Part shown: one piece after another, positions 1 to 64,000 of the stretch
How the letters are laid out: the number at the start of each line of letters is the position of its first letter
Numbering within the stretch: position 1 is the stretch's first letter
Origin: Botryllus schlosseri
Taxonomy: Eukaryota
Direction of reading: 5' to 3'
Length of the DNA: 64,000 bases
Assembly (NCBI GenBank): GCA_051294905.1
Contig: CM119371.1
Location: 1,304,001-1,368,000, forward strand
The notes under the pieces: generated by a model
Told to the model about the DNA's origin: nothing
The model's input: the letters and a program-made list of their open reading frames with translations, nothing else
The model's database searches: none
Translations under genes and position numbers: made by a program

Positions 1-107
1 CTTCTTTTGTGATCACTATGCCCATCGCCCTACGTTAGGTAGCACAGCGTTGTATACTGACGTAGAGTTTTAAACCGTGGTTACCTACTTTATATCGATA
101 TTAAATT

Positions 108-175
108 CATGCGGCCCGCGGCCGCTACGAAATTTGAAAAGTGGCCCGCGACCCGTTTTGAGTTGGCGACCCCTG
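108..175. mobile_element. Terminal fragment of hAT (Charlie/Buster-like) MITE
   Basis: Ends in agttggcgacccctg (reverse complement CAGGGGTCGCCAACT) with subterminal ggcccgcg motifs; followed by an nnnTAnnn-type site gcgtaagc. Other end not in window. Confidence 0.7.
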
Positions 176-1095
176 GCGTAAGCGGTGCCTTACAAAAGCC
201 TAGAAGTGTACCGCGCTACAAATCGACAGTTAAGGAATTAAAATTAATTAATTTTGGCCTGGTGTAAATGATCATTGTAGTCTACAAACACCATGAATAC
301 CACAAACAACAGCCCAAGCAACAGCTCTTGGTTTTAAAAAATCTTGTTGAAACTTGACATATTGTCTTCAAGGGTAGTGATGAATATAAGTTGAGTTGCT
401 TTGACAAGGTGTCTTGAGTCAAAAAGTATGGGTGCCATCGGTCTACCAGCTCCCAAACTTACGCATTTCCATGTTCAAATGCAGTGTACTCTTGAGACTG
501 CAATTCCACCACCTTACAGTAAAAAAATGAAAAAGCAATGAAAATATGTCCTCGAATCCAGCTTTCATATGATACCCTACTCGCTTGAATATTTTTATAG
601 GATTTTGAACAATTTGCATTCTAAATTGTGCTACGCTTGACCGCTTCCAGACCATCGATCAAATTTCGCCTCAATTTAACCTGCAACTTTAGATAACTAA
701 GGTAAACCGATTTACCTTAGTTATCTATAATGTAATACCACACCGCATGGCATTTAATACCACATGGGAATATAGACCAAATAGCCTAGCTACTCAGATA
801 ACCGAGTGCCAAATCTCAACTCTAGGAGATAAGATCTGTTTGCACCTTTCCGAATTTTACATTTATAAACCTGAATGCTGTAGAGCTGAAATGAGCAGAA
901 AATCGTCAAATTTTCAAAATGAGGTAAATTTGGACCCAGAGTTCCATTTTCCTCAAATAAACTTCAGTGTGTTTGAAATTGACTCATATATAATTGCATC
1001 AAATTTCTGAAGATTTGGGAATGAGGTTGTTCCAACTATTGTTGTCCAGGTTGGAAATGGCCCGTTGGGAACCACTGGGTTATTTGCACTGTATT
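176..1095 (-). pseudogene. Degenerate coding-like segment of unidentified gene (possible hemopexin-like repeats), copy 1
   Basis: Minus-strand frames with stops give ANNPVVPNGPFPTWTTIVGTTSFPNLQKFDAIIYESISNTLKFI*GKW and IVQNPIKIFKRVGYHM. Similar peptides recur at ~4900-5200 (LEQLNAII, IIENPIKIYPVGY). Domain assignment is weak. Confidence 0.35.
690..727. repeat. Perfect 17-bp-arm palindrome (mini TA-bounded element)
   Basis: tagataactaaggtaaa-ccga-tttaccttagttatcta; related palindrome at 1805-1848. Confidence 0.8.
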
Positions 1096-1209
1096 AATTG
1101 CAGACATGGCGGCGTCTATGACAATGCTGTTCTCAAATCCCCATTTTATCCGTCATTATCGACGAGAAATGGCTTTGAAAAGACAATGCCGTCGATAAAA
1201 TTCATTCAT

Positions 1210-1342
1210 TAAATACGATTTATTCCGTGTATATGTGGACAAATGGGCGAATAATGTATCAATTTAGCAAACCGGCCCGCCAAGTAGGCATACTGAATTT
1301 TTGTATATCCGACCCGCCGACTGGAGAAGTTGCCCGCCCCTT
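1210..1342 (-). mobile_element. Truncated hAT MITE end (same family as 5700-6206)
   Basis: Reverse complement aligns with 5700-5820 (caggggcggcaacttctccggtcggcgggcc...). Confidence 0.75.
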
Positions 1343-1850
1343 GCGTAAGCGGTGTTCTATAAAAGCCAAGAATTGAGCTGTACTACAAGTCGGCGGCAAC
1401 GGAATAGAAATGAAGAAAATTCCGGTCTGGTGTCAATCAGGGCTCTGGAGCCGGAGCTGTAGCCCGGAGCCGGAGCCCCGGAGCAGTGCATTTTCGCCGG
1501 AGCCGGAGCTCTAAATAAAATACAGCCGGAGCTGGAGCCAGTTATTTGAGGAGTAGCTCCGGCTCCGACGTATTTCATAAGATGCTATTATATATGCAAC
1601 AACCACATCTGCTGATTTATCTTAATTGAACAGCAGGCCTGAATTTTAATGCTGTGCACAGCAATGGCATATAGAGTAAGTGCGTTCTAGTGCAACTATG
1701 ATGTTATTGACAACTGACAAGTATGATGTCACAAGCCAGCACGGCGGCACCTATGTCTTTGTTGCTACATCGGATGTTACTGACGGCTGACAGACTCTAA
1801 ATTACTATATAGATAACTAACTTAGGGGTAGATTAGTAATCTATATAGAC

Positions 1851-2775
1851 TAAGAATGGCGAACCTTTTCGGCTAAAGGGGCACATGCAATTGACGAACG
1901 AGTGCGCAGTCCACTAGCCGCGCCAAGCGGGTAAAAGTATTCAACGTTTATGAATAAACTAGGTCAATAATATTATTACTTGAGTATATTGCGGGTCAAC
2001 TGTATACCGCCCGCTACCGAGCGAGATAGTATAATGGTTATGCGTCCGGCTTCTCGAGCGGTAGGTCGTGCGTTCGATCCCAGGCCGGGTCATACCAAAG
2101 ACTTGAAAAATGGTATCCGCAGCTATCCTGCTAGGCGCTCAGCAATCACGGATAGCATGGAGGAGAAAAAAAACGGGGGCGCAGACTAGATGACCTCATG
2201 GGGCCGTATCGCAACTCGGTCGCCAAAGCATCTCGATGGTGCAGGCGAAAAAGAATATCATTTCTCTCTCTCTCTCTAGGCTCACTTTGCAAGGACACGA
2301 CTATTCGGCGTCTGGCCACATCGATATCGAAGGTCTCCGATAATATGCGACAATCATTTTGTGCCTATATTTCACCGTCGACGATCTTTATGCGAGCGAA
2401 TTAAGCGAATTAAGTTAGACTCAATCGGGTAAATTAGACATTTTTTCCATTTTTAGTAGGGGTAGGCTACCAAGCAAGAAATCGTAAGACAATTATAAAC
2501 GCGAAGCGTGAAGAAAAATTTCACTACTATTTTAGTTTATTGTAATGTACAACGATTTACTGAAAATGTGACTGGACCCTGGATCTGCCAATGCCTCGGA
2601 ACTGATATTTTAGTCATCAACATCCCAAGTGTTGCAGCCAGACTTGTAATTTTGGTTGGCATTGCAAGTTCACAATTTGAGCCATTCATTTTTGATAATA
2701 TAATAGGAAATTACCTCGCTGGCCACGCAAAACCCTCTCGCGGGCCACATTTGGCTCGCAGGTTGACCACCGCTG
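1851..2775. mobile_element. hAT (Charlie-like) MITE nested in 1438-4725
   Basis: Degenerate left end taagaatggcgaacctttt, right end ggttgaccaccgctg; TSD atatagac at 1843-1850 and, displaced by a later insertion, at 4567-4574. Confidence 0.7.
2010..2278 (+). mobile_element. tRNA-derived SINE (MetaSINE-like central domain)
   Basis: A box tagtataatgg, B box cgttcgatccc, central ccaaagacttgaaaaatggtatc...gctaggcgctcagca, (CT)n tail; related copies at 23092 and 30435. Confidence 0.85.
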
Positions 2776-2781
2776 ATATAG

Positions 2782-4564
2782 TAGTGCGGGGCATGGACCG
2801 GAGCCGGATCGGATATCCGGCCGGATTTTTTCAATTTTGGTCGGGCCGGGTCGGAGCCGGATCAGTATTTTTTCTGCTACGGCCGGAGCCGGATCGGAGC
2901 CGGATCAGTATATTTTTGATCCGGCCACAGCATGACTATAGTAACTTCCGACCACAGTGAGAAAATAACCGAGCCATATCTGTAAAATCACTGAGCCATG
3001 ACCCAAATTTATGCTAACTCATTCAATCGCAGCATTTATTATATGACTAAGCATTTATTACCTCCTACATCCTTGTTTCCAAGTGCTGTATGTGGTCGAT
3101 GCGGTCTCCTTAGCGTGCAGTGAGATGGCTGGTAATCCTAGGCTGGTAATCCTAGTATTATAAGATCATCGAAAATGGCAAAAGCCTTGTATGAAGAAGG
3201 GAAACCAAACGCGATTCATGTGAAGGGAAATAAAAGTGAGGTGTGGAAGAGTTTTGCCTTGCCAACTGGCCCTGGCACCAGTGAAGTGAGGAGGGCGGTG
3301 ACTACTCATGATTTGTTCTCTGTCGGCATGGTGGTTTGATATTCAAGCATGAGAGAAAGAACAGTGGCACAACACATTAAGCCACTCATATCAAAACCAG
3401 ATGCAGTGTATCGAAAGTCATACCATCAGCGGGCCAACGTTCAATGTCATCCTTTCTGACAAAAAAAATCTGCTCCGCTTCCGACTAAAGGCCAAGGTAC
3501 AATTGCTTAAAGTAGCCACATCGTTCATTGTAAAGGATTTGAGACCATTCCGATCTTTAGAGGGTGATGGTTTTGTCGAACTTGCTCAAACATTTATGGA
3601 TATAGGGTCGGTGTATGGTCGAATGAATGCAGAAGAAATAATCCCATCCAAACATACCGTTGAAAGGGAAGTTCTAAGCCGTGCTGCACTGGAGAAGGAA
3701 AAAATTTCTATCATTTGGAAAGCGACTATTGGCGAATATGGGATGATTGAGCTCACCACGGATATGTGGGCTGATGTCAAAAGCAGACATTACATGTCAC
3801 TGACAGCCCATTACATTCGCGAGGAAAAGTTGCACTCTGTAGCAATATCTGCAACAAAGTTTGAGGAGCAGAAATCAGGTGTAAATCTGCTAAATAAAAT
3901 CCAGGAATGTTGCACTGAGATTGGACTAGCTCTATGCTAGACTTCTGTTATTTTATAACAGATGACGCAAGCAATATAAGATCTGCACTGACAACACATC
4001 AGAGAATGACATGTGCTTGCCACATGTTGTCGACTGTCCTGCAGCACACGTTACAGCCCTCGATGTCCGTGCATAGTCACTGCCCTATAGTTCTGTCTGA
4101 TACTGACATGATAGAAAAAGTTTCTGATACAATATCTCGTTGCAAGTTGTTGACCGCATATAGCCTACCTTGTCATTTTTAATTCGATACCAGCCTGTGA
4201 GTGTAGTTTTCATATCCCATACAAACCTGTGAGTTTTTGTTACCATGTAGCCTACCTTGTCTTTTTATATTCGATACCAGCCTGGGAGTGTTTATGTAGT
4301 GTTTGTGTAGTTTTCATATTCCATACAAAGCTGTGAGTTTCAATGCCATGTTTCTTTTTTTCAATATAACCTGAACCCATTGCCTACTACTGCATTTGTT
4401 GTTAACTGGAAATAGCTAGTCATACATGAATATTATCGGAGTTTTTTGGATCGGATATCGCTCATTTCAAGTATCCGGCCTCGGAGTCGGAGTGGAGTCG
4501 GACCAGAGGATTGTGGAACAGGATCGGAGTCGGACCAAATAATTTGTCGATCCGCCCCGCACTA
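2782..4564 (+). mobile_element. Internally deleted hAT transposon
   Basis: 11-bp TIR TAGTGCGGGGC; exact 8-bp TSD tgatatag (2774-2781, 4565-4572); CCGGA subterminal repeats; transposase relic inside. Confidence 0.93.
3175..4182 (+). pseudogene. hAT (Hermes/Ac-like) transposase pseudogene, frameshifted and 3'-truncated
   Basis: BED-finger-like KSEVWKSF...SGTTH*ATH; DLRPFRSLEGDGF; TTDMW; YMSLTAHYI; ITDDASN...CACHML (CxxH). The third catalytic residue and dimerisation domain are absent. Confidence 0.9.
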
Positions 4565-4799
4565 TGATATAGACAGGCCCATTCGATAATTTCAGAGCCG
4601 GAGCTGGAGCCGGAGCAGTGGTAATAATGCGGCTCCGGAGCTGGAGCCGGAGCTAATGTATAATAGAATAAAGCTCCGGAGCCGGAGCTGGAGCAGTTTA
4701 AATTTACGGCTGCTCCAAAGCCCTGGTGTCAATCAACAAATCAGTTTATTAATATTTCCATCATTTCAAAACATCACAAGACTGCGATACAATGAAAAA

Positions 4800-5230
4800 T
4801 GACCATAGTAGCCAACAAACACAATGAATACCCCAAAACAAACAATATATGTTGCAAGTCTGCGAAGGGTGCTTAATGCTTATAGTCAATGAAATTGATA
4901 TAAACACTGCTTAGACGACAAATGTAAAACATTTATCATGTGTAGCCTACGGGATATATCTTGATTGGATTCTCGATGATGGTGTTGGCTATACTGTATA
5001 AGTTGTTTTTTGAGATAATATCTGGCGTAAGGATAGAAACTGGTGTTCCACTCCCAAAAATAGATCATTCCAGTCCAGTCGATTCCTCGTTGACATTTTT
5101 GGCAACGCGACCGAATATATTGATTTTGTGGAATTATTATAGCATTCAATTGTTCCAGTGAATGTATTATTGAACATTTCAAAAGTCAGCATGTACTTCA
5201 CCACAGAGGCATAATATGTCCCAAGTCGTC
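4800..5230 (-). pseudogene. Degenerate coding-like segment, copy 2 of 176-1095 (continues 1343-1437)
   Basis: 1343-1437 plus 4800-4850 align with 176-320; peptide similarity to 560-1040. Confidence 0.35.
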
Positions 5231-5620
5231 ACGAGTTATCATGTATATCAATATATTATTTTACGGAAATGTAGGGTTTGAATTATGAATATGACGTCAC
5301 TTTGGTGACCCCTATTGACACGAACCAAAACCTTTCAGGGGTTCGCACCATCCCTAGTTGGTAGTCCGTGACTGATGCTTATTCAACCAATCAATGAAAT
5401 TGATATAAACTGCACATCGTTGTCTAACGTAGAAAATCTAACAGGCGTACTATTTCTTGTGTCTTTATTATTTTTGGCCTTATAAACGCTGAGACGGTGA
5501 GGCTTCTTGCTCAAGCATTACAGTACTTCTGAGACGCGGCATATTATTTGTATTTATTTTTATTGAAAAAATTGCTTGAACATGAAACTATGTCGAAATT
5601 TGCTGCGGTCTGCTTAGGGG

Positions 5621-6328
5621 CAATGCTCCCTCTAATTTTGACGAGTCTGCGCACACTCACCAATTCACTGCGCAGACCCTTGGACAACAGTGCGTAGCGC
5701 AGGGGCGGCAACTTCTCCGGTCGGCGGGCCAGATATGAGAAAATTAAGTACTCGGCGGGCCGGATCGATACATTATTATTCGCGTATTAATCCACCTATA
5801 CAAGGAATAAACCGTATTTAATGTAAACTTTAGCTTTAGAGCATAGACAAAAAACAGTATTTAACGGATTTATTACCCTAATGTACTACTAATGTCAACA
5901 AGTTCTTTGAACTCTGGCTGCACCTTGTACGTATGTAGAACCCCTAAGTAAAGACTGCACGTGAACATCAGTTATATTGGAACGGAGCCTTGTCTTGTTT
6001 ATGTTCATGGTCGAAAATGTTTGCTCGCGAATGTACGTAGACCCGAACAGAACATAAGTAGTTTCATGAACATCTTTCTAAGGTTGGCAAACAGTTCGAT
6101 TCATTCTTCGACGCATGATAATTGTCAATACTTTCAGATCTGCGGGCAGCTCAAAATGATGTCGCGGGCCGGATCTGGCCCGCGGGCCGTATGTTGCCCG
6201 CCTCTGGCGTAGCGACTAAAAAAAAGGTCATCACTTCGGATTTTTTGTGCGCAACTTAGATTTTCTGTGCGCATAGACCGTGTCATCACTGCGCATTTGC
6301 GCACGTGCGCAGCTTAGAGGGAACATTG
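5621..6328. mobile_element. hAT-type MITE
   Basis: TIR CAATG(C/T)TCCCTCTAA; TSD cttagggg (5613-5620, 6329-6336); TGCGCA subterminal repeats. Confidence 0.9.
5700..6206. mobile_element. hAT (Charlie/Buster-like) MITE nested in 5621-6328
   Basis: Ends caggggcggcaac / gttgcccgcctctg; exact TSD gcgtagcg (5692-5699, 6207-6214). Confidence 0.9.
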
Positions 6329-7339
6329 CTTAGGGGGGGGGCGGCATTTTCAACGAAACCCATCGACGGCAGCGCCAGCTGGTACTCCACTGCAGGAACC
6401 ATCTTGATTTCATATGTTTCTTGTATCGTGAAACTAAATACGTGCAATTAAGGTGTTGGCGAAATTTTTAATTTGGTAATATCGGTAGCAATGAAAAATA
6501 TTTGCTCAATGTCAATGTAGCAATAACACTGGACGACATGATATCTGCTTTTGTGATGAAAAAGTGACAACGAAGTCAATTTTTCTACGCTGATTACGAA
6601 TATGAAGTCGCTTTTTTCTCACGTAACAATTGTTTATCATCTGTGATTTAAAAGTTTGCATTTCATTGCTAAAAACAGACTGTTCTGTGACATATTCCAT
6701 GCTATTGGGTCATAGCTATATTGATTGTGACGTCAACGGAATATGTCAAAGTATTTAGGTACTCGAATACTCCAGTAGAAGTAAAAGTAAGTAGCAAGTA
6801 GCCTATTCTAGGTCTAGTGTTTGATATCAGTATCAATCTAATATTATCTTACTTTTAAAACATCACAAGACTGCGATACAATGAAAAGATAAAAAGGCGT
6901 CGAAACGAATTGGAGTAGTCTCTCCTACGCGATGTAAAGAAGAAATATGCACGGCACACTGAATTAAAAATAAACGACATTGAGGCTGTGAAGCATTTGT
7001 AAACAAACAAAAAAAACTTTAGAATTTCGTGTGCCAATGGTTTTAAGAAAAACACACAGACATGGAAAGATTGTTACATTTGATCATGTTTTTTGGGGGA
7101 TTCAATGTAAAAAATGATCATAAAATTACATATCCAATTTGACTTGCGTAATTCGACTGACTCCTCGTGGGCTAGATGTCACAATTCCATTGCCTTCAAA
7201 ATTTTTACCAATAGTTGAAGAAGATTCTCTTGGTAAGAGCCATTGTCTGACGTGATCAGCAGCTGTGATCCGAAGCTATATCAGGTTGAGCCAAATATAT
7301 TTGTCGTAAATGTAAATTTTACCGAAGGAATTTGCTCTA

Positions 7340-8190
7340 ATTGTAGGTTTCAGAATAAAAGCCAGACGTATTCTCGGCACTGATACCTCGCCTCCGAGCC
7401 CTCTTTTGTCTATGTTGTCGTTGTTCAAGGTCTTATAGAGACATTGAGAACTGTGAATTGCGCCTTCTTATTCATGCATCAAGCCTCAAAGCTAATTTGT
7501 CACACAATACAAATCATTGTGCGTTTATCTCCGTATCTGGTACAAATGAAATCAAGAGATCATAAGAGAATATGAAACTTTTGATTTAAAATTTGGATGA
7601 TATTATTCAAACTACTCAAACGTGTGAAGTTTCCGTAGATTTTGAACTCATAAATATGCTACTGGTTCAACTGTCTAAAACAGCGAGGTATCCTTGTTTT
7701 ATTTGTGAATGGGACAGTAGAAATCATTGAATTAAATGTAAGTGGCCAATGAGGGAGTATCTTGCAGCAGGATCTACAACAGTGGTTCCCAACGTGGGCG
7801 ATATCGCCCCCAGGGGGTGATTTGGCGGTCTCGGGGGGCGAAAATGACGGGGGGGGGGGCGATAACGCGTCTAAACGGCTGACCTTTTATTTAGTCAACC
7901 CACGGAAATTTAGTTACAAAAGTGTCAAATTAGACATCGACCCGATAAGATGACCTTTTTTTGTTTTTGTTTTTTCAGTCAACCCGCCGGTGATTACAGT
8001 TGGTATGTTGGCGATGATCGTTGTTGAGCTTGAAAGGGGGCTATGGGTTGAAAAAGTTTGGGAACCACTGCTCTACAACGTTGCAGAGCCTGCTCTGATC
8101 GACATATGTAACTTTGTATTTCCCTAATGATAGCCTATATATCAAACCATCACATGAAAAAGTTTTCAAATGCTCTTTTCAAAAAGAGTT
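7340..8190 (+). pseudogene. DNA transposase relic, Chapaev-3 (CMC)-like
   Basis: Broken frames ELRLLIHASSLKANLSHNTN...ENMK, VDFELINMLLVQLSKTARYPCFICEWDSRNH*IKCKWPMRE and YNVAEPALID...LYIK resemble the WRLFIDSS..SLKAVLLHN / KYPCFLCLWDSR / PLHIKLG motif series. Family name is from memory. Confidence 0.65.
7780..8070. mobile_element. hAT (Charlie-like) MITE inserted in transposase relic
   Basis: TIR CAGTGGTTCCCAA; TSD atctacaa / ctctacaa (7/8). Confidence 0.88.
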
Positions 8191-9516
8191 CACGTTCTTA
8201 ATGCATCCACGAAAAGTTTCCTCTCTCGAGTTAATACAATAGAGTGTGTAAGTGTATATTTGTTGTACCTCAGAACACTCACCAAAACCCCATATTTCTT
8301 ACTAGGAAAGCGTATTTGGAAAAATACTACATGACTAATTTTCATGCAAGTTGCATCCAAATTTCCTAGAAACACGAAGTATCGTGAGGGCGTCAGTGCC
8401 TCGCCAGCCATGAACCTCACCGCACGTCACTCGTGTACCATAATGTTTTAAGTGTGTAGTACAAGGATTAGGTTAGCCTATATTGGTTGGGTATACTGGG
8501 GAGTTCCAGATCCTCATCACAATGGACTCGCCATCACAATCCATATTACAGTGGATCACCTCGAACCTTTGTCAAAAGTCATGTGTGAACTGAACAAGTA
8601 CGTGATCTTATGACGTCACGTGATGTCATATTGCTGATTCCAACCCTACATTTCAGTATTCACGATTCCCAGTTACGACTCAGGCCAGATTATGCCATAA
8701 TGCTTTAGTAAGCTACGTGCCGACAGCAATCCCGACAATGTATTCGGCATCTATTTCTCTCATCACGTCACAATTTTTCGCCCAAATCGAATTACATTTT
8801 TGCTCACAAACGACTATGATAAATGTCTTGTGTTTCTAAGAACATCGTATGGCTCTCACCGAAATACCGTTAAAAAGCTGTAACTTGCAAAAGATCTATT
8901 TATTCAAGTTTCGCATGCTCAAATAAGACAAGCAGCGTGAATAGTACAGGTTTTTACGGACCAAATGTGGCGCACACGACGAATATCAGGTATATTGGGA
9001 TCGAATTAGTTCTAGCATGACGTCACGGTTTTTAATTATGACGTAGAAGATTATTGATATGAATGGCTCTTTGGGAGTTTGAACGGGAAAATAGGGTCAA
9101 TATGGCTCCCCGAAAAAAGGAGGTTCCCGACCCCTGCTTTAAACATTTGGCCACATGATCGAGCAATCGCGGTACTTCATCCGGGCTATACTGATGGCTT
9201 CCATTGCGTTTAATCGAAGTATCAACAAAATGATGCCTTCATGCCCATAACACTAACAAAATTATCATGTCTACTTTTACACACATTTTGCTAGTTCTTG
9301 AAAAAGTGCCTCGAGGTGGACCATTCTCCCCCATATAGGATGAAAAATCATTCAACTTACCATGACTCGATGGAGTAGCTTCTCCTTCAGAACTGGTGAA
9401 GTTGAACACATTTTTTACGATCGTCTGATTTCCGGCCACAAGGTTAACCGGGCTCTTGCTGAACGTGAGATTCACATTTTCACCTTGAGCTAAAGTTGCA
9501 GATCCTAAAACATGGG

Positions 9517-10037
9517 TTTAACGAAATATATTGGTATAACGCCATTTTAATAATAGTCAATAAGGAGTTGGTAAACCTTACGTAATTCCCTGAACTGAAA
9601 CCTGATAAGACCTTTGTGAGTCGTATATTTTGTCGTGTGAACGTACATAACAAAGTATAAAATCGTACGATGTTTTGGTGCATAAAACTCTCTCGTGGCT
9701 ATGCGAGACATGCGTAGGTAATACCACGTAAAGACATTCAATTCATGATATTTCGCTGATTCGGAAGTCCGTTGCATTGTCGTACGTGATTCAATAAAGT
9801 ACAAGTCGTGGAGACGGAAACAAAAATATATTCGTCAGTGTGATCCATCGAATACGTGTGCAATAGACAGGTCTGGTGGTACGTCAGCCAACAAGGTCGT
9901 ACGGCGTGGGTTACGACGGTCGTCGAACGGAAGAAGAAACACGCAGCGAATTGTAAACGCAACCTTCTTGGAGTCAATAATACATCTTGGAGTCAGATAT
10001 ACAATTATACAACTACAAACATTCGCTCTGCGTTATA
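9517..10037 (+). mobile_element. 5' LTR of LTR retrotransposon (non-canonical termini)
   Basis: tttaacg...cgttata; homologous over its full length to solo LTR 44727-45236; immediately followed by a PBS. Confidence 0.8.
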
Positions 10038-10052
10038 TGGTTGACCCCGACA
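10038..10052 (+). promoter_or_regulatory. Primer binding site, tRNA-Trp type
   Basis: tggttgaccccgaca approximates TGGTGACCCCGACG, the complement of the tRNA-Trp 3' end; abuts the LTR. Confidence 0.75.
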
Positions 10053-12050
10053 TTTAATTAATCAAGACCGACCGGCCGACCGAAGACAATCAATATAAAG
10101 ATACGCCCTGCCCGACGGCGAGAAATAGCAATACAGCATCGGACCACGGAAACGATAAATATAAAGATTGGCCTTGCACAGCGGCGAGAAAGAGCATTCA
10201 GAGAAAACGACGAGACGTTATTGCCAGGAAGAAATGCAGCGGGGTTGTGCTTTCGACGATCAATACGCCGTAACAAAGACTACAATGAAGAAGACGTCTG
10301 CAGTGTCAGAAAATGTTCGGAAATCGCAGAAGTTAAGCAGATTTGCGGACGGTGGTGCTTCAAGCATGCATCACACGGATTAGAAAAATGTAAGGTAGAT
10401 CGACTTTATTATCTTGCACTACGACGTTAGTTGGTTACTGTTATTGGGATATTGACAAAGTATAGTTTTGTAAAGTAACTTGCAATCATTGGTTTCTATA
10501 CCCAGATAGGGGTCGCATTTCCTGCGAGTCAGGACGCAGGTGCTTATATAGCATAATGTTTTGATAAGAGATGTGTGCGGGTAAACCCGTAGCAAGAAGG
10601 CTACCCTATTTATTCGATGCCATGATGCATCCAATAGCTGAATAGCTTGATATGTATGCGTGATGAATAATGATATATTGCAAGCCTTATGAAGATATAT
10701 TAGGCCTCTGCCATACGACGATACCATTTGTTGAGTATATCATTGAGAAAATATGCACCGCCGTAGTGCATGATATTTGCAAACATTGCTTTGCATGTGA
10801 TACAATAAATAGGGCACACTCTCGTTCTGTTGGTATATGCCAATGTTAAATGTAGGGCTGGGCATTTTTGAGTACCTGAGTGATTCGATTCTGAATCACG
10901 CATTTTGCTTCGAGTCGAGTCGAGTATTCGAGTATAGCTCATTATGACGTCATAACAGAATGTAATATGTTGAAGTTCAAATTTGTACCTCTTTATGCCA
11001 CCACAAAGAATATAATGCGTGCTATCCATCACATTAACCATACTTAGTATTTTTCGACCATCCCGATTCCATTGCACTTTGTGACAATGTTGTAGGATGA
11101 TCATGACTTCGGAAATGTGGTATTTCCAGTAACGTTCGTAGCTTTGTACTTGTACTTCATGCCCTGTTTTCTATGCTGCAATACGGACAATTAAGGTTTC
11201 ATGGCTTCCACAGTGGAAAAGAGTATAGACGCTAAAATTTTTGATAATAAATTAACTTTTAGTGGCGAGAAGCGTATAATATCAGTACTCGAAAAATTCG
11301 TCTTTTACTACTCGACTCGAATCATTAAAATTAATACTCGATTCAGATTCGAGTACTCGAATCATTGTGCCCAGCCCTAGTTAAATGCTACGTGATATGA
11401 ATTAGGAAGTTTCATATCAATTTAGAATAAAATGATTGCAGGTGAATATTCGATTTTTTTATACCCATAACAGTATCTTGCTAATTAGTTCGTGTGCGAG
11501 TGATATTATAGGTTTTGTGAATGCCCAATGTAATGTATCCTTTAATGTTGCCGTAATATCGTGTATGTGTTGTTTTGAGGTAGGCCTATTAAGTGATGTT
11601 TGAGTTTTTTTTTTGATCGCCTAATGTTGTTGATTTGTATTTCAGTAGTCTGCATAAACATACTGATGTTACTTCCCGCCATTTGATGTAGATAACGACG
11701 TGTTCGACGATTTCGTTTGGCAGTTTCTGCCCGTTGATGCGGACAGAGTGGTACTAAACTCCGCGGGAAATCCGGGTGACGTACATGTAATTTCGTCTAG
11801 TTGTGATGACAGCGGTAGCGACTGTCCGGGTAGTGTTAGTGACGCGTCTCGAGAGCGTACATCTGAATGCTTACCTGTTGATGTCGATCGCGATAATAAT
11901 GGGCATGAATCCAAATCTAAGACCCAAACATGTAATGAAGGCAGAAACTCTCAACGAGACAAGCCGAAAGTATACGTCCAGAGGGAGACGAATTGTTAGA
12001 CCAAGACATTTGAATGATTATGTGTTGCATTAAATCGCGTAGAATAAAGA
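10053..12050 (+). mobile_element. Internal region of non-autonomous/decayed Gypsy-like element
   Basis: Follows the PBS and ends in RKYTSRGRRIVRPRHLNDYVLH*, resembling the TRSGRxxxxPxxLxDYV tail of Gypsy pol. No RT/integrase core or 3' LTR seen. Confidence 0.6.
10853..11379. mobile_element. hAT (Ac-like) MITE
   Basis: TIR TAGGGCTGGGCA; exact TSD gttaaatg; ACTCGA subterminal repeats; related copy 35479-35960. Confidence 0.92.
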
Positions 12051-13689
12051 TACGCGTGATGAAAATTGTGCCTTGTGCATTAATATGTTGCGTAAAGGCA
12101 GGATTGCTGCTTCGTCGACTGTTGAATCGCGTAGAGTAAAGATATGCGTAGTAAAAAGCGTGCTTTGTTCATTGATTTATTATGTAAATGCAGGTTTGCT
12201 GCATCATGTTGTGACTCCCCATTGTAGAATGTAAGGTGGGGTCACCGAAGCTCATTGCTGAAGTATGCGTTGTAAGAATAAATGCTGATATCCGAATGTT
12301 AGGCTCGTGTAGGCCCACTTATGCTTCACGGAACCGTGCGTCATATTTGAGACGATCACGGCAGAATTGTCGTTGCGTTGCCATAAGCCCTCTGTTGTTG
12401 TGTACAGACAACACGGATTTGGTAGGAATGATTGCTGCGCCCGCTGGACGGGTTGACAGTAATAATGAGAAAGTAGAAGAAGTGATTGATGACGGTGAAT
12501 AGCATGTTCTGTGGGTTTTGAAGCATGATTGCTGGATGAATTATGGTGTTGACCTTGCATACACGTTGATGGTTTTCGTTAGTGCATATAGACTGGTTTA
12601 GTCTATGAATTGCATTGTATTGTGTTTCATTTTGTTGCTCTTTATTATTCATTTTCATTACTTTGTGGTTTTGCATGCGAAGTGGCCTTTAATGTAAGCG
12701 TTGTCCCGCTTTAGTGCTATTGATATTTTAGTTCTGCATTTGTGTTTAATGACGGTATGTAATGTACTACGTGCCCAGCTACATACATGTTCTTTTCATA
12801 AAATTAATTGGGATTCTATTATGTTCTTCGATACATTTCTGTACATTCTTTACACAGCGAGCGAAATGTGCTGAATTTAAATAACTATGTAACTGTTTAA
12901 TAAGTGGTCTGCGCTAAAAACAACAGACATTACTCACCCCTTGCTTGCGGTGATAATGACGTAGGCATTTCTTCAGCGACACCTGAATCGTGATCTTGAC
13001 CCCCTTCTGCCATGGCATTAATAGCGTGGTACTGATCAGCTAGCGTATATGACAATGCTGGAAATGTATATATATATATATATATATATATTAACTGGCC
13101 TACATTTCGTAAAGAAGGTTTATGTAGGCCTACATCATGTTGTGACTATCAGTTCTAACTGATATGATGCATCTGATAAATATGTTATAGATCAGCGGTT
13201 CTCAGCGGCCGGAATTGGACCAGTGTCGGTCGGTTTCAAGTTTCTTGCCGGTCTGCCAAATATATTACAATATCACATATCAACTGAAAAACGCACGAAG
13301 ATGGTTCCTTGTCTAGAGAAATGAAACGTCAAAATTTGCAATTGATCTAGAATTTAGGAATACGGAATCCGTGATGTTGTAATAGTGTACATGGCAGTGG
13401 CGGCTCGTGACAATATCGGGTGGCGGGGCAAGGGATGTATATGCGATGTTTGTTGTCTAAATGACGTCACACTGGATTATTCCGGCGTGAAAATGTAACT
13501 TCATGGTTTGTATGGGGTATAGACATTAGGCATGGTTAACTAGGCTTACGTATTTCAAATTATTCGGAAGAAAATATGAATTACAGTAGTTATTACCTGC
13601 ATATTTTAACGTTTGTATCAGTAGCCTAATGCGCGCGGCGCGATTTCATAGTTGCAAAATGTTCCGTGATGAATTAATCTCGAACAGAC

Positions 13690-13970
13690 ATGGGGTGATT
13701 ACTTCATGAATGTAATCGATTGCGATTACGATTACTTCTTAATGACGCGATTACGATTACGATTACGATTACAGCAAAATCATGAAGTAGTCGATTACGA
13801 TTACGATTACATTGGAAAAGTAATCACGATTACTCACGATTACATTTATTTTGCATCTTAGAAGCTATGCTGGAAGACAATATATGGATTGCGCCGAAAA
13901 GGCCTAATAACATAACAACTCATTTCAAAAAAGATGCGTAATTTGCTTGTTACGTCATAATGTACCTGTA
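13690..13970. mobile_element. MITE end with (GATTAC)n subterminal array
   Basis: catggggtgattacttcatgaatgtaatcg followed by GATTAC repeats; other copies near 20451, 25310, 28131 and 31462. Confidence 0.65.
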
Positions 13971-13971
13971 G

Positions 13972-14500
13972 CGAGAGAGAGAGAGAGAGAGAGTCTTTAT
14001 TTTTCATCGAACCAAAATACATAACAAACGGCAGTGATGGTGGTACAGAAAATATGCGTGCACAGTATTCGGTATTAGATAGGAATGATCGATAAGACCT
14101 TGAAGGTCATCTAGTCTGATCACACCAGCATCAAACAGGTACACTTGACTCTGAACAGTCTGGCTGTAAAGAAATGTTTAGTTAAAGGAAAATAGAAAAA
14201 AAATAAAACAATGGTGGCAAATGATCAATGAAGCAATGTCTGGGCGAGGTAGGGCAACAGTGTTAGTGTAACGACAAGAGGTGATCAAGTAGGGCTTTTT
14301 TGAATCTATTATAAGGAAATTCACGGATATGTGGTGGTAATGCATTCCAGATGATAGGTCCCGAGTAGTCGATAGATCTCTTAGTTAGGTTGCTATTGGG
14401 TGGGGGTAAGTAGTCAGTCGCAATCACTTGATCCTAAGATACTGATAAAGAGCATCCATGATTACCTACGGTGTGACTATTAGATAATGAAACGTGCTCA
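13972..14500 (-). mobile_element. 5'-truncated LINE (L2/CR1/Crack group) 3' end
   Basis: Minus strand encodes TKRSIDYSGPIIWNALPPHIREFPYNRFKKALLDHLLSLH* (ORF2 C-terminus), then 3' UTR, AATAAA and (CT)n tail. Confidence 0.85.
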
Positions 14501-14581
14501 CTCAGCGTGATTAATTTCGTGTAAGTCATCGAATGATGCGTATCGCTGGCTTGCTTCGTAAATTCTGCATGGCAAAAGACG

Positions 14582-17500
14582 CAGCAGGGGTAAAACCCGC
14601 TCAGACGCCAGCCGGCCACACGCCAAACGCCCTGCGGCTGAGTCTGTACGTGGCGTCTGGCGTGTGAACGAATTGAAACGCAGACTGGCGGCTGTATTGC
14701 TACATGACGTCCGGCGTGTGAATGGGTTGAAACGCAGATTGGCGGGTGATTTGCTACATGGCGTTCGGCGTCTGTAATTTTGAGACGTCGTTTTAGATAT
14801 CGGGCGCATGAACTGAACCAGAATTTTGCATTTCTTTCTGATTCGTGATTGAATTCAATTTCCCGGTTTTTGCGAAATCAGTAATTCTCATATAATTAAA
14901 AAACGGCGTACATCATTCTAATTTGGCGAAGTTATTTCGATTGCTCCAATTGCTGACGATTACCCCTGGCTAGTATCGGCGTCCCGTCTCTCCTGCATCT
15001 CTTTACACTCGCAGCTATCTCATACCTAAGACTGCATACACACATTGAAATGAATGACAATAAGTAACTTTATTGAGATTAACCTACAGTGCAATGAGCA
15101 CAATAACAATGACTAGGTGGTAGCTCTTGCCCTGGGTAGCAACAATCCTTGAATATCCGCCGGTCACCGCCATCACCGATAAAATACTGGACAAATCAAC
15201 TTTGCAATTCTATACCCAATCCTTGATCATCGCATTTGGATTTTTACTGTTGGATTTGTTGCAATAATTTCCTGGTTCCTGGATCGTCCGTGACACGATT
15301 GCCCAATACAAGCCATAGTTGGCAACTGGGAGATTCCATAGGATGTGTGTGTGCGTCTAAGAATCGTATGTATAAAGGGTATAGTGGTGAAATTGCCCAC
15401 GGAATTACATACTGTTCTGCGAGGTGTTCCCACGGGGGAGCTTCCTTAAACTGTCCCCCTCAAATAAATGTTTTCTGGCTACGCCCTTGTTTGTATTGCC
15501 TTTCAATTTTTCTCTCCGCCGACACATTGAAATTAGAATTCTTGCTCTTCTTGCGCAGTGGCGGATTGCCACAGACGTTAGCTAAGTAATACTGAAATGA
15601 TCCGCGCCGCCCAAGAAGTTTAGCGCCGTGGTAGTGACTTCTGTGTTTTGCCCCGCGTTGCATAGCCTACACTTCAATCGACGTGGTAGAATGTAGCCTA
15701 GAAAACAGACCATTGCATGAGCAATGGGAACTTGGTTCAGAAACCTTACCATATGTCCCCAGCTGTCCTAAAATATTACAGCTATATCGTCAGACAACAC
15801 TTCTTGGTCTGACGATTTCATATGTATGCATGCATATCAAAATGTCATTCTATAATATTACAATGTCAAACTCGAAAATTGAGAGGGCAAAGGTGCCCCT
15901 GAATTCATGTACTTCACTTAGTGACTAAGGGTGGAGATCATAGAGGTTACTTAAGTTACGGTTACCAAGTAACGCATGCTTTAGTACTGAGTAAAACTCA
16001 ATTGCGGATCATAAAGTTACCTCAGACCTAAAATGAGTTTTAACGGCACTCAAAACGTCCGTAACTCACGTTACGTGTAGTGCTAACTTGAGTGCGCGGC
16101 ATGTAGCTTTTTTGGTACAGTGAGAGCTCAGACGTTATAGTTGGTCAATCATCCAAGGCCTCACTACTCGTCACACGGCAACGGCGTCAGCATAGTTATA
16201 CCACAATGACCTACAGTAATGCAAACAATGACTTGGTAGCTACTGTGGACTTGCTAGGCATCGTGATGCGAATACATTTACAAGTATCTTAAGACGATGG
16301 ATTTTAAACGGAGTATTGAATAAATTGCAATTTGTAATTGAGATATAAAATTCGAAAATATTAGACGGACCAACAGGAAACTTGCCATGGACCAGAGGTT
16401 GAGATGAGAACCACTGGTATAATGAATTGGATACTAGATGATGAATATCAGGATAGCACGGGGTGTATCTAATCTGTATATGTGGACGTTTGGCGTCGGA
16501 TATATCAGCTATCAAGACGCCACGGGCTGCATCTAATTTGTGCTTGTCGATTGTCGCCGTTTGGCGTCTGAAGGGATATATCGACTATCAAGACTCCATC
16601 TAATTTGTACATGCCAACGTTTGCAGTCTGATATATCAACTATCCAGACGCCACGGAGTGCATCCAACTTGTATATGTCGACGATTGGCGTCGGATATAT
16701 CAGCTATCAACACGACACTGGCTGCATCTAGTTTGTGCATGTTGATTGTCGCCGTTTGGCGTCTGGACGTATATATCGACGATCAAGACGCCACAGAACG
16801 GATCTAATTTATGCATGCCGTCGTTTGGTGTCTGATATATCAACTATCCAGACGCGACGGGTGCACCTAACTGGTATATGCCTACGTGTGGCGTCGGATA
16901 TATCAACTGTCAAGACGCCACGGGCTGCATGTAATTTGTGCATGTCGATTGTCGCTGTTTGGCGTCTGAACGGATATATCGACTATCAAGACGCCACCGA
17001 ATGCATCTAATTTGTGCATGCCGGCGTTTGGAGTGTGATATATCAACTATCAAGACGCCACGGGTGCATCTCATTTGTAGCCTACATGTCGACGTTTGTC
17101 GCATGTTAGGGCTATGCCGTAAATACGTGGAATTTAGTTGATAGACAGCAAGCGCTAGCTAGCTATGTCATACGAGGATGAATGAATAGGCTATTTCTAA
17201 GAAGTCTGAAGGACAGAATGTAAGTGGTCTATATAAAAAAAAACTTGTAATTCTGGGCTGACGATGTGTTCTACAAGGTTAGTCGAGTGTACTAGCACAG
17301 CATGATCACACAACTTTCAAAACTGATTTCGCATATACTGCAACTATTTTCTTCAGCAGTAACGATTTTAATAAGGTGCGTAAAGTCCTCAGCTCAAGTC
17401 ATTGATGCCAATGCTAGAAGAAAACTCGGGCAGCAATCAAACAAATAACTGTAGCAGACATCATTCCGCTATCGACGAATATAATAATGCAGTGATCAAT

Positions 17501-17796
17501 CCTTATTATCCACCAGCCTTGCTTTCCCTAACTTTGCCAATAAATCAGATCCTGTACACGAGACGCTGTGCAACTGGCTACCTACACACGGCACGGCGGT
17601 CTCAAAATTGCCAGAAGCCGAACGCCATGTCGCAGTATACGGCGTCCTAAAATGCTGGACGCCAGACGCCATAAAGCACTTCATCTGCCAGTCTGCGTTT
17701 CAACCCATTCACACGCCAGACGCCACGTAAAGACCCAGCCGCAGGGTGGCGTTTGGCGTGTGGCGGGTTGGCGTCAAGCGGGTCTAACCCGGTCTC
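14582..17796. mobile_element. Non-autonomous DNA element with ~200-bp inverted arms and asymmetric termini
   Basis: TSD aaaagacg (14574-14581, 17797-17804); arms 14582-14790 and 17580-17796 are inverted copies built of GGCGT/ACGCC repeats; ends CAGCAGGGGT... and ...ACCCGGTCTC. Confidence 0.8.
16445..17105. repeat. Minisatellite, ~60-75 bp units in ~200-bp trimeric higher-order repeat
   Basis: About ten units of gatatatcaactatcaagacgccacgggtgcatctaatttgtgcatg...cgtttggcgtc; the longer variant recurs every third unit. Confidence 0.9.
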
Positions 17797-20700
17797 AAAA
17801 GACGAGCGCAAAGACTGAAATTGTTGAACAGCGAAAATTTGTTGACATGTCAAGTAGAATTTTGCATTAGTGCGGCTGCAATCATAGTCCGTGAAATCAC
17901 CATCAGTGAAATAAGCATGGTATTTGTTGAAATTAGCATGCGAGTTTTGGATTCCTCACCAATTATTTTAGAGTGCGCGAAAATCAAGCGGGCCAAGTTG
18001 GAAATACGCTGTGAATTTCTTGCGATACAACGATTCAAGTACCTATATTTCCTAGCAACTGCTTTAGGCGCGACAAGATTTTAGATAGTAACTTTTTCGT
18101 ATATCGATCGGAAATAGATATGTTCAAAGACTGTATAATAATTCCTCTTTACTTACATAACATGGGACTCAATCCACGTCGCAGCAAGTTAGGTCTGAAT
18201 AAACAATGGCGCATACATAGCTTTCAGTAAATGATATATATGTTGGAACGAGTCAACGTGCGATATAATTTGTTTGTTTCCGTTGATTTTGCAACACTGC
18301 GTGGATACGAACGGATTGGCTTTGTTAAATATGTACTATGGGACAAATCCAAACACTACAGTGTTGACTTCACGGCGATTCATAATTCGTAACGTACATC
18401 GGTGAAGTCGAAGCTGCGAATACAGAATGATAAATTTACTAACTAATTGAATGCTAAACTGAGTATCACTGTTTGTGCTGGCGGTGCGGTTGCCTTTATA
18501 AATCCAAAGATTTTTTTAAATATTTGAAAAAATTACTCGCGGACTTTGATGGGTAAATGCTCACTAACAATCAAAAGAAACATCATATTGGTAAAAGTTT
18601 ATCTGTTAATCGTATAGGATAGTTCGCATTATTCCAGATGGTCGTTGCGTTGACGCACATTTATGATCTCCGCATAGAGCATGTTTACACGACCCAAATA
18701 ACGGAATCCAAGCAATATCCCCAGTAAATGCAATATCGCTCTGTATGTCGTGGAGGCAGAGAAATGTAATTGATAGAGGTAGTTTGCCTGCAGTAGCACA
18801 ATTGGGGATTTCAATAATCAGTGGCTGTTAACATGGGTTCGATCGAACACTGGGATTCAACGAGCCTGTTTCAGGGGTACGTCGTGACTGTATTCTGAAA
18901 TATTAACACTTAGACCGACTTATGATTTATCAGCAAAATATATTTGTAAAGATATCCGAACCCAAACTTGTGTGGGGCTCGCGTGATGATAAATAACGAT
19001 CAGCGTGTTTGACGGTGGATCTAATGATGTCATCTGTGTGTAACATACACATAAAAATATATTTTTCCTGGGGCTGCTTTTTCAAGGGAATCATTCCACA
19101 CGACACTGGTTTAATTGCGTGCATCTGATTTTTACTATCCTAAAGCAGAATAGCACCCGCGAACTCGTTATACCTAACCTACATGTCGTAAGCTTCGAAA
19201 TCTTAAATAAGGATTTCAGGGCGCGTTACTTGATTAGAGGGACAGTGCATACACGTATCATCAGAAAAATTAAGCTACTACTCCCAGATTATAGCTGCTA
19301 ATACTTTTCCGAATTGAACTAGCCATTAAGATATTTATCCAACGTATATGGACCGTTTATGAAAATGGTTTCATACCTGTGGTTGTCAAGCTCTGTCAAT
19401 GCAGCAATCGCTTGCGCAATCATATAATGTAACAAGGATAGTTGTCAGAACAATATAATTGAGCATATCCTCCGTCACTTTCATATAGATTGCCAGCCGC
19501 ACTATTTCTTACTGTAAATAAATATGATAACCGACTATAGCCTTGACTCATCTTCTGATTGATGATACGCCTTTATTCGCTACTGTACTTGCCGAATGCT
19601 GATACGTATTGCCACAATGGAAAGTCTCAACTCAAGGTACGCTCTGCAAGATTCGTTTTTAGCGCAGAGGTATCGCAATATGATAGTCAAGTGGTTCATC
19701 GGTCGCCTTTTCTATAGCTAGCTGACCGTTATTTATTTGCAATCTAGTAAACATTCCGTTCTCTAAAAAAACTATAGGAGAGCAATCGACGTTCTGCCCA
19801 CATGACGTGCGATTTGATACATAACGTAGGCATCATCACCGAACTATACAACGCTCTGCGATTCTCTTCATTCAATATTTCTTGAAATCTAATCAATGAA
19901 TCGGCAATTCAAAATGTTGACCAATATTTTCAAGTAACTGCATTACCAATTGCAGCTACGACTATATGAGCACTTGGTCGCTAGCTATTACCCACATAGA
20001 CGCCGCGATGTAAAATTTAACGTGTACTACAAATAGCCGACGGTGGAACATGGAATGGGTAAATTATGTACGTAAGCGGGGAAGTATCGGAGACGGTATT
20101 GTCATGGATTGCATTAGGTTCAGGGGCATCTATGCCAGTGTTTCTCAAACTTTTTCCGACCGCGTACCACTAATTAGTTTAACTTCACGGCGTAGGCCTA
20201 CCATCTGGATGCCAAAATGACCTCTTAATAGTCAAATGTACCAGTAATATTAGTAATTGGCGTTCATAATAGATCACAACACCAGTGAATAATTACAAAG
20301 GCGGATTTAATTTGCCAAATACAACTGTTTCCTCCAGACCAGATGGTCCAGGAGGCGTATAGCAATATTCATAACTCATAGGCAAATATGTCCATATTCC
20401 AGGCTCACTTGGACGATCTCTTCCATTTAATGGCATGATAATGCATTGGTATGGGGCTATCACTTCATGAATGTAATCGATTGCGATTACGATTACTTCT
20501 GAATCACGCGATTACGATAACGATTACGATTACAGCAAAATCAGGAAGTAGTCGAATACGATTATATTGGAAAAGTAATCACGATTACATTTATTTTGCT
20601 TCTTAGAACTAATCTTAAGATATATTGGAATACAATATAAGAATTGCAATGAAAAGGCCTAATGGGATAACTAATTTATTCAAATATGAGACTTCATTTG

Positions 20701-20869
20701 CTTGCTACTTCATAATGTGCCATTGCCCAACTTTATAGGGCAAGATTTATCGCATAAAAAAGGTTCACAGTGCAGAACCTACCCAGTTTCGTTTGTGAAC
20801 GTGAACCTCTAAATTTCTGAGGTTCACACACAGAACGCGAACGTGAACCTCACGTTCACACCATCCCTA

Positions 20870-22108
20870 CTAGATAAGTCTTCCCAAAGATATCACGAAC
20901 TGTAGCCTACAACATTATCCAAGATCGTTGGATCTGTTAAAACGTCCTTCAACTCCCAATTTATTCGGCTCAATCGCGCAGCATGATGTAGCTGTCTCCT
21001 TTGATGTTGATATCTCATACAATGTAACAAAAAGTGCTCTACAGATTCTTCTGCATTACATTGCTGACATAGTGGAGTCTGAGAACAACGGATCTTATGC
21101 TAGGCTTACCATACGTCCTCTTTTAAGAGGATTTGTCCTCTTTTTTTGACTTTTTTGAAAGTGTCCTCGGAGGACGCCCTTTTGTCCTCTTTTTTGAAAA
21201 TTTAGGTCAGATTTAGAGCAAATTGCGAGTGATACACCGCAAAGTAGCACAGAAGTGACGGTCCGGCGGATATTTCGAAGTGAAAAACGGTGAATTTAGC
21301 TCTGAGCGAAAATATGACTTTTTTTTAGTCAACCGACCACAAAGTGGGAAAAATTCACCGGTTTTTGAGAATTCTATTCCGGTTTTTGCATCTTGCAAAT
21401 TTCTGAAAAAATGTCCTCTTTTTACATTTTCAAAATATGGTAAGCCTATCTTATGCAGATGTTGATTCAATCTGCAATGACCGCTTCTTAATCTCAGTAG
21501 AATTACGTCTCTTCGCCGTGTTCCAATTTGAGCTATATCGTCGGTAATTGATGGTCGCAGATTCTTATACGCTCTTCCGGTCTCAGTGCTTCGGTATATC
21601 TGATCCCATTCACATCTACAATGATGTCATAAGACGGACACGTTGGACAATGCTTCACGCAGAGGTAATAAGTGATTGTTCCCTTCATCCCTTCTTGACG
21701 CAGCGTCTTTGGCTAATTGATCGGCGATTTCGTTACCACGAATACCAGCATGCCCAGGTATCCAGATGAACGTGATTGATTTATTGTTATTTTGAAGTTC
21801 TGCAATATATTCTAATATATCGTTCACATGTAGTCATTGACCAATCCATGATTGGCGATGGCGGTTAGGGCACTCAAACTGTCACTTACTATAGCAATTT
21901 TACTCTCCGTGTTCCTTTTAACCCACGATAATGCATCTTTGATGGCATGCAACTCTACATAAAATATTGAAAAACATTTAGGAAGCTTCGCAGACAATTT
22001 TACATTCAGCCGAGGAATGTATACGGCATAGCCACATCCTGACGATGTCTTCGAACCATCCGTATATACAAGTGTATGATCACTGTAGTCCGAGAAAATA
22101 TGGTCAGC
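20870..22108 (-). mobile_element. LINE fragment (I/Nimb group): RNase H plus C-terminal CCHC finger
   Basis: VYTDGSKT...ELHAI...IVSDSLSAL...FIWIPGHAGIRGNEIADQLAK; after removing the MITE, LRLRSGHCRLNQHLHKIRCSQTPLCQQCNAEESVEHFLLHC. Confidence 0.92.
21101..21448. mobile_element. hAT (Blackjack-like) MITE inserted in LINE
   Basis: TIR TAGGCTTACCATA; exact TSD tcttatgc; TGTCCTC repeats. Confidence 0.92.
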
Positions 22109-22605
22109 ATTTTAAATCTCTCTTAATGTGAAATTATAATTAAATGTGCACGGTAGCCTACGTAATGGCATGTATATTCCGTCTTATGTTCCGAATACGA
22201 CATCCATACGCAAAGCCATATTACTAGAATTTTGTCATTCGAACTTATCTAACTGCGTAATACTATAAATAATATATTTGATTATATGATGCGAACATTC
22301 ATCGAACTTCATTTGTAAATCAATCCGATTCGTTCAGTTGATGATGAGTTAAGCGATTGTTAAACAAATGACGCGGCTGCAACTTTTGAATCGTAAAATG
22401 AGCTCCGTACACGTAATAAATGTTTGGCGTCGACTGATATATGGTTTGTTTGTTTTAGTTGACTGTGCAGGTACCTTGGGGTGCATTGGTCGTCACGTTG
22501 CACATTGTAGGTACTGTCAACGCACTTGATTTGACGCACCGATCATCTTCATTTAATAATCCTTGGTTGCGGAATGCTATTCCTGAGTCTGTTTACTTAT
22601 CCCAC

Positions 22606-22824
22606 TGTGCAACTTTGCATTTATTCATAGGTTAAATACCATAATAAATGATCAAACTGAAATATAAAAGAACAGTTCCATCGACTAGCCTAATCACTAT
22701 TGCTCCAACAACTCATAAGACGTGGGTGCTAATACATACATGCACGCACGTCGCACAATCACAACAACAAGAAGACGAGATCGCTCATGCGTTTAGAGAG
22801 ATAGTAGTAAGAGATAATCACACA
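22606..22824 (-). mobile_element. 219-bp solo LTR
   Basis: TGTG...CACA termini; 5-bp TSD cccac; empty site in paralogous copy at 30169-30173. Strand inferred from AATAAA on the minus strand. Confidence 0.8.
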
Positions 22825-23091
22825 CCCACAAGCTCGCAGTCCCTTACAAATTTCAAAGGTGACTTACCCGAGTAATTCTGGTTTGCATTACGCACCATAA
22901 ACTTATCTTGCTTCCACGCGAACACAGACAAAAAGAAACGTTCAACCAACATCTATGTGCCAAAACGATGATAAGGCATTGATCTTTGTGGTGATGTTGT
23001 ATTAGCAAAACGGGTAACGTGGAATGCAATATAAAATTAGTTGCTGGCAATCATGTGCGTCATATTGCAAATGAGAAGCATATTGCACGTC

Positions 23092-23349
23092 TGCGAGCGA
23101 GATGGTGTAATGGTGATGCGTCCGGCTTCTTGATCGGTAGGTCGTTGGTTCGATCCCCGATCATGTCAGGCCAAAGACTCGAAAACTGGTATCCGCGGCT
23201 ATCTTGCTAGGCGCTCAGCAAATACGGATAGCATGGAGGAGAAAAACGGGACTGTAGGCTAGATGATCTTACTATAAAGGAGGTCGCATCTCCGTCGTCA
23301 AAGCTTTTTGGTGGTGCGGGCGAAAAAGAATACCATATCTCTCTCTCTA
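23092..23349 (+). mobile_element. tRNA-derived SINE
   Basis: A/B boxes; same body and (CT)n tail as 2010-2278. Confidence 0.85.
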
Positions 23350-23635
23350 AAACGTCACAAATAAATTGCCACGATAAGATTGATTAGATGAATTAATACC
23401 AGGGGTTCCCAAACTAGGCTCGCGACTCCAATGAGGTCGCTTTTCTGTTCTATGGTGTCGGGTAGACAAAAATTAAATACCGATGGCTACTACAAGAATG
23501 TCAATTAAGAGGATGCTATCGGCGGCTCATTTCTGGATATTTCAGTTCATTGTTTTAAATGGAAGAAAAAACGACCTACGTGATATGCGATCCGGGAAAA
23601 CAAGGTATCATATCTGTCGAAGCGTCATTTTAAAG

Positions 23636-24971
23636 CAGAGGTCTCAAACACGCGGCCCGCGGGCTGCATGCGGCCCTCGAGATCATTTTGTGCGGCCCGT
23701 GACGGCATTTTGGATTTCGAAGTATTCGACAATATTTAACTACCAATTTTTTTTTCAATCAATTTACAATTCGCTATAAAATACTCCAGAAGCCAGAAAC
23801 TACTCATCAAACCTCACAATTACATCATTTCCAACAGTTACGTCTAAGTGGAGGATTACCTATTACGTGACATTACTTGTTTATGATGGTTAAACAGGAC
23901 CCGTTGATGAATCGAACTCCGACTCAATGGGTGATGAAATAAAAAATGACTCGAGTTGAGTCGCATCAAAAGATACAATCAGAGAAGGAAAGGAAATGAC
24001 GTAGTTTATTTTTGTCCTTGATGTTTTTGCGGCATATACACCGACTCATGATACACATACACACGGACGCTTAACCATTACGCTATCTTGTCGGTCTTTT
24101 GTGACACGGAACGCTGTGACTTGGTACAATCACGGACGCAACAAACTATCAAACTGGTATGGAAAATGGTAAAATATCAAAACGGTCGTAGCTTGCGTTT
24201 CGTAGCTTATTTAAATATCTAGGCAGGACGGTATGGCAACCATTGGCATTATGTTGCCCGGTTGAGGTATAGTTGGTTACACCCGGTGTCATCATGGGAA
24301 TCTGTACCTATCGCAAATTTTATTGTTGCGAGTATATAAAGTAGTCGTAGCCTACGCTTCACAGCTGTAACACAAATGGATTCTTGGGCGATTGGACATT
24401 TTTATTGCTATGACACAGTAATCATTATACTCAATTTGTAAGTGATCTGTTCAAATAGTCGAAGCTAAATATAACGCTGATTTAATTTGACTTGGTAATG
24501 ACATGATCAATAGCCTAGTTATCAGGAGTATACCCGAGACCCGGATTAGGCTGTACTTCTCAAATGTTCTGATATCATATCAATCTTTGTAAAATTTTAA
24601 AATTCTCCCTATGTAATTGCGTCATGTCAAATGTCCGCTAGCTGCGAAATTATAAGCCAACATATTTTGCGATGTCCTGATGCATTTGTACTCTCACATG
24701 GTGTCTTCAACTACTTATTTTTGACAAACTATGCCAAATGCAGCATCAATTTTATTCAGATATCTAAAAATCTTATTTTTTCGCGCGAGGCGTGAATTCA
24801 CAATAGTAAATCAGCTTTTTATGATGCGTGTGGAATATCAGTCTGCAAGGTCCCGTCAAATAAGGCCTACTGAGAAATACATTGAATTCCCCTATTATTG
24901 GTGCTGCGGCCCGCGGCGCCATCAAAAATTAGGAAATTGGCCCGCTAACACGTTTGAGTTTGAGACCTCTG
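23636..24971. mobile_element. hAT (Charlie/Buster-like) non-autonomous element
   Basis: TIR CAGAGGTCTCAAAC; exact TSD ttttaaag; GGCCCGC subterminal motifs. Confidence 0.92.
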
Positions 24972-25499
24972 TTTTAAAGGGTCATCTAATATAACACAAG
25001 GGTTGTGTATTGTTATTAGAATTAAGATTAAATTGTTGGGATCATGAAAACCAATACGACGGGAGAGCCATGTGGTGAAAGTATGATACAAACACGGGAA
25101 ATGTGTGAACGGCGCAGTCGGCTAGGTCAGTCGTGTATCGTTATCTGTATTTCGCGTGACGCGAATTATCAAATAAAATACTTGATCAATTCGATTGGAT
25201 ATAGACAGAAAACGTCCCGATAGTCCTAAATATGTTGCTATAGTATTGATTGAGTTTCTTAAACTCAAGGATGGAGGTGAACGAGTTGCTTATAGTTTCT
25301 CTCACACATGCGGTGATTACTTCATCAACGTATTTAATTGCGATTACACCATAATCTCATTTACGATTATATCGTTAAAGGCACGGTGCATTCTCAATAT
25401 GATGCGGCTCGTATTGAAGATAAAATCTTTAAATAATTCTAGGCCGCAACCAATTTCTTCAGAAAGCTTCCGTAATGAAGCTGCAGCTAAACGAAAATT

Positions 25500-25760
25500 C
25501 CAACTACCCCCATTACTCGCCAGTTGAATTAGTATTGTCTATAATTGTGGCGCGGCTGCGAGTCTCTGTATTGCTTAACCAGTTGCGAACTTGCTGGCAC
25601 GATATCTTCACTTGGACTTGCTCGACGCGATCTCCATTGCGATTTCTCGCCAGCAAGAATTTTTTATTATGGCTATCCGACAGTCCACGCTAACATGGTG
25701 TTGTCTATCGCGGCGGATTCAAATGTTGAATAAACAATTGCGCAATATTGATTGCTAGGC
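25500..25760 (-). pseudogene. Possible Myb/SANT-like (Harbinger ORF1-type) domain relic; duplicate at ~31640-31910
   Basis: Frameshifted IKNSCWREIAMEIASSKSK / SCQQVRNWLSNTETRSR resembles the KxxxWxEIA...xQVxxxW pattern. Confidence 0.35.
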
Positions 25761-26029
25761 TACCTGATTGAAGCATTTCCATATGAAAGAAAATGAGCCT
25801 GAAATTCTCTCCTAAAGAATGATTGTACTCGCAGACAAACATATTGATACCTGCTGTCTGTATACCACTTATTCCAGATATTGTGAGTTGCCGATTCACA
25901 GAGCAGCTGTGCTATGATTCATATCTGTATCAAACCATGACTGCATGATGTGCATATGATGCCGCTGGACATTAAAGGTAAAGTTTTAGGGTTTGAATAC
26001 TTGCTAAATTTTGCCCCGATTCACTGTGC

Positions 26030-26165
26030 CATCCCTGAATGTTGAATGTCAAGCGCCAACCTACTCATATCAGTTTTACTAATCAGTTCTGATGTCTGAC
26101 ACGGTCGGGGATTGAGACACTACATAGCGGCCAAGCACCTGGACGTGCAATCATTATGCTATCTT
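26030..26165 (-). mobile_element. Old degenerate SINE (duplicate at ~32595-32730)
   Basis: Reverse complement gatagcataatgattgcacgtcc...caatccccgaccgtgtcag...ggcgcttgacattcaacatt resembles the SINE head and central domain. Confidence 0.5.
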
Positions 26166-28256
26166 GTCTATTAGGAGTTTACGCACCTTTAATTACCTCG
26201 AGCCGAATCATTAAGGCAGTTCTTTTTAACAATGAGTCGGAAATTCCATCGTTACATATGTTAATATCCAACGATTATAGTAATGTTTATTTCAATTACC
26301 CCTCACGAACGCCAGCCTAACATACTCGAGTTTATTTTAATACATCGTATTCTATCGGCCTACGTTCCTGTTTACTACCACCAAAAGTCAGAACGTGCCA
26401 CTGGATGTTTGCTTAATTCTGATTGCCTCAGTCCTAAATTACCCCATAAACTGTTATCGCAGGATTGCCGTAAATGCGACATCTAAAGCTTTTTATTGCC
26501 GATTGCCGTGTGCCGTACACATTATGAGCAAGACGGTGCTCAACTAAAGTAAACATTGTTAGCGATAGCGTTCGGACGAATCAGATATCAAATACCAAAC
26601 TGCATGCCATTGAATTAGATTGATATGTATAGCTACTAGGGATGGTGTGAACGTGAAGTTCACGTTGGTGATTTGTGTGTGAACCTCCGAAATTTACAGG
26701 TTCTCGTTCACAAACGAACCTTGGTATGTTCTGCAGTGTGAAACTTCTGAATATATTACACTTTTTAGCATCATTATAACATATTTGGTTGAAATTCTTT
26801 GCATTTCAAATTACGGCCAATTTATGCATGACCATGGCACTGGCAGCATAACAAGAATCTACACTACACTAGCATGCACTTGCCAATCACAAAAATTTCA
26901 TCATCTTTGTTACAAAAGTTTGCTTGAAATATTCAACTTTTCGCTTGTGAATACTTTATTACCTCTGTGCCGTGAGCTTGGTCAGCAATCCCATGACACT
27001 TAGAGCGAAATCCGCTACATGTCGGTAGTCAGCGGATGATGCTCATCCAACCAATCAATGAAATTGATAGAAAGAAAACATCCTTGTTTGACGTAAAAAA
27101 TTCTAGCAGGCGTACGGGACCCATCTGGATTTGATATGTATTGTATCATAAAAAAACAAATCCTAGTCACTAGGGTGTTGGCTACTTAGAAATTTGTTAA
27201 TGAAGTAATTTAGGTAGCGGAGTTGAAGCAATTGTAATTTGTAATTAAACTGAATGTATTTTTTTACATTCTTTTCATATATTTGATTGTAATTGTAATT
27301 GAAGCATTTCTATTTTGTGTAATTGTAATTGTAATTGTCATTTAATGAAAATTTTGCCCAGTTACAATTTCAATTATATTGACAATCACAGCATAAAATA
27401 ATTAGCCTATTTTCAATGATGTTCTATGCGTGCCTTGTTAACTAGATTATTAAGCCATGCTCAACCGTTCTGCCCACATGAAGTGCGATATGATACATAA
27501 CGTAGGCATCATCACCGAACTAGACAACGTTTTCCGATTCTCTTCATTCAATATTTCTTGAATTCTAATCAATGAATCGGCAATTCAAAATGTTGACCAA
27601 TATTTACCTGTAACTGTATTACCAATTGCAGCTACGACTATATGAGCACTTGGTCGCTAGCTATTACCCACATAAACATCGTGATGTAAAATTTTTCGTG
27701 TATTACAAATAGCCGACGGTGGATCATGGAATTGGTAAATTATGTACGTAAGCGGGAAAGCATCGGATACGGTATTGCCATGGATTACATTAGGTTCAGG
27801 GGCATCTATGCCAGTGTTTCTTAAACTTTTCCCGACCGCGTACCACTAATTAGTTTAACTTCACGGCGTAGGCCTACCATCTGGATGCCAAAAGACCTCT
27901 CAGTCAAATGTACCAGTAATATTAGTAATTGGCGTTCATAATAGATCATAACACCAGTGAATAGTTAGAAAAGCGGATTTAATATTCTAGATACAACTGT
28001 TTCCTCCAGACCAGATTGTCCAGGAGGCGTATAGCAATATTCATAACTCACAGGCTATGAGGCTAATATGTCAATTGTCCAGGCTCAGTTGGACGATCTC
28101 TTCCATTTAATGGCATGATAATGCATTGATATGGGGTGATTACTTCATGAATGTAATCGATTGCGACTACGATTACTTCTGAATCACGCGATTACGATAT
28201 CATTTACGATTACAGCAAAATCAGGAAGTAGTCGAATACGATTACGTTATAAAAGT

Positions 28257-28834
28257 CAGGGTTGTAATGACTCGAGTCATGACTCGACTCGAGTCAGACT
28301 CGAGTAACGATTTTCGGATGACTCGACTTGACTCGAGTCATTTTCTCATAATACGAAAATGACTTGACTCGAGTCAATCTGTGTATTGACTCGACTTGGA
28401 CTCGAGTCATTGCGCATGACTCGAAGCAAGTCATTGACTCGAGATTCAGACGGCGAAGACCGACATTTCATTGTAATTTCGAAGCCAACACACTATTGGG
28501 ATTTCGTTTGTTGGTACTGGTGCTTGAAAATGCGACCAGAAACTGCTAAAAGTAAGGAAAATTGATATATTATAAATGCGAACCATTCAATATCACCAAA
28601 CAGAGTTAAAAAAGTGGGTTTAGGAAGACTTTAACTGGAAACTGAGCAGTCAACACAATGACTTGGACTCGGACTCGAGTCATAATACCATGACTCGGAC
28701 TCGATCCTCTGTTCGCTGACTTGGACTCGGACTTGACTCGGTGGGAATTGAAAATGACTCGACTTGACTCGAGTCAAAAATATAAAAGTGAGATTGACTT
28801 GTGACTCGGAGCCTTGTGACTGTTTACAACCCTG
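28257..28834. mobile_element. hAT-type MITE with GACTCGAGTC arrays
   Basis: TIR CAGGGTTGTAA; exact TSD ataaaagt; absent from the paralogous site near 20570. Related copies at ~33690-34180, 34400-34800, 48797-49307, 57178-57500 and 62530-62770. Confidence 0.93.
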
Positions 28835-30434
28835 ATAAAAGTAATCGCGATTACATTTACTTTGCTTCTCAGAACTAATCTTAGAAGATATATTGGAAGA
28901 CAATATAAGAATTGCGATGAAAAGGGCTAATGAGCTAACTAATTTATTCAAATATGAGACTTCATTTGCTTGCTAGTTCATAATGTACCACTGCCCATGA
29001 CTTTATAGGGCAAGATTTATCGCATCCAGCGAATTGAATTCTTGCCAGGTCAGTAACTTCCGCACCCCAAACTCACCATTAGGGCGGGGATTGGGTTAGA
29101 AGAGAACTCAGTATTTCGCAAATCAATGTAAATTATGGGGTATTTTGAAGAGATTTAATTACCTTGAAAAACACCTTTTCAAGCTTCGTGATTTAATGTC
29201 TGAAGATAGCATGATTTTGAAATAGATACCTCTCACCCCCTCAAGAAAAATATATGCGACTCCACGAAGTTTGTTACCGAAGAAACACCTTGACTGCAAC
29301 TTTGGATATGTGTCCATTTTCAAGAGCCGCGATGGGTGGGTGTGACGAATAGTGCTGTCCTTCTAATCTGAGTTCCACAATACAAATGACATCCGGGGCA
29401 CCACAGAGAAAGGAACACATGAAAATTTGTGTGCGCGTCTCGCCAAATATTTTTTTTCAGTCTACTACGTTTGGGTGAATAAAATATCTTTTGATCATAT
29501 AACAGACGGGAGGTCACAAACTATATACGAAAAAGTTGACTCGAGTCTGACTCCAGTCAAGTCATGACTTGAGTCATCTCAACACTGGTCTTGACTCGAG
29601 TCAAATCGAGTCATTTTCAATTCACTACCGAGTCAAGTTCGAGTTCAAGTCATCGAGCCTAGGGTTGAGTCCACAATTATACACACAGCAGTTTAAATCT
29701 CTCTTAATGTGAAATTACACTTATATGTGCACGGTAGCCTACGTAATGGCATGTGTATTCCGTCTTATGTTCCGAATACGACATCCATACGCAATGCTAT
29801 ATAACTAGAATTTTGTCATTCGAACATATCTAACTGCGTAATAATATGAATAATATATTTGATTATATGATACGAACATTCATCGAAGTTCATCTGTAAA
29901 TCAATCTGATTCGTTCAGTTGATGATGAGTTAAGCGATTATTGAACAAATGAGGCGGCTGCAACTTTTGAATCGTAAAATGAGCTCCGTACACATAATAA
30001 ATGTTTGGCGTCAACTGATATATGGTTTGTTTGTTTCAGTTGACTGTGCAAGGTACCTTGGGGTGCATTAGTCCTAACGTTGTGCATTGTACGCACTGTC
30101 AACGCATCGATTATCTTCATTTAATATTCCTTGGTTGCGGAATGCTATTCCTGAATCTGTTTATTTACCCCACAAGCTCGCAGTCCCTTACAAATTTCAA
30201 AGTTGACTCACCAGAGTAATTCTGGTTTGCAATACGCACCATACACTTATCTTGCTTCCACGAGAATACAGACAAAAAGAAACTTTCAACCAACATCTGT
30301 GTGCAAAAACGATAACAAGACATTGATCTTTGTGATGATGTTGTATTAGCACGATAGGTAATGTGGAATGCAATGTAAAATTAGTTGCTGTCAATCATGC
30401 GCATCATATTGCAAATGAGAAGCATATTGCACGT

Positions 30435-30692
30435 CTGCGAGCGAGATAGTGTAATGATGATGCGTCCGGCTTCTTGATCGGTAGGTCGTGGGCTCGATCC
30501 CCGACCATGTCAGGCCAAAGACTCGAAAACTGGTATCCGCGGCTATCTTGCTAGGCGCTCAGCAAATACGGATAGCATGGAGGAGAAAAACGGAGCTGTA
30601 GACTAGACGAACTTACTATAAAGGCGGCTGCATCTCCGTCGTCAAAGCTTCTTGATGGTGCGGGCGAAAAAGAATACCATATATCTCTCTCT
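30435..30692 (+). mobile_element. tRNA-derived SINE (duplicated with segment)
   Basis: Same position and flanks as 23092-23349. Confidence 0.85.
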
Positions 30693-32010
30693 GAAACGTC
30701 ACAAATAAATTGCCACGATAAGATTGATTAGATGAATTAATACCAGGGGTTCCAAAACTAGGGTCGCGACTTAAATGAGTTGGCTTTTCTATTCTTTGGT
30801 GTTGGGTAAACAAAAATTAAATACCGATGGCTAGTATAAGAATTAAGGGGATGCTATCGGCAACTCATTTCTGAATATTTTAGTTCATTTTTTAAATGGA
30901 AGAAAAAACGACCTACGTGATATGTGATCGGGTGTGCCATGTGGTGAAAGTATGATACATACACAGGACATGTGCGAACGGCGCAGTCAGCTAGGTCAGT
31001 CGTATATCGTTATCTGTATTTCGCGTGACGCGAATTATCACATAAAATACTTGATTAATTCGATTTAATATAAATAGAAAACGTTCTGATAGTCCTAAAT
31101 ACGTTGCTATAGTATTGATTGAGTTTCTTAAGCTCAAGTATGGAGGTGAACGAGTTCATAATTGCAAGCTTGGTATTGCTGCGCACATATTTGCCAGCTC
31201 TAAAACACAAGTCGCGACTCGCGAGTAGGTTTGGTCGAAGGTGCTGACCATTTTCAATTATCAGCACGCCAAATTGAGAGGTTTGATCGCGGAACATTTT
31301 GAAATCGAAATTTTGGGTCGCTACCAAAATAACTGATCATACGTGAACTTGTGTAGGCTATACACACTGAGCAGTGTGAACAATGGGCCAACTTCACGTA
31401 CTCGCCATTCGCATGGTTCTCATTTGTTTTTCTCCTTTGTAAGCTTATAGTTTCCCTCACACATGCGGTGATTACTTCGTCAACGTATTTAATTCCGATT
31501 ACGATTGCACCAAAATCTCCTATATGATTATATTGTTAAAGGGACAGTGCACTCTCAATATGATGCGGTCTCGAATTGAAGATAAAATCGGTAAAAAATT
31601 CTTGGCCGCAACTATTCTCCTCAGAAAGCTTCCGCAAAGAAGCAGCGGCTAAACGAAAATTCCAACTACCCGCATTACTCGCCAGTTGAATTAGTATTGT
31701 TTATAATTGTGGCGCGGCTGCGAGTCTCTGTTGCTTAACCAGTTGCGAGCTTGCTGGCACGATATCTTCACTTGCACTTGCTCGACGCGATCTCCATTGC
31801 GATTTCTCGCCAGCAATAATTTTTTATTATGGCTATACGACAGTCCACGCTAACATGGTGTTGGTTGTCGCGGCAGATTTCAATGTTGAATAAACAATTG
31901 CGCAATATTGATTGCTAGGCTACCCGATTGAAGCATTTCCATATCAAAGAAAATGAGCCTGAACTTCTCTCCTAAAGAATGATTGTACTCGCAGACAAAC
32001 ATATTGATAC

Positions 32011-32408
32011 TAGAGGTCGACCGATTATCGGCCCCGATATTTGGAACTTTCTCGAATATCGGTATCGGCCAATCCAGGCCGATATCGCGACCGATATTTT
32101 ATATATAACTACAATCTACCTTTTCTGAACTGATCTGCAATTCTGTATCATGTTTTGATTTTCGGGTTATCCCAAATTTCAACGAATGTTCACAATTAAG
32201 CAATAAGTCTTTTCGATTTCAGTTTTCTCGTTTGTTGTTCACCTTTCTGTGGCATGAACAAGTGCCACCTTGCCTAATATATAATATTTTTGGCGAACTA
32301 GTTCTCTGCTCCTTCCATATTAATATCGGCCTATGATATCGGTTATCGGCCGTGAGAGCGTCGAAATATCGGTATCGGCCTGTAAAAATCAATATCGGTC
32401 GACCTCTA
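32011..32408. mobile_element. hAT (Ac-like) MITE
   Basis: TIR TAGAGGTCGACCGAT; exact TSD attgatac; empty site at 25843-25850; TATCGG repeats. Confidence 0.95.
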
Positions 32409-35400
32409 ATTGATACCTACTGTCTGTATACCACTATATTCCAGATATTGTGAGTTGCCGATTCACAGAGCAGCTGTGCTATGATTCATATCTGTATCAA
32501 ACCATGAGTGCATGATGTGCATATGATGCCGCAGGACATTAAAGGTAAAGTAATAGAGTTTGAATACTTGGTAAATTTTGCACCGATTCACTGTGCCATC
32601 CCTGAATGTTGAATGTCAAGCGCCAACCTACTCATATCAGTTTTACAAATCAGTTCTCATGTCTGACACGGTCGGGGATTGAGACACGACATAGCGGCCA
32701 AGCACCTGGAAGCGCAATCATTCTGCTATCTTGTCTATTAGGAGTTTACGCACCTGTAATAACCTCGAGCCGATGCATTAAGGCAGTTCATTTTAACAAT
32801 GAGTCGGAAATTCCATCGTTACATATGTTAATATCCAACGATTATAGGTTTATTTCAATTACCACTCACGAATGTCAGCCTAACATATTCGAGTTTATTT
32901 TGAAACACCGTATTCTATCGGTCAACGTTCCTGTTTACTACCACCTAAAGTCATAACGTGCCACTGGATGTTTGCTTAATTCTGATTGCCTCAGTCCTAA
33001 ATTACTCCATAAACTGTTATCGCAGGATTGTCGTAAATGCGACATCTAAAGCTTTTATTGCCGATTGCCGTGTACCATCCACATTATGAGCAAGACGATG
33101 CTCAACTAAAGTAAACATTGTTTGTGATAGCGTTGTATCGAGAATCATGTTGCGTGTTGTTCACAAGACCTCATATTAAACTTTGGACGGCCAATGATGA
33201 CGTCGCAAACGCATCCAGCACGACTAGTTTGACGAGAAATTTCGCTTTCACGAAATTTTGAGCGTTACTGTTATCGGTCCGCAATACATTTTATGTCGCA
33301 GTGATAAGCGATTATCTCGCGTACTTGTGTGTGTCCCTTATGTAGTCAAACCAGCAAATAGCTGCTCTGTGATGACAAAAGTGGAGGGGGGGTAGTGCTG
33401 GGGCCAACTATTATCAATTCTTGAGCCGTTATGCGCATATTATCTACGTTCATTTCCTGTCCTGAAAGAAACAAGTGTGCACCGAGGCTGCTGTGATTTC
33501 GATTGAAGCTGTTCTACTGACATTGATCTTACCTGCTACTGACTAAAATAAACCACGTCAAATTGCAAACTGTTTATTCATCCAGACGGGGACAGGAGGC
33601 AGTGTAAGTAGGCCTATATTAGTAAAAGACGGCTAAACTACGGAAACACCGTAATCCAGTGATTACACAGTCAGTTATTAATCTGACGCGACTATCAATA
33701 TATGGTAGCTTCGTAAACGGCTATGACAGGTTTGCCGTTTTTGTGACTAGACTTGACTCGCGTCAATTTATAAAATATGGTGTATAACTCGACTCGATTT
33801 GCGACAATTTGTGTATTGACTCGACTTGTACTCGAGTCAATGAGCCTAACTCGACCAAGCCATAAAACCCGAGACTCGGATGGCCAAGACGGGCATTTCA
33901 TCGTAACTTCGAAGAATAGTAAGCTACCACAACATTATACTTGAATATCAACCAAACGAAGTTTTAAAACGCGAGTTAAGCAGGATTGAGCTTGATAATG
34001 AACTGCGAACACAATGACTTGGACTCAGACTCAATGATCAACACTGTGACTCGACTTAAGCTTTTGAACCCTGAATATGGCTCGGTGCTGAATTGAATAT
34101 GACTCGACTCGTATCGAGTCAAAATTATGAAAGTAGAATTACCTTGTGACTCAGGACCTTGCAACTTGGTAAGCACCATGGGACATTGCTTACGACCTAA
34201 GTGCGACAATTATTGAAGCGGCCTTGAACGAAAGGTACTGCTGATTTCGAATATAAACATTTTAATCTGGTCTGGGCACTGTAACGCGCCCCAAAATTAC
34301 CATGACATTGATAAAAATCGTCATAGTTTAGCCGCGAAAAAATGATCACAAAAATCAATCAATGTGGCGTTTCAATTGTTTGCTACAAAGCTCGAATACA
34401 GGGGTTGTTACCAAAAGTCCCAAGGTTCCGAGTCCCAAGTTAATCTTACTGTATAGTTTTGGCTCGAATGATTAGAGTCATTTTCAATTCATCCCCGCAT
34501 GAAGTCCGAGTCGTTTTGCGGAGGGTCGAATCCGTGTCCAAGTCATTGCGTTCACAGTTCAGTTTCGAGTTCATGAAATGTTTAAACCATATTTTTACAA
34601 CTATGCTTGACTGATATCAAATGCCTCACATTCATTATATGCTGATTTTCATCATTTCTAACAGGTTTTGGCCCTAAATTGATGTACGAGTACTGATAGA
34701 CGAAATACCGATAATAATGCAACTTTACTATTTTGGAAAGTTGCAATGAATTGCAGTATTGGCTGCTAGAGTTCTGAGTCATGTGACTTGAACATGACTC
34801 GAGTTTACTGGAAAAGGCGTGAGCGTATTTTGCAACGAGATCACCAAACAATCTGTGTCTGTCAGTTGCGTCTTCCTTTGATTTCCTTGGCTCTCCCCCG
34901 AACGCTGTCTATTCTCGCTTGCCTTTGGCACTCAATCGTTTTTCGTGACTTTCCGTTGCTTGGACTCGCTGTTGAGTTTTCTGCTACGTCGCACTTGTAC
35001 CACAATCTCGCTCTTTTTGGTTTCGTATCATTCATCAAAGCTGGCTGTCGTACTGACTTTAATTGAAATAGAAGTATAGTCGCATCTGAGGAATATGTAG
35101 AGCGAATGTTTTTCCCATTCTGGAACCCAGAGTTTTGTAACGTTCTGTCTTTTCCTGTGAGCGGCTGAATATTCCGATGACTTTCTTTCAAAACTGGGCG
35201 GTTTGCGTTTGATTTAATATCGTTTCATTTGACGAGTCAATTTCCTTTAGTTTCCGCTTTGTCAGAAATTTCGCTTTACGCAGTCCTTTGAATTCCAAAA
35301 CTTCCCTAAAAGGTAAAAATCGGTTAATTTGAGCGGGAAAAATAGCCCTCGTATCACAGTAATTGATATATTTTCTAAAATATTGGACTGGGCAGAATGA

Positions 35401-35478
35401 TCAAAGGACTCGCATCTGAAAGCGGTATTACCTCTACCAATTCAACTCAACTAGAGAAATGATTCGTCTCCTTACAAA

Positions 35479-35960
35479 TAGGGCTGTCCAAGATCGAGTA
35501 CGTTGGTGATTCGATACTGAATCTCACATTGGGCTTCGAGTCCGGTGGAGTATTCGAGTATCACTCATTATGTGGAAATACCAGCATGTACAATGTCAAA
35601 GTATATATATATACCTTTTACGCTAATACAGAGAATATCATGTCTGTACTTATTTCATCCACAATACCTATCTCATTACAATTTGTGACAATGCTGTGGG
35701 TTGATCATGACTTCATAAATATGCTAATCCCAATATCATTCGTAGCTTTGCACTACATGTTCCGTGGGCTCCGATACGGTCAGTCAAGAGTTCCATGTTC
35801 CCACAGTAGAAAACACCGTGATAATTCTCGTTATCCAATTACATTTCATTGGCAAGGACCATATAATATCAGCACTCCGAAAACTTCACTACTCGACTCG
35901 AATCATTAGAAATATTAATCGGAGTAGATTCGAGTATTCGTATCATTGTGCCCAGCCCTA
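35479..35960. mobile_element. hAT MITE, family of 10853-11379
   Basis: tagggctg...tgtgcccagcccta; internal similarity; TSD degenerate. Confidence 0.8.
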
Positions 35961-37202
35961 CTAACTACTATGTGTTAATTTATTACCTAAATTTATCGTT
36001 TCGATCGTATTTCCACTCTGGAAGCCTTGGAACTGTATTCGTCACATGACATCATACGAAAGCTTTTGTATATAACTACGTTAGCGGAAAGGAAACATCT
36101 GTAAACATGCAGCATTCGCAATGAAATAGGCATGATCGACAAAAAAACATGGCTTTTTTAATGTGACGTAGATTCGGCATTATATTCTTTGTAATTGCAT
36201 GAAAACTACATATTTGCACTATCTACATTTCCTATACCACTATGATGTCACAAGTAGTGGTACTCAACTCGACTCATAATATTCGATTCATAGTCAAATC
36301 ACTAAGCCACTCGATTTTCACAATCCTACCAATGAATACTACAAGGAGATTGTCAGTAATCATCAACTCTCACAAAACATCATGTTTCAATCATGAGTGG
36401 CAGTATCTCAAAATCTATTCGGGAGGCCAACAAGTTCTAAATCACATCAAGAGCGTATTCTTTCACATACTATTTCAGGCTCCACCGAATATATTATTAT
36501 TGATGGTATGCAGACTTGTACAAGCTACCAATCTAGTTAATTGAAGGTCAACTGACAACTGACTAGTTGCCAACAACTAGAAGACATACGTTATCGTTTG
36601 ACGTGAATCGTGATCTCACCGTTTTATCGTGTGATGCAGCCATTCCTACCTCAGAGTCATCACTGCAAAGACTGGCGTGGCCAGGCTGTTAGGAGTTTAC
36701 AGCCTCCCAATTTCAATTAGGACAAACTACTTCGTAAGGACAGACAGTTTCAAACAGAAATGAAGATAAGTAGCGCAATTCTAATGTTATGTGGGAAAAC
36801 ACCTAGTTTGCATATGATAGGTCAAATTTGTTCAAAATTAGGATTTTTTAGGTCAAAAAATGTTAAAATTTTGATTTTTTAGGTCACAATCTTTGTTTTT
36901 TTAGGTAAAAGAATCACCCTAGTCGAAACCATCCATGTCATCAAACTCTCCGTTGGGATTGCCAGCATTCTGATTGCATTTGTGACATGACGATAATGGG
37001 GCACGAAATTTTTCATTATCAAAAAGGGGGCGTGTCAAAGAAAATTTGAGAACCGCTGTTCTAAATCTAATTGAAGTTGCGGGTTTTGCAAAGAGAGTAC
37101 GTATTTTGGAAATCTAGTAGTTTGTTGAAGTCTGGGTACAGCACCTGAATAGTGGTTTGAAGGTACGGTAAGCATGAACGAGTCTACCAACGTTTTCCTT
37201 AC

Positions 37203-37304
37203 CATTCAGCGAGTCGATACAAGTTGCCACTTTGTCGGAAGTGAGGTCTTGAATTGGACGAGAGCACATCCCTTGCACATGCCAATGGCGGAATTGATGG
37301 CGAT
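37203..37304 (-). pseudogene. RBM28: RBM28 RRM3 RNP1 exon relic
   Basis: cag|IAINSAIGMCKGCALVQFKT(frameshift)SDKVATCIDSLN|gtaag. Confidence 0.85.
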
Positions 37305-37693
37305 CTGAATAGAAGATGGCAACTTCTGCTTCATTATCCCAAGCGGGGTCGCCTTAACTTTTGGTGGCCTCGCCATGACTCAACATATCTATCACTGTTT
37401 CAATTCAACAGTGAAAATCTATTAATAGTTTTAAGTTCTTGTTCTATGTTCAGTTTTGGTACAGTAAGTAGGCGTGCAGTACTGGCGTTCAACGGACGGT
37501 GTTCAGCCAGATTGCTTTGTGTCTGAAGCTAGCTTAAAATTGCTTTCACCTTATCATATTAGTCAGTTGGTCAAACTGATACTGAGATGCCAACCATTAA
37601 ATATTGAGGCAAATCTATCCATAGCGGCAAGTTTCCACCTCTGATATGCAAGCGTGTTTGTGAAAGCACAGCCTGTCGTACTGGTCTGGCTGA

Positions 37694-38509
37694 CAGTGTT
37701 GAAATGACTCGGGTTATGTCTTGACTCGAGTCACTTTGCAAAAAATGACTTGACTTGACTTGACTAGGCGTTTCACAAATGTGGATTAACTAGTGACTGG
37801 AAGCAAAATTTACGAGTCAATTTCAAGTCATCAAGAAATCGGTGTTGCTAAAATCGCTGAATACGTTACAATTGTTCGGACTGTTCTCGATACGCTGTTG
37901 TGACTGGTGAGAGCGACAAATCATTCATTCAATCATTTTGCGTTTTACTGAACGTCCATTATTCTATAACAAATATATCGACCGCTTACAGTGTGCGTTG
38001 TCGCATTAGTAGAGTAATATAATAACAACAAGGTCAATGATTGGTCAAATATTGGTCAATGATCATTGGTGCTAGGTGATAACCTTAACCAAATCTCTTA
38101 TTTGATCTAGCATTCAGAATTGAATTCGAATATACTTTACAAGTTTATATTACTAGTCAAGCATTGCCGTAAACCTAATTTATATCTCATGGATATGTAG
38201 TTAGGTAATGCTTCATATCAATTCGTTTCCGCTATCCAAGGTTTTGTGTTCACTATTTTGGGGGATAAATTAATGACTGTGGGTATACAACGCATTTTTT
38301 TCATGTATATTAATCTCTATATTCATCCCTCGGTTTAAAATAAATGACGACTCAATCTGAATTTCGAACAGCTAGTAAAATGCAATGTGATGCCTTGTAC
38401 TTCGAAAAGACAACTTGACTTGAATTGTGACTTGACTTGACTCGAGCCAAAATGCGCAATGAATCAAGATGACTCGTGACTCGAAGGTAGTGACTTGATC
38501 GAAACACTT
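37694..38509. mobile_element. hAT-type GACTCGAGTC MITE (paralogue 59786-60642)
   Basis: cagtgttg...aaacactt; TSD ctggctga/gtggctga; paralogue has exact TSD ctggcgga. Confidence 0.8.
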
Positions 38510-38990
38510 GTGGCTGAAGAGAGAGACATGGCATATTTCGCAGCATTTGCCCATGTCTCAGCAACTACATGATGCTACAATAGAGTTGTGCTACACACAG
38601 ATGGATAGCTTCGCGCAGCATAGAGGCAACTAGAATGGAACATGGTGGTATTGAAAAATAATTTATTTGCAGATCCATTATGGTAGTTTTCTGAGTAAAA
38701 TATGGCTAGTGACAAATTTTTTTCCACAATTTCATGTTTAATTTGATAGTACATCATCTTTAAAGCGCACGACCATTGAAAAAAATCATTTTGGAATATT
38801 TTTGTACCACAACATTTCTCAATAACCGTTAAACATTATTCCCTATCGAAAAACAAAATAGCACGTAAATGCTGGTTTTATTTTCGTTTTAATTGGGGTC
38901 ACTCATTATAAAGTTGCCGACCGGTGGACTAGAGTACGTCAGCCCCACAATACTGACAATTGTTTTGGCTGAATATTGGACCGCACATAC

Positions 38991-39135
38991 CTGGTCGTAC
39001 GAGTCCGTCCCTGCCGAGATACAAATTCCTTTTGCCATCCTTCTCCTTCTTTTGCTTCTTCTGTTGATTTATCATCCTTTCACGTCCGTCCACAGCTTAA
39101 ACAACTCGAATCTGATTCCCGTCCAGGTTGTTGCC
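38991..39135 (-). pseudogene. RBM28: RBM28 RRM3 end/linker exon relic
   Basis: GNNLDGNQIRVV*AVDGRE...GKRNLYLGRDGLVRP|gtatg, compared with RBM28 LDGRQLKVDLAV...RNLYLAREGLIR. Confidence 0.88.
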
Positions 39136-39923
39136 CTGCAATGGTAGTCAGATAGTCGCAAATATGTTTACAGAAAGACTTGTAAAATAGGGAGGACTTT
39201 TTTCAAATGTCATCGGCTTTATTGTCAAATCGTCAGGTTACCTTAAAAACCTCGCCCAAGAAATTTGACTCCATTCCAACCAGTAGATGCCGAGGTCAGT
39301 CTAATTGGTCATTTTTTAATAGTAGTATTTACGGTGACTAATTTCGTCATACCGACATGACCCAAAATCATATTCCAGGTATGCCCGAAGAGGCAGGAAT
39401 GTCTTTTCCACTTGTTTTGATCTTGACAAGGGCCTATGGCGGAGTTTGGATGAAGACATCGCCAGTAAACGAAAAAAGATATGACATGGATTAGCTGGAA
39501 ATTAGTCCACGTCACTGAAATAGACACGTTAAAAATCAATTCATGTTCGAGTCACTCAGGTACTTGATTTTGACAACCCTACTCATGACTAGTACAAGGA
39601 GATTGTCAGTGGTCATCAAATCTCACAAAACATCATTATTCAATAATGAGTGGCAGCATCTCTAAATCTATTCGGGTGGCCAACAAGTTACAAACCCCTT
39701 AGGAGTGTATTTTTTCACATACTTTTTCAGGCCCCGCCGAGTATAATATTATTTACTGGTATGCAGACTTGTGTAAGCTACCAATCTGGATAGTTGAAGG
39801 TCAACTACAAACTGGGTTTTTGATTAGTTCAAGTTGTGGATTTTGAAAAGTGAGTAGTTTTAGTTACAGTACCGCATTAAAAAACTAGTTGCCAATAACT
39901 GGAAAACTCGCGTCATCGTTTTG

Positions 39924-42900
39924 GAGACGGACTTTCAACATTCCCGTGGCCGCTCACTGGCCACGGATTTTTTTGTGGCCGGCCACAAATATCCCGTGGC
40001 CGGCCATGAAAAGTGCTATTTCATGGCCGGCCACAGTGAATTTCATGGCCGGCCATGAAATTTCGCCGTGGCCGGCCACGAAATGTCCTTGGCCGGCCAC
40101 GAAATTTCCTTGGCCGGCCACGGAAAACTCGTTTTCGTGGCCGGCCATGAAATTGATTCATGGCCGAATTTTCATGGCCGGCTGTAATATACCAACTTAA
40201 TATTGAATATCAGTACTGTCCATGACCCAATCGTGGGTAAATGTGTGATCAATTATGTTCTAATATGGGCGTACAGTCAATAGAACTAGGTGTGAGAGAG
40301 AGTTTAACTCAGTTTATAAGCATTTTCACCCGAAATAACAGAAAAATAGCGATACAATGAAACGATAGGAAGAAGTCGAAACGATCTGGCATAGTCTCTA
40401 TAATATCAATAAAAAACACACAAAATGATGTAAAGATACATTAAAAGGGGATATACCCACTAAATGAAACAGGAAATAATGGTATAAAAAGCTAGAAGCA
40501 ATGAAGTAAAAACTGTACCAAAACTAGTAACTGATGGTGAGTGTTGATTTGGATGTTTTTTTTATATAGAAATAGACCCGAATATTCGGCTGACACTCGT
40601 CAGCAACTGTATAGAATTGGAAAGAACAATGTGCACCAAACATATGTCCGAAAATCTCTATCAGCTCCCCAAAAGCTGTGAAATTCACATGTCATTCTGT
40701 GGCCGGCCACAGAACAGCTCGGAGCTCACTGTGGCAGGTGCTTCCCCCGTTCTGATATTAATTTTATATGGTAAGATGTGCATTGTGCAGTTGAAAATTA
40801 TTGTATTGCTGGTTATATTTTGTAAATATGCATACCTGCGATTCATTTAATAAGAGGCTGATAATATCCTTCATTTTCAACCATGTTTATCGTTTATGAT
40901 AAGTCTGCGATGCGATGTTATAGGCTACATATATATTTTATCATGCAGTTTAAGGATGTGGGGGCAGTTTATAATCTTTCGTGAATTTCCCTGATTAATT
41001 TATGAATAATACAATACTGTACTGGAAATTTGTCTTAATTCAGTGCAGATTTGTTCGATTTACGCTCAAGTAGACTCGACTATACCTCCTCGAATGCATA
41101 TGTATGTTTCATCGAGATACTTGATCGGTCAATATTCGGTCATTTTACCTGTTTTTATCGTTCTCAGTACTGAATCCCGTAATCATAGTACCCAGGCGAA
41201 ACAATCAGGGAATCAAAGAACCACAAATGTGTGGAATATACTCTTTAAGTTCCAGAAAAGCTGTGAAATCCACATAACATTCTGTGGCCGGCCACAGAGC
41301 AGCTCGCTGTGGCCGGTACTTCCTCCGATCTGATATCTCTTTCCAACGGTATAGATAGGATATGAAGTTGCAGACAATCAATAGTTTGTTATCTTTCGTA
41401 TAGCTGAATAGCTGTGGATTGAATAATGCCAGGCTGATACAATCCTTCTTTTCTGTATCAGGTCTATGACAAGTCCGCGATATACGGTTATATAGATATT
41501 TGATTATCGTACCGCTATGCATACGACATTCGCTATCCTCAACATCAATGGAGCTTACACTCATTGCTGGACGATGTGAATTGTGTCGATAAATCTATGA
41601 ATATTTACATGCTGTAGCAGCACTTAAACTTGACACACTACAGTTTTGCTGCACATGGGAAAAAAGGAACGATGTAGTATAACCTACCGGTCTATTGGTA
41701 AAATGTGGGGCTTTTGTTTCTAGAAATTCGATTTTGATCACGTTTCCCATCCCATATAATTTGTATGTATATATATATCCATCTAGGTGCCGTTCTTCCG
41801 GGTTGAAACAAATTATGTACTAATGAAATGGATGTCGCAGTCACTATCGATGCTGTGTATTGTATGCCAGAGGATAGGCTACTTGATTACTTTGGTGCAA
41901 GGATCGGTTTGTATCGCATGTCGTTGTTAGATCAAGCTGCTAACCGGTGTGGTGGGCATAAGGACGTAAATGCGTCTACTATATAATCAAATTACTGTTA
42001 TAATAATAGATGACTCCAGATAATTTGCGTCATTTAATGCAGCACCATCGATGGATGAGAAATACCTATGCCGAGCTTGCGTATTGACCAATACTCATGA
42101 TATATTTGTGGTTGATGATCGATTGGAACTTGTCTGTGTCAACAGTGAACATTGATTGGGGGAAACATTCCACATCTTAATGCAGTGCAAATACTTATCG
42201 CCGCGTAAAGTGCATCTGATATCTCGTGCCCCTGGATGTTTACTGTGAAAATCATGTAGGCCTATTGGACACATTGCATTTAACTACTTGTATATAGGCT
42301 AAATGTAATTTATAATCATATCATAATCATATATTCAATGGCTTTCGATTTTGTGAAATTGGCAACGGAATAAACGAACTTTTTGAAGCAAAATATGACG
42401 GTTTCTTTATGTAGAAAAGGAAGGAGAGGCAGGGAGTCAGATTATCTACGTTTGCATCACTAATGGGCTTGGGCGATGGGGATGCGAAGAAACTTCAAGG
42501 CTATCGAGTCTGCACCACAGTTTTTCCGCTCCACGCAATCCCAGTGCGTTGAGTGCCTGCTGGTGTGGAAGCCGTGGAGAACAGTTTTAATGTAAAGTGG
42601 TTTATCTGACCGAGCAATAAGATGCACGCTCTAACATTACTCCATCAATTATCTATAGTCAATAATCTATATGATTCTGTGTTAGTTTACAGAGCACCGC
42701 CCCGCCAGAGTAATTTTTCAATAGTCGAGGAAATTAAATTATTTCTACAGCGAACACAGAAGGTAAACGCGTGTAAAACCGTGGTAATTTTGAACCCATC
42801 CCCGAACTACTCAATACAGTGGTAATGTAAGTACGTGCAATGTTAGTGGAAGTCGTCTACGAACCTATCCACCAGCAAGTTCGTAGTGCAAATGTAGAAG

Positions 42901-43143
42901 ATCTACTTGAGTGTAGTCAAATTGGATGCAAAGGAAGGATTTTGATACAGCTAGATGCGCCAAAATCACGAACTGGCCATGAACTCGTGGCCGGCCAGGA
43001 TGAATTCGTATGGCCGGCCATGAAATTCACTGTGGCCGGCCACGAGACAACGCTTTTTCATGGCCGGCCACGAGATATTCGTGGCCGGCCACAGAAAAAT
43101 CTGTGGCCAGTAAGTGGCCACGGGAAAGCTGAGACCCCTACTG
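39924..43143. mobile_element. Non-autonomous DNA element with ~200-bp inverted arms and asymmetric termini
   Basis: Exact TSD tcgttttg (39916-39923, 43144-43151); inverted TGGCCGGCCA-repeat arms; ends GAGACGGACT... and ...ACCCCTACTG; joined flanks match an uninterrupted paralogue at 36560-36665. Confidence 0.85.
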
Positions 43144-44726
43144 TCGTTTTGCGTGAATCGTGATACCGTCTTTGTGTTGTGTGATGTTCTTGCAGCCATT
43201 TCTAGCTCAGAGTCATCACTAAAGAGACTGCCGTAGGGGTGATAGGGGTTGAAAGCCTTCCCATTTTAACTAGAAACCCTTACTTCTAGAAGTGACGATT
43301 CTGTATCCAATATTTCCTATCTCGTTAGCGATTCAGTAATTTCTATTATCAGTGCTGCCAATTACCAACAATCGACAGTGCATAGCGGTATGTGATCTGG
43401 TTAGTTAGTTGCAGAGCTTTAATGGTCCTGGTTCCAGTTACGCATCTCAAACATCCAGCAGTTTGTAGGAGTCTGTTGGTATATATTATTTTAGGAAGTG
43501 GGTAGAGTTTTATCCTCATTGGCCGAATGATTATGATCAAGTGTTGTAAAGGAAAAATCATTCCATAAAATGAAACAGAAAACGAGAAAAGGTAATGTCA
43601 AAGTCACAAAATGTCTGCTTTGCTTGCAGTTTTACCTGTTTTCCAATGAAATTCGACTATGGGCCCCTTGATCGGTACGGAGATGCCAGGATTGTCATCA
43701 AAACTCTTCGAAGCTTTCAAAGCGTGCTCGTGCTTGGTGATGTTATCGAATGCGTATCAGAGCGGTCTTTCGACTCCATCTTTGTTGAAAGTCTTCTCGA
43801 GAATCCATGATAACTGCACCATGTCGATTTTTGAATTGGGACAGGAGAAGCTCCTGAAAACATAATGGAATCACTTTATCGAAGTACTACTCAGAGTAAA
43901 CGAGTTAGTCACACAAAACGGTCAAAGACAAAATATAGAACAGCGCTTCTCTACCTTATCAGCTTGTGTAACGGTAAAATTTCCAAAAATCAAGGTCAAG
44001 ACAGAATGTAATGACGACAACAGCAGACAATTTGAAACCAAGAATCTTAACATTAATCAAATGAGAAATTTGCTACTGTCCGTTTGATATCACAGCTGTT
44101 ATATCAGGTCTCATTAAATACTCTGAGAGACGGGATAAAACCAACAACTCACTTTTGACCATTTGATGTATTTTGGAAGAAACGCGACCAAATGATTGCC
44201 AGATATATACTACTGTCATACATCGCTAATTTGGTATTTTGGAACGTTCTCAAATTTCGGAAAGTATTTATGACTCATGACTGGTCTTTAACGAGTTGTA
44301 GGCTACTTTCAAACATGGTACAGCACTGGAAGCATTGTTCGCTGAAGACTTTCAGGTTAGCATAAGGTGTCGCCAGGTTAGAAAAGGTTAAGAACCACTG
44401 CTCTTGTCATTTAGTATACTATCTTGATGAAAGCACTTCATAGAACACACATATTTCAGCAGAATAGTTGTATCAAGTGATAATCAGTTTAACGATGAAC
44501 TGGTGCCATAGCTATGAATGGATATTGTTAACATGACGGATCGAGTATTTTGAACCGATGCTACTAGTTCGAGGTTCTTATGCGAGGACAGTGGTTCTTG
44601 ACCTTTACTAACCCGGTGAACCGTTACATTAATCTGAAAGGATTTGGAGAACCCCATATTTTCGGCAAGTCACTAATAAGCTACCAGGTAACACATCTAA
44701 TACACTAGCATACTATATAATACTGG

Positions 44727-45236
44727 TTTAACGCTGAGCGAATGTTTGTAGTTGTATAATTGACTCCAAGATGTGTTATTGACTCCAAGAAGGTTGCGTT
44801 TTACAATTCGCTGCGTGTTTCTTCTTTCGTTCGACGAACCGGCGTAACCGCGCCGTACGGCTTTGTTGGCTGACGTACCACGAAGCCTGTCTATTGGACA
44901 CGTATTCGATGGATCACACTGACGAATATATTTGTTTCTGTCTCCACGACTTGTAACTTTATTGACTCACGTACGACAAAGTAACGGACTTCCGAATCCG
45001 CGAAATATCATGAATAGAATTTCTACGTGGTATTACATACGTATATATATATCATAGTCACGAGAGATTAAATGCACCAAATATCGTACGATTTCATATT
45101 TCGTTATCTACGTTCACACGACAAACTATACGACTCACAAAGGTATTATCAGGTTTCAGTTCAGGGAATTAAGTCAGTTCACAACACTCCCTATTGTTCA
45201 AATCTTAAAATGGCGTGAACAATATAGTTCGTTAAA
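44727..45236 (-). mobile_element. Solo LTR (family of 9517-10037)
   Basis: Exact 5-bp TSD actgg; TTTAACG...CGTTAAA 7-bp inverted termini; inverted homology to 9517-10037. Confidence 0.88.
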
Positions 45237-48200
45237 ACTGGTTCACTGAATCAACTTTGCATTACCATCACTGTTGAAGGAAAAAAACATATAACATGAT
45301 GATCACACAACATATATTACAGTAAATGATTGAGAGTTTTGCTGTATGAGTCTGGTTCAGAATGACTTGGACAACTAAATAATTCTGGTTGTTTGATTTC
45401 AGTAATTATAGGAAAATGTCGGTAATATAATTCTAACATAATTATTGAAATTTGTCTTCGCTCTAATTCTAATCCGATTTCTTAATTCTAATGTATTTTC
45501 TGGTTCATCCAGAATTGCTACAGGAGAACTGTACCGTGCAAAACGAGTCGAGCATAGTGTGCAGACATTTGTCAGCGTCATGCTGATGAGAATAAGGTCT
45601 GAGATGATATGAACTGGACTTGATTCCGTGTCCAAGTTTTTGCAAATTGAATAATTCTAATTACAATCTAATTTGGTAAAATTGTGTAACTATGTAACGT
45701 GAAGTCTGGTCTAATTTGAAAAAAAAGGTCCAGTTATAATTCGAATCCTGGTCTAATTTGGAGAAGAAGAAAAAAATGTGCAGCTGCAACTCTAATTCTA
45801 ATCTAATTTGGAAAACCTGAAAATCATGTAGTTGTCCAAGTCTGGCTCATAAAACCCCTGGGGTAATCGTATGAGCCCCGGTTAGTGGGCACCGGTCCAA
45901 GGTAAAATACAAAGCATGCTAACAGTTGTAATTATGACACACCTTCAACTTTTTACCGTTCACACTTCTAGGAAGATTGTCAAAATAAAGTCAAGTTGCT
46001 GAGAGACATTAGGATTTTTTCTGTTTGGTCTGTTTGGCATTCTTGATCTTTTCACGTTTCTTCCATTATATTGCGTTGAGACCTTCCGCGGCTCGCTTTC
46101 CTACACAAAAAACCACAGCCAGTCAGTTTAGTCAGCATTGCAATTTAGTTTTGCAAGTTTTTATCGGATGTGGCTACTTTCGAAGTAGATTCTCGATCAG
46201 AGCAAAATGATTCACACAATACACAGGAAGAATCTTGGAAACCGTTTTCAACTACAACAACACAGGGGACTGTAACTCAGTAAAATAAGTGTTGTAACTA
46301 TCTCAAAACTACTCTGTAGTTTTCAAAATCAAAATGCAATAGTAAGTACCGTTATTTGGTCGTGAAGTAGAAATGGAAGTAGTCATAACATAACCAATTT
46401 AATTAGTTACCCGTATACTAAGCAAAACATACTAAAAAGTTTTAGGAATCAAAATGGAGTCAAATGCCATCCAAGCGGAAGCAGTAATCTTCACAGCAAA
46501 CAAAAACTTCATGTTGAGTGAAAATGAGCTTTCAAAGTTGGTATATAATAGTTGCAAAAATTAGGTTAAATAGTTGAGAATCACTGGGTGATATGAACTC
46601 AAACGCTCGGATACTATGATGATAAATTATGATAAAAATGTACGAGAATGGGTCTTTGACATAAATGTGTTACATGATACCATGCCATAGACTGCAGGTC
46701 TGTCAGATATAATACAATTTCATACATCGATACGCTATTGCAGTGCTTTTCAACCTTTTTGAACACCATCAGCACTTTTTCTGCAAGATAAATTTTAGTG
46801 CCACAAACCAATCGAAAATTGTTATACAAAAAGAAAATGTAGATACTTAAGAAGATTCTGTTTTAATGTGCAAGAAGTAGGCGACTGCTTAAGGCTATTA
46901 AATGTCTCATTGAAAAGACCACTCTATTCCGTAGTTTTGATTTCAATCATAGTGCACTAAACCCTTTTCGGCGAAATAAGTGTTCAGTTTTGTACAAGAA
47001 CTTCTAGTGCTTGGATATCCAGGTGTTTATAAGAACCATCCCGCACTCCTATCCAGAATACAACGTCTTTTCCTTGTGCAAAAAAAGAAGGTTTCCAACA
47101 AAGGTCTCACAACCGCCAGTTCGTCGAATGGCTGCAAAACCCGCATGTCTGTTTCAATGCTTCCCTCATATGACTCGGAAAGTAAGCTCCAAAACTAACA
47201 TGAAGAATAAGCACATATGAGCTGGATACCTTGTGATACGCTGATAAACAGTGGCCTTGGATGTATAAAAACAATCTGCAAGAAAGTCCACAAATTTTAC
47301 CTGCATATTAACAGGCCACTTAGGTGGCGTGGAGACTCAAAATTATACCATTTGCTACCCATACTTTGAGGAGCCGTGACGGGGACAGAATTTGCTTTAC
47401 AGAAACTTGCAAGTGTGAGTCTGTGATGATGGTATGGATTACTATTTTCGTGCCTCGTGCTAATCGAACCATTTTTACGAAAATACGATGATTTTCCAGA
47501 TAAATAAAGCAGACAGTCATTTTTAGGTCATTAATCCCGCGTGTCGCAAGCTCAAACTCAGCTGATGTACTGTAGCCTATACATGCCACTACACCCGGTT
47601 TTGTACCAGACTTTTTGGTAGGTAATAAATACAGCGCACAAACAGTAATTCACTACGGCTGGCGTCAGACAAAGTTATTGTAAAAGATACGAATAGGTCA
47701 AACACGTTTTTGCATTTACGTTTCAACGACCAAGGTTATGGAGCCACTGCACTCGAATTTCCTATCAGGTTTATTTGTATTATTCCACGCCAGAACAAGT
47801 ACAAGACAATTATTCACTATTTTCATCCGCATTCATCTGCACCACGTCTCTCATCCGCACTGCAAATTTATCCATCCTCACAAATGCGTACCATCCCACA
47901 GGTTGAAAGGCACTGCGCTAGTTCATTTAATGGAGAACATCAAACTTTCGAATCGATTTATAAATTCGTAATGTATTTATCTGCGTCTTGTCATGACAGA
48001 GTTCGTGCCCTACTTTGGTCTTGGCATACATCACAATTCACAATATTGTAATTGCTGGACCAAACTTTTTAAAAGTAACCTACCTTTCAACTACTTGAAG
48101 AATATTTATATGTGATTGTGTAACCGAAGAAGACTTGTAAACCAAATTCGTTACATATTGACTCTACCTTTTGGAGAGATTTGTGAGTATAATAGAGCCT

Positions 48201-48796
48201 GGAGTCTAACCCACACCAAAGTTGTTGCCTTTTGAAAAGAAATACAAGAATCAGAATCAAGTTGGTGCTTTTAAATAGAGCCACATACAACGAGTGTGAT
48301 ATCAAAAAGGCACTTGCAACCGTCTAATTAAAATGAGCCTCTGATATTTGCTTTCAAGTTGCACACTTGCCTCGAATACGTTTTAGGTTAATTTTGATTT
48401 TTGATGACTGGTCTAGAGTAGGGCAGCACCACAATACTGACAAGCTTGTGTTGGATATTGGCCCTCATGTACCAGGTCGAACGAGACATTACCTGCCGCC
48501 ATACGAATTCCTCTTGTTCTAATTTTCATGATTTCGGTTATTCTGTTGACTGGGAATCCTTTTCATATCAGTACTGCTCACTGCTTGATACGCTTGAATC
48601 TCTTTCCCGTTCAGGATCTTGTCTGAAACGGCAGCCATAGATTTATTTACAGACAGACTTGTACAAACTACCAATCTAGTTAGTTGGTGATCAACTAACT
48701 ACCGATTATTCAGTTAGGTTCTAGTTGCGGATTTTGAAAAGCGAGTAGTTCTATTTCTAGCTTATGTTGTGGATTTCATAAGGTTAGTAGTGATAG

Positions 48797-49307
48797 CAGG
48801 GTTCTAATGACTCGACTCGAGTCACGATTTCTGGTGAACCGACTGGAATCGAGTATTTTCTACAAATCCATAAAATGACTCAAATCGACTCGAGTTATAC
48901 TCAACTTGTACCTGACTCAACCTGTACCTGAGTCATTATACATGACTCGAACCAAGTCATGTGACTCGAGACTACGACGGCCAAGACATACATTTCATTG
49001 TAACTTTAAAAAATAGTTACGTAATCATATTATTGGTATTTCGGCTATCAGTCCTGATACTTGTAAAATACGGTCAGGAACTGTGAGAATTGAGGGAAAT
49101 TACGATATTATGAATGCGGGCAATTCTATATCACTAGAGCACAGTTGAAAAAGTGGGTTGAGTTGGATTGAGATCAAAACTTAACAGTGACATGGACTCG
49201 CACCTGATTCGATGTTGTATTGAAAATGACTCGACTTGACTCGAGTCAAAACTATAAAAGTGAAATTGACTTGTGACTCGGATTCTTGTGACTTGGACAC
49301 AACCCTG
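48797..49307. mobile_element. hAT-type GACTCGAGTC MITE
   Basis: cagggtt...aaccctg; TSD agtgatag/agttctag (6/8); homologous to 28257-28834. Confidence 0.82.
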
Positions 49308-52300
49308 AGTTCTAGTTGCACAATTAGAAAATAAACAACTAGAAAACACGCGTCTTCTTATGAAGTAAATCATGATACCTGTGTTCTGTCGTGATAGGTT
49401 CTTGCGGTCATCACTACTGACACGGGCATAGCCAGGGTTTGAGGGTCGAAACCCCTGCCCTTTGACGCTCGAAACCAGTTCCTAATAAAATGCAGTTTCT
49501 ATCTCATTTGCAATGCAAAGTTTGTATTATAATCAGAGTTAGATGTGTTTTATTTAGATAGTATGGGATTTCCAAATGCCGTTAGGTCTGCATGTACTTG
49601 TAGTTGCGAGTTTTGCAATAGTCGCAATAGTGAATTAAAACTAAACACAGACACATCTACTTACATTTTCGTCTTAATTCAGCACGCCGACACAGTTTGT
49701 CGCTTCTTCCCAGGTCTTGAATTGGACGAGAGCACATCTCTTGGTCATTTTTCTCTGATTCAACTCCCGAAATAACCGTCTCTTGTCGATTCGGTCCATA
49801 TTTCGCAAAATTCGCGATCTTTTGGGGTATTTTAAACTAAAAAGAAAGACAAATTGTCAAAAAGGTGGAATTTTGGGCGAAGGGAGAACAGTTCTTGAAA
49901 AAGGAGGACAAATCCTCCTAAATGTGGACGTATAGTCAGAAGTTAATGCTTTCTACTTGAGAAGCCTTGCTGACTACTTTGACCACCTCTGCATACCGTC
50001 CACTTTTCCAGTTGTTGTGACGTCAGGGTCAAAATCTCAGTGCGTCACACATATATTCCTCACCATGTTAGTTATGAAAGCAGGCAACAATCTACACCAC
50101 CCAAGAAACGCGGACTGCAGATTTGTACGAACTACCAATCTGGTTAGTTGACCGTGAAGTGAACCAACTACTGGCTTTTTTGAGTAGTTCTAGTTGTAGC
50201 TGCAAGTTTTGTAAACTGAGCAGTCCTAGTTATAGTTTCAAGTTTTGAATATCCAGTGGTTTGTACATGTCTGGCGGACTACTGACTAGCAATACAATGA
50301 GACACGTTACAAAATAAGCTCTACCTTGGCATAGAAAATCCGACAAAGCCTGGGCCAAACCGTCTTCCAAAACATCGAGACAGATTTTGAGCAAATACAG
50401 TCCGTACTTTGTGACCATCGTGAGACGTCTTGGAAGCGTATTGCTTCTTGGACTCGACAACTGAAAGCAAGCAAGCACGAAAACCAAGCACACATAGCAT
50501 GCGCTTGAAATTGCGTTTACTGATCTCTCATGGGTGTATCTATTTAGCCAATGTCGCCAAGTCCACTACTTCTGTAGCAATAATGCCGGCAACTATACCG
50601 ACGTAAGAGACACGGCGCAAATTTTCGTTTGTATGTTCATATTATGTTGTATTGCACAAAATCAGGGCAATTTCATTATACCTGTAAGAATTGGTAAAGC
50701 GATAAATATAGAGAGCAGACAACCAGATGGAGATAGAAGCCGTCATTTATGTAAATCGAGTAAAATAATGTAACAGTTCCTGGTGGAGTCGAGACAGTTG
50801 CTGTCATTGATGCTACACCAGTAGGATAATAAAATATTTCCTGGCGGAGTCGAGATTGTTATCAAAATGTATGCTTCTCAAGTATAGTTGACGACTTTGA
50901 CTACATATCTACGCTCGCCTCTTAACGGGTCTCCAAATATACACTGTCACTTTTAAAGTAGATTTTGTGGTATCGGGTACGGGGGACTGTAAGACTAACA
51001 CCATGATCACAAAGTACAAACAACTGGAAATAACATCACTAAGCACCTGGAACGGAGGAAATAGATATTTGAAGACGTTTTACATTTTAACACGTGGATG
51101 TATCAGTTTTGCAGAACCGGACTATGATTTGGTCGGGGAATTATTTTGACTAAGCTCAAATGGCATGCGACATGTGACATGCGACTCACTTTTGACTAGA
51201 TTGGAAAGCAGGACTTGTACTTGAACTAGATTATAAATTTATGACATCAATTCTACTTTAATAGCAACTCTAACTACTTCGCGCACCCATGCCAGAGTAG
51301 CAAGCAGATGGATTTCACATGATATTCTGTCTAAAGCCAGGTGTGATTCCCTTCATGTGGGGTTGGATGCGGAGCGAAGCGTTTTCGTTGGGGACAGCGT
51401 CGTATTGAGGTTGACATCTTCGTAGACACTCGATTCAGGAATCGGTTGCCCGGATTTTGTCAATGTCTTTTCCTTTTCGACGCAATCTCGATTATTAACA
51501 AATACTAGAAAATTTTCAGCTTTCCCAAATTAGATAAACTGACACCTACAGTGTTTTTCCGAATTATATTACAACTAGAATGACAGTACACTGGTTTTTC
51601 AGATTAGATTAGAATTAGAATAAGAATCGTTGAATTCGCAAAAACTTGTAAACTGATTTAAATTACGGATTAGAAAAAAGTACAACAACAAAAGTAAGTT
51701 CATTTTCGTAAGCACTAAAATAGCGAATTTCTGTACAGCAAGCACGGCTCGTCTCTCACTGTACAGTTCTCCTATAGCAGTGGTTTTCAACCTTGTTTTC
51801 GCGGACCCCTTTTGGACCGTCAGGGACCCCTCGGATCCCGTATAGTTTTCGATAAAATTTAGTTTTAAAAAAATAGGCCTAGAAACTGTGTTATATCTGT
51901 ATTCATGAGCATGAATATTAGTAGTGAAAAGAACGAGTATATCATGGCTGTTACTGGTAGTGACGAGAACACACAAATATTACGATTTGAAAACATTAAT
52001 TTGTCAAATAATGTAATTCACAATTTACTCACTTTGAACCTCATCAGCATGTCTGTCGGAGATTGATGTTTGTAAGGCTCCGACTGATCGGTTGAGATTG
52101 TCATGCGAATCTTTTGCGCAAGGAATTCTGATCCACCGTAGGAACAGCCTTTCAATGAGATGTTATGTGTGAATGATCTTGTGATTGCAATCCAGTGTAA
52201 TAAAATCAGAAGTGGTTACATAAAGTAGAATCAGTAAACCTATATATCTATATATAGCACAGCAGCCTCCTATAATGATCTATTTCTTATAGTTTACAGG

Positions 52301-53147
52301 CGGAAATGGTCAAATTGTCCTCGAAGTTACTCAGGTAGAAGTAACGTTATACATTTCTACTCGAGTACAATTAGAAGTTGCGATTTACAAGTAAGTTGAA
52401 GGTAAAAGCTAGGCTTGCCTAGAAAACTAGAATTAGAAAAGTATAAATGCAAGTGGTCCAAAATCATAACCACTCGAGAAATTAGTGTAGTATGCAAAAC
52501 CTATTTTGGATTTGAGTACTATGAAAAATTAAAATAGCTTGATACTGATCACCAATGCTAGCAGAGGGCCAGATTCAGTTTTCTAGTTTATTTCAAGTCC
52601 AATCATAGCAATGGTTGTAGTTGTCTGTGCTTGAAGCGAGATGCAATATATTATGAATATCGACTGCTACATCGACATGATCAGCGAAGGTGGGAGTCAT
52701 CAGTTTGATCGGCAGATGATGAAATTTCCGATAACGGTCAGGCTCTAGTTCAGTGATTCTCAACCGAGCGTCCGCGACAGCTACAAATTCACAGAAATGG
52801 TTCATGGTTCAAATTTCACTGGCTACACTGTCCAGCCCTAATGGATATAGATGCATACATTGGTCGATACTATTCAGGTCAAATAATGTCATAGCTCCAG
52901 TTAGAGTCGAGATAATACTGCCTAGTAGAGTTGATGTAGCAAAATTGATGCTACTCAAGTATAGTTGCGAAATTGTCAATCGGTGGCATTGTCGACATTG
53001 ACTACATAGCTACACCGGCATTTTAACGTACACTGTCACTTCAAAACTAGATTTTGTTGTATCGAGAGAGATACCTGAATATGTACTTGTACAGTTTGTA
53101 AATACAAGTGTCATAGATGTGAATAGCTCTTGTAAATGTGTTATGAG

Positions 53148-53987
53148 TAGGGCGGTTTTTTTTACATAAAAAAAAGAAAATTTTGACCTAAAAAATCAAA
53201 CTTTTGACTTTTTTTGACCTAAAAAAACTGAATTTTGACCAAATTTTGACCTAACGTATGCAAATTAGGTGTTTTCCCAAATAATGTCAAAATTGTACCA
53301 GTTATCTACATTTCAGGTTGTAACTGGCTGTCCCAACAAAGTAGTTTGGCCTGAAAAAACGTTTTTCGCATAGAAACAGGCAACTTTGTACATATAAAAA
53401 ACAATATTTTAACGAAATCTGTCCCTATGAAGAATTCCAGTGGTTGCAATACGTATTATGGTGGAAATAATTTTAAAAAAATGAAGTACAACGAGAGATA
53501 CTTTCCTATATTCTTGGGTAAAAAGTGCATGTTCTTACTTGCCAAGGACGTTCAACAGCAGAAGTTGTTGGCTGACAACACTCAAGTTGTGCATACGCTA
53601 CTGGTGACACAATATGTTGCTTCATTCTGACAATGCTGTCTATTACAATTTTTCATCATGCGCTTCTCAATATAAGAATGATGCCCCAGGTAGGATATTG
53701 CGGTACGATGACCATGATACCATGTCCACCTATTTGTTTTATTTGACCGCTGATCATTCAGTATGAGCAGACAATTAGCCGTTTACAACAGTAGGCCTAT
53801 AAAGTAGGCTACAAGCTGTAAAATATCAAATGATACGTTCACCGACAGCGCAAAATCTACGATATAAACGAAATAAAGACGTCAAAAAAATTTTGACTTT
53901 ATGAACAATTTTGACAAATTTTGACCTAACGCTACAATTTTGACAAAATTGTGACAAATTTTGACATGTCAAAAAAAAAACGCCTTA
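53148..53987. mobile_element. hAT-type MITE with TTTTGAC arrays
   Basis: tagggcgg...cgcctta; exact TSD gttatgag; inverted relative at ~58151-58810 and partial copy at 36716-36921. Confidence 0.88.
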
Positions 53988-54784
53988 GTTATGAGCTACA
54001 TAATCACCGATTGTTTTCACACGGCTATGCACTGCATCCTTATTATTGATTCAAAATGGAGGAAGGAAATCATTCAATAATTCCAATTTTCCGTGGGCTT
54101 GAGCCAAGTTATTTACGTGGAAAATGGACATGGTAAATGCCTCAATTCGACTGGAGACACTTTGTGTATTGTACTCGTGGTTCGACCAACTCATATGACT
54201 CAAGGTATTCCATATGACTCGATTCAAGTGTCCCGTAACAAGTCGAGGAACTATTCGCGAGACAAAAGTTGGAGCAACGTATCATCAGGTAGCGAGCTCT
54301 AATATCCCTACTCTCCTTGATCGTTTTGCACCTTACGTTCCAAGAAATAAGACAGAAGTCTCAACACAAGCATGTGGGTTTTTCACAGACGCATAGAAAC
54401 GGCCTATGACGTCCCCGCAAGATCAATCTTCAGGATGAGATAGTCTTTCAGCTTTGATTAAAATTAGATTAGTGGCATTTCACTCACTTCTGCTGCTACA
54501 TACTGAAAGGTGTTGATAGAGAAAACCAACTTTAAGTATTAAGAAAGCAAAGTGATCTCTCTATAAATCAGCGATAACCTCTCTTTCCGTTTTTGTGGAT
54601 AGGATTCGCTCATGCCACTTTGCTAACACACAATCAAAATGGCAAATCCTGTTACCGGTGCAATATTTTATATGTCACATCACAATTGCAGGATGTGGCG
54701 TAGGTAAAATATTTTGGTATTGGGTAAAGTTCACAGAAGGCTTAACGTAAAATTTCCGTTTAAACTGGATGACACATTTCTTAC

Positions 54785-57700
54785 CACCTTGTAAGGTCTT
54801 CTGAGATAACTGAAATCTAACAAACCTGTCAGGTGTCGTTCTGGTGGCCTGAATCGGCCACACTACCGGTATTTGGTTTGCCATCTTTTTTCTTGAGTGG
54901 CCGAATCTTCACAAGATATTCTCTTGAAACGATATCTGTTGGGATCCGATTTAGTATCGGAACCATTTGAGAAGTCACCTTCGATTTCTTGCTTCCGTTC
55001 TGTGAGAAATTTCGCTGCTTACTGTTGTTTGATTTCAGGAGCTATCCTAGAAAAGGGGAATCGGTTGACATGACCGAGAAATACAGCCCACGTATCTGAT
55101 ATCTTAATAGATATATATAATCAGAAGTGGCCCCTAGGCTAATAGAGATGTCAATAGTGTAGAGCGGTGGTTCTCACAGCTTTTAAAGCGCCACCAAACT
55201 TGTGTTATTTTACATCTCAAGACCCGAGCCTCGCACATCGTAAAAATGCATTTCTGACACAAGTAAGCCTATGCAACGCTTTACGAGCACGTATGAATCA
55301 GAGAAGGTGCAGACAAAAAGACGATCAATATCAAAGTACCTGTACTTTTCCAGAGTACTCATGTAGATTTTGCCTACTTCCACTTCTGTTTAACCATATT
55401 TAAACGGAACCGCTTACTTTTTCAACTTTTGACGTAGTAAACTAGAAAGTCGTTTTGTGATAGATTCCCAAGACTTTTATGTGCACATTTACATGACGTT
55501 AAAGTAGCGTCTGTATCAAGGTCATCAAATATATTTTTAAAAATGGAACCAATTATTAAAAAAATATTTCTGGGCTCATTTTCAATTCATTAATTTGTAT
55601 TATCATGTCTGCCATTTAGCGACAAGCCAAATTACACAGCGACGTGCAATTTAGTTAGTACATTGAACGCTCTCGTATTTGACATTTCGTGCTGGTGACA
55701 TCATATTTTGTGCTACGATTGTTGATATACGCTGTTCTTTTGAATTCTCTACTAGTTGATGCCGATTACCCCTGACAAGTGTTAGCCGAATATATTCGTG
55801 TTCATTTCAATATGAATATACTATTCAATAGTTAGTTAATTGTATATTTAAAGGTCCTAGTTCTACTTCTAGTTTAGCATCTCAAAAATCATGTAGTTGC
55901 ACAAGTTTGATAATTTATTCAAGAAGTGGTTATAGTTTCTGCATCATTGGCTGAATGATGATCAATTGTTGTCAAGGAGGAGGAATGGCGGCAGAAAATT
56001 GAACAGATACTGATGAAAGTTTATGTAAGATATGACATCACAAATATCAACATCACTTGGAGTTTTACCTGTTTTCCAGTGACAATTCAACTATTGGCGT
56101 GTGATTGATCCCAAAATGTCGGGATTGACATTGAAACTTCTCAAAGCTTTCTAAGCGTGTTCGACTCTCTGTGTTTGAAGTTGATGAATGCGCATCAGAG
56201 CTAATTCTAACTCCATGTATGTTAAAATTCTTCAGATGTCGCATCAGTAGGGATTCCGTCATAATTAGACCATGTCGATCTTTGTATTGGAACAGGAGAA
56301 GCTCCTGAAAACATGTCATCGGTTTATCGAAACACTCATAGAGTAAACGTGTTAGCCAATAGCAAAGAAAAGCTATACGGTAGGGCTGTTCAAAAATGAC
56401 TTTTATTCCGGATTCCAGCCATTCACTGACTAAATTGTCATGTTACTCTAAAAAAAAAACGCTCCAAACCAAATTTGGTTAAATTCTAACAAGTATAAGC
56501 ATCTGCATATCCAATTAACATTTAAAATTTATTGGAAAAAATTGAAAAAAAAAATTCAAATTTTTCTGTCCACCCCATAAAATTGTTGGGTTGTCTTTAA
56601 AGACGATGCAAAACAAATTTGACTCAATTCCAACTAGTAGAAGCCGAGTTATGTGAATGTGAGTTTTTCATTGATATATCTCGGATTATTCTTGAATTGT
56701 GTAGATTTGACTCAATCTTTATTTGAAAAAAATCTAGTTATAATTCTAAATCTAGCATAATTTGAAAAAAGTATGTAGCTTTGAGCTATCATTCTTATTC
56801 CAATCTAATTTGGATGAGTTGAAAATGATTTAATTGTCTAAATCTGGCTGAGAGAACCCCTGGACTGACCGTGTTAACCCTGGTTGGGCCACTGCTTCAA
56901 GATAGCCTAATTAGAAAGCATGCTAATAGTTGTGATTGGGACATACCTTCAACTTTTTGACACTTCCTGGAAGATTGTCAGTACAAAGTCGAGTTGTACG
57001 ATCCATTTATCAGTTTGGCCCGTTTCACATTTTCAATTGTCACACGTTTCTTCCATTCTATTGCGTTGAGACGTTCAGTGGCTTGCGTTCCTACACAAAT
57101 CACAGGTGGTAATGTGATCAGCATTGCAATTTTTTACAAGTGTCAACCATAGGTGGCGACTTACAAAATAGCTTCACGCAGGGTTGTTATGACTCGATTT
57201 TTTGGTGACTCGACATGACTCGAGTCATTTTTTCAAATGACTCGACCAGAGTCAATTTTTGTAAGACTCGAATGACTCGAACCAAGTCACATGACTCAAG
57301 ACTGGGACGGCCAAGAAAGAAATTTCATTGTAACTTCGAAGAATAGTAAAGTCACCACATTATTGGTATGACGTCCATCAGTCCTGATACCTGGAAAATA
57401 TGGCCAGGAACTGTTAAGACTGAAGAAAAGTGAGATATTCTATATCACTCAAGCAGAGTTGAAAAAAGTGGGTTGAATCGGATTGAACTCAAAACTGAAC
57501 ATTGAACACAATTACTGTGTTTCCATGCAGTGCCGATGGACGACCAAAAGGCCATGACGCATGCATTGTGCATGTCGGCCGTGTTTCCATGACCAGACCT
57601 AATCCAACCGTGTCTTAGCCGAACAAGGCTGACATGTGCGTTTTTATCTCACTTCTTCACTATAAATTTCACACATCACAAGACTGCAATAAAATGACTC

Positions 57701-60700
57701 GGTAGAAAGGAGCAGATACGAATTGATTTGACCATTCAATCAAACAACCCATTTTGACCTGGAACATGTAGGTAGGCCGAAATCGGACATATAAACATAG
57801 CCCTGGGAATGAGTTTTGGAAGTTGCAACGCCTTGCATTTAAAGCTCGAAAGCCCGTCTTTTTGAAATGCCGATTCTATCTCCTATCCCCTCATTTGCAA
57901 TTCAGTATTTCGTAACACAGTATTATCAGTTGTTAGTTCGTTGTGTTTGAGTTAGTGAGGCATCTAATTTTCACAAGTTGTTAGTTCCAGAACAGTTATT
58001 CTGAAACGAGGGGGCGTGAAAGCATCTGCGAAGCTGCAGTCAAATGAAAAAAATGGTCGCACTCTGCGCGGTTTACCTCCAATTCATTATTATTGCTCCG
58101 TGTATAGGTCCGAATTTCATAGTAGAGGATTCTCACATCAGCAGTAATGATCAGGGCAATTATTTTTGACATGTCAAAAAAACTCAAAATTAGGTCAAAA
58201 CTGTCGCGTTAGGTCAAAAAATGTCACAATTTGTTTACAAAGTTTTAACTTTTTGCAACCAGCATTTCGTTCATATTGTAGATTTCGCACTGTCAGTAAA
58301 CTTTTCATTTGACATTTTACCGCTTGTAGCCTACTTTATAGGTCTACCGTTGTAGAAGGCCCATTGTCTAGTCATTGTGAATAATAAATTCAATTAATAC
58401 AAATAGGTCGCCATGATGTTATGCTCAACGTACGGCAATATCCCAACTAAAGCAAGACTGCGTGGGCATTGCATGGTTCTTATATCAACAAGGATTATAC
58501 TGCTACACATTTTATTTAATTCTACCATAATGCGTGATGTAACTACTGCAATTCTTCATAGGGCCAGATTTCAGTAAAATGAGTTTTTTCATGTAAAAAT
58601 TTGTGAGTTATTGAGGCGGAAAAGTATTGTCAGGCCAAACTACTCGGTCAGGACAGACAGTTCCAACCAGAAGTGAAGATAAGTAGTAGCCCATAGTTCT
58701 AATGTTATGTGGGAAAACACCTAATTTGCATATGTTACGTCGAATTTGATCAGAATTAGTATTTTTAGGTCAAAATCTACCATTTTTTTTGGTACAAAAA
58801 ACCAACCTAGTCAAAACCATCCATGTCATCAAACTCTCCGTTGGGACTGCCAGCATTCTGATTGCATTTGTAGTATGACAATAAGGGGGCGTGAAATTTT
58901 TCACTATCAAAAGGGGGGCATGCCAAAAAACTTTAATAACAGCCGTTTTAGATCTAATGGAAGTTGCAAATTTTGCGAAACGAGTACAGATTTTGGAAAT
59001 CCAGTAGTTTGTTAAAGTCTGGTTACGGTACCGGAATAGTGATTTGAAATTACGTTAGACATGAACGAGTCTACCAACGTTTTCCTTACCATTCAGTGAG
59101 TCGATACAATTGGCCACTTTGTCGAAGGCGAGGTCTTGAATTGGATGAGAGCATGTCCATTGTCGATGGTGGAATCGATGGCGATCTGAATGGAAGATGT
59201 CAAAAATGTGATAGCAACGTATTGAAATATATGAATATGTGTTGGAAATTAATGTACCATTGTACACACTTGATATCAAAAAAGAAGCATCATCGCGTTT
59301 CTCATTAAATTCAGCTTTTTGGTATTTTCTTTCTACTTCCCCACACTTGCGACAAACAAATTTTGAGTTCAGTTTGATGTTTGGATGACTGTTATAGAGT
59401 AGGGGTCGGCAACCTCTGGGGTCATAATCCCAAGCAGGGTCGTCGTAAATTTCCGTGGCATCGCCATGACTCAACATATCTATCACTGTTTCAATTCAAT
59501 AGTGAAAATAGGCTAATAGTTTGTTGTTCTTGATCTATGCTTAGTTTAGTTACCGCAAGTAGGCGTGCGGAACTAGCTCTCAACGGACGATGTTCAATCA
59601 GGTGGATTTCTGTCTGAAGCAGTCTTAAAATGGCCTTCACTTTATCATATTTTGTCGGTTGGTCGGACTGATACTGAGATGCCAACCGTTGAATATTGAG
59701 GCAAATCTATCCCTAGCGGCAAGTCTCAAGGTGTGATATACAAGCGTGTTTGTGAAAGCACAGCCTGTCGTAGTGGCCTGGCGGACAATGTTGAGATGAC
59801 TCGAGTCATGACTTGAGTCAAGTCATACTTGAGTCACCTTTTTCGTACGACTCGGCGTTTCAGAAATGCAGATTGACTCGTGACTCGAAGCAAAATTGAC
59901 GAGTCAATTTCAAGTCATCAAGAAATCGCTGTCGCTAAAAATCAATGTATACTAAAAAAATGTTTCTGATTGTTCTCGCTACGCTTCATTCAATGATTTT
60001 GCGTCTTACCGAACGTCCATTATTATATTACGAATACATTGACCGCTTACCGCCTTGCAGCGTACGTTGTCGGGTCGCAGTAGTAAAGTAATGTAACTAG
60101 GTATCTATCTCTGTTCTATAGACTGGTCATTGCTGCTAGGTGATCACTGTAACCAAATCTCCTGTATGATATAATATTCTAAATCGAATTTGAATATATT
60201 TGGTTCACAAGTTTATATTACTAGTCAAGCATTGTGTAGGCTAACTTTGTATTTCATGGATATGTTATTGGGTAATGTATCATATCAATTCAATTTCGCT
60301 ACCGGTATCTCAGGTTTTGTGTTCTATTCTCTATTTTGGCTATTAAATTAAAGACTGCAAATATAGAACAGTTACGTATTTTACCAGTACTGTGCATTCG
60401 GGAGCTATACAACGCATTTTTACATGTATATTTATCTCTATATTCATCCCTCGATTTAAAATAAATGTCGACTCAATCTGAATTTTGAACAGCTAGCAAA
60501 ATGCAATGTGATACTTTGTACTTTGAAAAGACAACTTGACTTGATTTGTGACTTAACTCGTGACTCGACTTGACTCGAGTGGAAATGTGCAATGAATCGA
60601 GATTACTTGTGACTCGAAGGTAGTGACTCGATCCCAGCACTGCTGGCGGAAGAGACTGACATGACATATTTTGCATCATTCACCAATGGCTCAGCAAGTA

Positions 60701-62281
60701 CATGATACTACAATAGAGTAGTGCAAGACACAGATGGATAGCTTCTCGCAGCAGAGAGGCAACTAGAATGGAACATGGCGGTATTGAAAAATAATTTATT
60801 TGCAGTCCCATTATGGTAGTTTACTGTAGAAAATGGTTGCAACCTAAAATTTTATCACAATTTCATGTTTAATTTGATACAACATCATTTTAGAGCGCAG
60901 TGACCCTTGAAAAGAATTTTTGGAATATTTTTGTACGACAACATTTCTCAATAACTGTTGCTTCAGCAATACTTGAAAAACATTTTTTGCGTATTGGAAA
61001 ACAAAATGAGGTCGCATGTAAATGCTGATTTTATTTTCGTTTTAATTGGGGTCGCCGATTAAGAAGCTGCCGACTGATGGTCTAGAGTAGGCCAGCCCCA
61101 CAATACTGACGATTTTTTTTTGCGAAAAAACTGCTAATAAACCAATGATATTGGACCGCACATACCTGGTCGTAAGAGATCTTCCCTGCCGAGGTAAAAT
61201 TCCTCTTGCCACCTTCCTCCTTGTTTTACTTCATCTGTTGATTTATCATCCTTTCACGTCTGCTCACAGCTTGATTAAGTCGAATCTCATTCCCATCCAA
61301 GTTGTTACCCTGTAATGGTAGTCACAAAGTCACACATATGTTTACAGACAGACTTGTACAATGGGGATGTTAAAAAAACGAATATTTTTCAAATTTCGTC
61401 GGCTTAATAGTCAAATAGTCAGGTTATATTTAAAAAAACGTTGCACACAAAATTTGACTCAATTCCAACCAGCAGATGCCGAGGTCATTCAAATTGAAAT
61501 TATGCTCGTCTTTACATAATAGTAGTCACGGACACGAATTTCGTCACACCGACACGACCAAAAAACGTGTTCCAGGTATGTCTGAAGAGGCACGGATGTC
61601 TTTTCAACTTGTTTTGATCTTGACAATGGCCTATGATGGAGTGTGGATGAAGACATCGCCAGTAAACGAATAAAAGATATGACACGGATTAGCTGGAATT
61701 TAGTCCAACATCATTGAAATAGACACGTTTAAACGATGGTGAGATAATTTTCAAATAGAGTAGGACTACTTTGTGCGCTGAAATTAAATGACCTGACGAT
61801 TTGACAACCAAGTCGATTAAATTTGAAAAAAAAAGTTTTTTTGAACACCCCCATCTTGCAGCCAATGCTAGCTCAGAATCATGACTACTAACAGCGTGAG
61901 GATGGCTTTTGAGCGTCAGAACTCCTATTTCAAGCTCGAAGCCGATTCTATCTCCAATACATCTAATTAATTCGTGATTCAGTAGTTTGTATTATCATCA
62001 GTTTATTAGTTAGTTGTGTTTTAGTTGGTACGGCATGGTATTTTCAAACGTTGTTAGTTATAGATCTGAATAAAGTTTGAAATTTTTGTGAAGTGAGTGC
62101 AAATCCAGTAGTTTGTACAAGTCTGGTTACGGTGCCGCAATAGTGGTTTAAAAGTAAGCATGGGCGTATCTACACACGTTTTTCAGCGAGTCGATACAAT
62201 TTGTCACTTCTTCAAAAGTGAAGTCTTGAATTGGACGAGAGCACATCCCTTGCACATGCCAATGGTGGAATTGATGGAGAC
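54785..62281 (-). pseudogene. RBM28: RBM28 (Nop4) unprocessed partial pseudogene, copy B (with internal duplication)
   Basis: Exons ~62181-62281 (VSINSTIGMCKGCALVQFKT), 61166-61309 (GNNLDGNEIRLNQAV), extra RNP1 exon 59090-59185, 56947-57090 (GTQATERLNAIEWKKR...TRLCTDNLP), 56069-56304 (ELLL...PIVELSLENR), 54785-55046 (IAPEIKQQ*AAKFLT). Stops and frameshifts; introns homologous to copy A. Confidence 0.88.
58151..58810. mobile_element. MITE, inverted relative of 53148-53987
   Basis: Reverse-complement similarity throughout (ggtcaaaa arrays, gggaaaacacctaatttgcata). Confidence 0.75.
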
Positions 62282-63106
62282 CTGAACACCAGATGTCAAA
62301 GTGACAGCAACATATTAAAATATACGAAAACGTGCTAGAAAACAATGAACATGTATCTGATCACCATACGTATAATGCATCTAACATCAAAAAGGAAGCA
62401 TCAAGTATCTCATTAAATTCGACTTTTTATATTTGCTTTCGACTTCCACGCACTTGCCGTTTACACACATTGAGTTCATTTTGATTTTTGGATGGCGATT
62501 TTGATTCACATAATTGGAATTTTTGGTCAACTTGACTTGAGTCGAGCAATTTTCTTGAAAAATGGAAAATGACTCGAGTCAACTTGAAACACTTTATGTG
62601 TGGTGTCACCTTGTAGGCCTACTACAGTCATTGCGCAAGTCTCAATGAAGTCATATGACTCAAACATTATATACAACTTGATTGAAGTCTCGTGTATCAG
62701 GATCAATACTTGACTCTGCGACTCGAGTCAAGACGAGTCAAGTCATGACTCGATTTATTACAAGCCTGAATGTAGCCACGGTATTGTCATAAAAGGATAT
62801 TGTTACGAAGATCTTGTCTATCCGCGTTCCTGTTGCTCATTATCAGTTACTCAAAAAGATGATTCTTGCCATTTTAAAAGCTAGTACTGGGAAATTATTA
62901 CCAAAAGCCTGCGTCTCATTCAGACAATCTATTTGGTGAAACAACTTATACTCAAGTACTCATCAGAACTTCTACTTTTGAATATTACTTCAAGTAGTTG
63001 TAACAAGTCTCAAATCACCCATAATTGATGAGAAATTAAGGGGTCGACTTCAGACTTCCTACCAAGTGTCGGAGATTTATCTAGGCTCCCCCTTGTCATA
63101 TCATCT

Positions 63107-63250
63107 GAGTAAGCAGTGTCTTATAAGAGCCCAGACGCGGGCCGTGCTACAAGTCGGCAGCTAAAGGATGGAAATGAAGAAAATTTGCCTGGTTTTAATG
63201 ACCATGGTAGTCAACAAACACCATGAACACCACAAACAACAACATAATTA
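63107..63250. repeat. Third copy of the 176-320 segment
   Basis: gtaagcagtgtcttataagagcc...caaacaccatgaacaccacaaacaac aligns with 176-315 and with 1343-1437/4800-4850. Confidence 0.8.
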
Positions 63251-63380
63251 CTTCTACTTCCACCACAAGATAGTGCAAGGCTTAGAGCTAGAGCTAGAAA
63301 CTGTGTTTACCTATAGTCATACACATGTTAGGAGTGAAAAGAATGAGTATATCATGGTTTTTACTGGTGCTGCCAACAAC

Positions 63381-63947
63381 CAGTGTTGGGATGACTCGAG
63401 TCACTTTTTTCGTATGACTTGACTTGACTTGGCGTGTCAGAAATGTGGTTTGACTCGTGACTCGGAGAAAATGTTCCGAGTCAATTTCAAGTCATCAAGT
63501 AACAGTGTCGATAAAAATGGCTGATCTCGCATATATTCGAATTGTTCTCGATACGCTGGTGTGACATGTAAGAGTGAGCAATCACTATTTTGAATGATAA
63601 GTATAGATTGAGGCTATGCGGTTATTTGAGTACTTTATCAGTTCTACGCATGCGTGGGCGATACGAAGCCTTTTTTTACATGTATTTTAAACTTGGTATA
63701 GTCGTCCCACGGTTCCAAACAAATGGCAACTTCCAAACAGCTCCCGGTATTAAAATGCGATGACGCGATCATGCTTCGTACTTCAAAAAATCAACTTGAA
63801 TTGAACTATGACTTGACTCGTGACTTGACTCGACTCGACTTAACTTGAGCCACCTTTAAAAATAGGATGACTTGACTCGACTCGAGTCAAATGTCAATGA
63901 CTTGAAATGACTCGTGACTCGAAGGTAGTGACCTGGTTCAAACACTG
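63381..63947. mobile_element. hAT-type GACTCGAGTC MITE
   Basis: CAGTGTT...AACACTG; TSD ccaacaac/ccgacaac (7/8). Confidence 0.85.
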
Positions 63948-64000
63948 CCGACAACACGCCACTATTCGTATATGAAATCATGGATTTGCCAAAATAATAT

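Follow-up and report, generated by a model that had tools for sequence, protein, structure and literature searches.

Two transposon families with unlike outermost tips, probably of Zisupton type, in the genome of Botryllus schlosseri

Two DNA elements of the Botryllus schlosseri genome are likely to be non-autonomous cut-and-paste transposons of Zisupton type (KDZ superfamily), either internally deleted or devoid of genes, and they represent two families. They lie within a window of 64,000 nucleotides (contig CM119371.1, positions 1,304,001 to 1,368,000, assembly GCA_051294905.1), to whose numbering the coordinates below refer. In both families one end carries a tip that starts with C (the C-tip) and the opposite end a tip that starts with G (the G-tip), and these unlike outermost bases are a stable, inherited trait of each family rather than decay of particular copies. 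The features of the two elements are as follows.

14574..14581, no strand: target-site duplication of element 1, left copy AAAAGACG, 8 bp
14582..17796, no strand: element 1, 3215 bp, family 1, subfamily 1a, likely a non-autonomous Zisupton-type element, C-tip left and G-tip right
14582..14791, plus strand: C-tip of element 1 (CAGCAGGGGT) and left inverted arm, with GGCGT/ACGCC motifs and a 54-nt repeat unit
15466..15744 (C1:1319466-1319744), minus strand: decayed relic of a transposase N-terminal C2H2 zinc-finger exon in element 1, E 7.1e-23
16476..17068, no strand: internal 203-nt tandem repeat of element 1, present three times, in which GGCGT-bearing 22-mers are further copies of the arm motif
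17605..17796, minus strand: G-tip of element 1 (GAGACCGGGT, read inward) and right inverted arm
17797..17804, no strand: target-site duplication of element 1, right copy AAAAGACG, 8 bp
39916..39923, no strand: target-site duplication of element 2, left copy TCGTTTTG, 8 bp
39924..43143, no strand: element 2, 3220 bp, family 2, non-coding, probably Zisupton-type, G-tip left and C-tip right
39924..40190, plus strand: G-tip of element 2 (GAGACGGACT) and left arm, with eight copies of the palindrome TGGCCGGCCA at 21-27 bp spacing
40635..41306, plus strand: two 87-nt direct repeats inside element 2 (40635-40721 and 41220-41306), each with one more TGGCCGGCCA site
42985..43143, minus strand: C-tip of element 2 (CAGTAGGGGT, read inward) and right arm, with five copies of TGGCCGGCCA at 21-28 bp spacing
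43144..43151, no strand: target-site duplication of element 2, right copy TCGTTTTG, 8 bp

Reading of the sequence bore out the original prediction as regards the coordinates of both elements, their 8-bp duplications and their tips. The outermost ends are CAGCAGGGGTAAAACCCG and GAGACCGGGTTAGACCCG in element 1 and GAGACGGACTTTC and CAGTAGGGGTCTC in element 2, and the outermost 5 nt do not pair between the two ends of either element. Further inwards lie the inverted arms of approximately 200 bp, built from a short motif as had been proposed, with positions 14604-14791 complementary to 17605-17775 in element 1 (75-93%) and positions 39935-40104 complementary to 42985-43132 in element 2 (78-90%). 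The motifs are strongly enriched in these arms, GGCGT/ACGCC reaching 36-41 per kb in element 1 as against 0.9 per kb in the remaining window, and GGCCGGCC reaching 25-30 per kb in element 2 with no occurrence in the window outside that element. The internal recurrence of each motif was likewise found, in the threefold 203-nt repeat of element 1 and at positions 40700 and 41285 of element 2. The zinc-finger relic of element 1, visible as an ORF fragment, has 64% amino-acid identity to the protein P0001 and contains one in-frame TAG, while no transposase similarity was detected in element 2. When the window was scanned for tip-like pairs with an 8-bp duplication, by a pattern to which the G-tip of element 1 does not conform, element 2 was recovered; 20 shuffles returned nothing.

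Both elements belong to multi-copy families, with tens to hundreds of copies each in the 495-Mb genome. About 70 genomic sites match the arm of element 1 with 72-93% identity, and its arms are up to 93% identical to full copies of family 1. A genome search with the family-1 tips gave 172 matches compared with 28 for a reversed control, and an exact search with the tip plus arm of family 2 gave 237 compared with 0. The C-tip is CAACAGGGGT in family 1 and CAGTAGGGGT in family 2, while the opposite end carries the G-tip, GAGAC or GAGTA. Among the 100 listed ends of family 1, every end starting with C reads CAACA and every end starting with G reads GAGnn; the consensus C-tip CAACAGGGGT is present in 13 of the 15 C-type ends of one set and in every C-type end among the 100. 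Of the terminus code first proposed for both elements, CAGYAGGGGT opposite GAGAC, the unlike C and G ends common to the two families hold, but CAGYAGGGGT does not, since the G at position 3 is private to the element 1 copy and differs from the family consensus; the shared code is therefore CA[A/G][C/T]AGGGGT versus GAG[A/T][C/A]. Symmetric consensus tips, named at the outset as the observation that would speak against the idea, did not emerge: among the pairs listed, 32 of 33 convergent pairs of family 1 and 31 of 32 pairs of family 2 join one C-tip to one G-tip, although heterotypic pairs are expected by simple descent from one master copy, so that these counts carry little independent weight, and the independent evidence on pairing comes from two or three lineages only. 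The G-ends of family 2 start exactly at GAGACGGACT with unrelated flanks in 29 of 30 fetched. The lone G/G pair of family 2 (C6:15712357-15719872) was considered as a mobilised homotypic element and rejected; its flanks, ACTACGCG and AAAGATAT, are unlike, and the pair therefore represents two separate ends. Among metagenome relatives (31 loci), tip-motif matches were at chance level, homology breakpoints between contigs were unlike termini and inverted repeats were present in one contig only, in a messy form. The lineage of an intronless 1222-aa paralogue (L077, L078), with copies at C16:18385272-18388937, C5:22733660-22737031 and C15:10047541-10049191, was considered as a third case for the tip code and set aside; the 10 kb covered contain no inverted repeats and neither end, the element being longer than that.

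The superfamily is indicated by a longer relative of element 1. This copy, L076, spans 8249 bp (C1:2955960-2964208), has tips of the same core and belongs to subfamily 1b, the sister of element 1's subfamily 1a. In common with element 1's family it has the C-tip CAACA, arm repeats of GCC/GGCGT type, a duplication of 8 bp and the tip core GGGGTTAAAC.CG, and identity between its zinc-finger exon and the lineage of the element 1 relic is about 60%. Unlike element 1, it appears autonomous, exon pieces being spread across the transposase; GAGTA rather than GAGAC forms its G-tip, and its gene starts beside the C-tip, whereas in the subfamily of element 1 the gene starts beside the G-tip. The multi-exon transposase gene comprises 11 minus-strand exon pieces, colinear with positions 5-887 of a 1334-position profile of relatives (i-E 2e-45 to 2e-3), and tblastn against five relatives gave colinear matches (E 1e-15 to 4e-27). 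The predicted protein combines C2H2 fingers and a KDZ-associated CxC4 cluster with a DDE-like core, SAP and PHD domains and Ulp1-like motifs. Single-exon Pfam matches were obtained for CxC4 (PF18717, E 3.2e-5; 24.2 bits, under the cut-off of 26.9), SAP (4e-5) and PHD (1.2e-4), and in the intronless paralogue P0002 the CxC4 match reaches 31.2 bits against the same cut-off. The Ulp1-like motifs of L076 (GNHWILLV and QNDGFNCG) were recognised by eye, the profile match not being significant, and P0002 gave no Ulp1 match; in fish, amphioxus and a sea cucumber, the transposase has relatives whose C-terminus bears an Ulp1 protease domain. In an alignment of 14 proteins, P0002 and 13 relatives, CxC4 was found in 11 and Ulp1 (Peptidase_C48) in 7, a SWIM-like CxCx6CxH pattern is nearly invariant, and a conserved D...D...E pattern (D596, D800, E905) was seen by eye.

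The Pfam model of the KDZ catalytic domain (PF18758) matched nothing in the genome, a null that is uninformative because the control genomes were silent too; the model is also absent from the table for P0002 (E<=1) and, for the 14 aligned proteins, from the families listed (25 out of 26), and seems not to reach these animal proteins. A homology search with the 144-aa catalytic exon against longer proteins likewise found nothing. Other long copies of family 1 were considered as autonomous and set aside, L061-L074 holding only tandem repeats and a zinc-finger ORF, and L075 (7.9 kb) owing its length to an LTR-retrotransposon gag/protease piece inserted within it. The search for long transposase-coding copies proposed with the original prediction yielded a candidate for family 1, and it led to Zisupton, one of the candidates then named. 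The suggestion of a distinct, possibly unclassified group has to be given up: judged by the predicted transposase of L076, which shares its tips with element 1, the group is of the known Zisupton type.

The Zisupton superfamily was reportedly first described in platyfish, by Bohne et al. in 2012 (Mol Biol Evol 29:631). Zisupton elements have 8-bp duplications and terminal inverted repeats (PMC12730594), and both features are present here, the former in elements 1 and 2, in L076 and in a 27-kb copy, and the latter as arms of about 170-200 bp that are 75-93% complementary. The family-1 relative further resembles Zisupton in having a large transposase, encoded by several exons, that contains zinc fingers and a CxC4 cluster, the cluster being present in this relative and in P0002; the window elements differ in that they carry no transposase. 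The canonical Zisupton structure is given as KDZ + CxC4 + SWIM (PMC11343200). The same source describes KDZx1, an active Zisupton-type element of Cryptococcus deneoformans, which has 8-bp duplications and a KDZ + CxC4 + SWIM transposase, and whose ends are not mirror images, its authors having detected no inverted repeats; it differs in being fungal, 6.4 kb long and without TIRs, while the present elements have inverted arms of roughly 200 bp and only their outermost bases differ (PMC11343200). Kyakuja, which belongs to the same wider transposase group (KDZ), is described with termini 5'-CA..TG-3' and without TIRs, and unlike ends are therefore tolerated in the KDZ group; it differs by its 7-bp duplications, whereas here one end starts with G instead of CA and long inverted arms are present (PMC12730594). 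For non-autonomous elements, the Repbase rule asks for the same duplication length and at most 1 mismatch over terminal positions 1-11, compared with which the C-tip of element 1 has 2 mismatches to the family-1 consensus (positions 3 and 11) and the tips of element 2 have 2-3 to those of family 1 (PMC4455052). In the portions seen of the literature on Zisupton, Kyakuja and Dileera, no description of Zisupton tip sequences or of a C-tip/G-tip mismatch was found.

Duplication length bears on a different origin, namely that of ordinary Mutator-like elements, which would have made 9-bp duplications and become asymmetric by decay of single copies. Mutator-like elements have duplications of 9 bp or more, and element 1 taken alone is compatible with a 9-bp duplication, CAAAAGACG, an outcome that had been flagged in advance as contrary to the original prediction. 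Perfect 8-bp duplications were nevertheless found in 10 of the 12 family-1 copies with both cores intact, the flanks not matching in the other two (L067 and L068), and the base at -9 fits a 9-bp duplication in 2 of those 10, which is chance level. Duplications of 8 bp also bound the 27-kb copy (C10:3643672-3670715), flanked by ATGCGATT, and L076, flanked by CAGATGTA. Given also that the tips are constant across the listed copies of both families, and that Pfam scans of the L076 exon pieces and P0002 contain no MULE transposase domain, a Mutator-like origin is extremely improbable. For family 2, duplication length was read from element 2 only. The window, 60 loci and a 1.1-kb stretch sampled from a copy of 5.4 kb yielded no autonomous partner, and 30 family-2 loci showed no transposase, so that element 2 is assigned solely by its tips and duplication length. 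It could accordingly stem from another superfamily with 8-bp duplications, hAT or P, its tips resembling those of family 1 by coincidence; that no family-2 transposase was found fits such an origin, as does a C-tip starting with CAG, as in many hAT elements. The transposases of hAT elements combine a BED finger with a hAT dimerisation domain, and their termini follow YARNG; in Ac and other hAT elements the duplications are of 8 bp and the transposase binds short subterminal motifs of both arms, and the outermost base of Ac differs between its two ends. Here, in contrast, the transposase family is another one, no hAT domain being listed by Pfam for P0002, its relatives or the exon pieces of L076, and YARNG fits neither tip, position 5 of the C-tip being A and position 1 of the G-tip being G. 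Moreover, both tip types of family 2 match family 1 at 8 of 10 positions each with the same heterotypic pairing, and the architecture of family 1 is kept, a tip followed by phased short motifs over about 200 bp. A hAT or P origin of element 2 is therefore unlikely, and it is probably of Zisupton type as judged by these sequence features.

With both families taken as Zisupton-type, a transposase supplied in trans would bind phased, family-specific short motifs in the arms of roughly 200 bp, the putative binding motifs of family 1 being ACGCC/GGCGT units and those of family 2 copies of the palindrome GTGGCCGGCCAC spaced about two helical turns apart. Cleavage by this transposase at the conserved outermost bases, roughly 10 bp, would be followed by insertion with a stagger of 8 bp. 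A different transposase lineage, which was not found, would be expected for family 2 given its different arm motifs. The outermost bases exist in two inherited versions, one per end, C-tip CA[A/G][C/T]AGGGGT and G-tip GAG[A/T][C/A]GG. The arms of families 1 and 2 are mutually unalignable, the two having diverged past alignment beyond about position 12, and yet both tip types are common to them: over positions 1 and 3-5, tips of the same type agree across families at 6 of 8 comparisons and tips of opposite type within a family at 2 of 12, subfamily 1a and family 2 have GAGACGG in common, and 8 of 10 positions agree between the C-tips of the two families. Each tip type being more alike between families than the two tips within a family, the versions appear to predate the split of the families. 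Both would have been kept by selection on master copies, with ends that are non-equivalent at the cleavage site, and the conservation of the tips suggests that they may be differentially recognised. The 5' end of the gene adjoins the G-tip in 17/17 copies of subfamily 1a and the C-tip in 8/8 copies of subfamily 1b; the interior is flipped relative to the tips between the two subfamilies, for which recombination between the inverted arms would be the most likely cause, and the tip difference therefore does not encode the direction of the gene.

These observations would accommodate, though with the odds rather against it, a two-tip rule built into Zisupton elements, whereby one C-tip (CA..AGGGG) and one G-tip (GAG..GG) are needed and the pairing is independent of gene direction, as the interior can flip between them. 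The mismatch may instead be a neutral legacy frozen by descent from one ancestor, with functionally equivalent ends at which only positions 2 (A) and 6-9 (a run of G) matter to the transposase, a reading that is quite plausible though short of an even chance. The descent of the family copies from few masters and the small number of lineages are in keeping with neutrality, and positions 4-5 of the G-tip vary among subfamilies (TA, AC, AA, CA, TC, GC). Harder to reconcile with it are the tip identities across otherwise unalignable families described above, together with a 1-nt indel at about position 21 in subfamily 1a that also tracks tip type (15/15 C-arms versus 10/10 G-arms).

Few eukaryotic DNA transposons have been studied as little as the Zisupton/KDZ elements, and the parts of their literature consulted gave no account of end recognition. 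What is gained here are two well-delimited, many-copy non-autonomous families, a candidate autonomous source for one of them and candidate binding motifs, and the terminal signature offers a means of annotating elements of this kind, which are non-coding and easily left unclassified. Should the pairing of C-tip and G-tip not be general, the elements would be ordinary members of a known superfamily; should it be general, it would open a testable way into the question of how these transposases distinguish two ends. A two-tip rule, if true, would mean that the transposase complex treats the ends differently at the catalytic step, whereas most eukaryotic cut-and-paste elements are assumed to have symmetric ends, and it might account for KDZ elements being reported without inverted repeats.

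The two elements of approximately 3.2 kb in the window are real and stand well above chance. They are non-autonomous members of a known transposon superfamily and not a new group. All four ends were read, and both elements lie where the original prediction had placed them, each with the same flank on its two sides:

14582-17796, element 1, flanked on both sides by AAAAGACG, ends read directly
39924-43143, element 2, flanked on both sides by TCGTTTTG, ends read directly

Element 1 has the inward-read termini CAGCAGGGGTAAAACCCG and GAGACCGGGTTAGACCCG; element 2 has GAGACGGACTTTC and CAGTAGGGGTCTC. Termini with C or G at position 1 are referred to as C-tips and G-tips, respectively. Inside the tips, as had been described, both elements carry arms with dense short motifs, which form inverted repeats of ca. 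170–200 bp with 75–93% complementarity. The arms of element 1 contain GGCGT/ACGCC at 36–41 per kb, versus 0.9 per kb in the remaining window, while those of element 2 contain GGCCGGCC at 25–30 per kb, a motif absent from the window outside that element. The palindrome TGGCCGGCCA recurs in element 2 at a spacing of 21–28 bp, 8 times in the arm that bears the G-tip and 5 times in the one that bears the C-tip. The arm motifs are also present within the interiors of both elements, neither of which holds a long open frame. Scanning the window for a tip-like pair with an 8-bp duplication recovered element 2, with none found in 20 shuffles.

The arms of both elements match many places in the 495-Mb assembly (219 contigs) that holds the window. 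Fetched relatives of element 1 (family 1; 14 full copies and two longer ones) carry CAACAGGGGTTAAACCCGCT at one end and GAGACGGGGTTAAACCCGCT at the other. A genome-wide search by end pattern, with positions 3–5 unconstrained, gave 172 matches versus 28 for the reversed control. Among the 100 matches listed, C at position 1 always occurs with CAACA, and G always with GAGnn (nn being TA, AC, AA, CA, TC or GC), with heterotypic tips in 32 of 33 convergent plus/minus pairs less than 30 kb apart. At C1:6019983-6028892, family-1 ends recur at a 4209-bp offset (6019983/6024192, 6020879/6025088), which suggests a 4.2-kb tandem duplication taking in part of an element and accounts for the exception, the only C/C pair seen. 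The proposed shared code CAGYAGGGGT stands only in part, as the G at position 3 of element 1's C-tip is private to that copy within its family, the closest relatives having CAACA.

Long family-1 copies include the following two. The first, of 27 kb (C10:3643672-3670715, ends in L013 and L026), has a perfect 8-bp duplication, ATGCGATT, a left CAACA tip, a right GAGGC tip, and zinc-finger and catalytic exons with stop codons on the minus strand; it presumably contains nested insertions. The second, L075 (C3:38178939-38186881; tips GAGAA and CAACA, duplication TCAAAATG), owes its 7.9 kb solely to an insert with LTR-retrotransposon-like gag (CCHC knuckle) and aspartic-protease ORFs of 442 and 524 amino acids on the minus strand.

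Relatives of element 2 (family 2) terminate in GAGACGGACTTTCAGCATTCCC or CAGTAGGGGTCTCAGCTTTCCC, and their end pattern has 237 matches genome-wide versus 0 in the control. Among the matches listed, most copies are ca. 3.2 kb long and, of 32 pairs, all but one are heterotypic; the exception, a G/G pair, has unrelated flanks and therefore represents two separate ends. Fetched G-ends start exactly at GAGAC, with unrelated flanking DNA, in 29 of 30 cases, the remaining one having A at position 1. One family-2 end (C7:3742369-3742396, minus strand) combines a C-tip-type arm (GGGGT.TCAGCTTTCCC) with the tip GAGTC, and may represent a subfamily with near-perfect arm repeats in which mismatch is confined to the outermost bases. 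Because heterotypic pairing is family-wide, tip asymmetry is not decay of the two window copies but, as predicted, a family trait among the matches listed.

Among the 12 family-1 copies that retain both terminal cores intact, 10 are flanked by perfect 8-bp duplications and two (L067 and L068) have unrelated flanks. A Mutator-type element with a 9-bp duplication requires C at position −9, which is found in 2 of these 10 copies, the chance rate, and this reading was rejected. The 8-bp duplication is thus upheld, and the 9-bp scenario that the original prediction had set against itself failed.

Comparison of C-tip with G-tip at positions 1 and 3–5 shows poor agreement: 0 of 4 for subfamily 1a, and 1 of 4 for both subfamily 1b and family 2. 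Between families, tips of one type resemble each other well: subfamily 1a and family 2 share the GAGAC G-tip, and the C-tips match at 2 of these 4 positions, both differences being transitions; the arms cannot be aligned past approximately position 12. The simplest reading is that the heterotypic tip pair predates the family split and has been retained since, which may reflect different handling of the ends, or inheritance alone, in two or three lineages. In subfamily 1a (L001-L030), the arm by the C-tip reads CCCGCT[C/T]AGACGCC, with a 1-nt indel near position 21 (15/15), and that by the G-tip CCCG[C/T]TAGACGCC, which lacks it (0/10 with the indel; 10/10 with this arm). The indel therefore follows tip type, and the ends differ past the first 5 nt. 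Unlike ends have precedents in this transposon group: Kyakuja, with CA..TG termini and without TIRs (PMC12730594), and KDZx1, an active Zisupton-type element with no detectable TIRs (PMC11343200).

A zinc-finger ORF, P0001, is present in the shorter family-1 copies. Searching with P0001 located intact 296-aa versions elsewhere in the genome, including one within L076, a long relative of element 1:

15466-15744, minus strand, decayed zinc-finger ORF relic in element 1, by similarity to P0001
C1:2955960-2964208, L076, 8249-bp element with an intact 296-aa version, 8-bp duplication CAGATGTA on both sides

L076 has GAGTA at its left tip, CAACA at its right, and a chain of exon pieces on its minus strand. 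Eleven of these are colinear with positions 5–887 of a profile of relatives that is 1334 positions long, and tblastn of five relatives returns the same exon order (E 1e-15 to 4e-27). Single exons match the KDZ-associated CxC4 cluster, a SAP domain and a PHD finger. P0002, an intronless 1222-aa paralogue, lies above the CxC4 cut-off and has relatives (best E 1e-186) that include proteins of fish, amphioxus and a sea cucumber. When P0002 is aligned with 13 of its relatives, CxC4 occurs in 11 of the 14 proteins, a Ulp1 protease domain in 7, SAP in 5 and PHD in 5; CxCx6CxH is nearly invariant, and D596, D800 and E905 are invariant. The Pfam KDZ catalytic model PF18758 has no match among these 14 proteins, which counts against a Zisupton reading, and none in the genome, control genomes being equally silent. 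Zisupton elements have 8-bp duplications and TIRs (PMC12730594), with a canonical KDZ, CxC4 and SWIM structure (PMC11343200); the 8-bp duplication, TIRs and CxC4 found here fit these traits. L076 answers the suggested search for long same-tip copies encoding a transposase, that transposase being Zisupton-type, and the proposed distinct, unclassified group is not sustained.

Element 2 is probably also a Zisupton, judging by its 8-bp duplication, its layout, in which phased motifs follow the tip, and tips paired as in family 1, with 8 of 10 positions alike for each type. No family-2 transposase was found in the window, in 30 family-2 loci or in a 1.1-kb sample of a 5.4-kb copy, and the tips of element 2 exceed the single mismatch over positions 1–11 allowed by the Repbase rule (PMC4455052).

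The P0002 ORF lies on the minus strand of L077 at 3873-7538 (C16:18385272-18388937). Further copies lie at C5:22733660-22737031 and C15:10047541-10049191 (L078), one being 97% identical with a 1141-aa open frame and one internally deleted and 99–100% identical. Arrays of ca. 20–43-bp repeats of the TTTACAAATGGGCAAG type lie 3' of the ORF. No inverted repeats or ends were found within the two 8–10-kb loci, shared DNA extending past both. Zisupton-like transposase relatives of 30–61% identity are encoded on 31 public-metagenome contigs (L079-L109), several in groups sharing 82–99% DNA identity between samples; no usable termini were found on them.

Gene direction differs between the subfamilies of family 1. 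Subfamily 1a has GAGAC or GAGGC as its G-tip, and its zinc-finger exon reads inward from that tip in all 17 scorable copies, as does the catalytic exon where present; these copies include element 1 and the 27-kb copy, and for one of them only the start of the alignment indicates the tip type. Subfamily 1b, whose G-tip is GAGTA or GAGCA, shows the opposite arrangement: all 8 scored copies, L076 included, have the gene running inward from the C-tip. The sister subfamilies therefore carry the interior in opposite orientations with respect to their tips, a flip that could have arisen by recombination between the ca. 200-bp inverted arms. Within a known superfamily, the consistent pairing of C-tip with G-tip and this flip of the interior are points of modest interest.

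What the first reader, a model, noticed from the sequence alone, without database searches (positions are those of the whole stretch)
34800..62500. Array of disabled, intron-containing RBM28/Nop4 3'-half copies
Seen: 14 exon relics on the minus strand form two colinear partial genes plus extra duplicated exons. All cover RRM3 to the C-terminus; no RRM1/RRM2 exons were recognised. Copies are strongly diverged and each has stops or frameshifts. Known: RBM28 is normally a single-copy, essential 60S ribosome-biogenesis factor. Inference: a housekeeping-gene fragment has been repeatedly amplified as DNA (segmental duplication or transposon capture) rather than by retroposition. The ORF track largely misses it.
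Basis: partly seen in the sequence, partly recalled or inferred. Interest (0 to 1): 0.7.

Follow-up and report, generated by a model that had tools for sequence, protein, structure and literature searches.

The report
Decayed RBM28 half-gene copies in array
This stretch holds 14 broken, intron-bearing exon remnants of the back half of the ribosome-assembly gene RBM28, part of a multi-megabase array of dead copies in one chromosome region, which is an ordinary kind of genomic junk on an unusually large scale.

Summary
Searching the window with this genome's own RBM28 exons (intact gene on contig C9) finds exactly 14 minus-strand relics between 34,798 and 62,335. They are exons 4-9 only, covering RRM3 to the C-terminus. 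All 14 carry a frameshifting indel or an in-frame stop. Similarity continues into the intron flanks, so the copies were made as DNA, not by retroposition.

The window is a small sample of a much larger structure. Exon 6 matches 81 places, exon 8 matches 56 and exon 4 matches 22. All lie on the minus strand of C1 between 0.24 and 3.80 Mb. Exons 1 and 2 (RRM1/2) have no match there.

A tree of 46 exon-8 sequences shows deep lineages, each with 4-14 near-identical members scattered over the region. This fits an old ~12-kb tandem array that was later copied in large blocks. Substitutions are even across codon positions (63/53/58), and exons are about as alike as their flanks, so the copies evolve neutrally. 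All 44 array exon-8 relics examined are disabled. The RNA reads laid gave no support for transcription.

Verdict: an unprocessed partial-pseudogene array. It is a new member of a known kind, notable mainly for its scale.

The parts
62136..62284 (-). Unit B, relic of RBM28 exon 5 (second half of RRM3, RNP-1 'KGCALVQFKT')
   Evidence: tblastn with the C9a exon, E 7e-8. DNA identity 74% with 1 frameshifting indel.
61164..61321 (-). Unit B, relic of exon 6 (linker after RRM3, 'KRNFYLGRE')
   Evidence: tblastn E 3e-7. DNA identity 81%, 5 frameshifting indels, 1 stop.
59076..59194 (-). Unit B, extra exon-5 relic (E5') lying between E6 and E7
   Evidence: tblastn E 1e-3. DNA identity 74%, 1 frameshifting indel. 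The same E5-E6-E5' order recurs at many other array sites.
56944..57094 (-). Unit B, relic of exon 7 (linker and start of RRM4)
   Evidence: tblastn E 1.6e-8. DNA identity 82%, 1 frameshifting indel.
56068..56304 (-). Unit B, relic of exon 8 (RRM4)
   Evidence: tblastn E 5e-12. DNA identity 77%, 4 frameshifting indels, 3 stops. A DNA-run contig matches it exactly.
54869..55072 (-). Unit B, 5' part of the last exon (E9)
   Evidence: tblastn E 1.3e-8. DNA identity 64%, 1 stop. Only 172 of 597 exon nt are alignable.
50310..50470 (-). Unit A, relic of exon 4 (first half of RRM3). This is the 5'-most exon found anywhere in the array.
   Evidence: tblastn E 4e-10. DNA identity 85%, 5 frameshifting indels.
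49617..49760 (-). Unit A, relic of exon 5
   Evidence: tblastn E 7.6e-10. Pfam RRM_1 E 0.032 on this piece alone. One stop in the parental frame.
48468..48620 (-). Unit A, relic of exon 6
   Evidence: tblastn E 4.5e-15. DNA identity 79%, 2 stops.
45940..46119 (-). Unit A, relic of exon 7
   Evidence: tblastn E 2.6e-13. DNA identity 80%, 2 frameshifting indels, 2 stops.
43637..43853 (-). Unit A, relic of exon 8 (RRM4), lineage 'a' in the tree
   Evidence: tblastn E 1.3e-17. DNA identity 80%, 2 frameshifting indels, 1 stop. Tree.
38989..39147 (-). Unit C, relic of exon 6
   Evidence: tblastn E 4.7e-11. DNA identity 82%, 2 frameshifting indels, 1 stop.
37189..37313 (-). Unit C, relic of exon 5 (E5')
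   Evidence: tblastn E 3e-8. DNA identity 81%, 1 frameshifting indel.
34798..35331 (-). Unit C, relic of most of the last exon (E9, C-terminal tail '...DLVAKYAHAFSSKLE')
   Evidence: tblastn E 7.8e-11. DNA identity 70%, 6 frameshifting indels, 1 stop.
36719..39534 (.). 2.8-kb E6-E5' segment, duplicated at 58632-61733 (77-80% identity). Copies at 88-91% identity lie elsewhere on C1.
   Evidence: Self-blastn and own-genome DNA search.

Best explanation
Window 34.8-62.3 kb holds three head-to-tail, decayed units of an unprocessed (intron-retaining) partial pseudogene of RBM28/Nop4. Each unit derives from a DNA copy that began in intron 3 and ran to the 3' end of the gene (exons 4-9, RRM3 to C-terminus).

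Inferred history:
1. One partial duplication of the C9 gene landed on C1. Lacking promoter, start codon and RRM1/2, it was dead on arrival.
2. Unequal exchange amplified it into a direct tandem array with a period of about 12 kb.
3. The units diverged neutrally into distinct lineages. They also suffered internal rearrangements, such as the extra E5' and a deletion that fused E8 to a following E6.
4. Much later, multi-unit blocks of tens of kb were copied repeatedly in direct orientation. This spread the relics over C1:0.24-3.80 Mb, with a few strays at C1 8.3 and 13.0 Mb and on unplaced contigs C21 and C32.

The array has no coding function. Its main effect is probably structural, as a large field of direct repeats prone to further non-allelic recombination.

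Shown: relic identity, disablements, retained introns, restriction to exons 4-9, copy distribution and strand, two-tier phylogeny, neutral substitution pattern. Inferred: the order of events and unequal crossing-over as the mechanism.
For: - Identity and colinearity.
- Introns retained and intron flanks alignable, with all 14 of 14 relics disabled.
- Controls gave 0 hits in reversed and shuffled windows.
- Period: E8 relics lie at window 43.7 kb, 56.2 kb and at C1:1,372,241, spaced 12.4 and 12.2 kb apart. The array continues past the right end of the window.
- Genome-wide, exon 6: 81 of 85 matches are on C1:240,769-3,799,194, all on the minus strand.
- Exon 8: 56 of 63 matches are on C1:236,614-3,794,283, all minus. 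Three more are on C21/C32, 2 on C1 (+) at 8.3 and 12.9 Mb, and 2 on C9.
- Exon 4: 22 of 26 matches are on C1:0.24-3.69 Mb, all minus.
- Exon 1: 0 of 7 matches on C1. Exon 2: 0 of 5 matches on C1.
- Tree of 46 E8 sequences (44 array copies plus C9a and C9b): deep lineages a, b, c and d, each with 4-14 members. Members are 93-96% alike but lie megabases apart. The a-x-b neighbour order recurs at several sites.
- Window 1-19 kb has 89-95% identical copies at C1:0.575 and 2.40 Mb, so the duplicated blocks are large.
- Neutrality: segregating sites within lineages by codon position are 63/53/58. Exon identity is close to flank identity: 0.945 vs 0.944, 0.946 vs 0.933, 0.932 vs 0.915, 0.958 vs 0.945. 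Differences between lineages are also uniform, for example a versus b at 22/24/24. By contrast C9a versus C9b is 3/2/16.
- All 44 of 44 array E8 relics examined have a frameshift, stop or truncation, while the C9b E8 is clean.
- The three best-preserved units still have stops in E5 and E9.
- RNA: in the bulk RNA run, bins holding relic exons with low DNA copy number have depth 0-0.09. Of 537 laid reads, 532 fit only partly, which marks them as repeat-derived.
Against: - The tool states that the counts are lower bounds (only the best candidates are scored). I did not inspect every unit, so an intact or expressed copy somewhere in the 3.6 Mb is not excluded. 13 of the 54 distinct C1 E8 relics were not fetched.
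- Only about 6% of one bulk RNA run was read, with no positive-control locus and no small-RNA library, so silence is not shown.
- The strict single-strand orientation of more than 50 units over 3.6 Mb would also suit a uni-strand small-RNA cluster.
- The tree root (C9a plus C9b as outgroup) is assumed. Where the founding copy came from, and the order of events, are inferred.
- No telomere repeat was seen in C1:1-3000, so the chromosomal setting (subtelomeric or pericentromeric) is unknown.
Confidence: 0.85

Rival explanations
1. The array is a functional non-coding locus. For example, it could be a uni-strand piRNA or siRNA cluster, or a long non-coding transcription unit, whose RBM28-derived sequence regulates the intact C9 gene. 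This would resemble Su(Ste)/Stellate-type pseudogene arrays (comparison recalled, not from a call).
For: All array relics share one strand over 3.6 Mb. The copies derive from an expressed housekeeping gene, and the region is repeat-rich.
Against: The relics are only 64-85% identical to the parental exons, which is poor for small-RNA targeting. Evolution is neutral with no conserved core. The bulk RNA reads laid gave no unique coverage of the relics. No small-RNA data were available.
Confidence: 0.06
2. The RBM28 fragment was captured by a transposon (Helitron, Pack-type or another transduplicating element), and the copies were spread by transposition.
For: A gene fragment with its introns is what such elements carry. 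A few copies lie elsewhere and in the opposite orientation: C1 8.30 Mb and 13.04 Mb on the plus strand, plus C21 and C32. The window contains active-looking hAT elements.
Against: 56 of 63 E8 matches and 81 of 85 E6 matches sit in one region on one strand with head-to-tail periodicity. The flanking non-RBM28 sequence is co-duplicated in large blocks. Lineage structure follows block position rather than random insertion. The stray copies also start at E4 and resemble array lineage b, as expected for secondary segmental copies. Terminal repeats and target-site duplications were not searched for.
Confidence: 0.05
3. Some units still encode, or recently encoded, a truncated RRM3-RRM4 protein family, so the array is a dying or partly live gene family rather than dead on arrival.
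For: In lineage d the E7 and E8 frames are open over 69-73 of 78 codons in three copies. The C9b locus shows that 5'-truncated RBM28 copies can keep open exons.
Against: The same lineage-d units have stops in E5 and E9 and a 16-codon deletion in E6, plus frameshifting indels at the end of E8. Codon-position counts within lineage d are 11/8/6, and between old lineages they are uniform. No upstream exon or start was found, and E1 and E2 are absent from C1.
Confidence: 0.03
4. The array or its disablements are assembly artefacts, such as mis-joined haplotigs or uncorrected long-read indels.
For: Repeat-rich regions are error-prone. Many of the disablements are 1-2-nt indels.
Against: Copies differ by 5-35% in substitutions as well as indels, and form a structured phylogeny. 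Stops arise by substitution too. Short-read-derived contigs of a DNA run reproduce E8 of unit B exactly, and other unique stretches with 0 differences, though that run may be the assembly's own sample.
Confidence: 0.01

Closest known systems
Unprocessed (duplicated) pseudogenes inside segmental duplications, as catalogued in human and mouse (PMC1484586, seen only in the search listing and abstract)
   Same: DNA-level copies that keep their introns. They are often partial, disabled by stops and frameshifts, evolve neutrally, and are embedded in larger duplicated blocks.
   Different: The scale and regularity differ. Here at least 54-81 relics of one essential single-function gene lie on one strand, in a two-tier (tandem then block) array filling parts of 3.6 Mb of one tunicate-like chromosome.
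Low-copy-repeat or 'core duplicon' regions such as the human 22q11 LCR22s (PMC6724673, search listing and abstract only)
   Same: Mosaic, high-identity blocks carrying gene fragments, expanded in direct orientation and prone to non-allelic recombination.
   Different: No evidence here of a transcribed core gene or of positive selection. Population variability was not examined.
Amplified RRM-gene or housekeeping-derived arrays: RBMY on the human Y, and Stellate/Su(Ste) derived from CK2-beta in Drosophila (recalled, not from any call)
   Same: A housekeeping or RRM gene copied many times in tandem, with many degenerate copies.
   Different: Those arrays retain expressed, functional or small-RNA-producing members. 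No such member or RNA was found here.
RBM28 / yeast Nop4, the parental gene family
   Same: Relics align to exons 4-9 (RRM3, linker, RRM4, basic tail) of the genome's own RBM28 and of Styela clava RBM28-like.
   Different: The relics lack RRM1 and RRM2, a start codon and an open frame, so they are not members in any functional sense.

Membership tests
RBM28/Nop4 (origin of the relics) | Sequence is closest to RBM28 rather than to other RRM proteins | tested here: met
   Parental exon 7: 105 hits at E<=1e-3, top hit Styela clava RBM28-like at 76% identity. All hits with a specific gene name are RBM28. Exon 1's best solved-structure match is Nop4, E 1.2e-15. Relics are 64-85% identical in DNA to the parental exons, flanks included.
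RBM28/Nop4 (functional member) | Four RRMs in one open reading frame | tested here: not met
   Only exons 4-9 (RRM3-RRM4-tail) are present. E1 and E2 have 0 matches on C1. All 14 of 14 relics are disabled. The full four-RRM colinear locus is on C9.
Unprocessed (duplicated) pseudogene | Retains the parental exon-intron structure | tested here: met
   Exon order E4 to E9 is kept, with spacers between exons. Alignments extend 15-76 nt into the intron flanks at 69-84% identity.
Unprocessed (duplicated) pseudogene | Disabling mutations and neutral substitution pattern | tested here: met
   14 of 14 window relics and 44 of 44 array E8 relics are disabled. Codon-position counts are 63/53/58, and exon identity is about equal to flank identity.
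Unprocessed (duplicated) pseudogene | No productive expression | tested here: inconclusive
   Depth is 0-0.09 in unique relic bins of one bulk RNA run. Only about 6% of that run was read and there was no control locus.
Processed pseudogene / retrocopy | Intronless, colinear with the mRNA, with a poly(A) tail | tested here: not met
   Relic exons are separated by 0.5-2.3 kb spacers at the parental intron positions.
Transposon-captured gene fragment (Helitron or Pack-type) | Dispersed insertion sites in both orientations | tested here: not met
   56 of 63 E8 matches and 81 of 85 E6 matches lie in one 3.6-Mb region on one strand.
Transposon-captured gene fragment (Helitron or Pack-type) | Terminal repeats or hairpin and target-site duplications at the unit ends | not tested
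   Unit ends were not defined precisely enough to look for them.
piRNA or small-RNA cluster | Dense, strand-biased small RNAs that map uniquely | not testable with these tools

The most novel reading that the evidence does not exclude
The one-strand, multi-megabase field of RBM28 3'-half relics could be more than junk. It could be a uni-strand small-RNA or heterochromatin-forming locus, for example a piRNA-type cluster or a centromere-adjacent higher-order repeat. That would be a tunicate counterpart of pseudogene-derived regulatory arrays, built from an essential ribosome-biogenesis gene. In that case the amplification would have been favoured rather than merely tolerated.
Probability: 0.06. 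Interest if true: 0.65.

Novelty: new member of a known kind. Interest (0 to 1): 0.3.

Why it matters
1. Annotation. Dozens of RRM-bearing fragments could be mis-called as 'RBM28-like' genes, or could absorb reads meant for the real gene. The ORF track misses them because no relic keeps a long frame.
2. Genome dynamics. The array is a clean, datable record of two phases of duplication, an old 12-kb tandem phase and a younger block phase at 93-96% identity. It sits in a tunicate-like genome, where large segmental duplications are little described. Its neutrally evolving exons and introns could calibrate local mutation and indel spectra.
3. Instability. A 3.6-Mb field of direct repeats is a likely hotspot for copy-number variation by non-allelic recombination.

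It does not by itself reveal a new mechanism.

Tried and rejected
- Pfam on single stop-to-stop pieces. I sent 128 of the 181 minus-strand pieces of at least 40 aa from 34-64 kb. Only one touched RRM_1 (49677-49856, E 0.032, below the cut-off). The rest was noise, because the exon pieces are too short and broken.
- PDB search with one relic piece gave nothing meaningful.
- Rfam on the whole window gave 0 families.
I used own-genome searches and fetched stretches instead.
- The look-up of sequencing runs listed no RNA holder.
- A telomere repeat at the start of C1 was not found in the first 3 kb, so 'subtelomeric' is not claimed.
- Pfam on 20 long window ORFs found only a Hermes-type hAT DNA-binding domain at 3353-3940. 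No other gene is co-amplified in the window.
- Literature searches: 'RBM28 + pseudogene + tandem' returned 4 papers, none relevant. For 'RBM28' combined with tunicate terms, the 10 papers listed of 2,734 all had 0 occurrences of RBM28. I therefore found no description of such an array, but these two searches are not exhaustive.
- Expression of lineage-d units and in-silico splicing of the C9 genes were not attempted.


Full report
WHAT THE WINDOW IS

The window is G000:C1:1,304,001-1,368,000 of a 495.5-Mb, 219-contig eukaryotic assembly. C1 is 41.8 Mb long. GC content is 36-45%. There are no Rfam families and no long intact ORFs. The best protein match of the RBM28 gene in this genome is to the ascidian Styela clava.

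CHECKING THE OBSERVATION

Single relic pieces are too short and damaged to be recognised alone. In a Pfam scan of 128 of the 181 minus-strand pieces of at least 40 aa, one reached RRM_1 at E 0.032. A PDB search of one piece gave nothing.

The way in was the genome itself. A relic exon used as query found many matches on C1, plus two open copies on C9. One C9 exon retrieved 105 proteins at E<=1e-3. The top hit was 'RNA-binding protein 28-like [Styela clava]' (P0001, 960 aa, 76% identity). Every hit with a specific gene name was RBM28.

P0001 aligns colinearly over residues 8-960 to C9:426.8-435.5 kb (locus C9a, about 9-10 exons, all exon frames open). It aligns over residues 234-960 to C9:3.378-3.413 Mb (locus C9b). 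Exon 1 of C9a has yeast Nop4 as its best solved-structure match (E 1.2e-15).

tblastn of P0001 against the window gave 12 HSPs at E<=1, all on the minus strand. With C9a's own exon frames the window gives 17 HSPs at E<=1e-3. Sixteen are on the minus strand. The single plus-strand HSP belongs to the intronic tail of the exon-2 query piece. The reversed window and 10 shuffles gave none.

The HSPs make exactly 14 relics:
- Unit B: E5, E6, E5', E7, E8 and part of E9 (62,284 to 54,869).
- Unit A: E4, E5, E6, E7 and E8 (50,470 to 43,637).
- Unit C: E6, E5' and E9 (39,147 to 34,798).

There is no relic of exons 1-3. DNA alignments to the parental exons are 64-85% identical. They extend into the intron flanks at 69-84% identity over 15-76 of 80 flank positions. 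Every one of the 14 relics has at least one frameshifting indel or in-frame stop.

THE LARGER STRUCTURE

The window is a small sample of a much larger array. A 2.85-kb piece (E6-E5') has copies at 75-94% identity at dozens of sites in the first 3.8 Mb of C1, almost all on the same strand (118 matches, 40 of 7,678 candidates scored).

Matches by exon:
- E6: 81 of 85 matches lie on C1:240,769-3,799,194, all minus. The rest are 2 on C9, 1 on C1 at 13.05 Mb (+), and 1 weak match on C3.
- E8: 56 of 63 matches lie on C1:236,614-3,794,283, all minus (54 distinct sites). There are also 3 on unplaced contigs C21 and C32, 2 on C1 (+) at 8.31 and 12.91 Mb, and 2 on C9.
- E4: 22 of 26 matches lie on C1:0.24-3.69 Mb, all minus.
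- E1 (RRM1 and part of RRM2): 0 of 7 matches on C1.
- E2: 0 of 5 matches on C1.

The tool warns that these counts are lower bounds. The amplified segment thus starts in intron 3 and runs to the end of the gene.

Units sit in clusters of 2-4 with 6-25 kb between neighbours. The spacing is 12.4 and 12.2 kb in and just beyond the window, where the array continues. Clusters are roughly 100 kb apart.

TWO PHASES OF DUPLICATION

I built a tree of 46 exon-8 sequences with about 200-nt flanks. It contained 44 array copies (41 of the 54 distinct C1 sites plus 3 from C21/C32; 13 were not fetched) together with C9a and C9b.

With the C9 genes as outgroup, the array copies form one group, split into deep lineages:
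- Lineage a has 14 members, including unit A of the window.
- Lineage d has 4 members.
- Lineage c has 6 members.
- Lineage b has 14 members.
- There are also singletons, such as unit B of the window.

Members of a lineage are 93-96% identical yet lie megabases apart. Different lineages differ by 12-33%. The same neighbour order (a, then an intermediate unit, then b) recurs at about 0.24, 0.39, 0.68, 1.35, 2.35, 2.55 and 3.55 Mb.

The RBM28-free left part of the window has 89-95% identical copies at C1:0.575 and 2.40 Mb. The rest of it is dispersed transposons.

This is the signature of an old tandem array whose multi-unit blocks were later re-duplicated in direct orientation. Shared rearrangements support the same order of events. 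The E5-E6-E5' arrangement recurs at many sites, and the E8-then-E6 junction of lineage a recurs at several sites.

NEUTRALITY AND FUNCTION

Within lineages, segregating sites by codon position sum to 63/53/58. Exon identity is close to flank identity in all four lineages. Differences between lineages are also uniform (a versus b, 22/24/24). Comparisons with the C9 genes show third-position excess (for example 9/9/22), and C9a versus C9b gives 3/2/16. All 44 of 44 array E8 relics have a frameshift, stop or truncation, while the C9b E8 is clean.

The three best-preserved units (lineage d) have open E7 and most of E8, but stops in E5 and E9 and a deletion in E6. The stray plus-strand copies at 8.30 and 13.04 Mb are also disabled and also begin at E4.

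For RNA I laid one bulk RNA-seq run (about 6% of it read), one single-cell run, one uncertain run and one DNA run on 43,000-62,500. Bins with relic exons and low DNA copy number had bulk-RNA depth 0-0.09. Of 537 laid bulk reads, 532 fitted only partly, so they derive from repeats elsewhere. This gives no support for transcription. It does not prove silence, because there was no control locus and no small-RNA data.

MECHANISM

The best reading (confidence 0.85) is as follows. One DNA-level partial duplication of RBM28, from intron 3 to the 3' end, landed on C1 without promoter, start codon or RRM1/2. It was amplified by unequal exchange into a ~12-kb direct tandem array and decayed neutrally. 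Later it was carried along as large blocks were duplicated across about 3.6 Mb.

The relic identities, the structure, the distribution and the neutrality are shown. The order of events and the recombination mechanism are inferred.

Rivals:
- Small-RNA or heterochromatin locus (0.06). The one-strand orientation fits, but the relics are too diverged from the parent and there is no RNA support.
- Transposon capture (0.05). The distribution argues against it, though unit termini were not examined.
- Partly live RRM3-4 gene family (0.03). No intact unit was seen and the substitution pattern is neutral.
- Assembly artefact (0.01). The divergence is structured, and DNA contigs reproduce the relics exactly.

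COMPARISON WITH KNOWN THINGS

This is an unprocessed (duplicated) partial-pseudogene array inside segmental duplications. The kind is well known from mammalian genomes (PMC1484586 and PMC6724673, seen only as listings and abstracts).

It resembles amplified arrays such as RBMY or Stellate/Su(Ste) in form only. Those comparisons are recalled, not from any call, and those arrays retain functional or RNA-producing members, which were not found here.

It is not a functional RBM28/Nop4 family member, because the four-RRM open-frame criterion fails. It is not a retrocopy, because introns are present.

I found no description of an RBM28 array in the two literature searches made.

VERDICT

Biologically it is an ordinary class of sequence, namely neutral pseudogene amplification. 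Novelty: new member of a known kind. Interest: 0.3.

Noticed in passing
L022/L019/L020/L023 = G000:C9:3,378,682-3,413,296 (minus strand): A second RBM28 locus (C9b) spreads over about 35 kb. All recognisable exons from residue ~216 (RRM2) to the C-terminus are open. Exon 8 is 91% identical in DNA to C9a, with differences at codon positions 3/2/16. The first ~215 codons (RRM1) were not found within 8 kb upstream. It may be a constrained, 5'-truncated paralogue.
   Followed up: partly
window 2779-4564 (ORF 3353-3940, +): A ~1.8-kb element carrying a Hermes-type hAT transposase DNA-binding domain (Pfam E 4.7e-9). Copies at 92-97% identity lie on at least 10 other contigs, so the hAT family looks recently active.
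   Followed up: partly
window 19790-26572 versus 27466-33134: A local direct duplication of about 6 kb in several collinear pieces at 90-94% identity, upstream of the RBM28 relics. Content unknown, with no Pfam hit on its ORFs.
   Followed up: no
window 16446-17110: An internal tandem repeat, seen as multiple offset self-matches at 67-84% identity.
   Followed up: no
window 39889-40209 and 42966-43265: Short tandem repeats that translate in several frames as 'WPATKF/AGHE...' motifs on both strands. They lie in the ~3.3-kb stretch between E8 of unit A and E6 of unit C, which is much shorter at sister sites (about 1-1.5 kb).
   Followed up: no
window 48859-49509, 53416-54066, 55369-56019, 59275-59925: Very high-copy repeats, with summed DNA word depth of 30,000-84,000 against tens to hundreds in unique bins. 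These account for nearly all RNA reads laid on the stretch.
   Followed up: no
window 45103-45171: A sharp ~70-nt pile of single-cell RNA reads (bin depth 42, with 240 and 109 loose-ended reads at its two edges). It is probably a short repeat or small-RNA-like element expressed from elsewhere.
   Followed up: no
G000:C1:8,303,009-8,310,654 (+) and C1:13,043,866-13,051,035 (+); C21:64,456 and 221,399; C32:73,657: Stray disabled RBM28 E4+ copies outside the main array. Those on C1 are in the opposite orientation. Those on the unplaced contigs C21 and C32 are lineage-a copies nearly identical to each other, and may be unplaced pieces of the array.
   Followed up: partly
L019:2291-3327 (C9:3,385,890-3,386,926, minus strand): ORFs of 252 and 141 aa inside an intron of C9b look transposase-like by eye but have no Pfam match at E<=1e-3.
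   Followed up: partly
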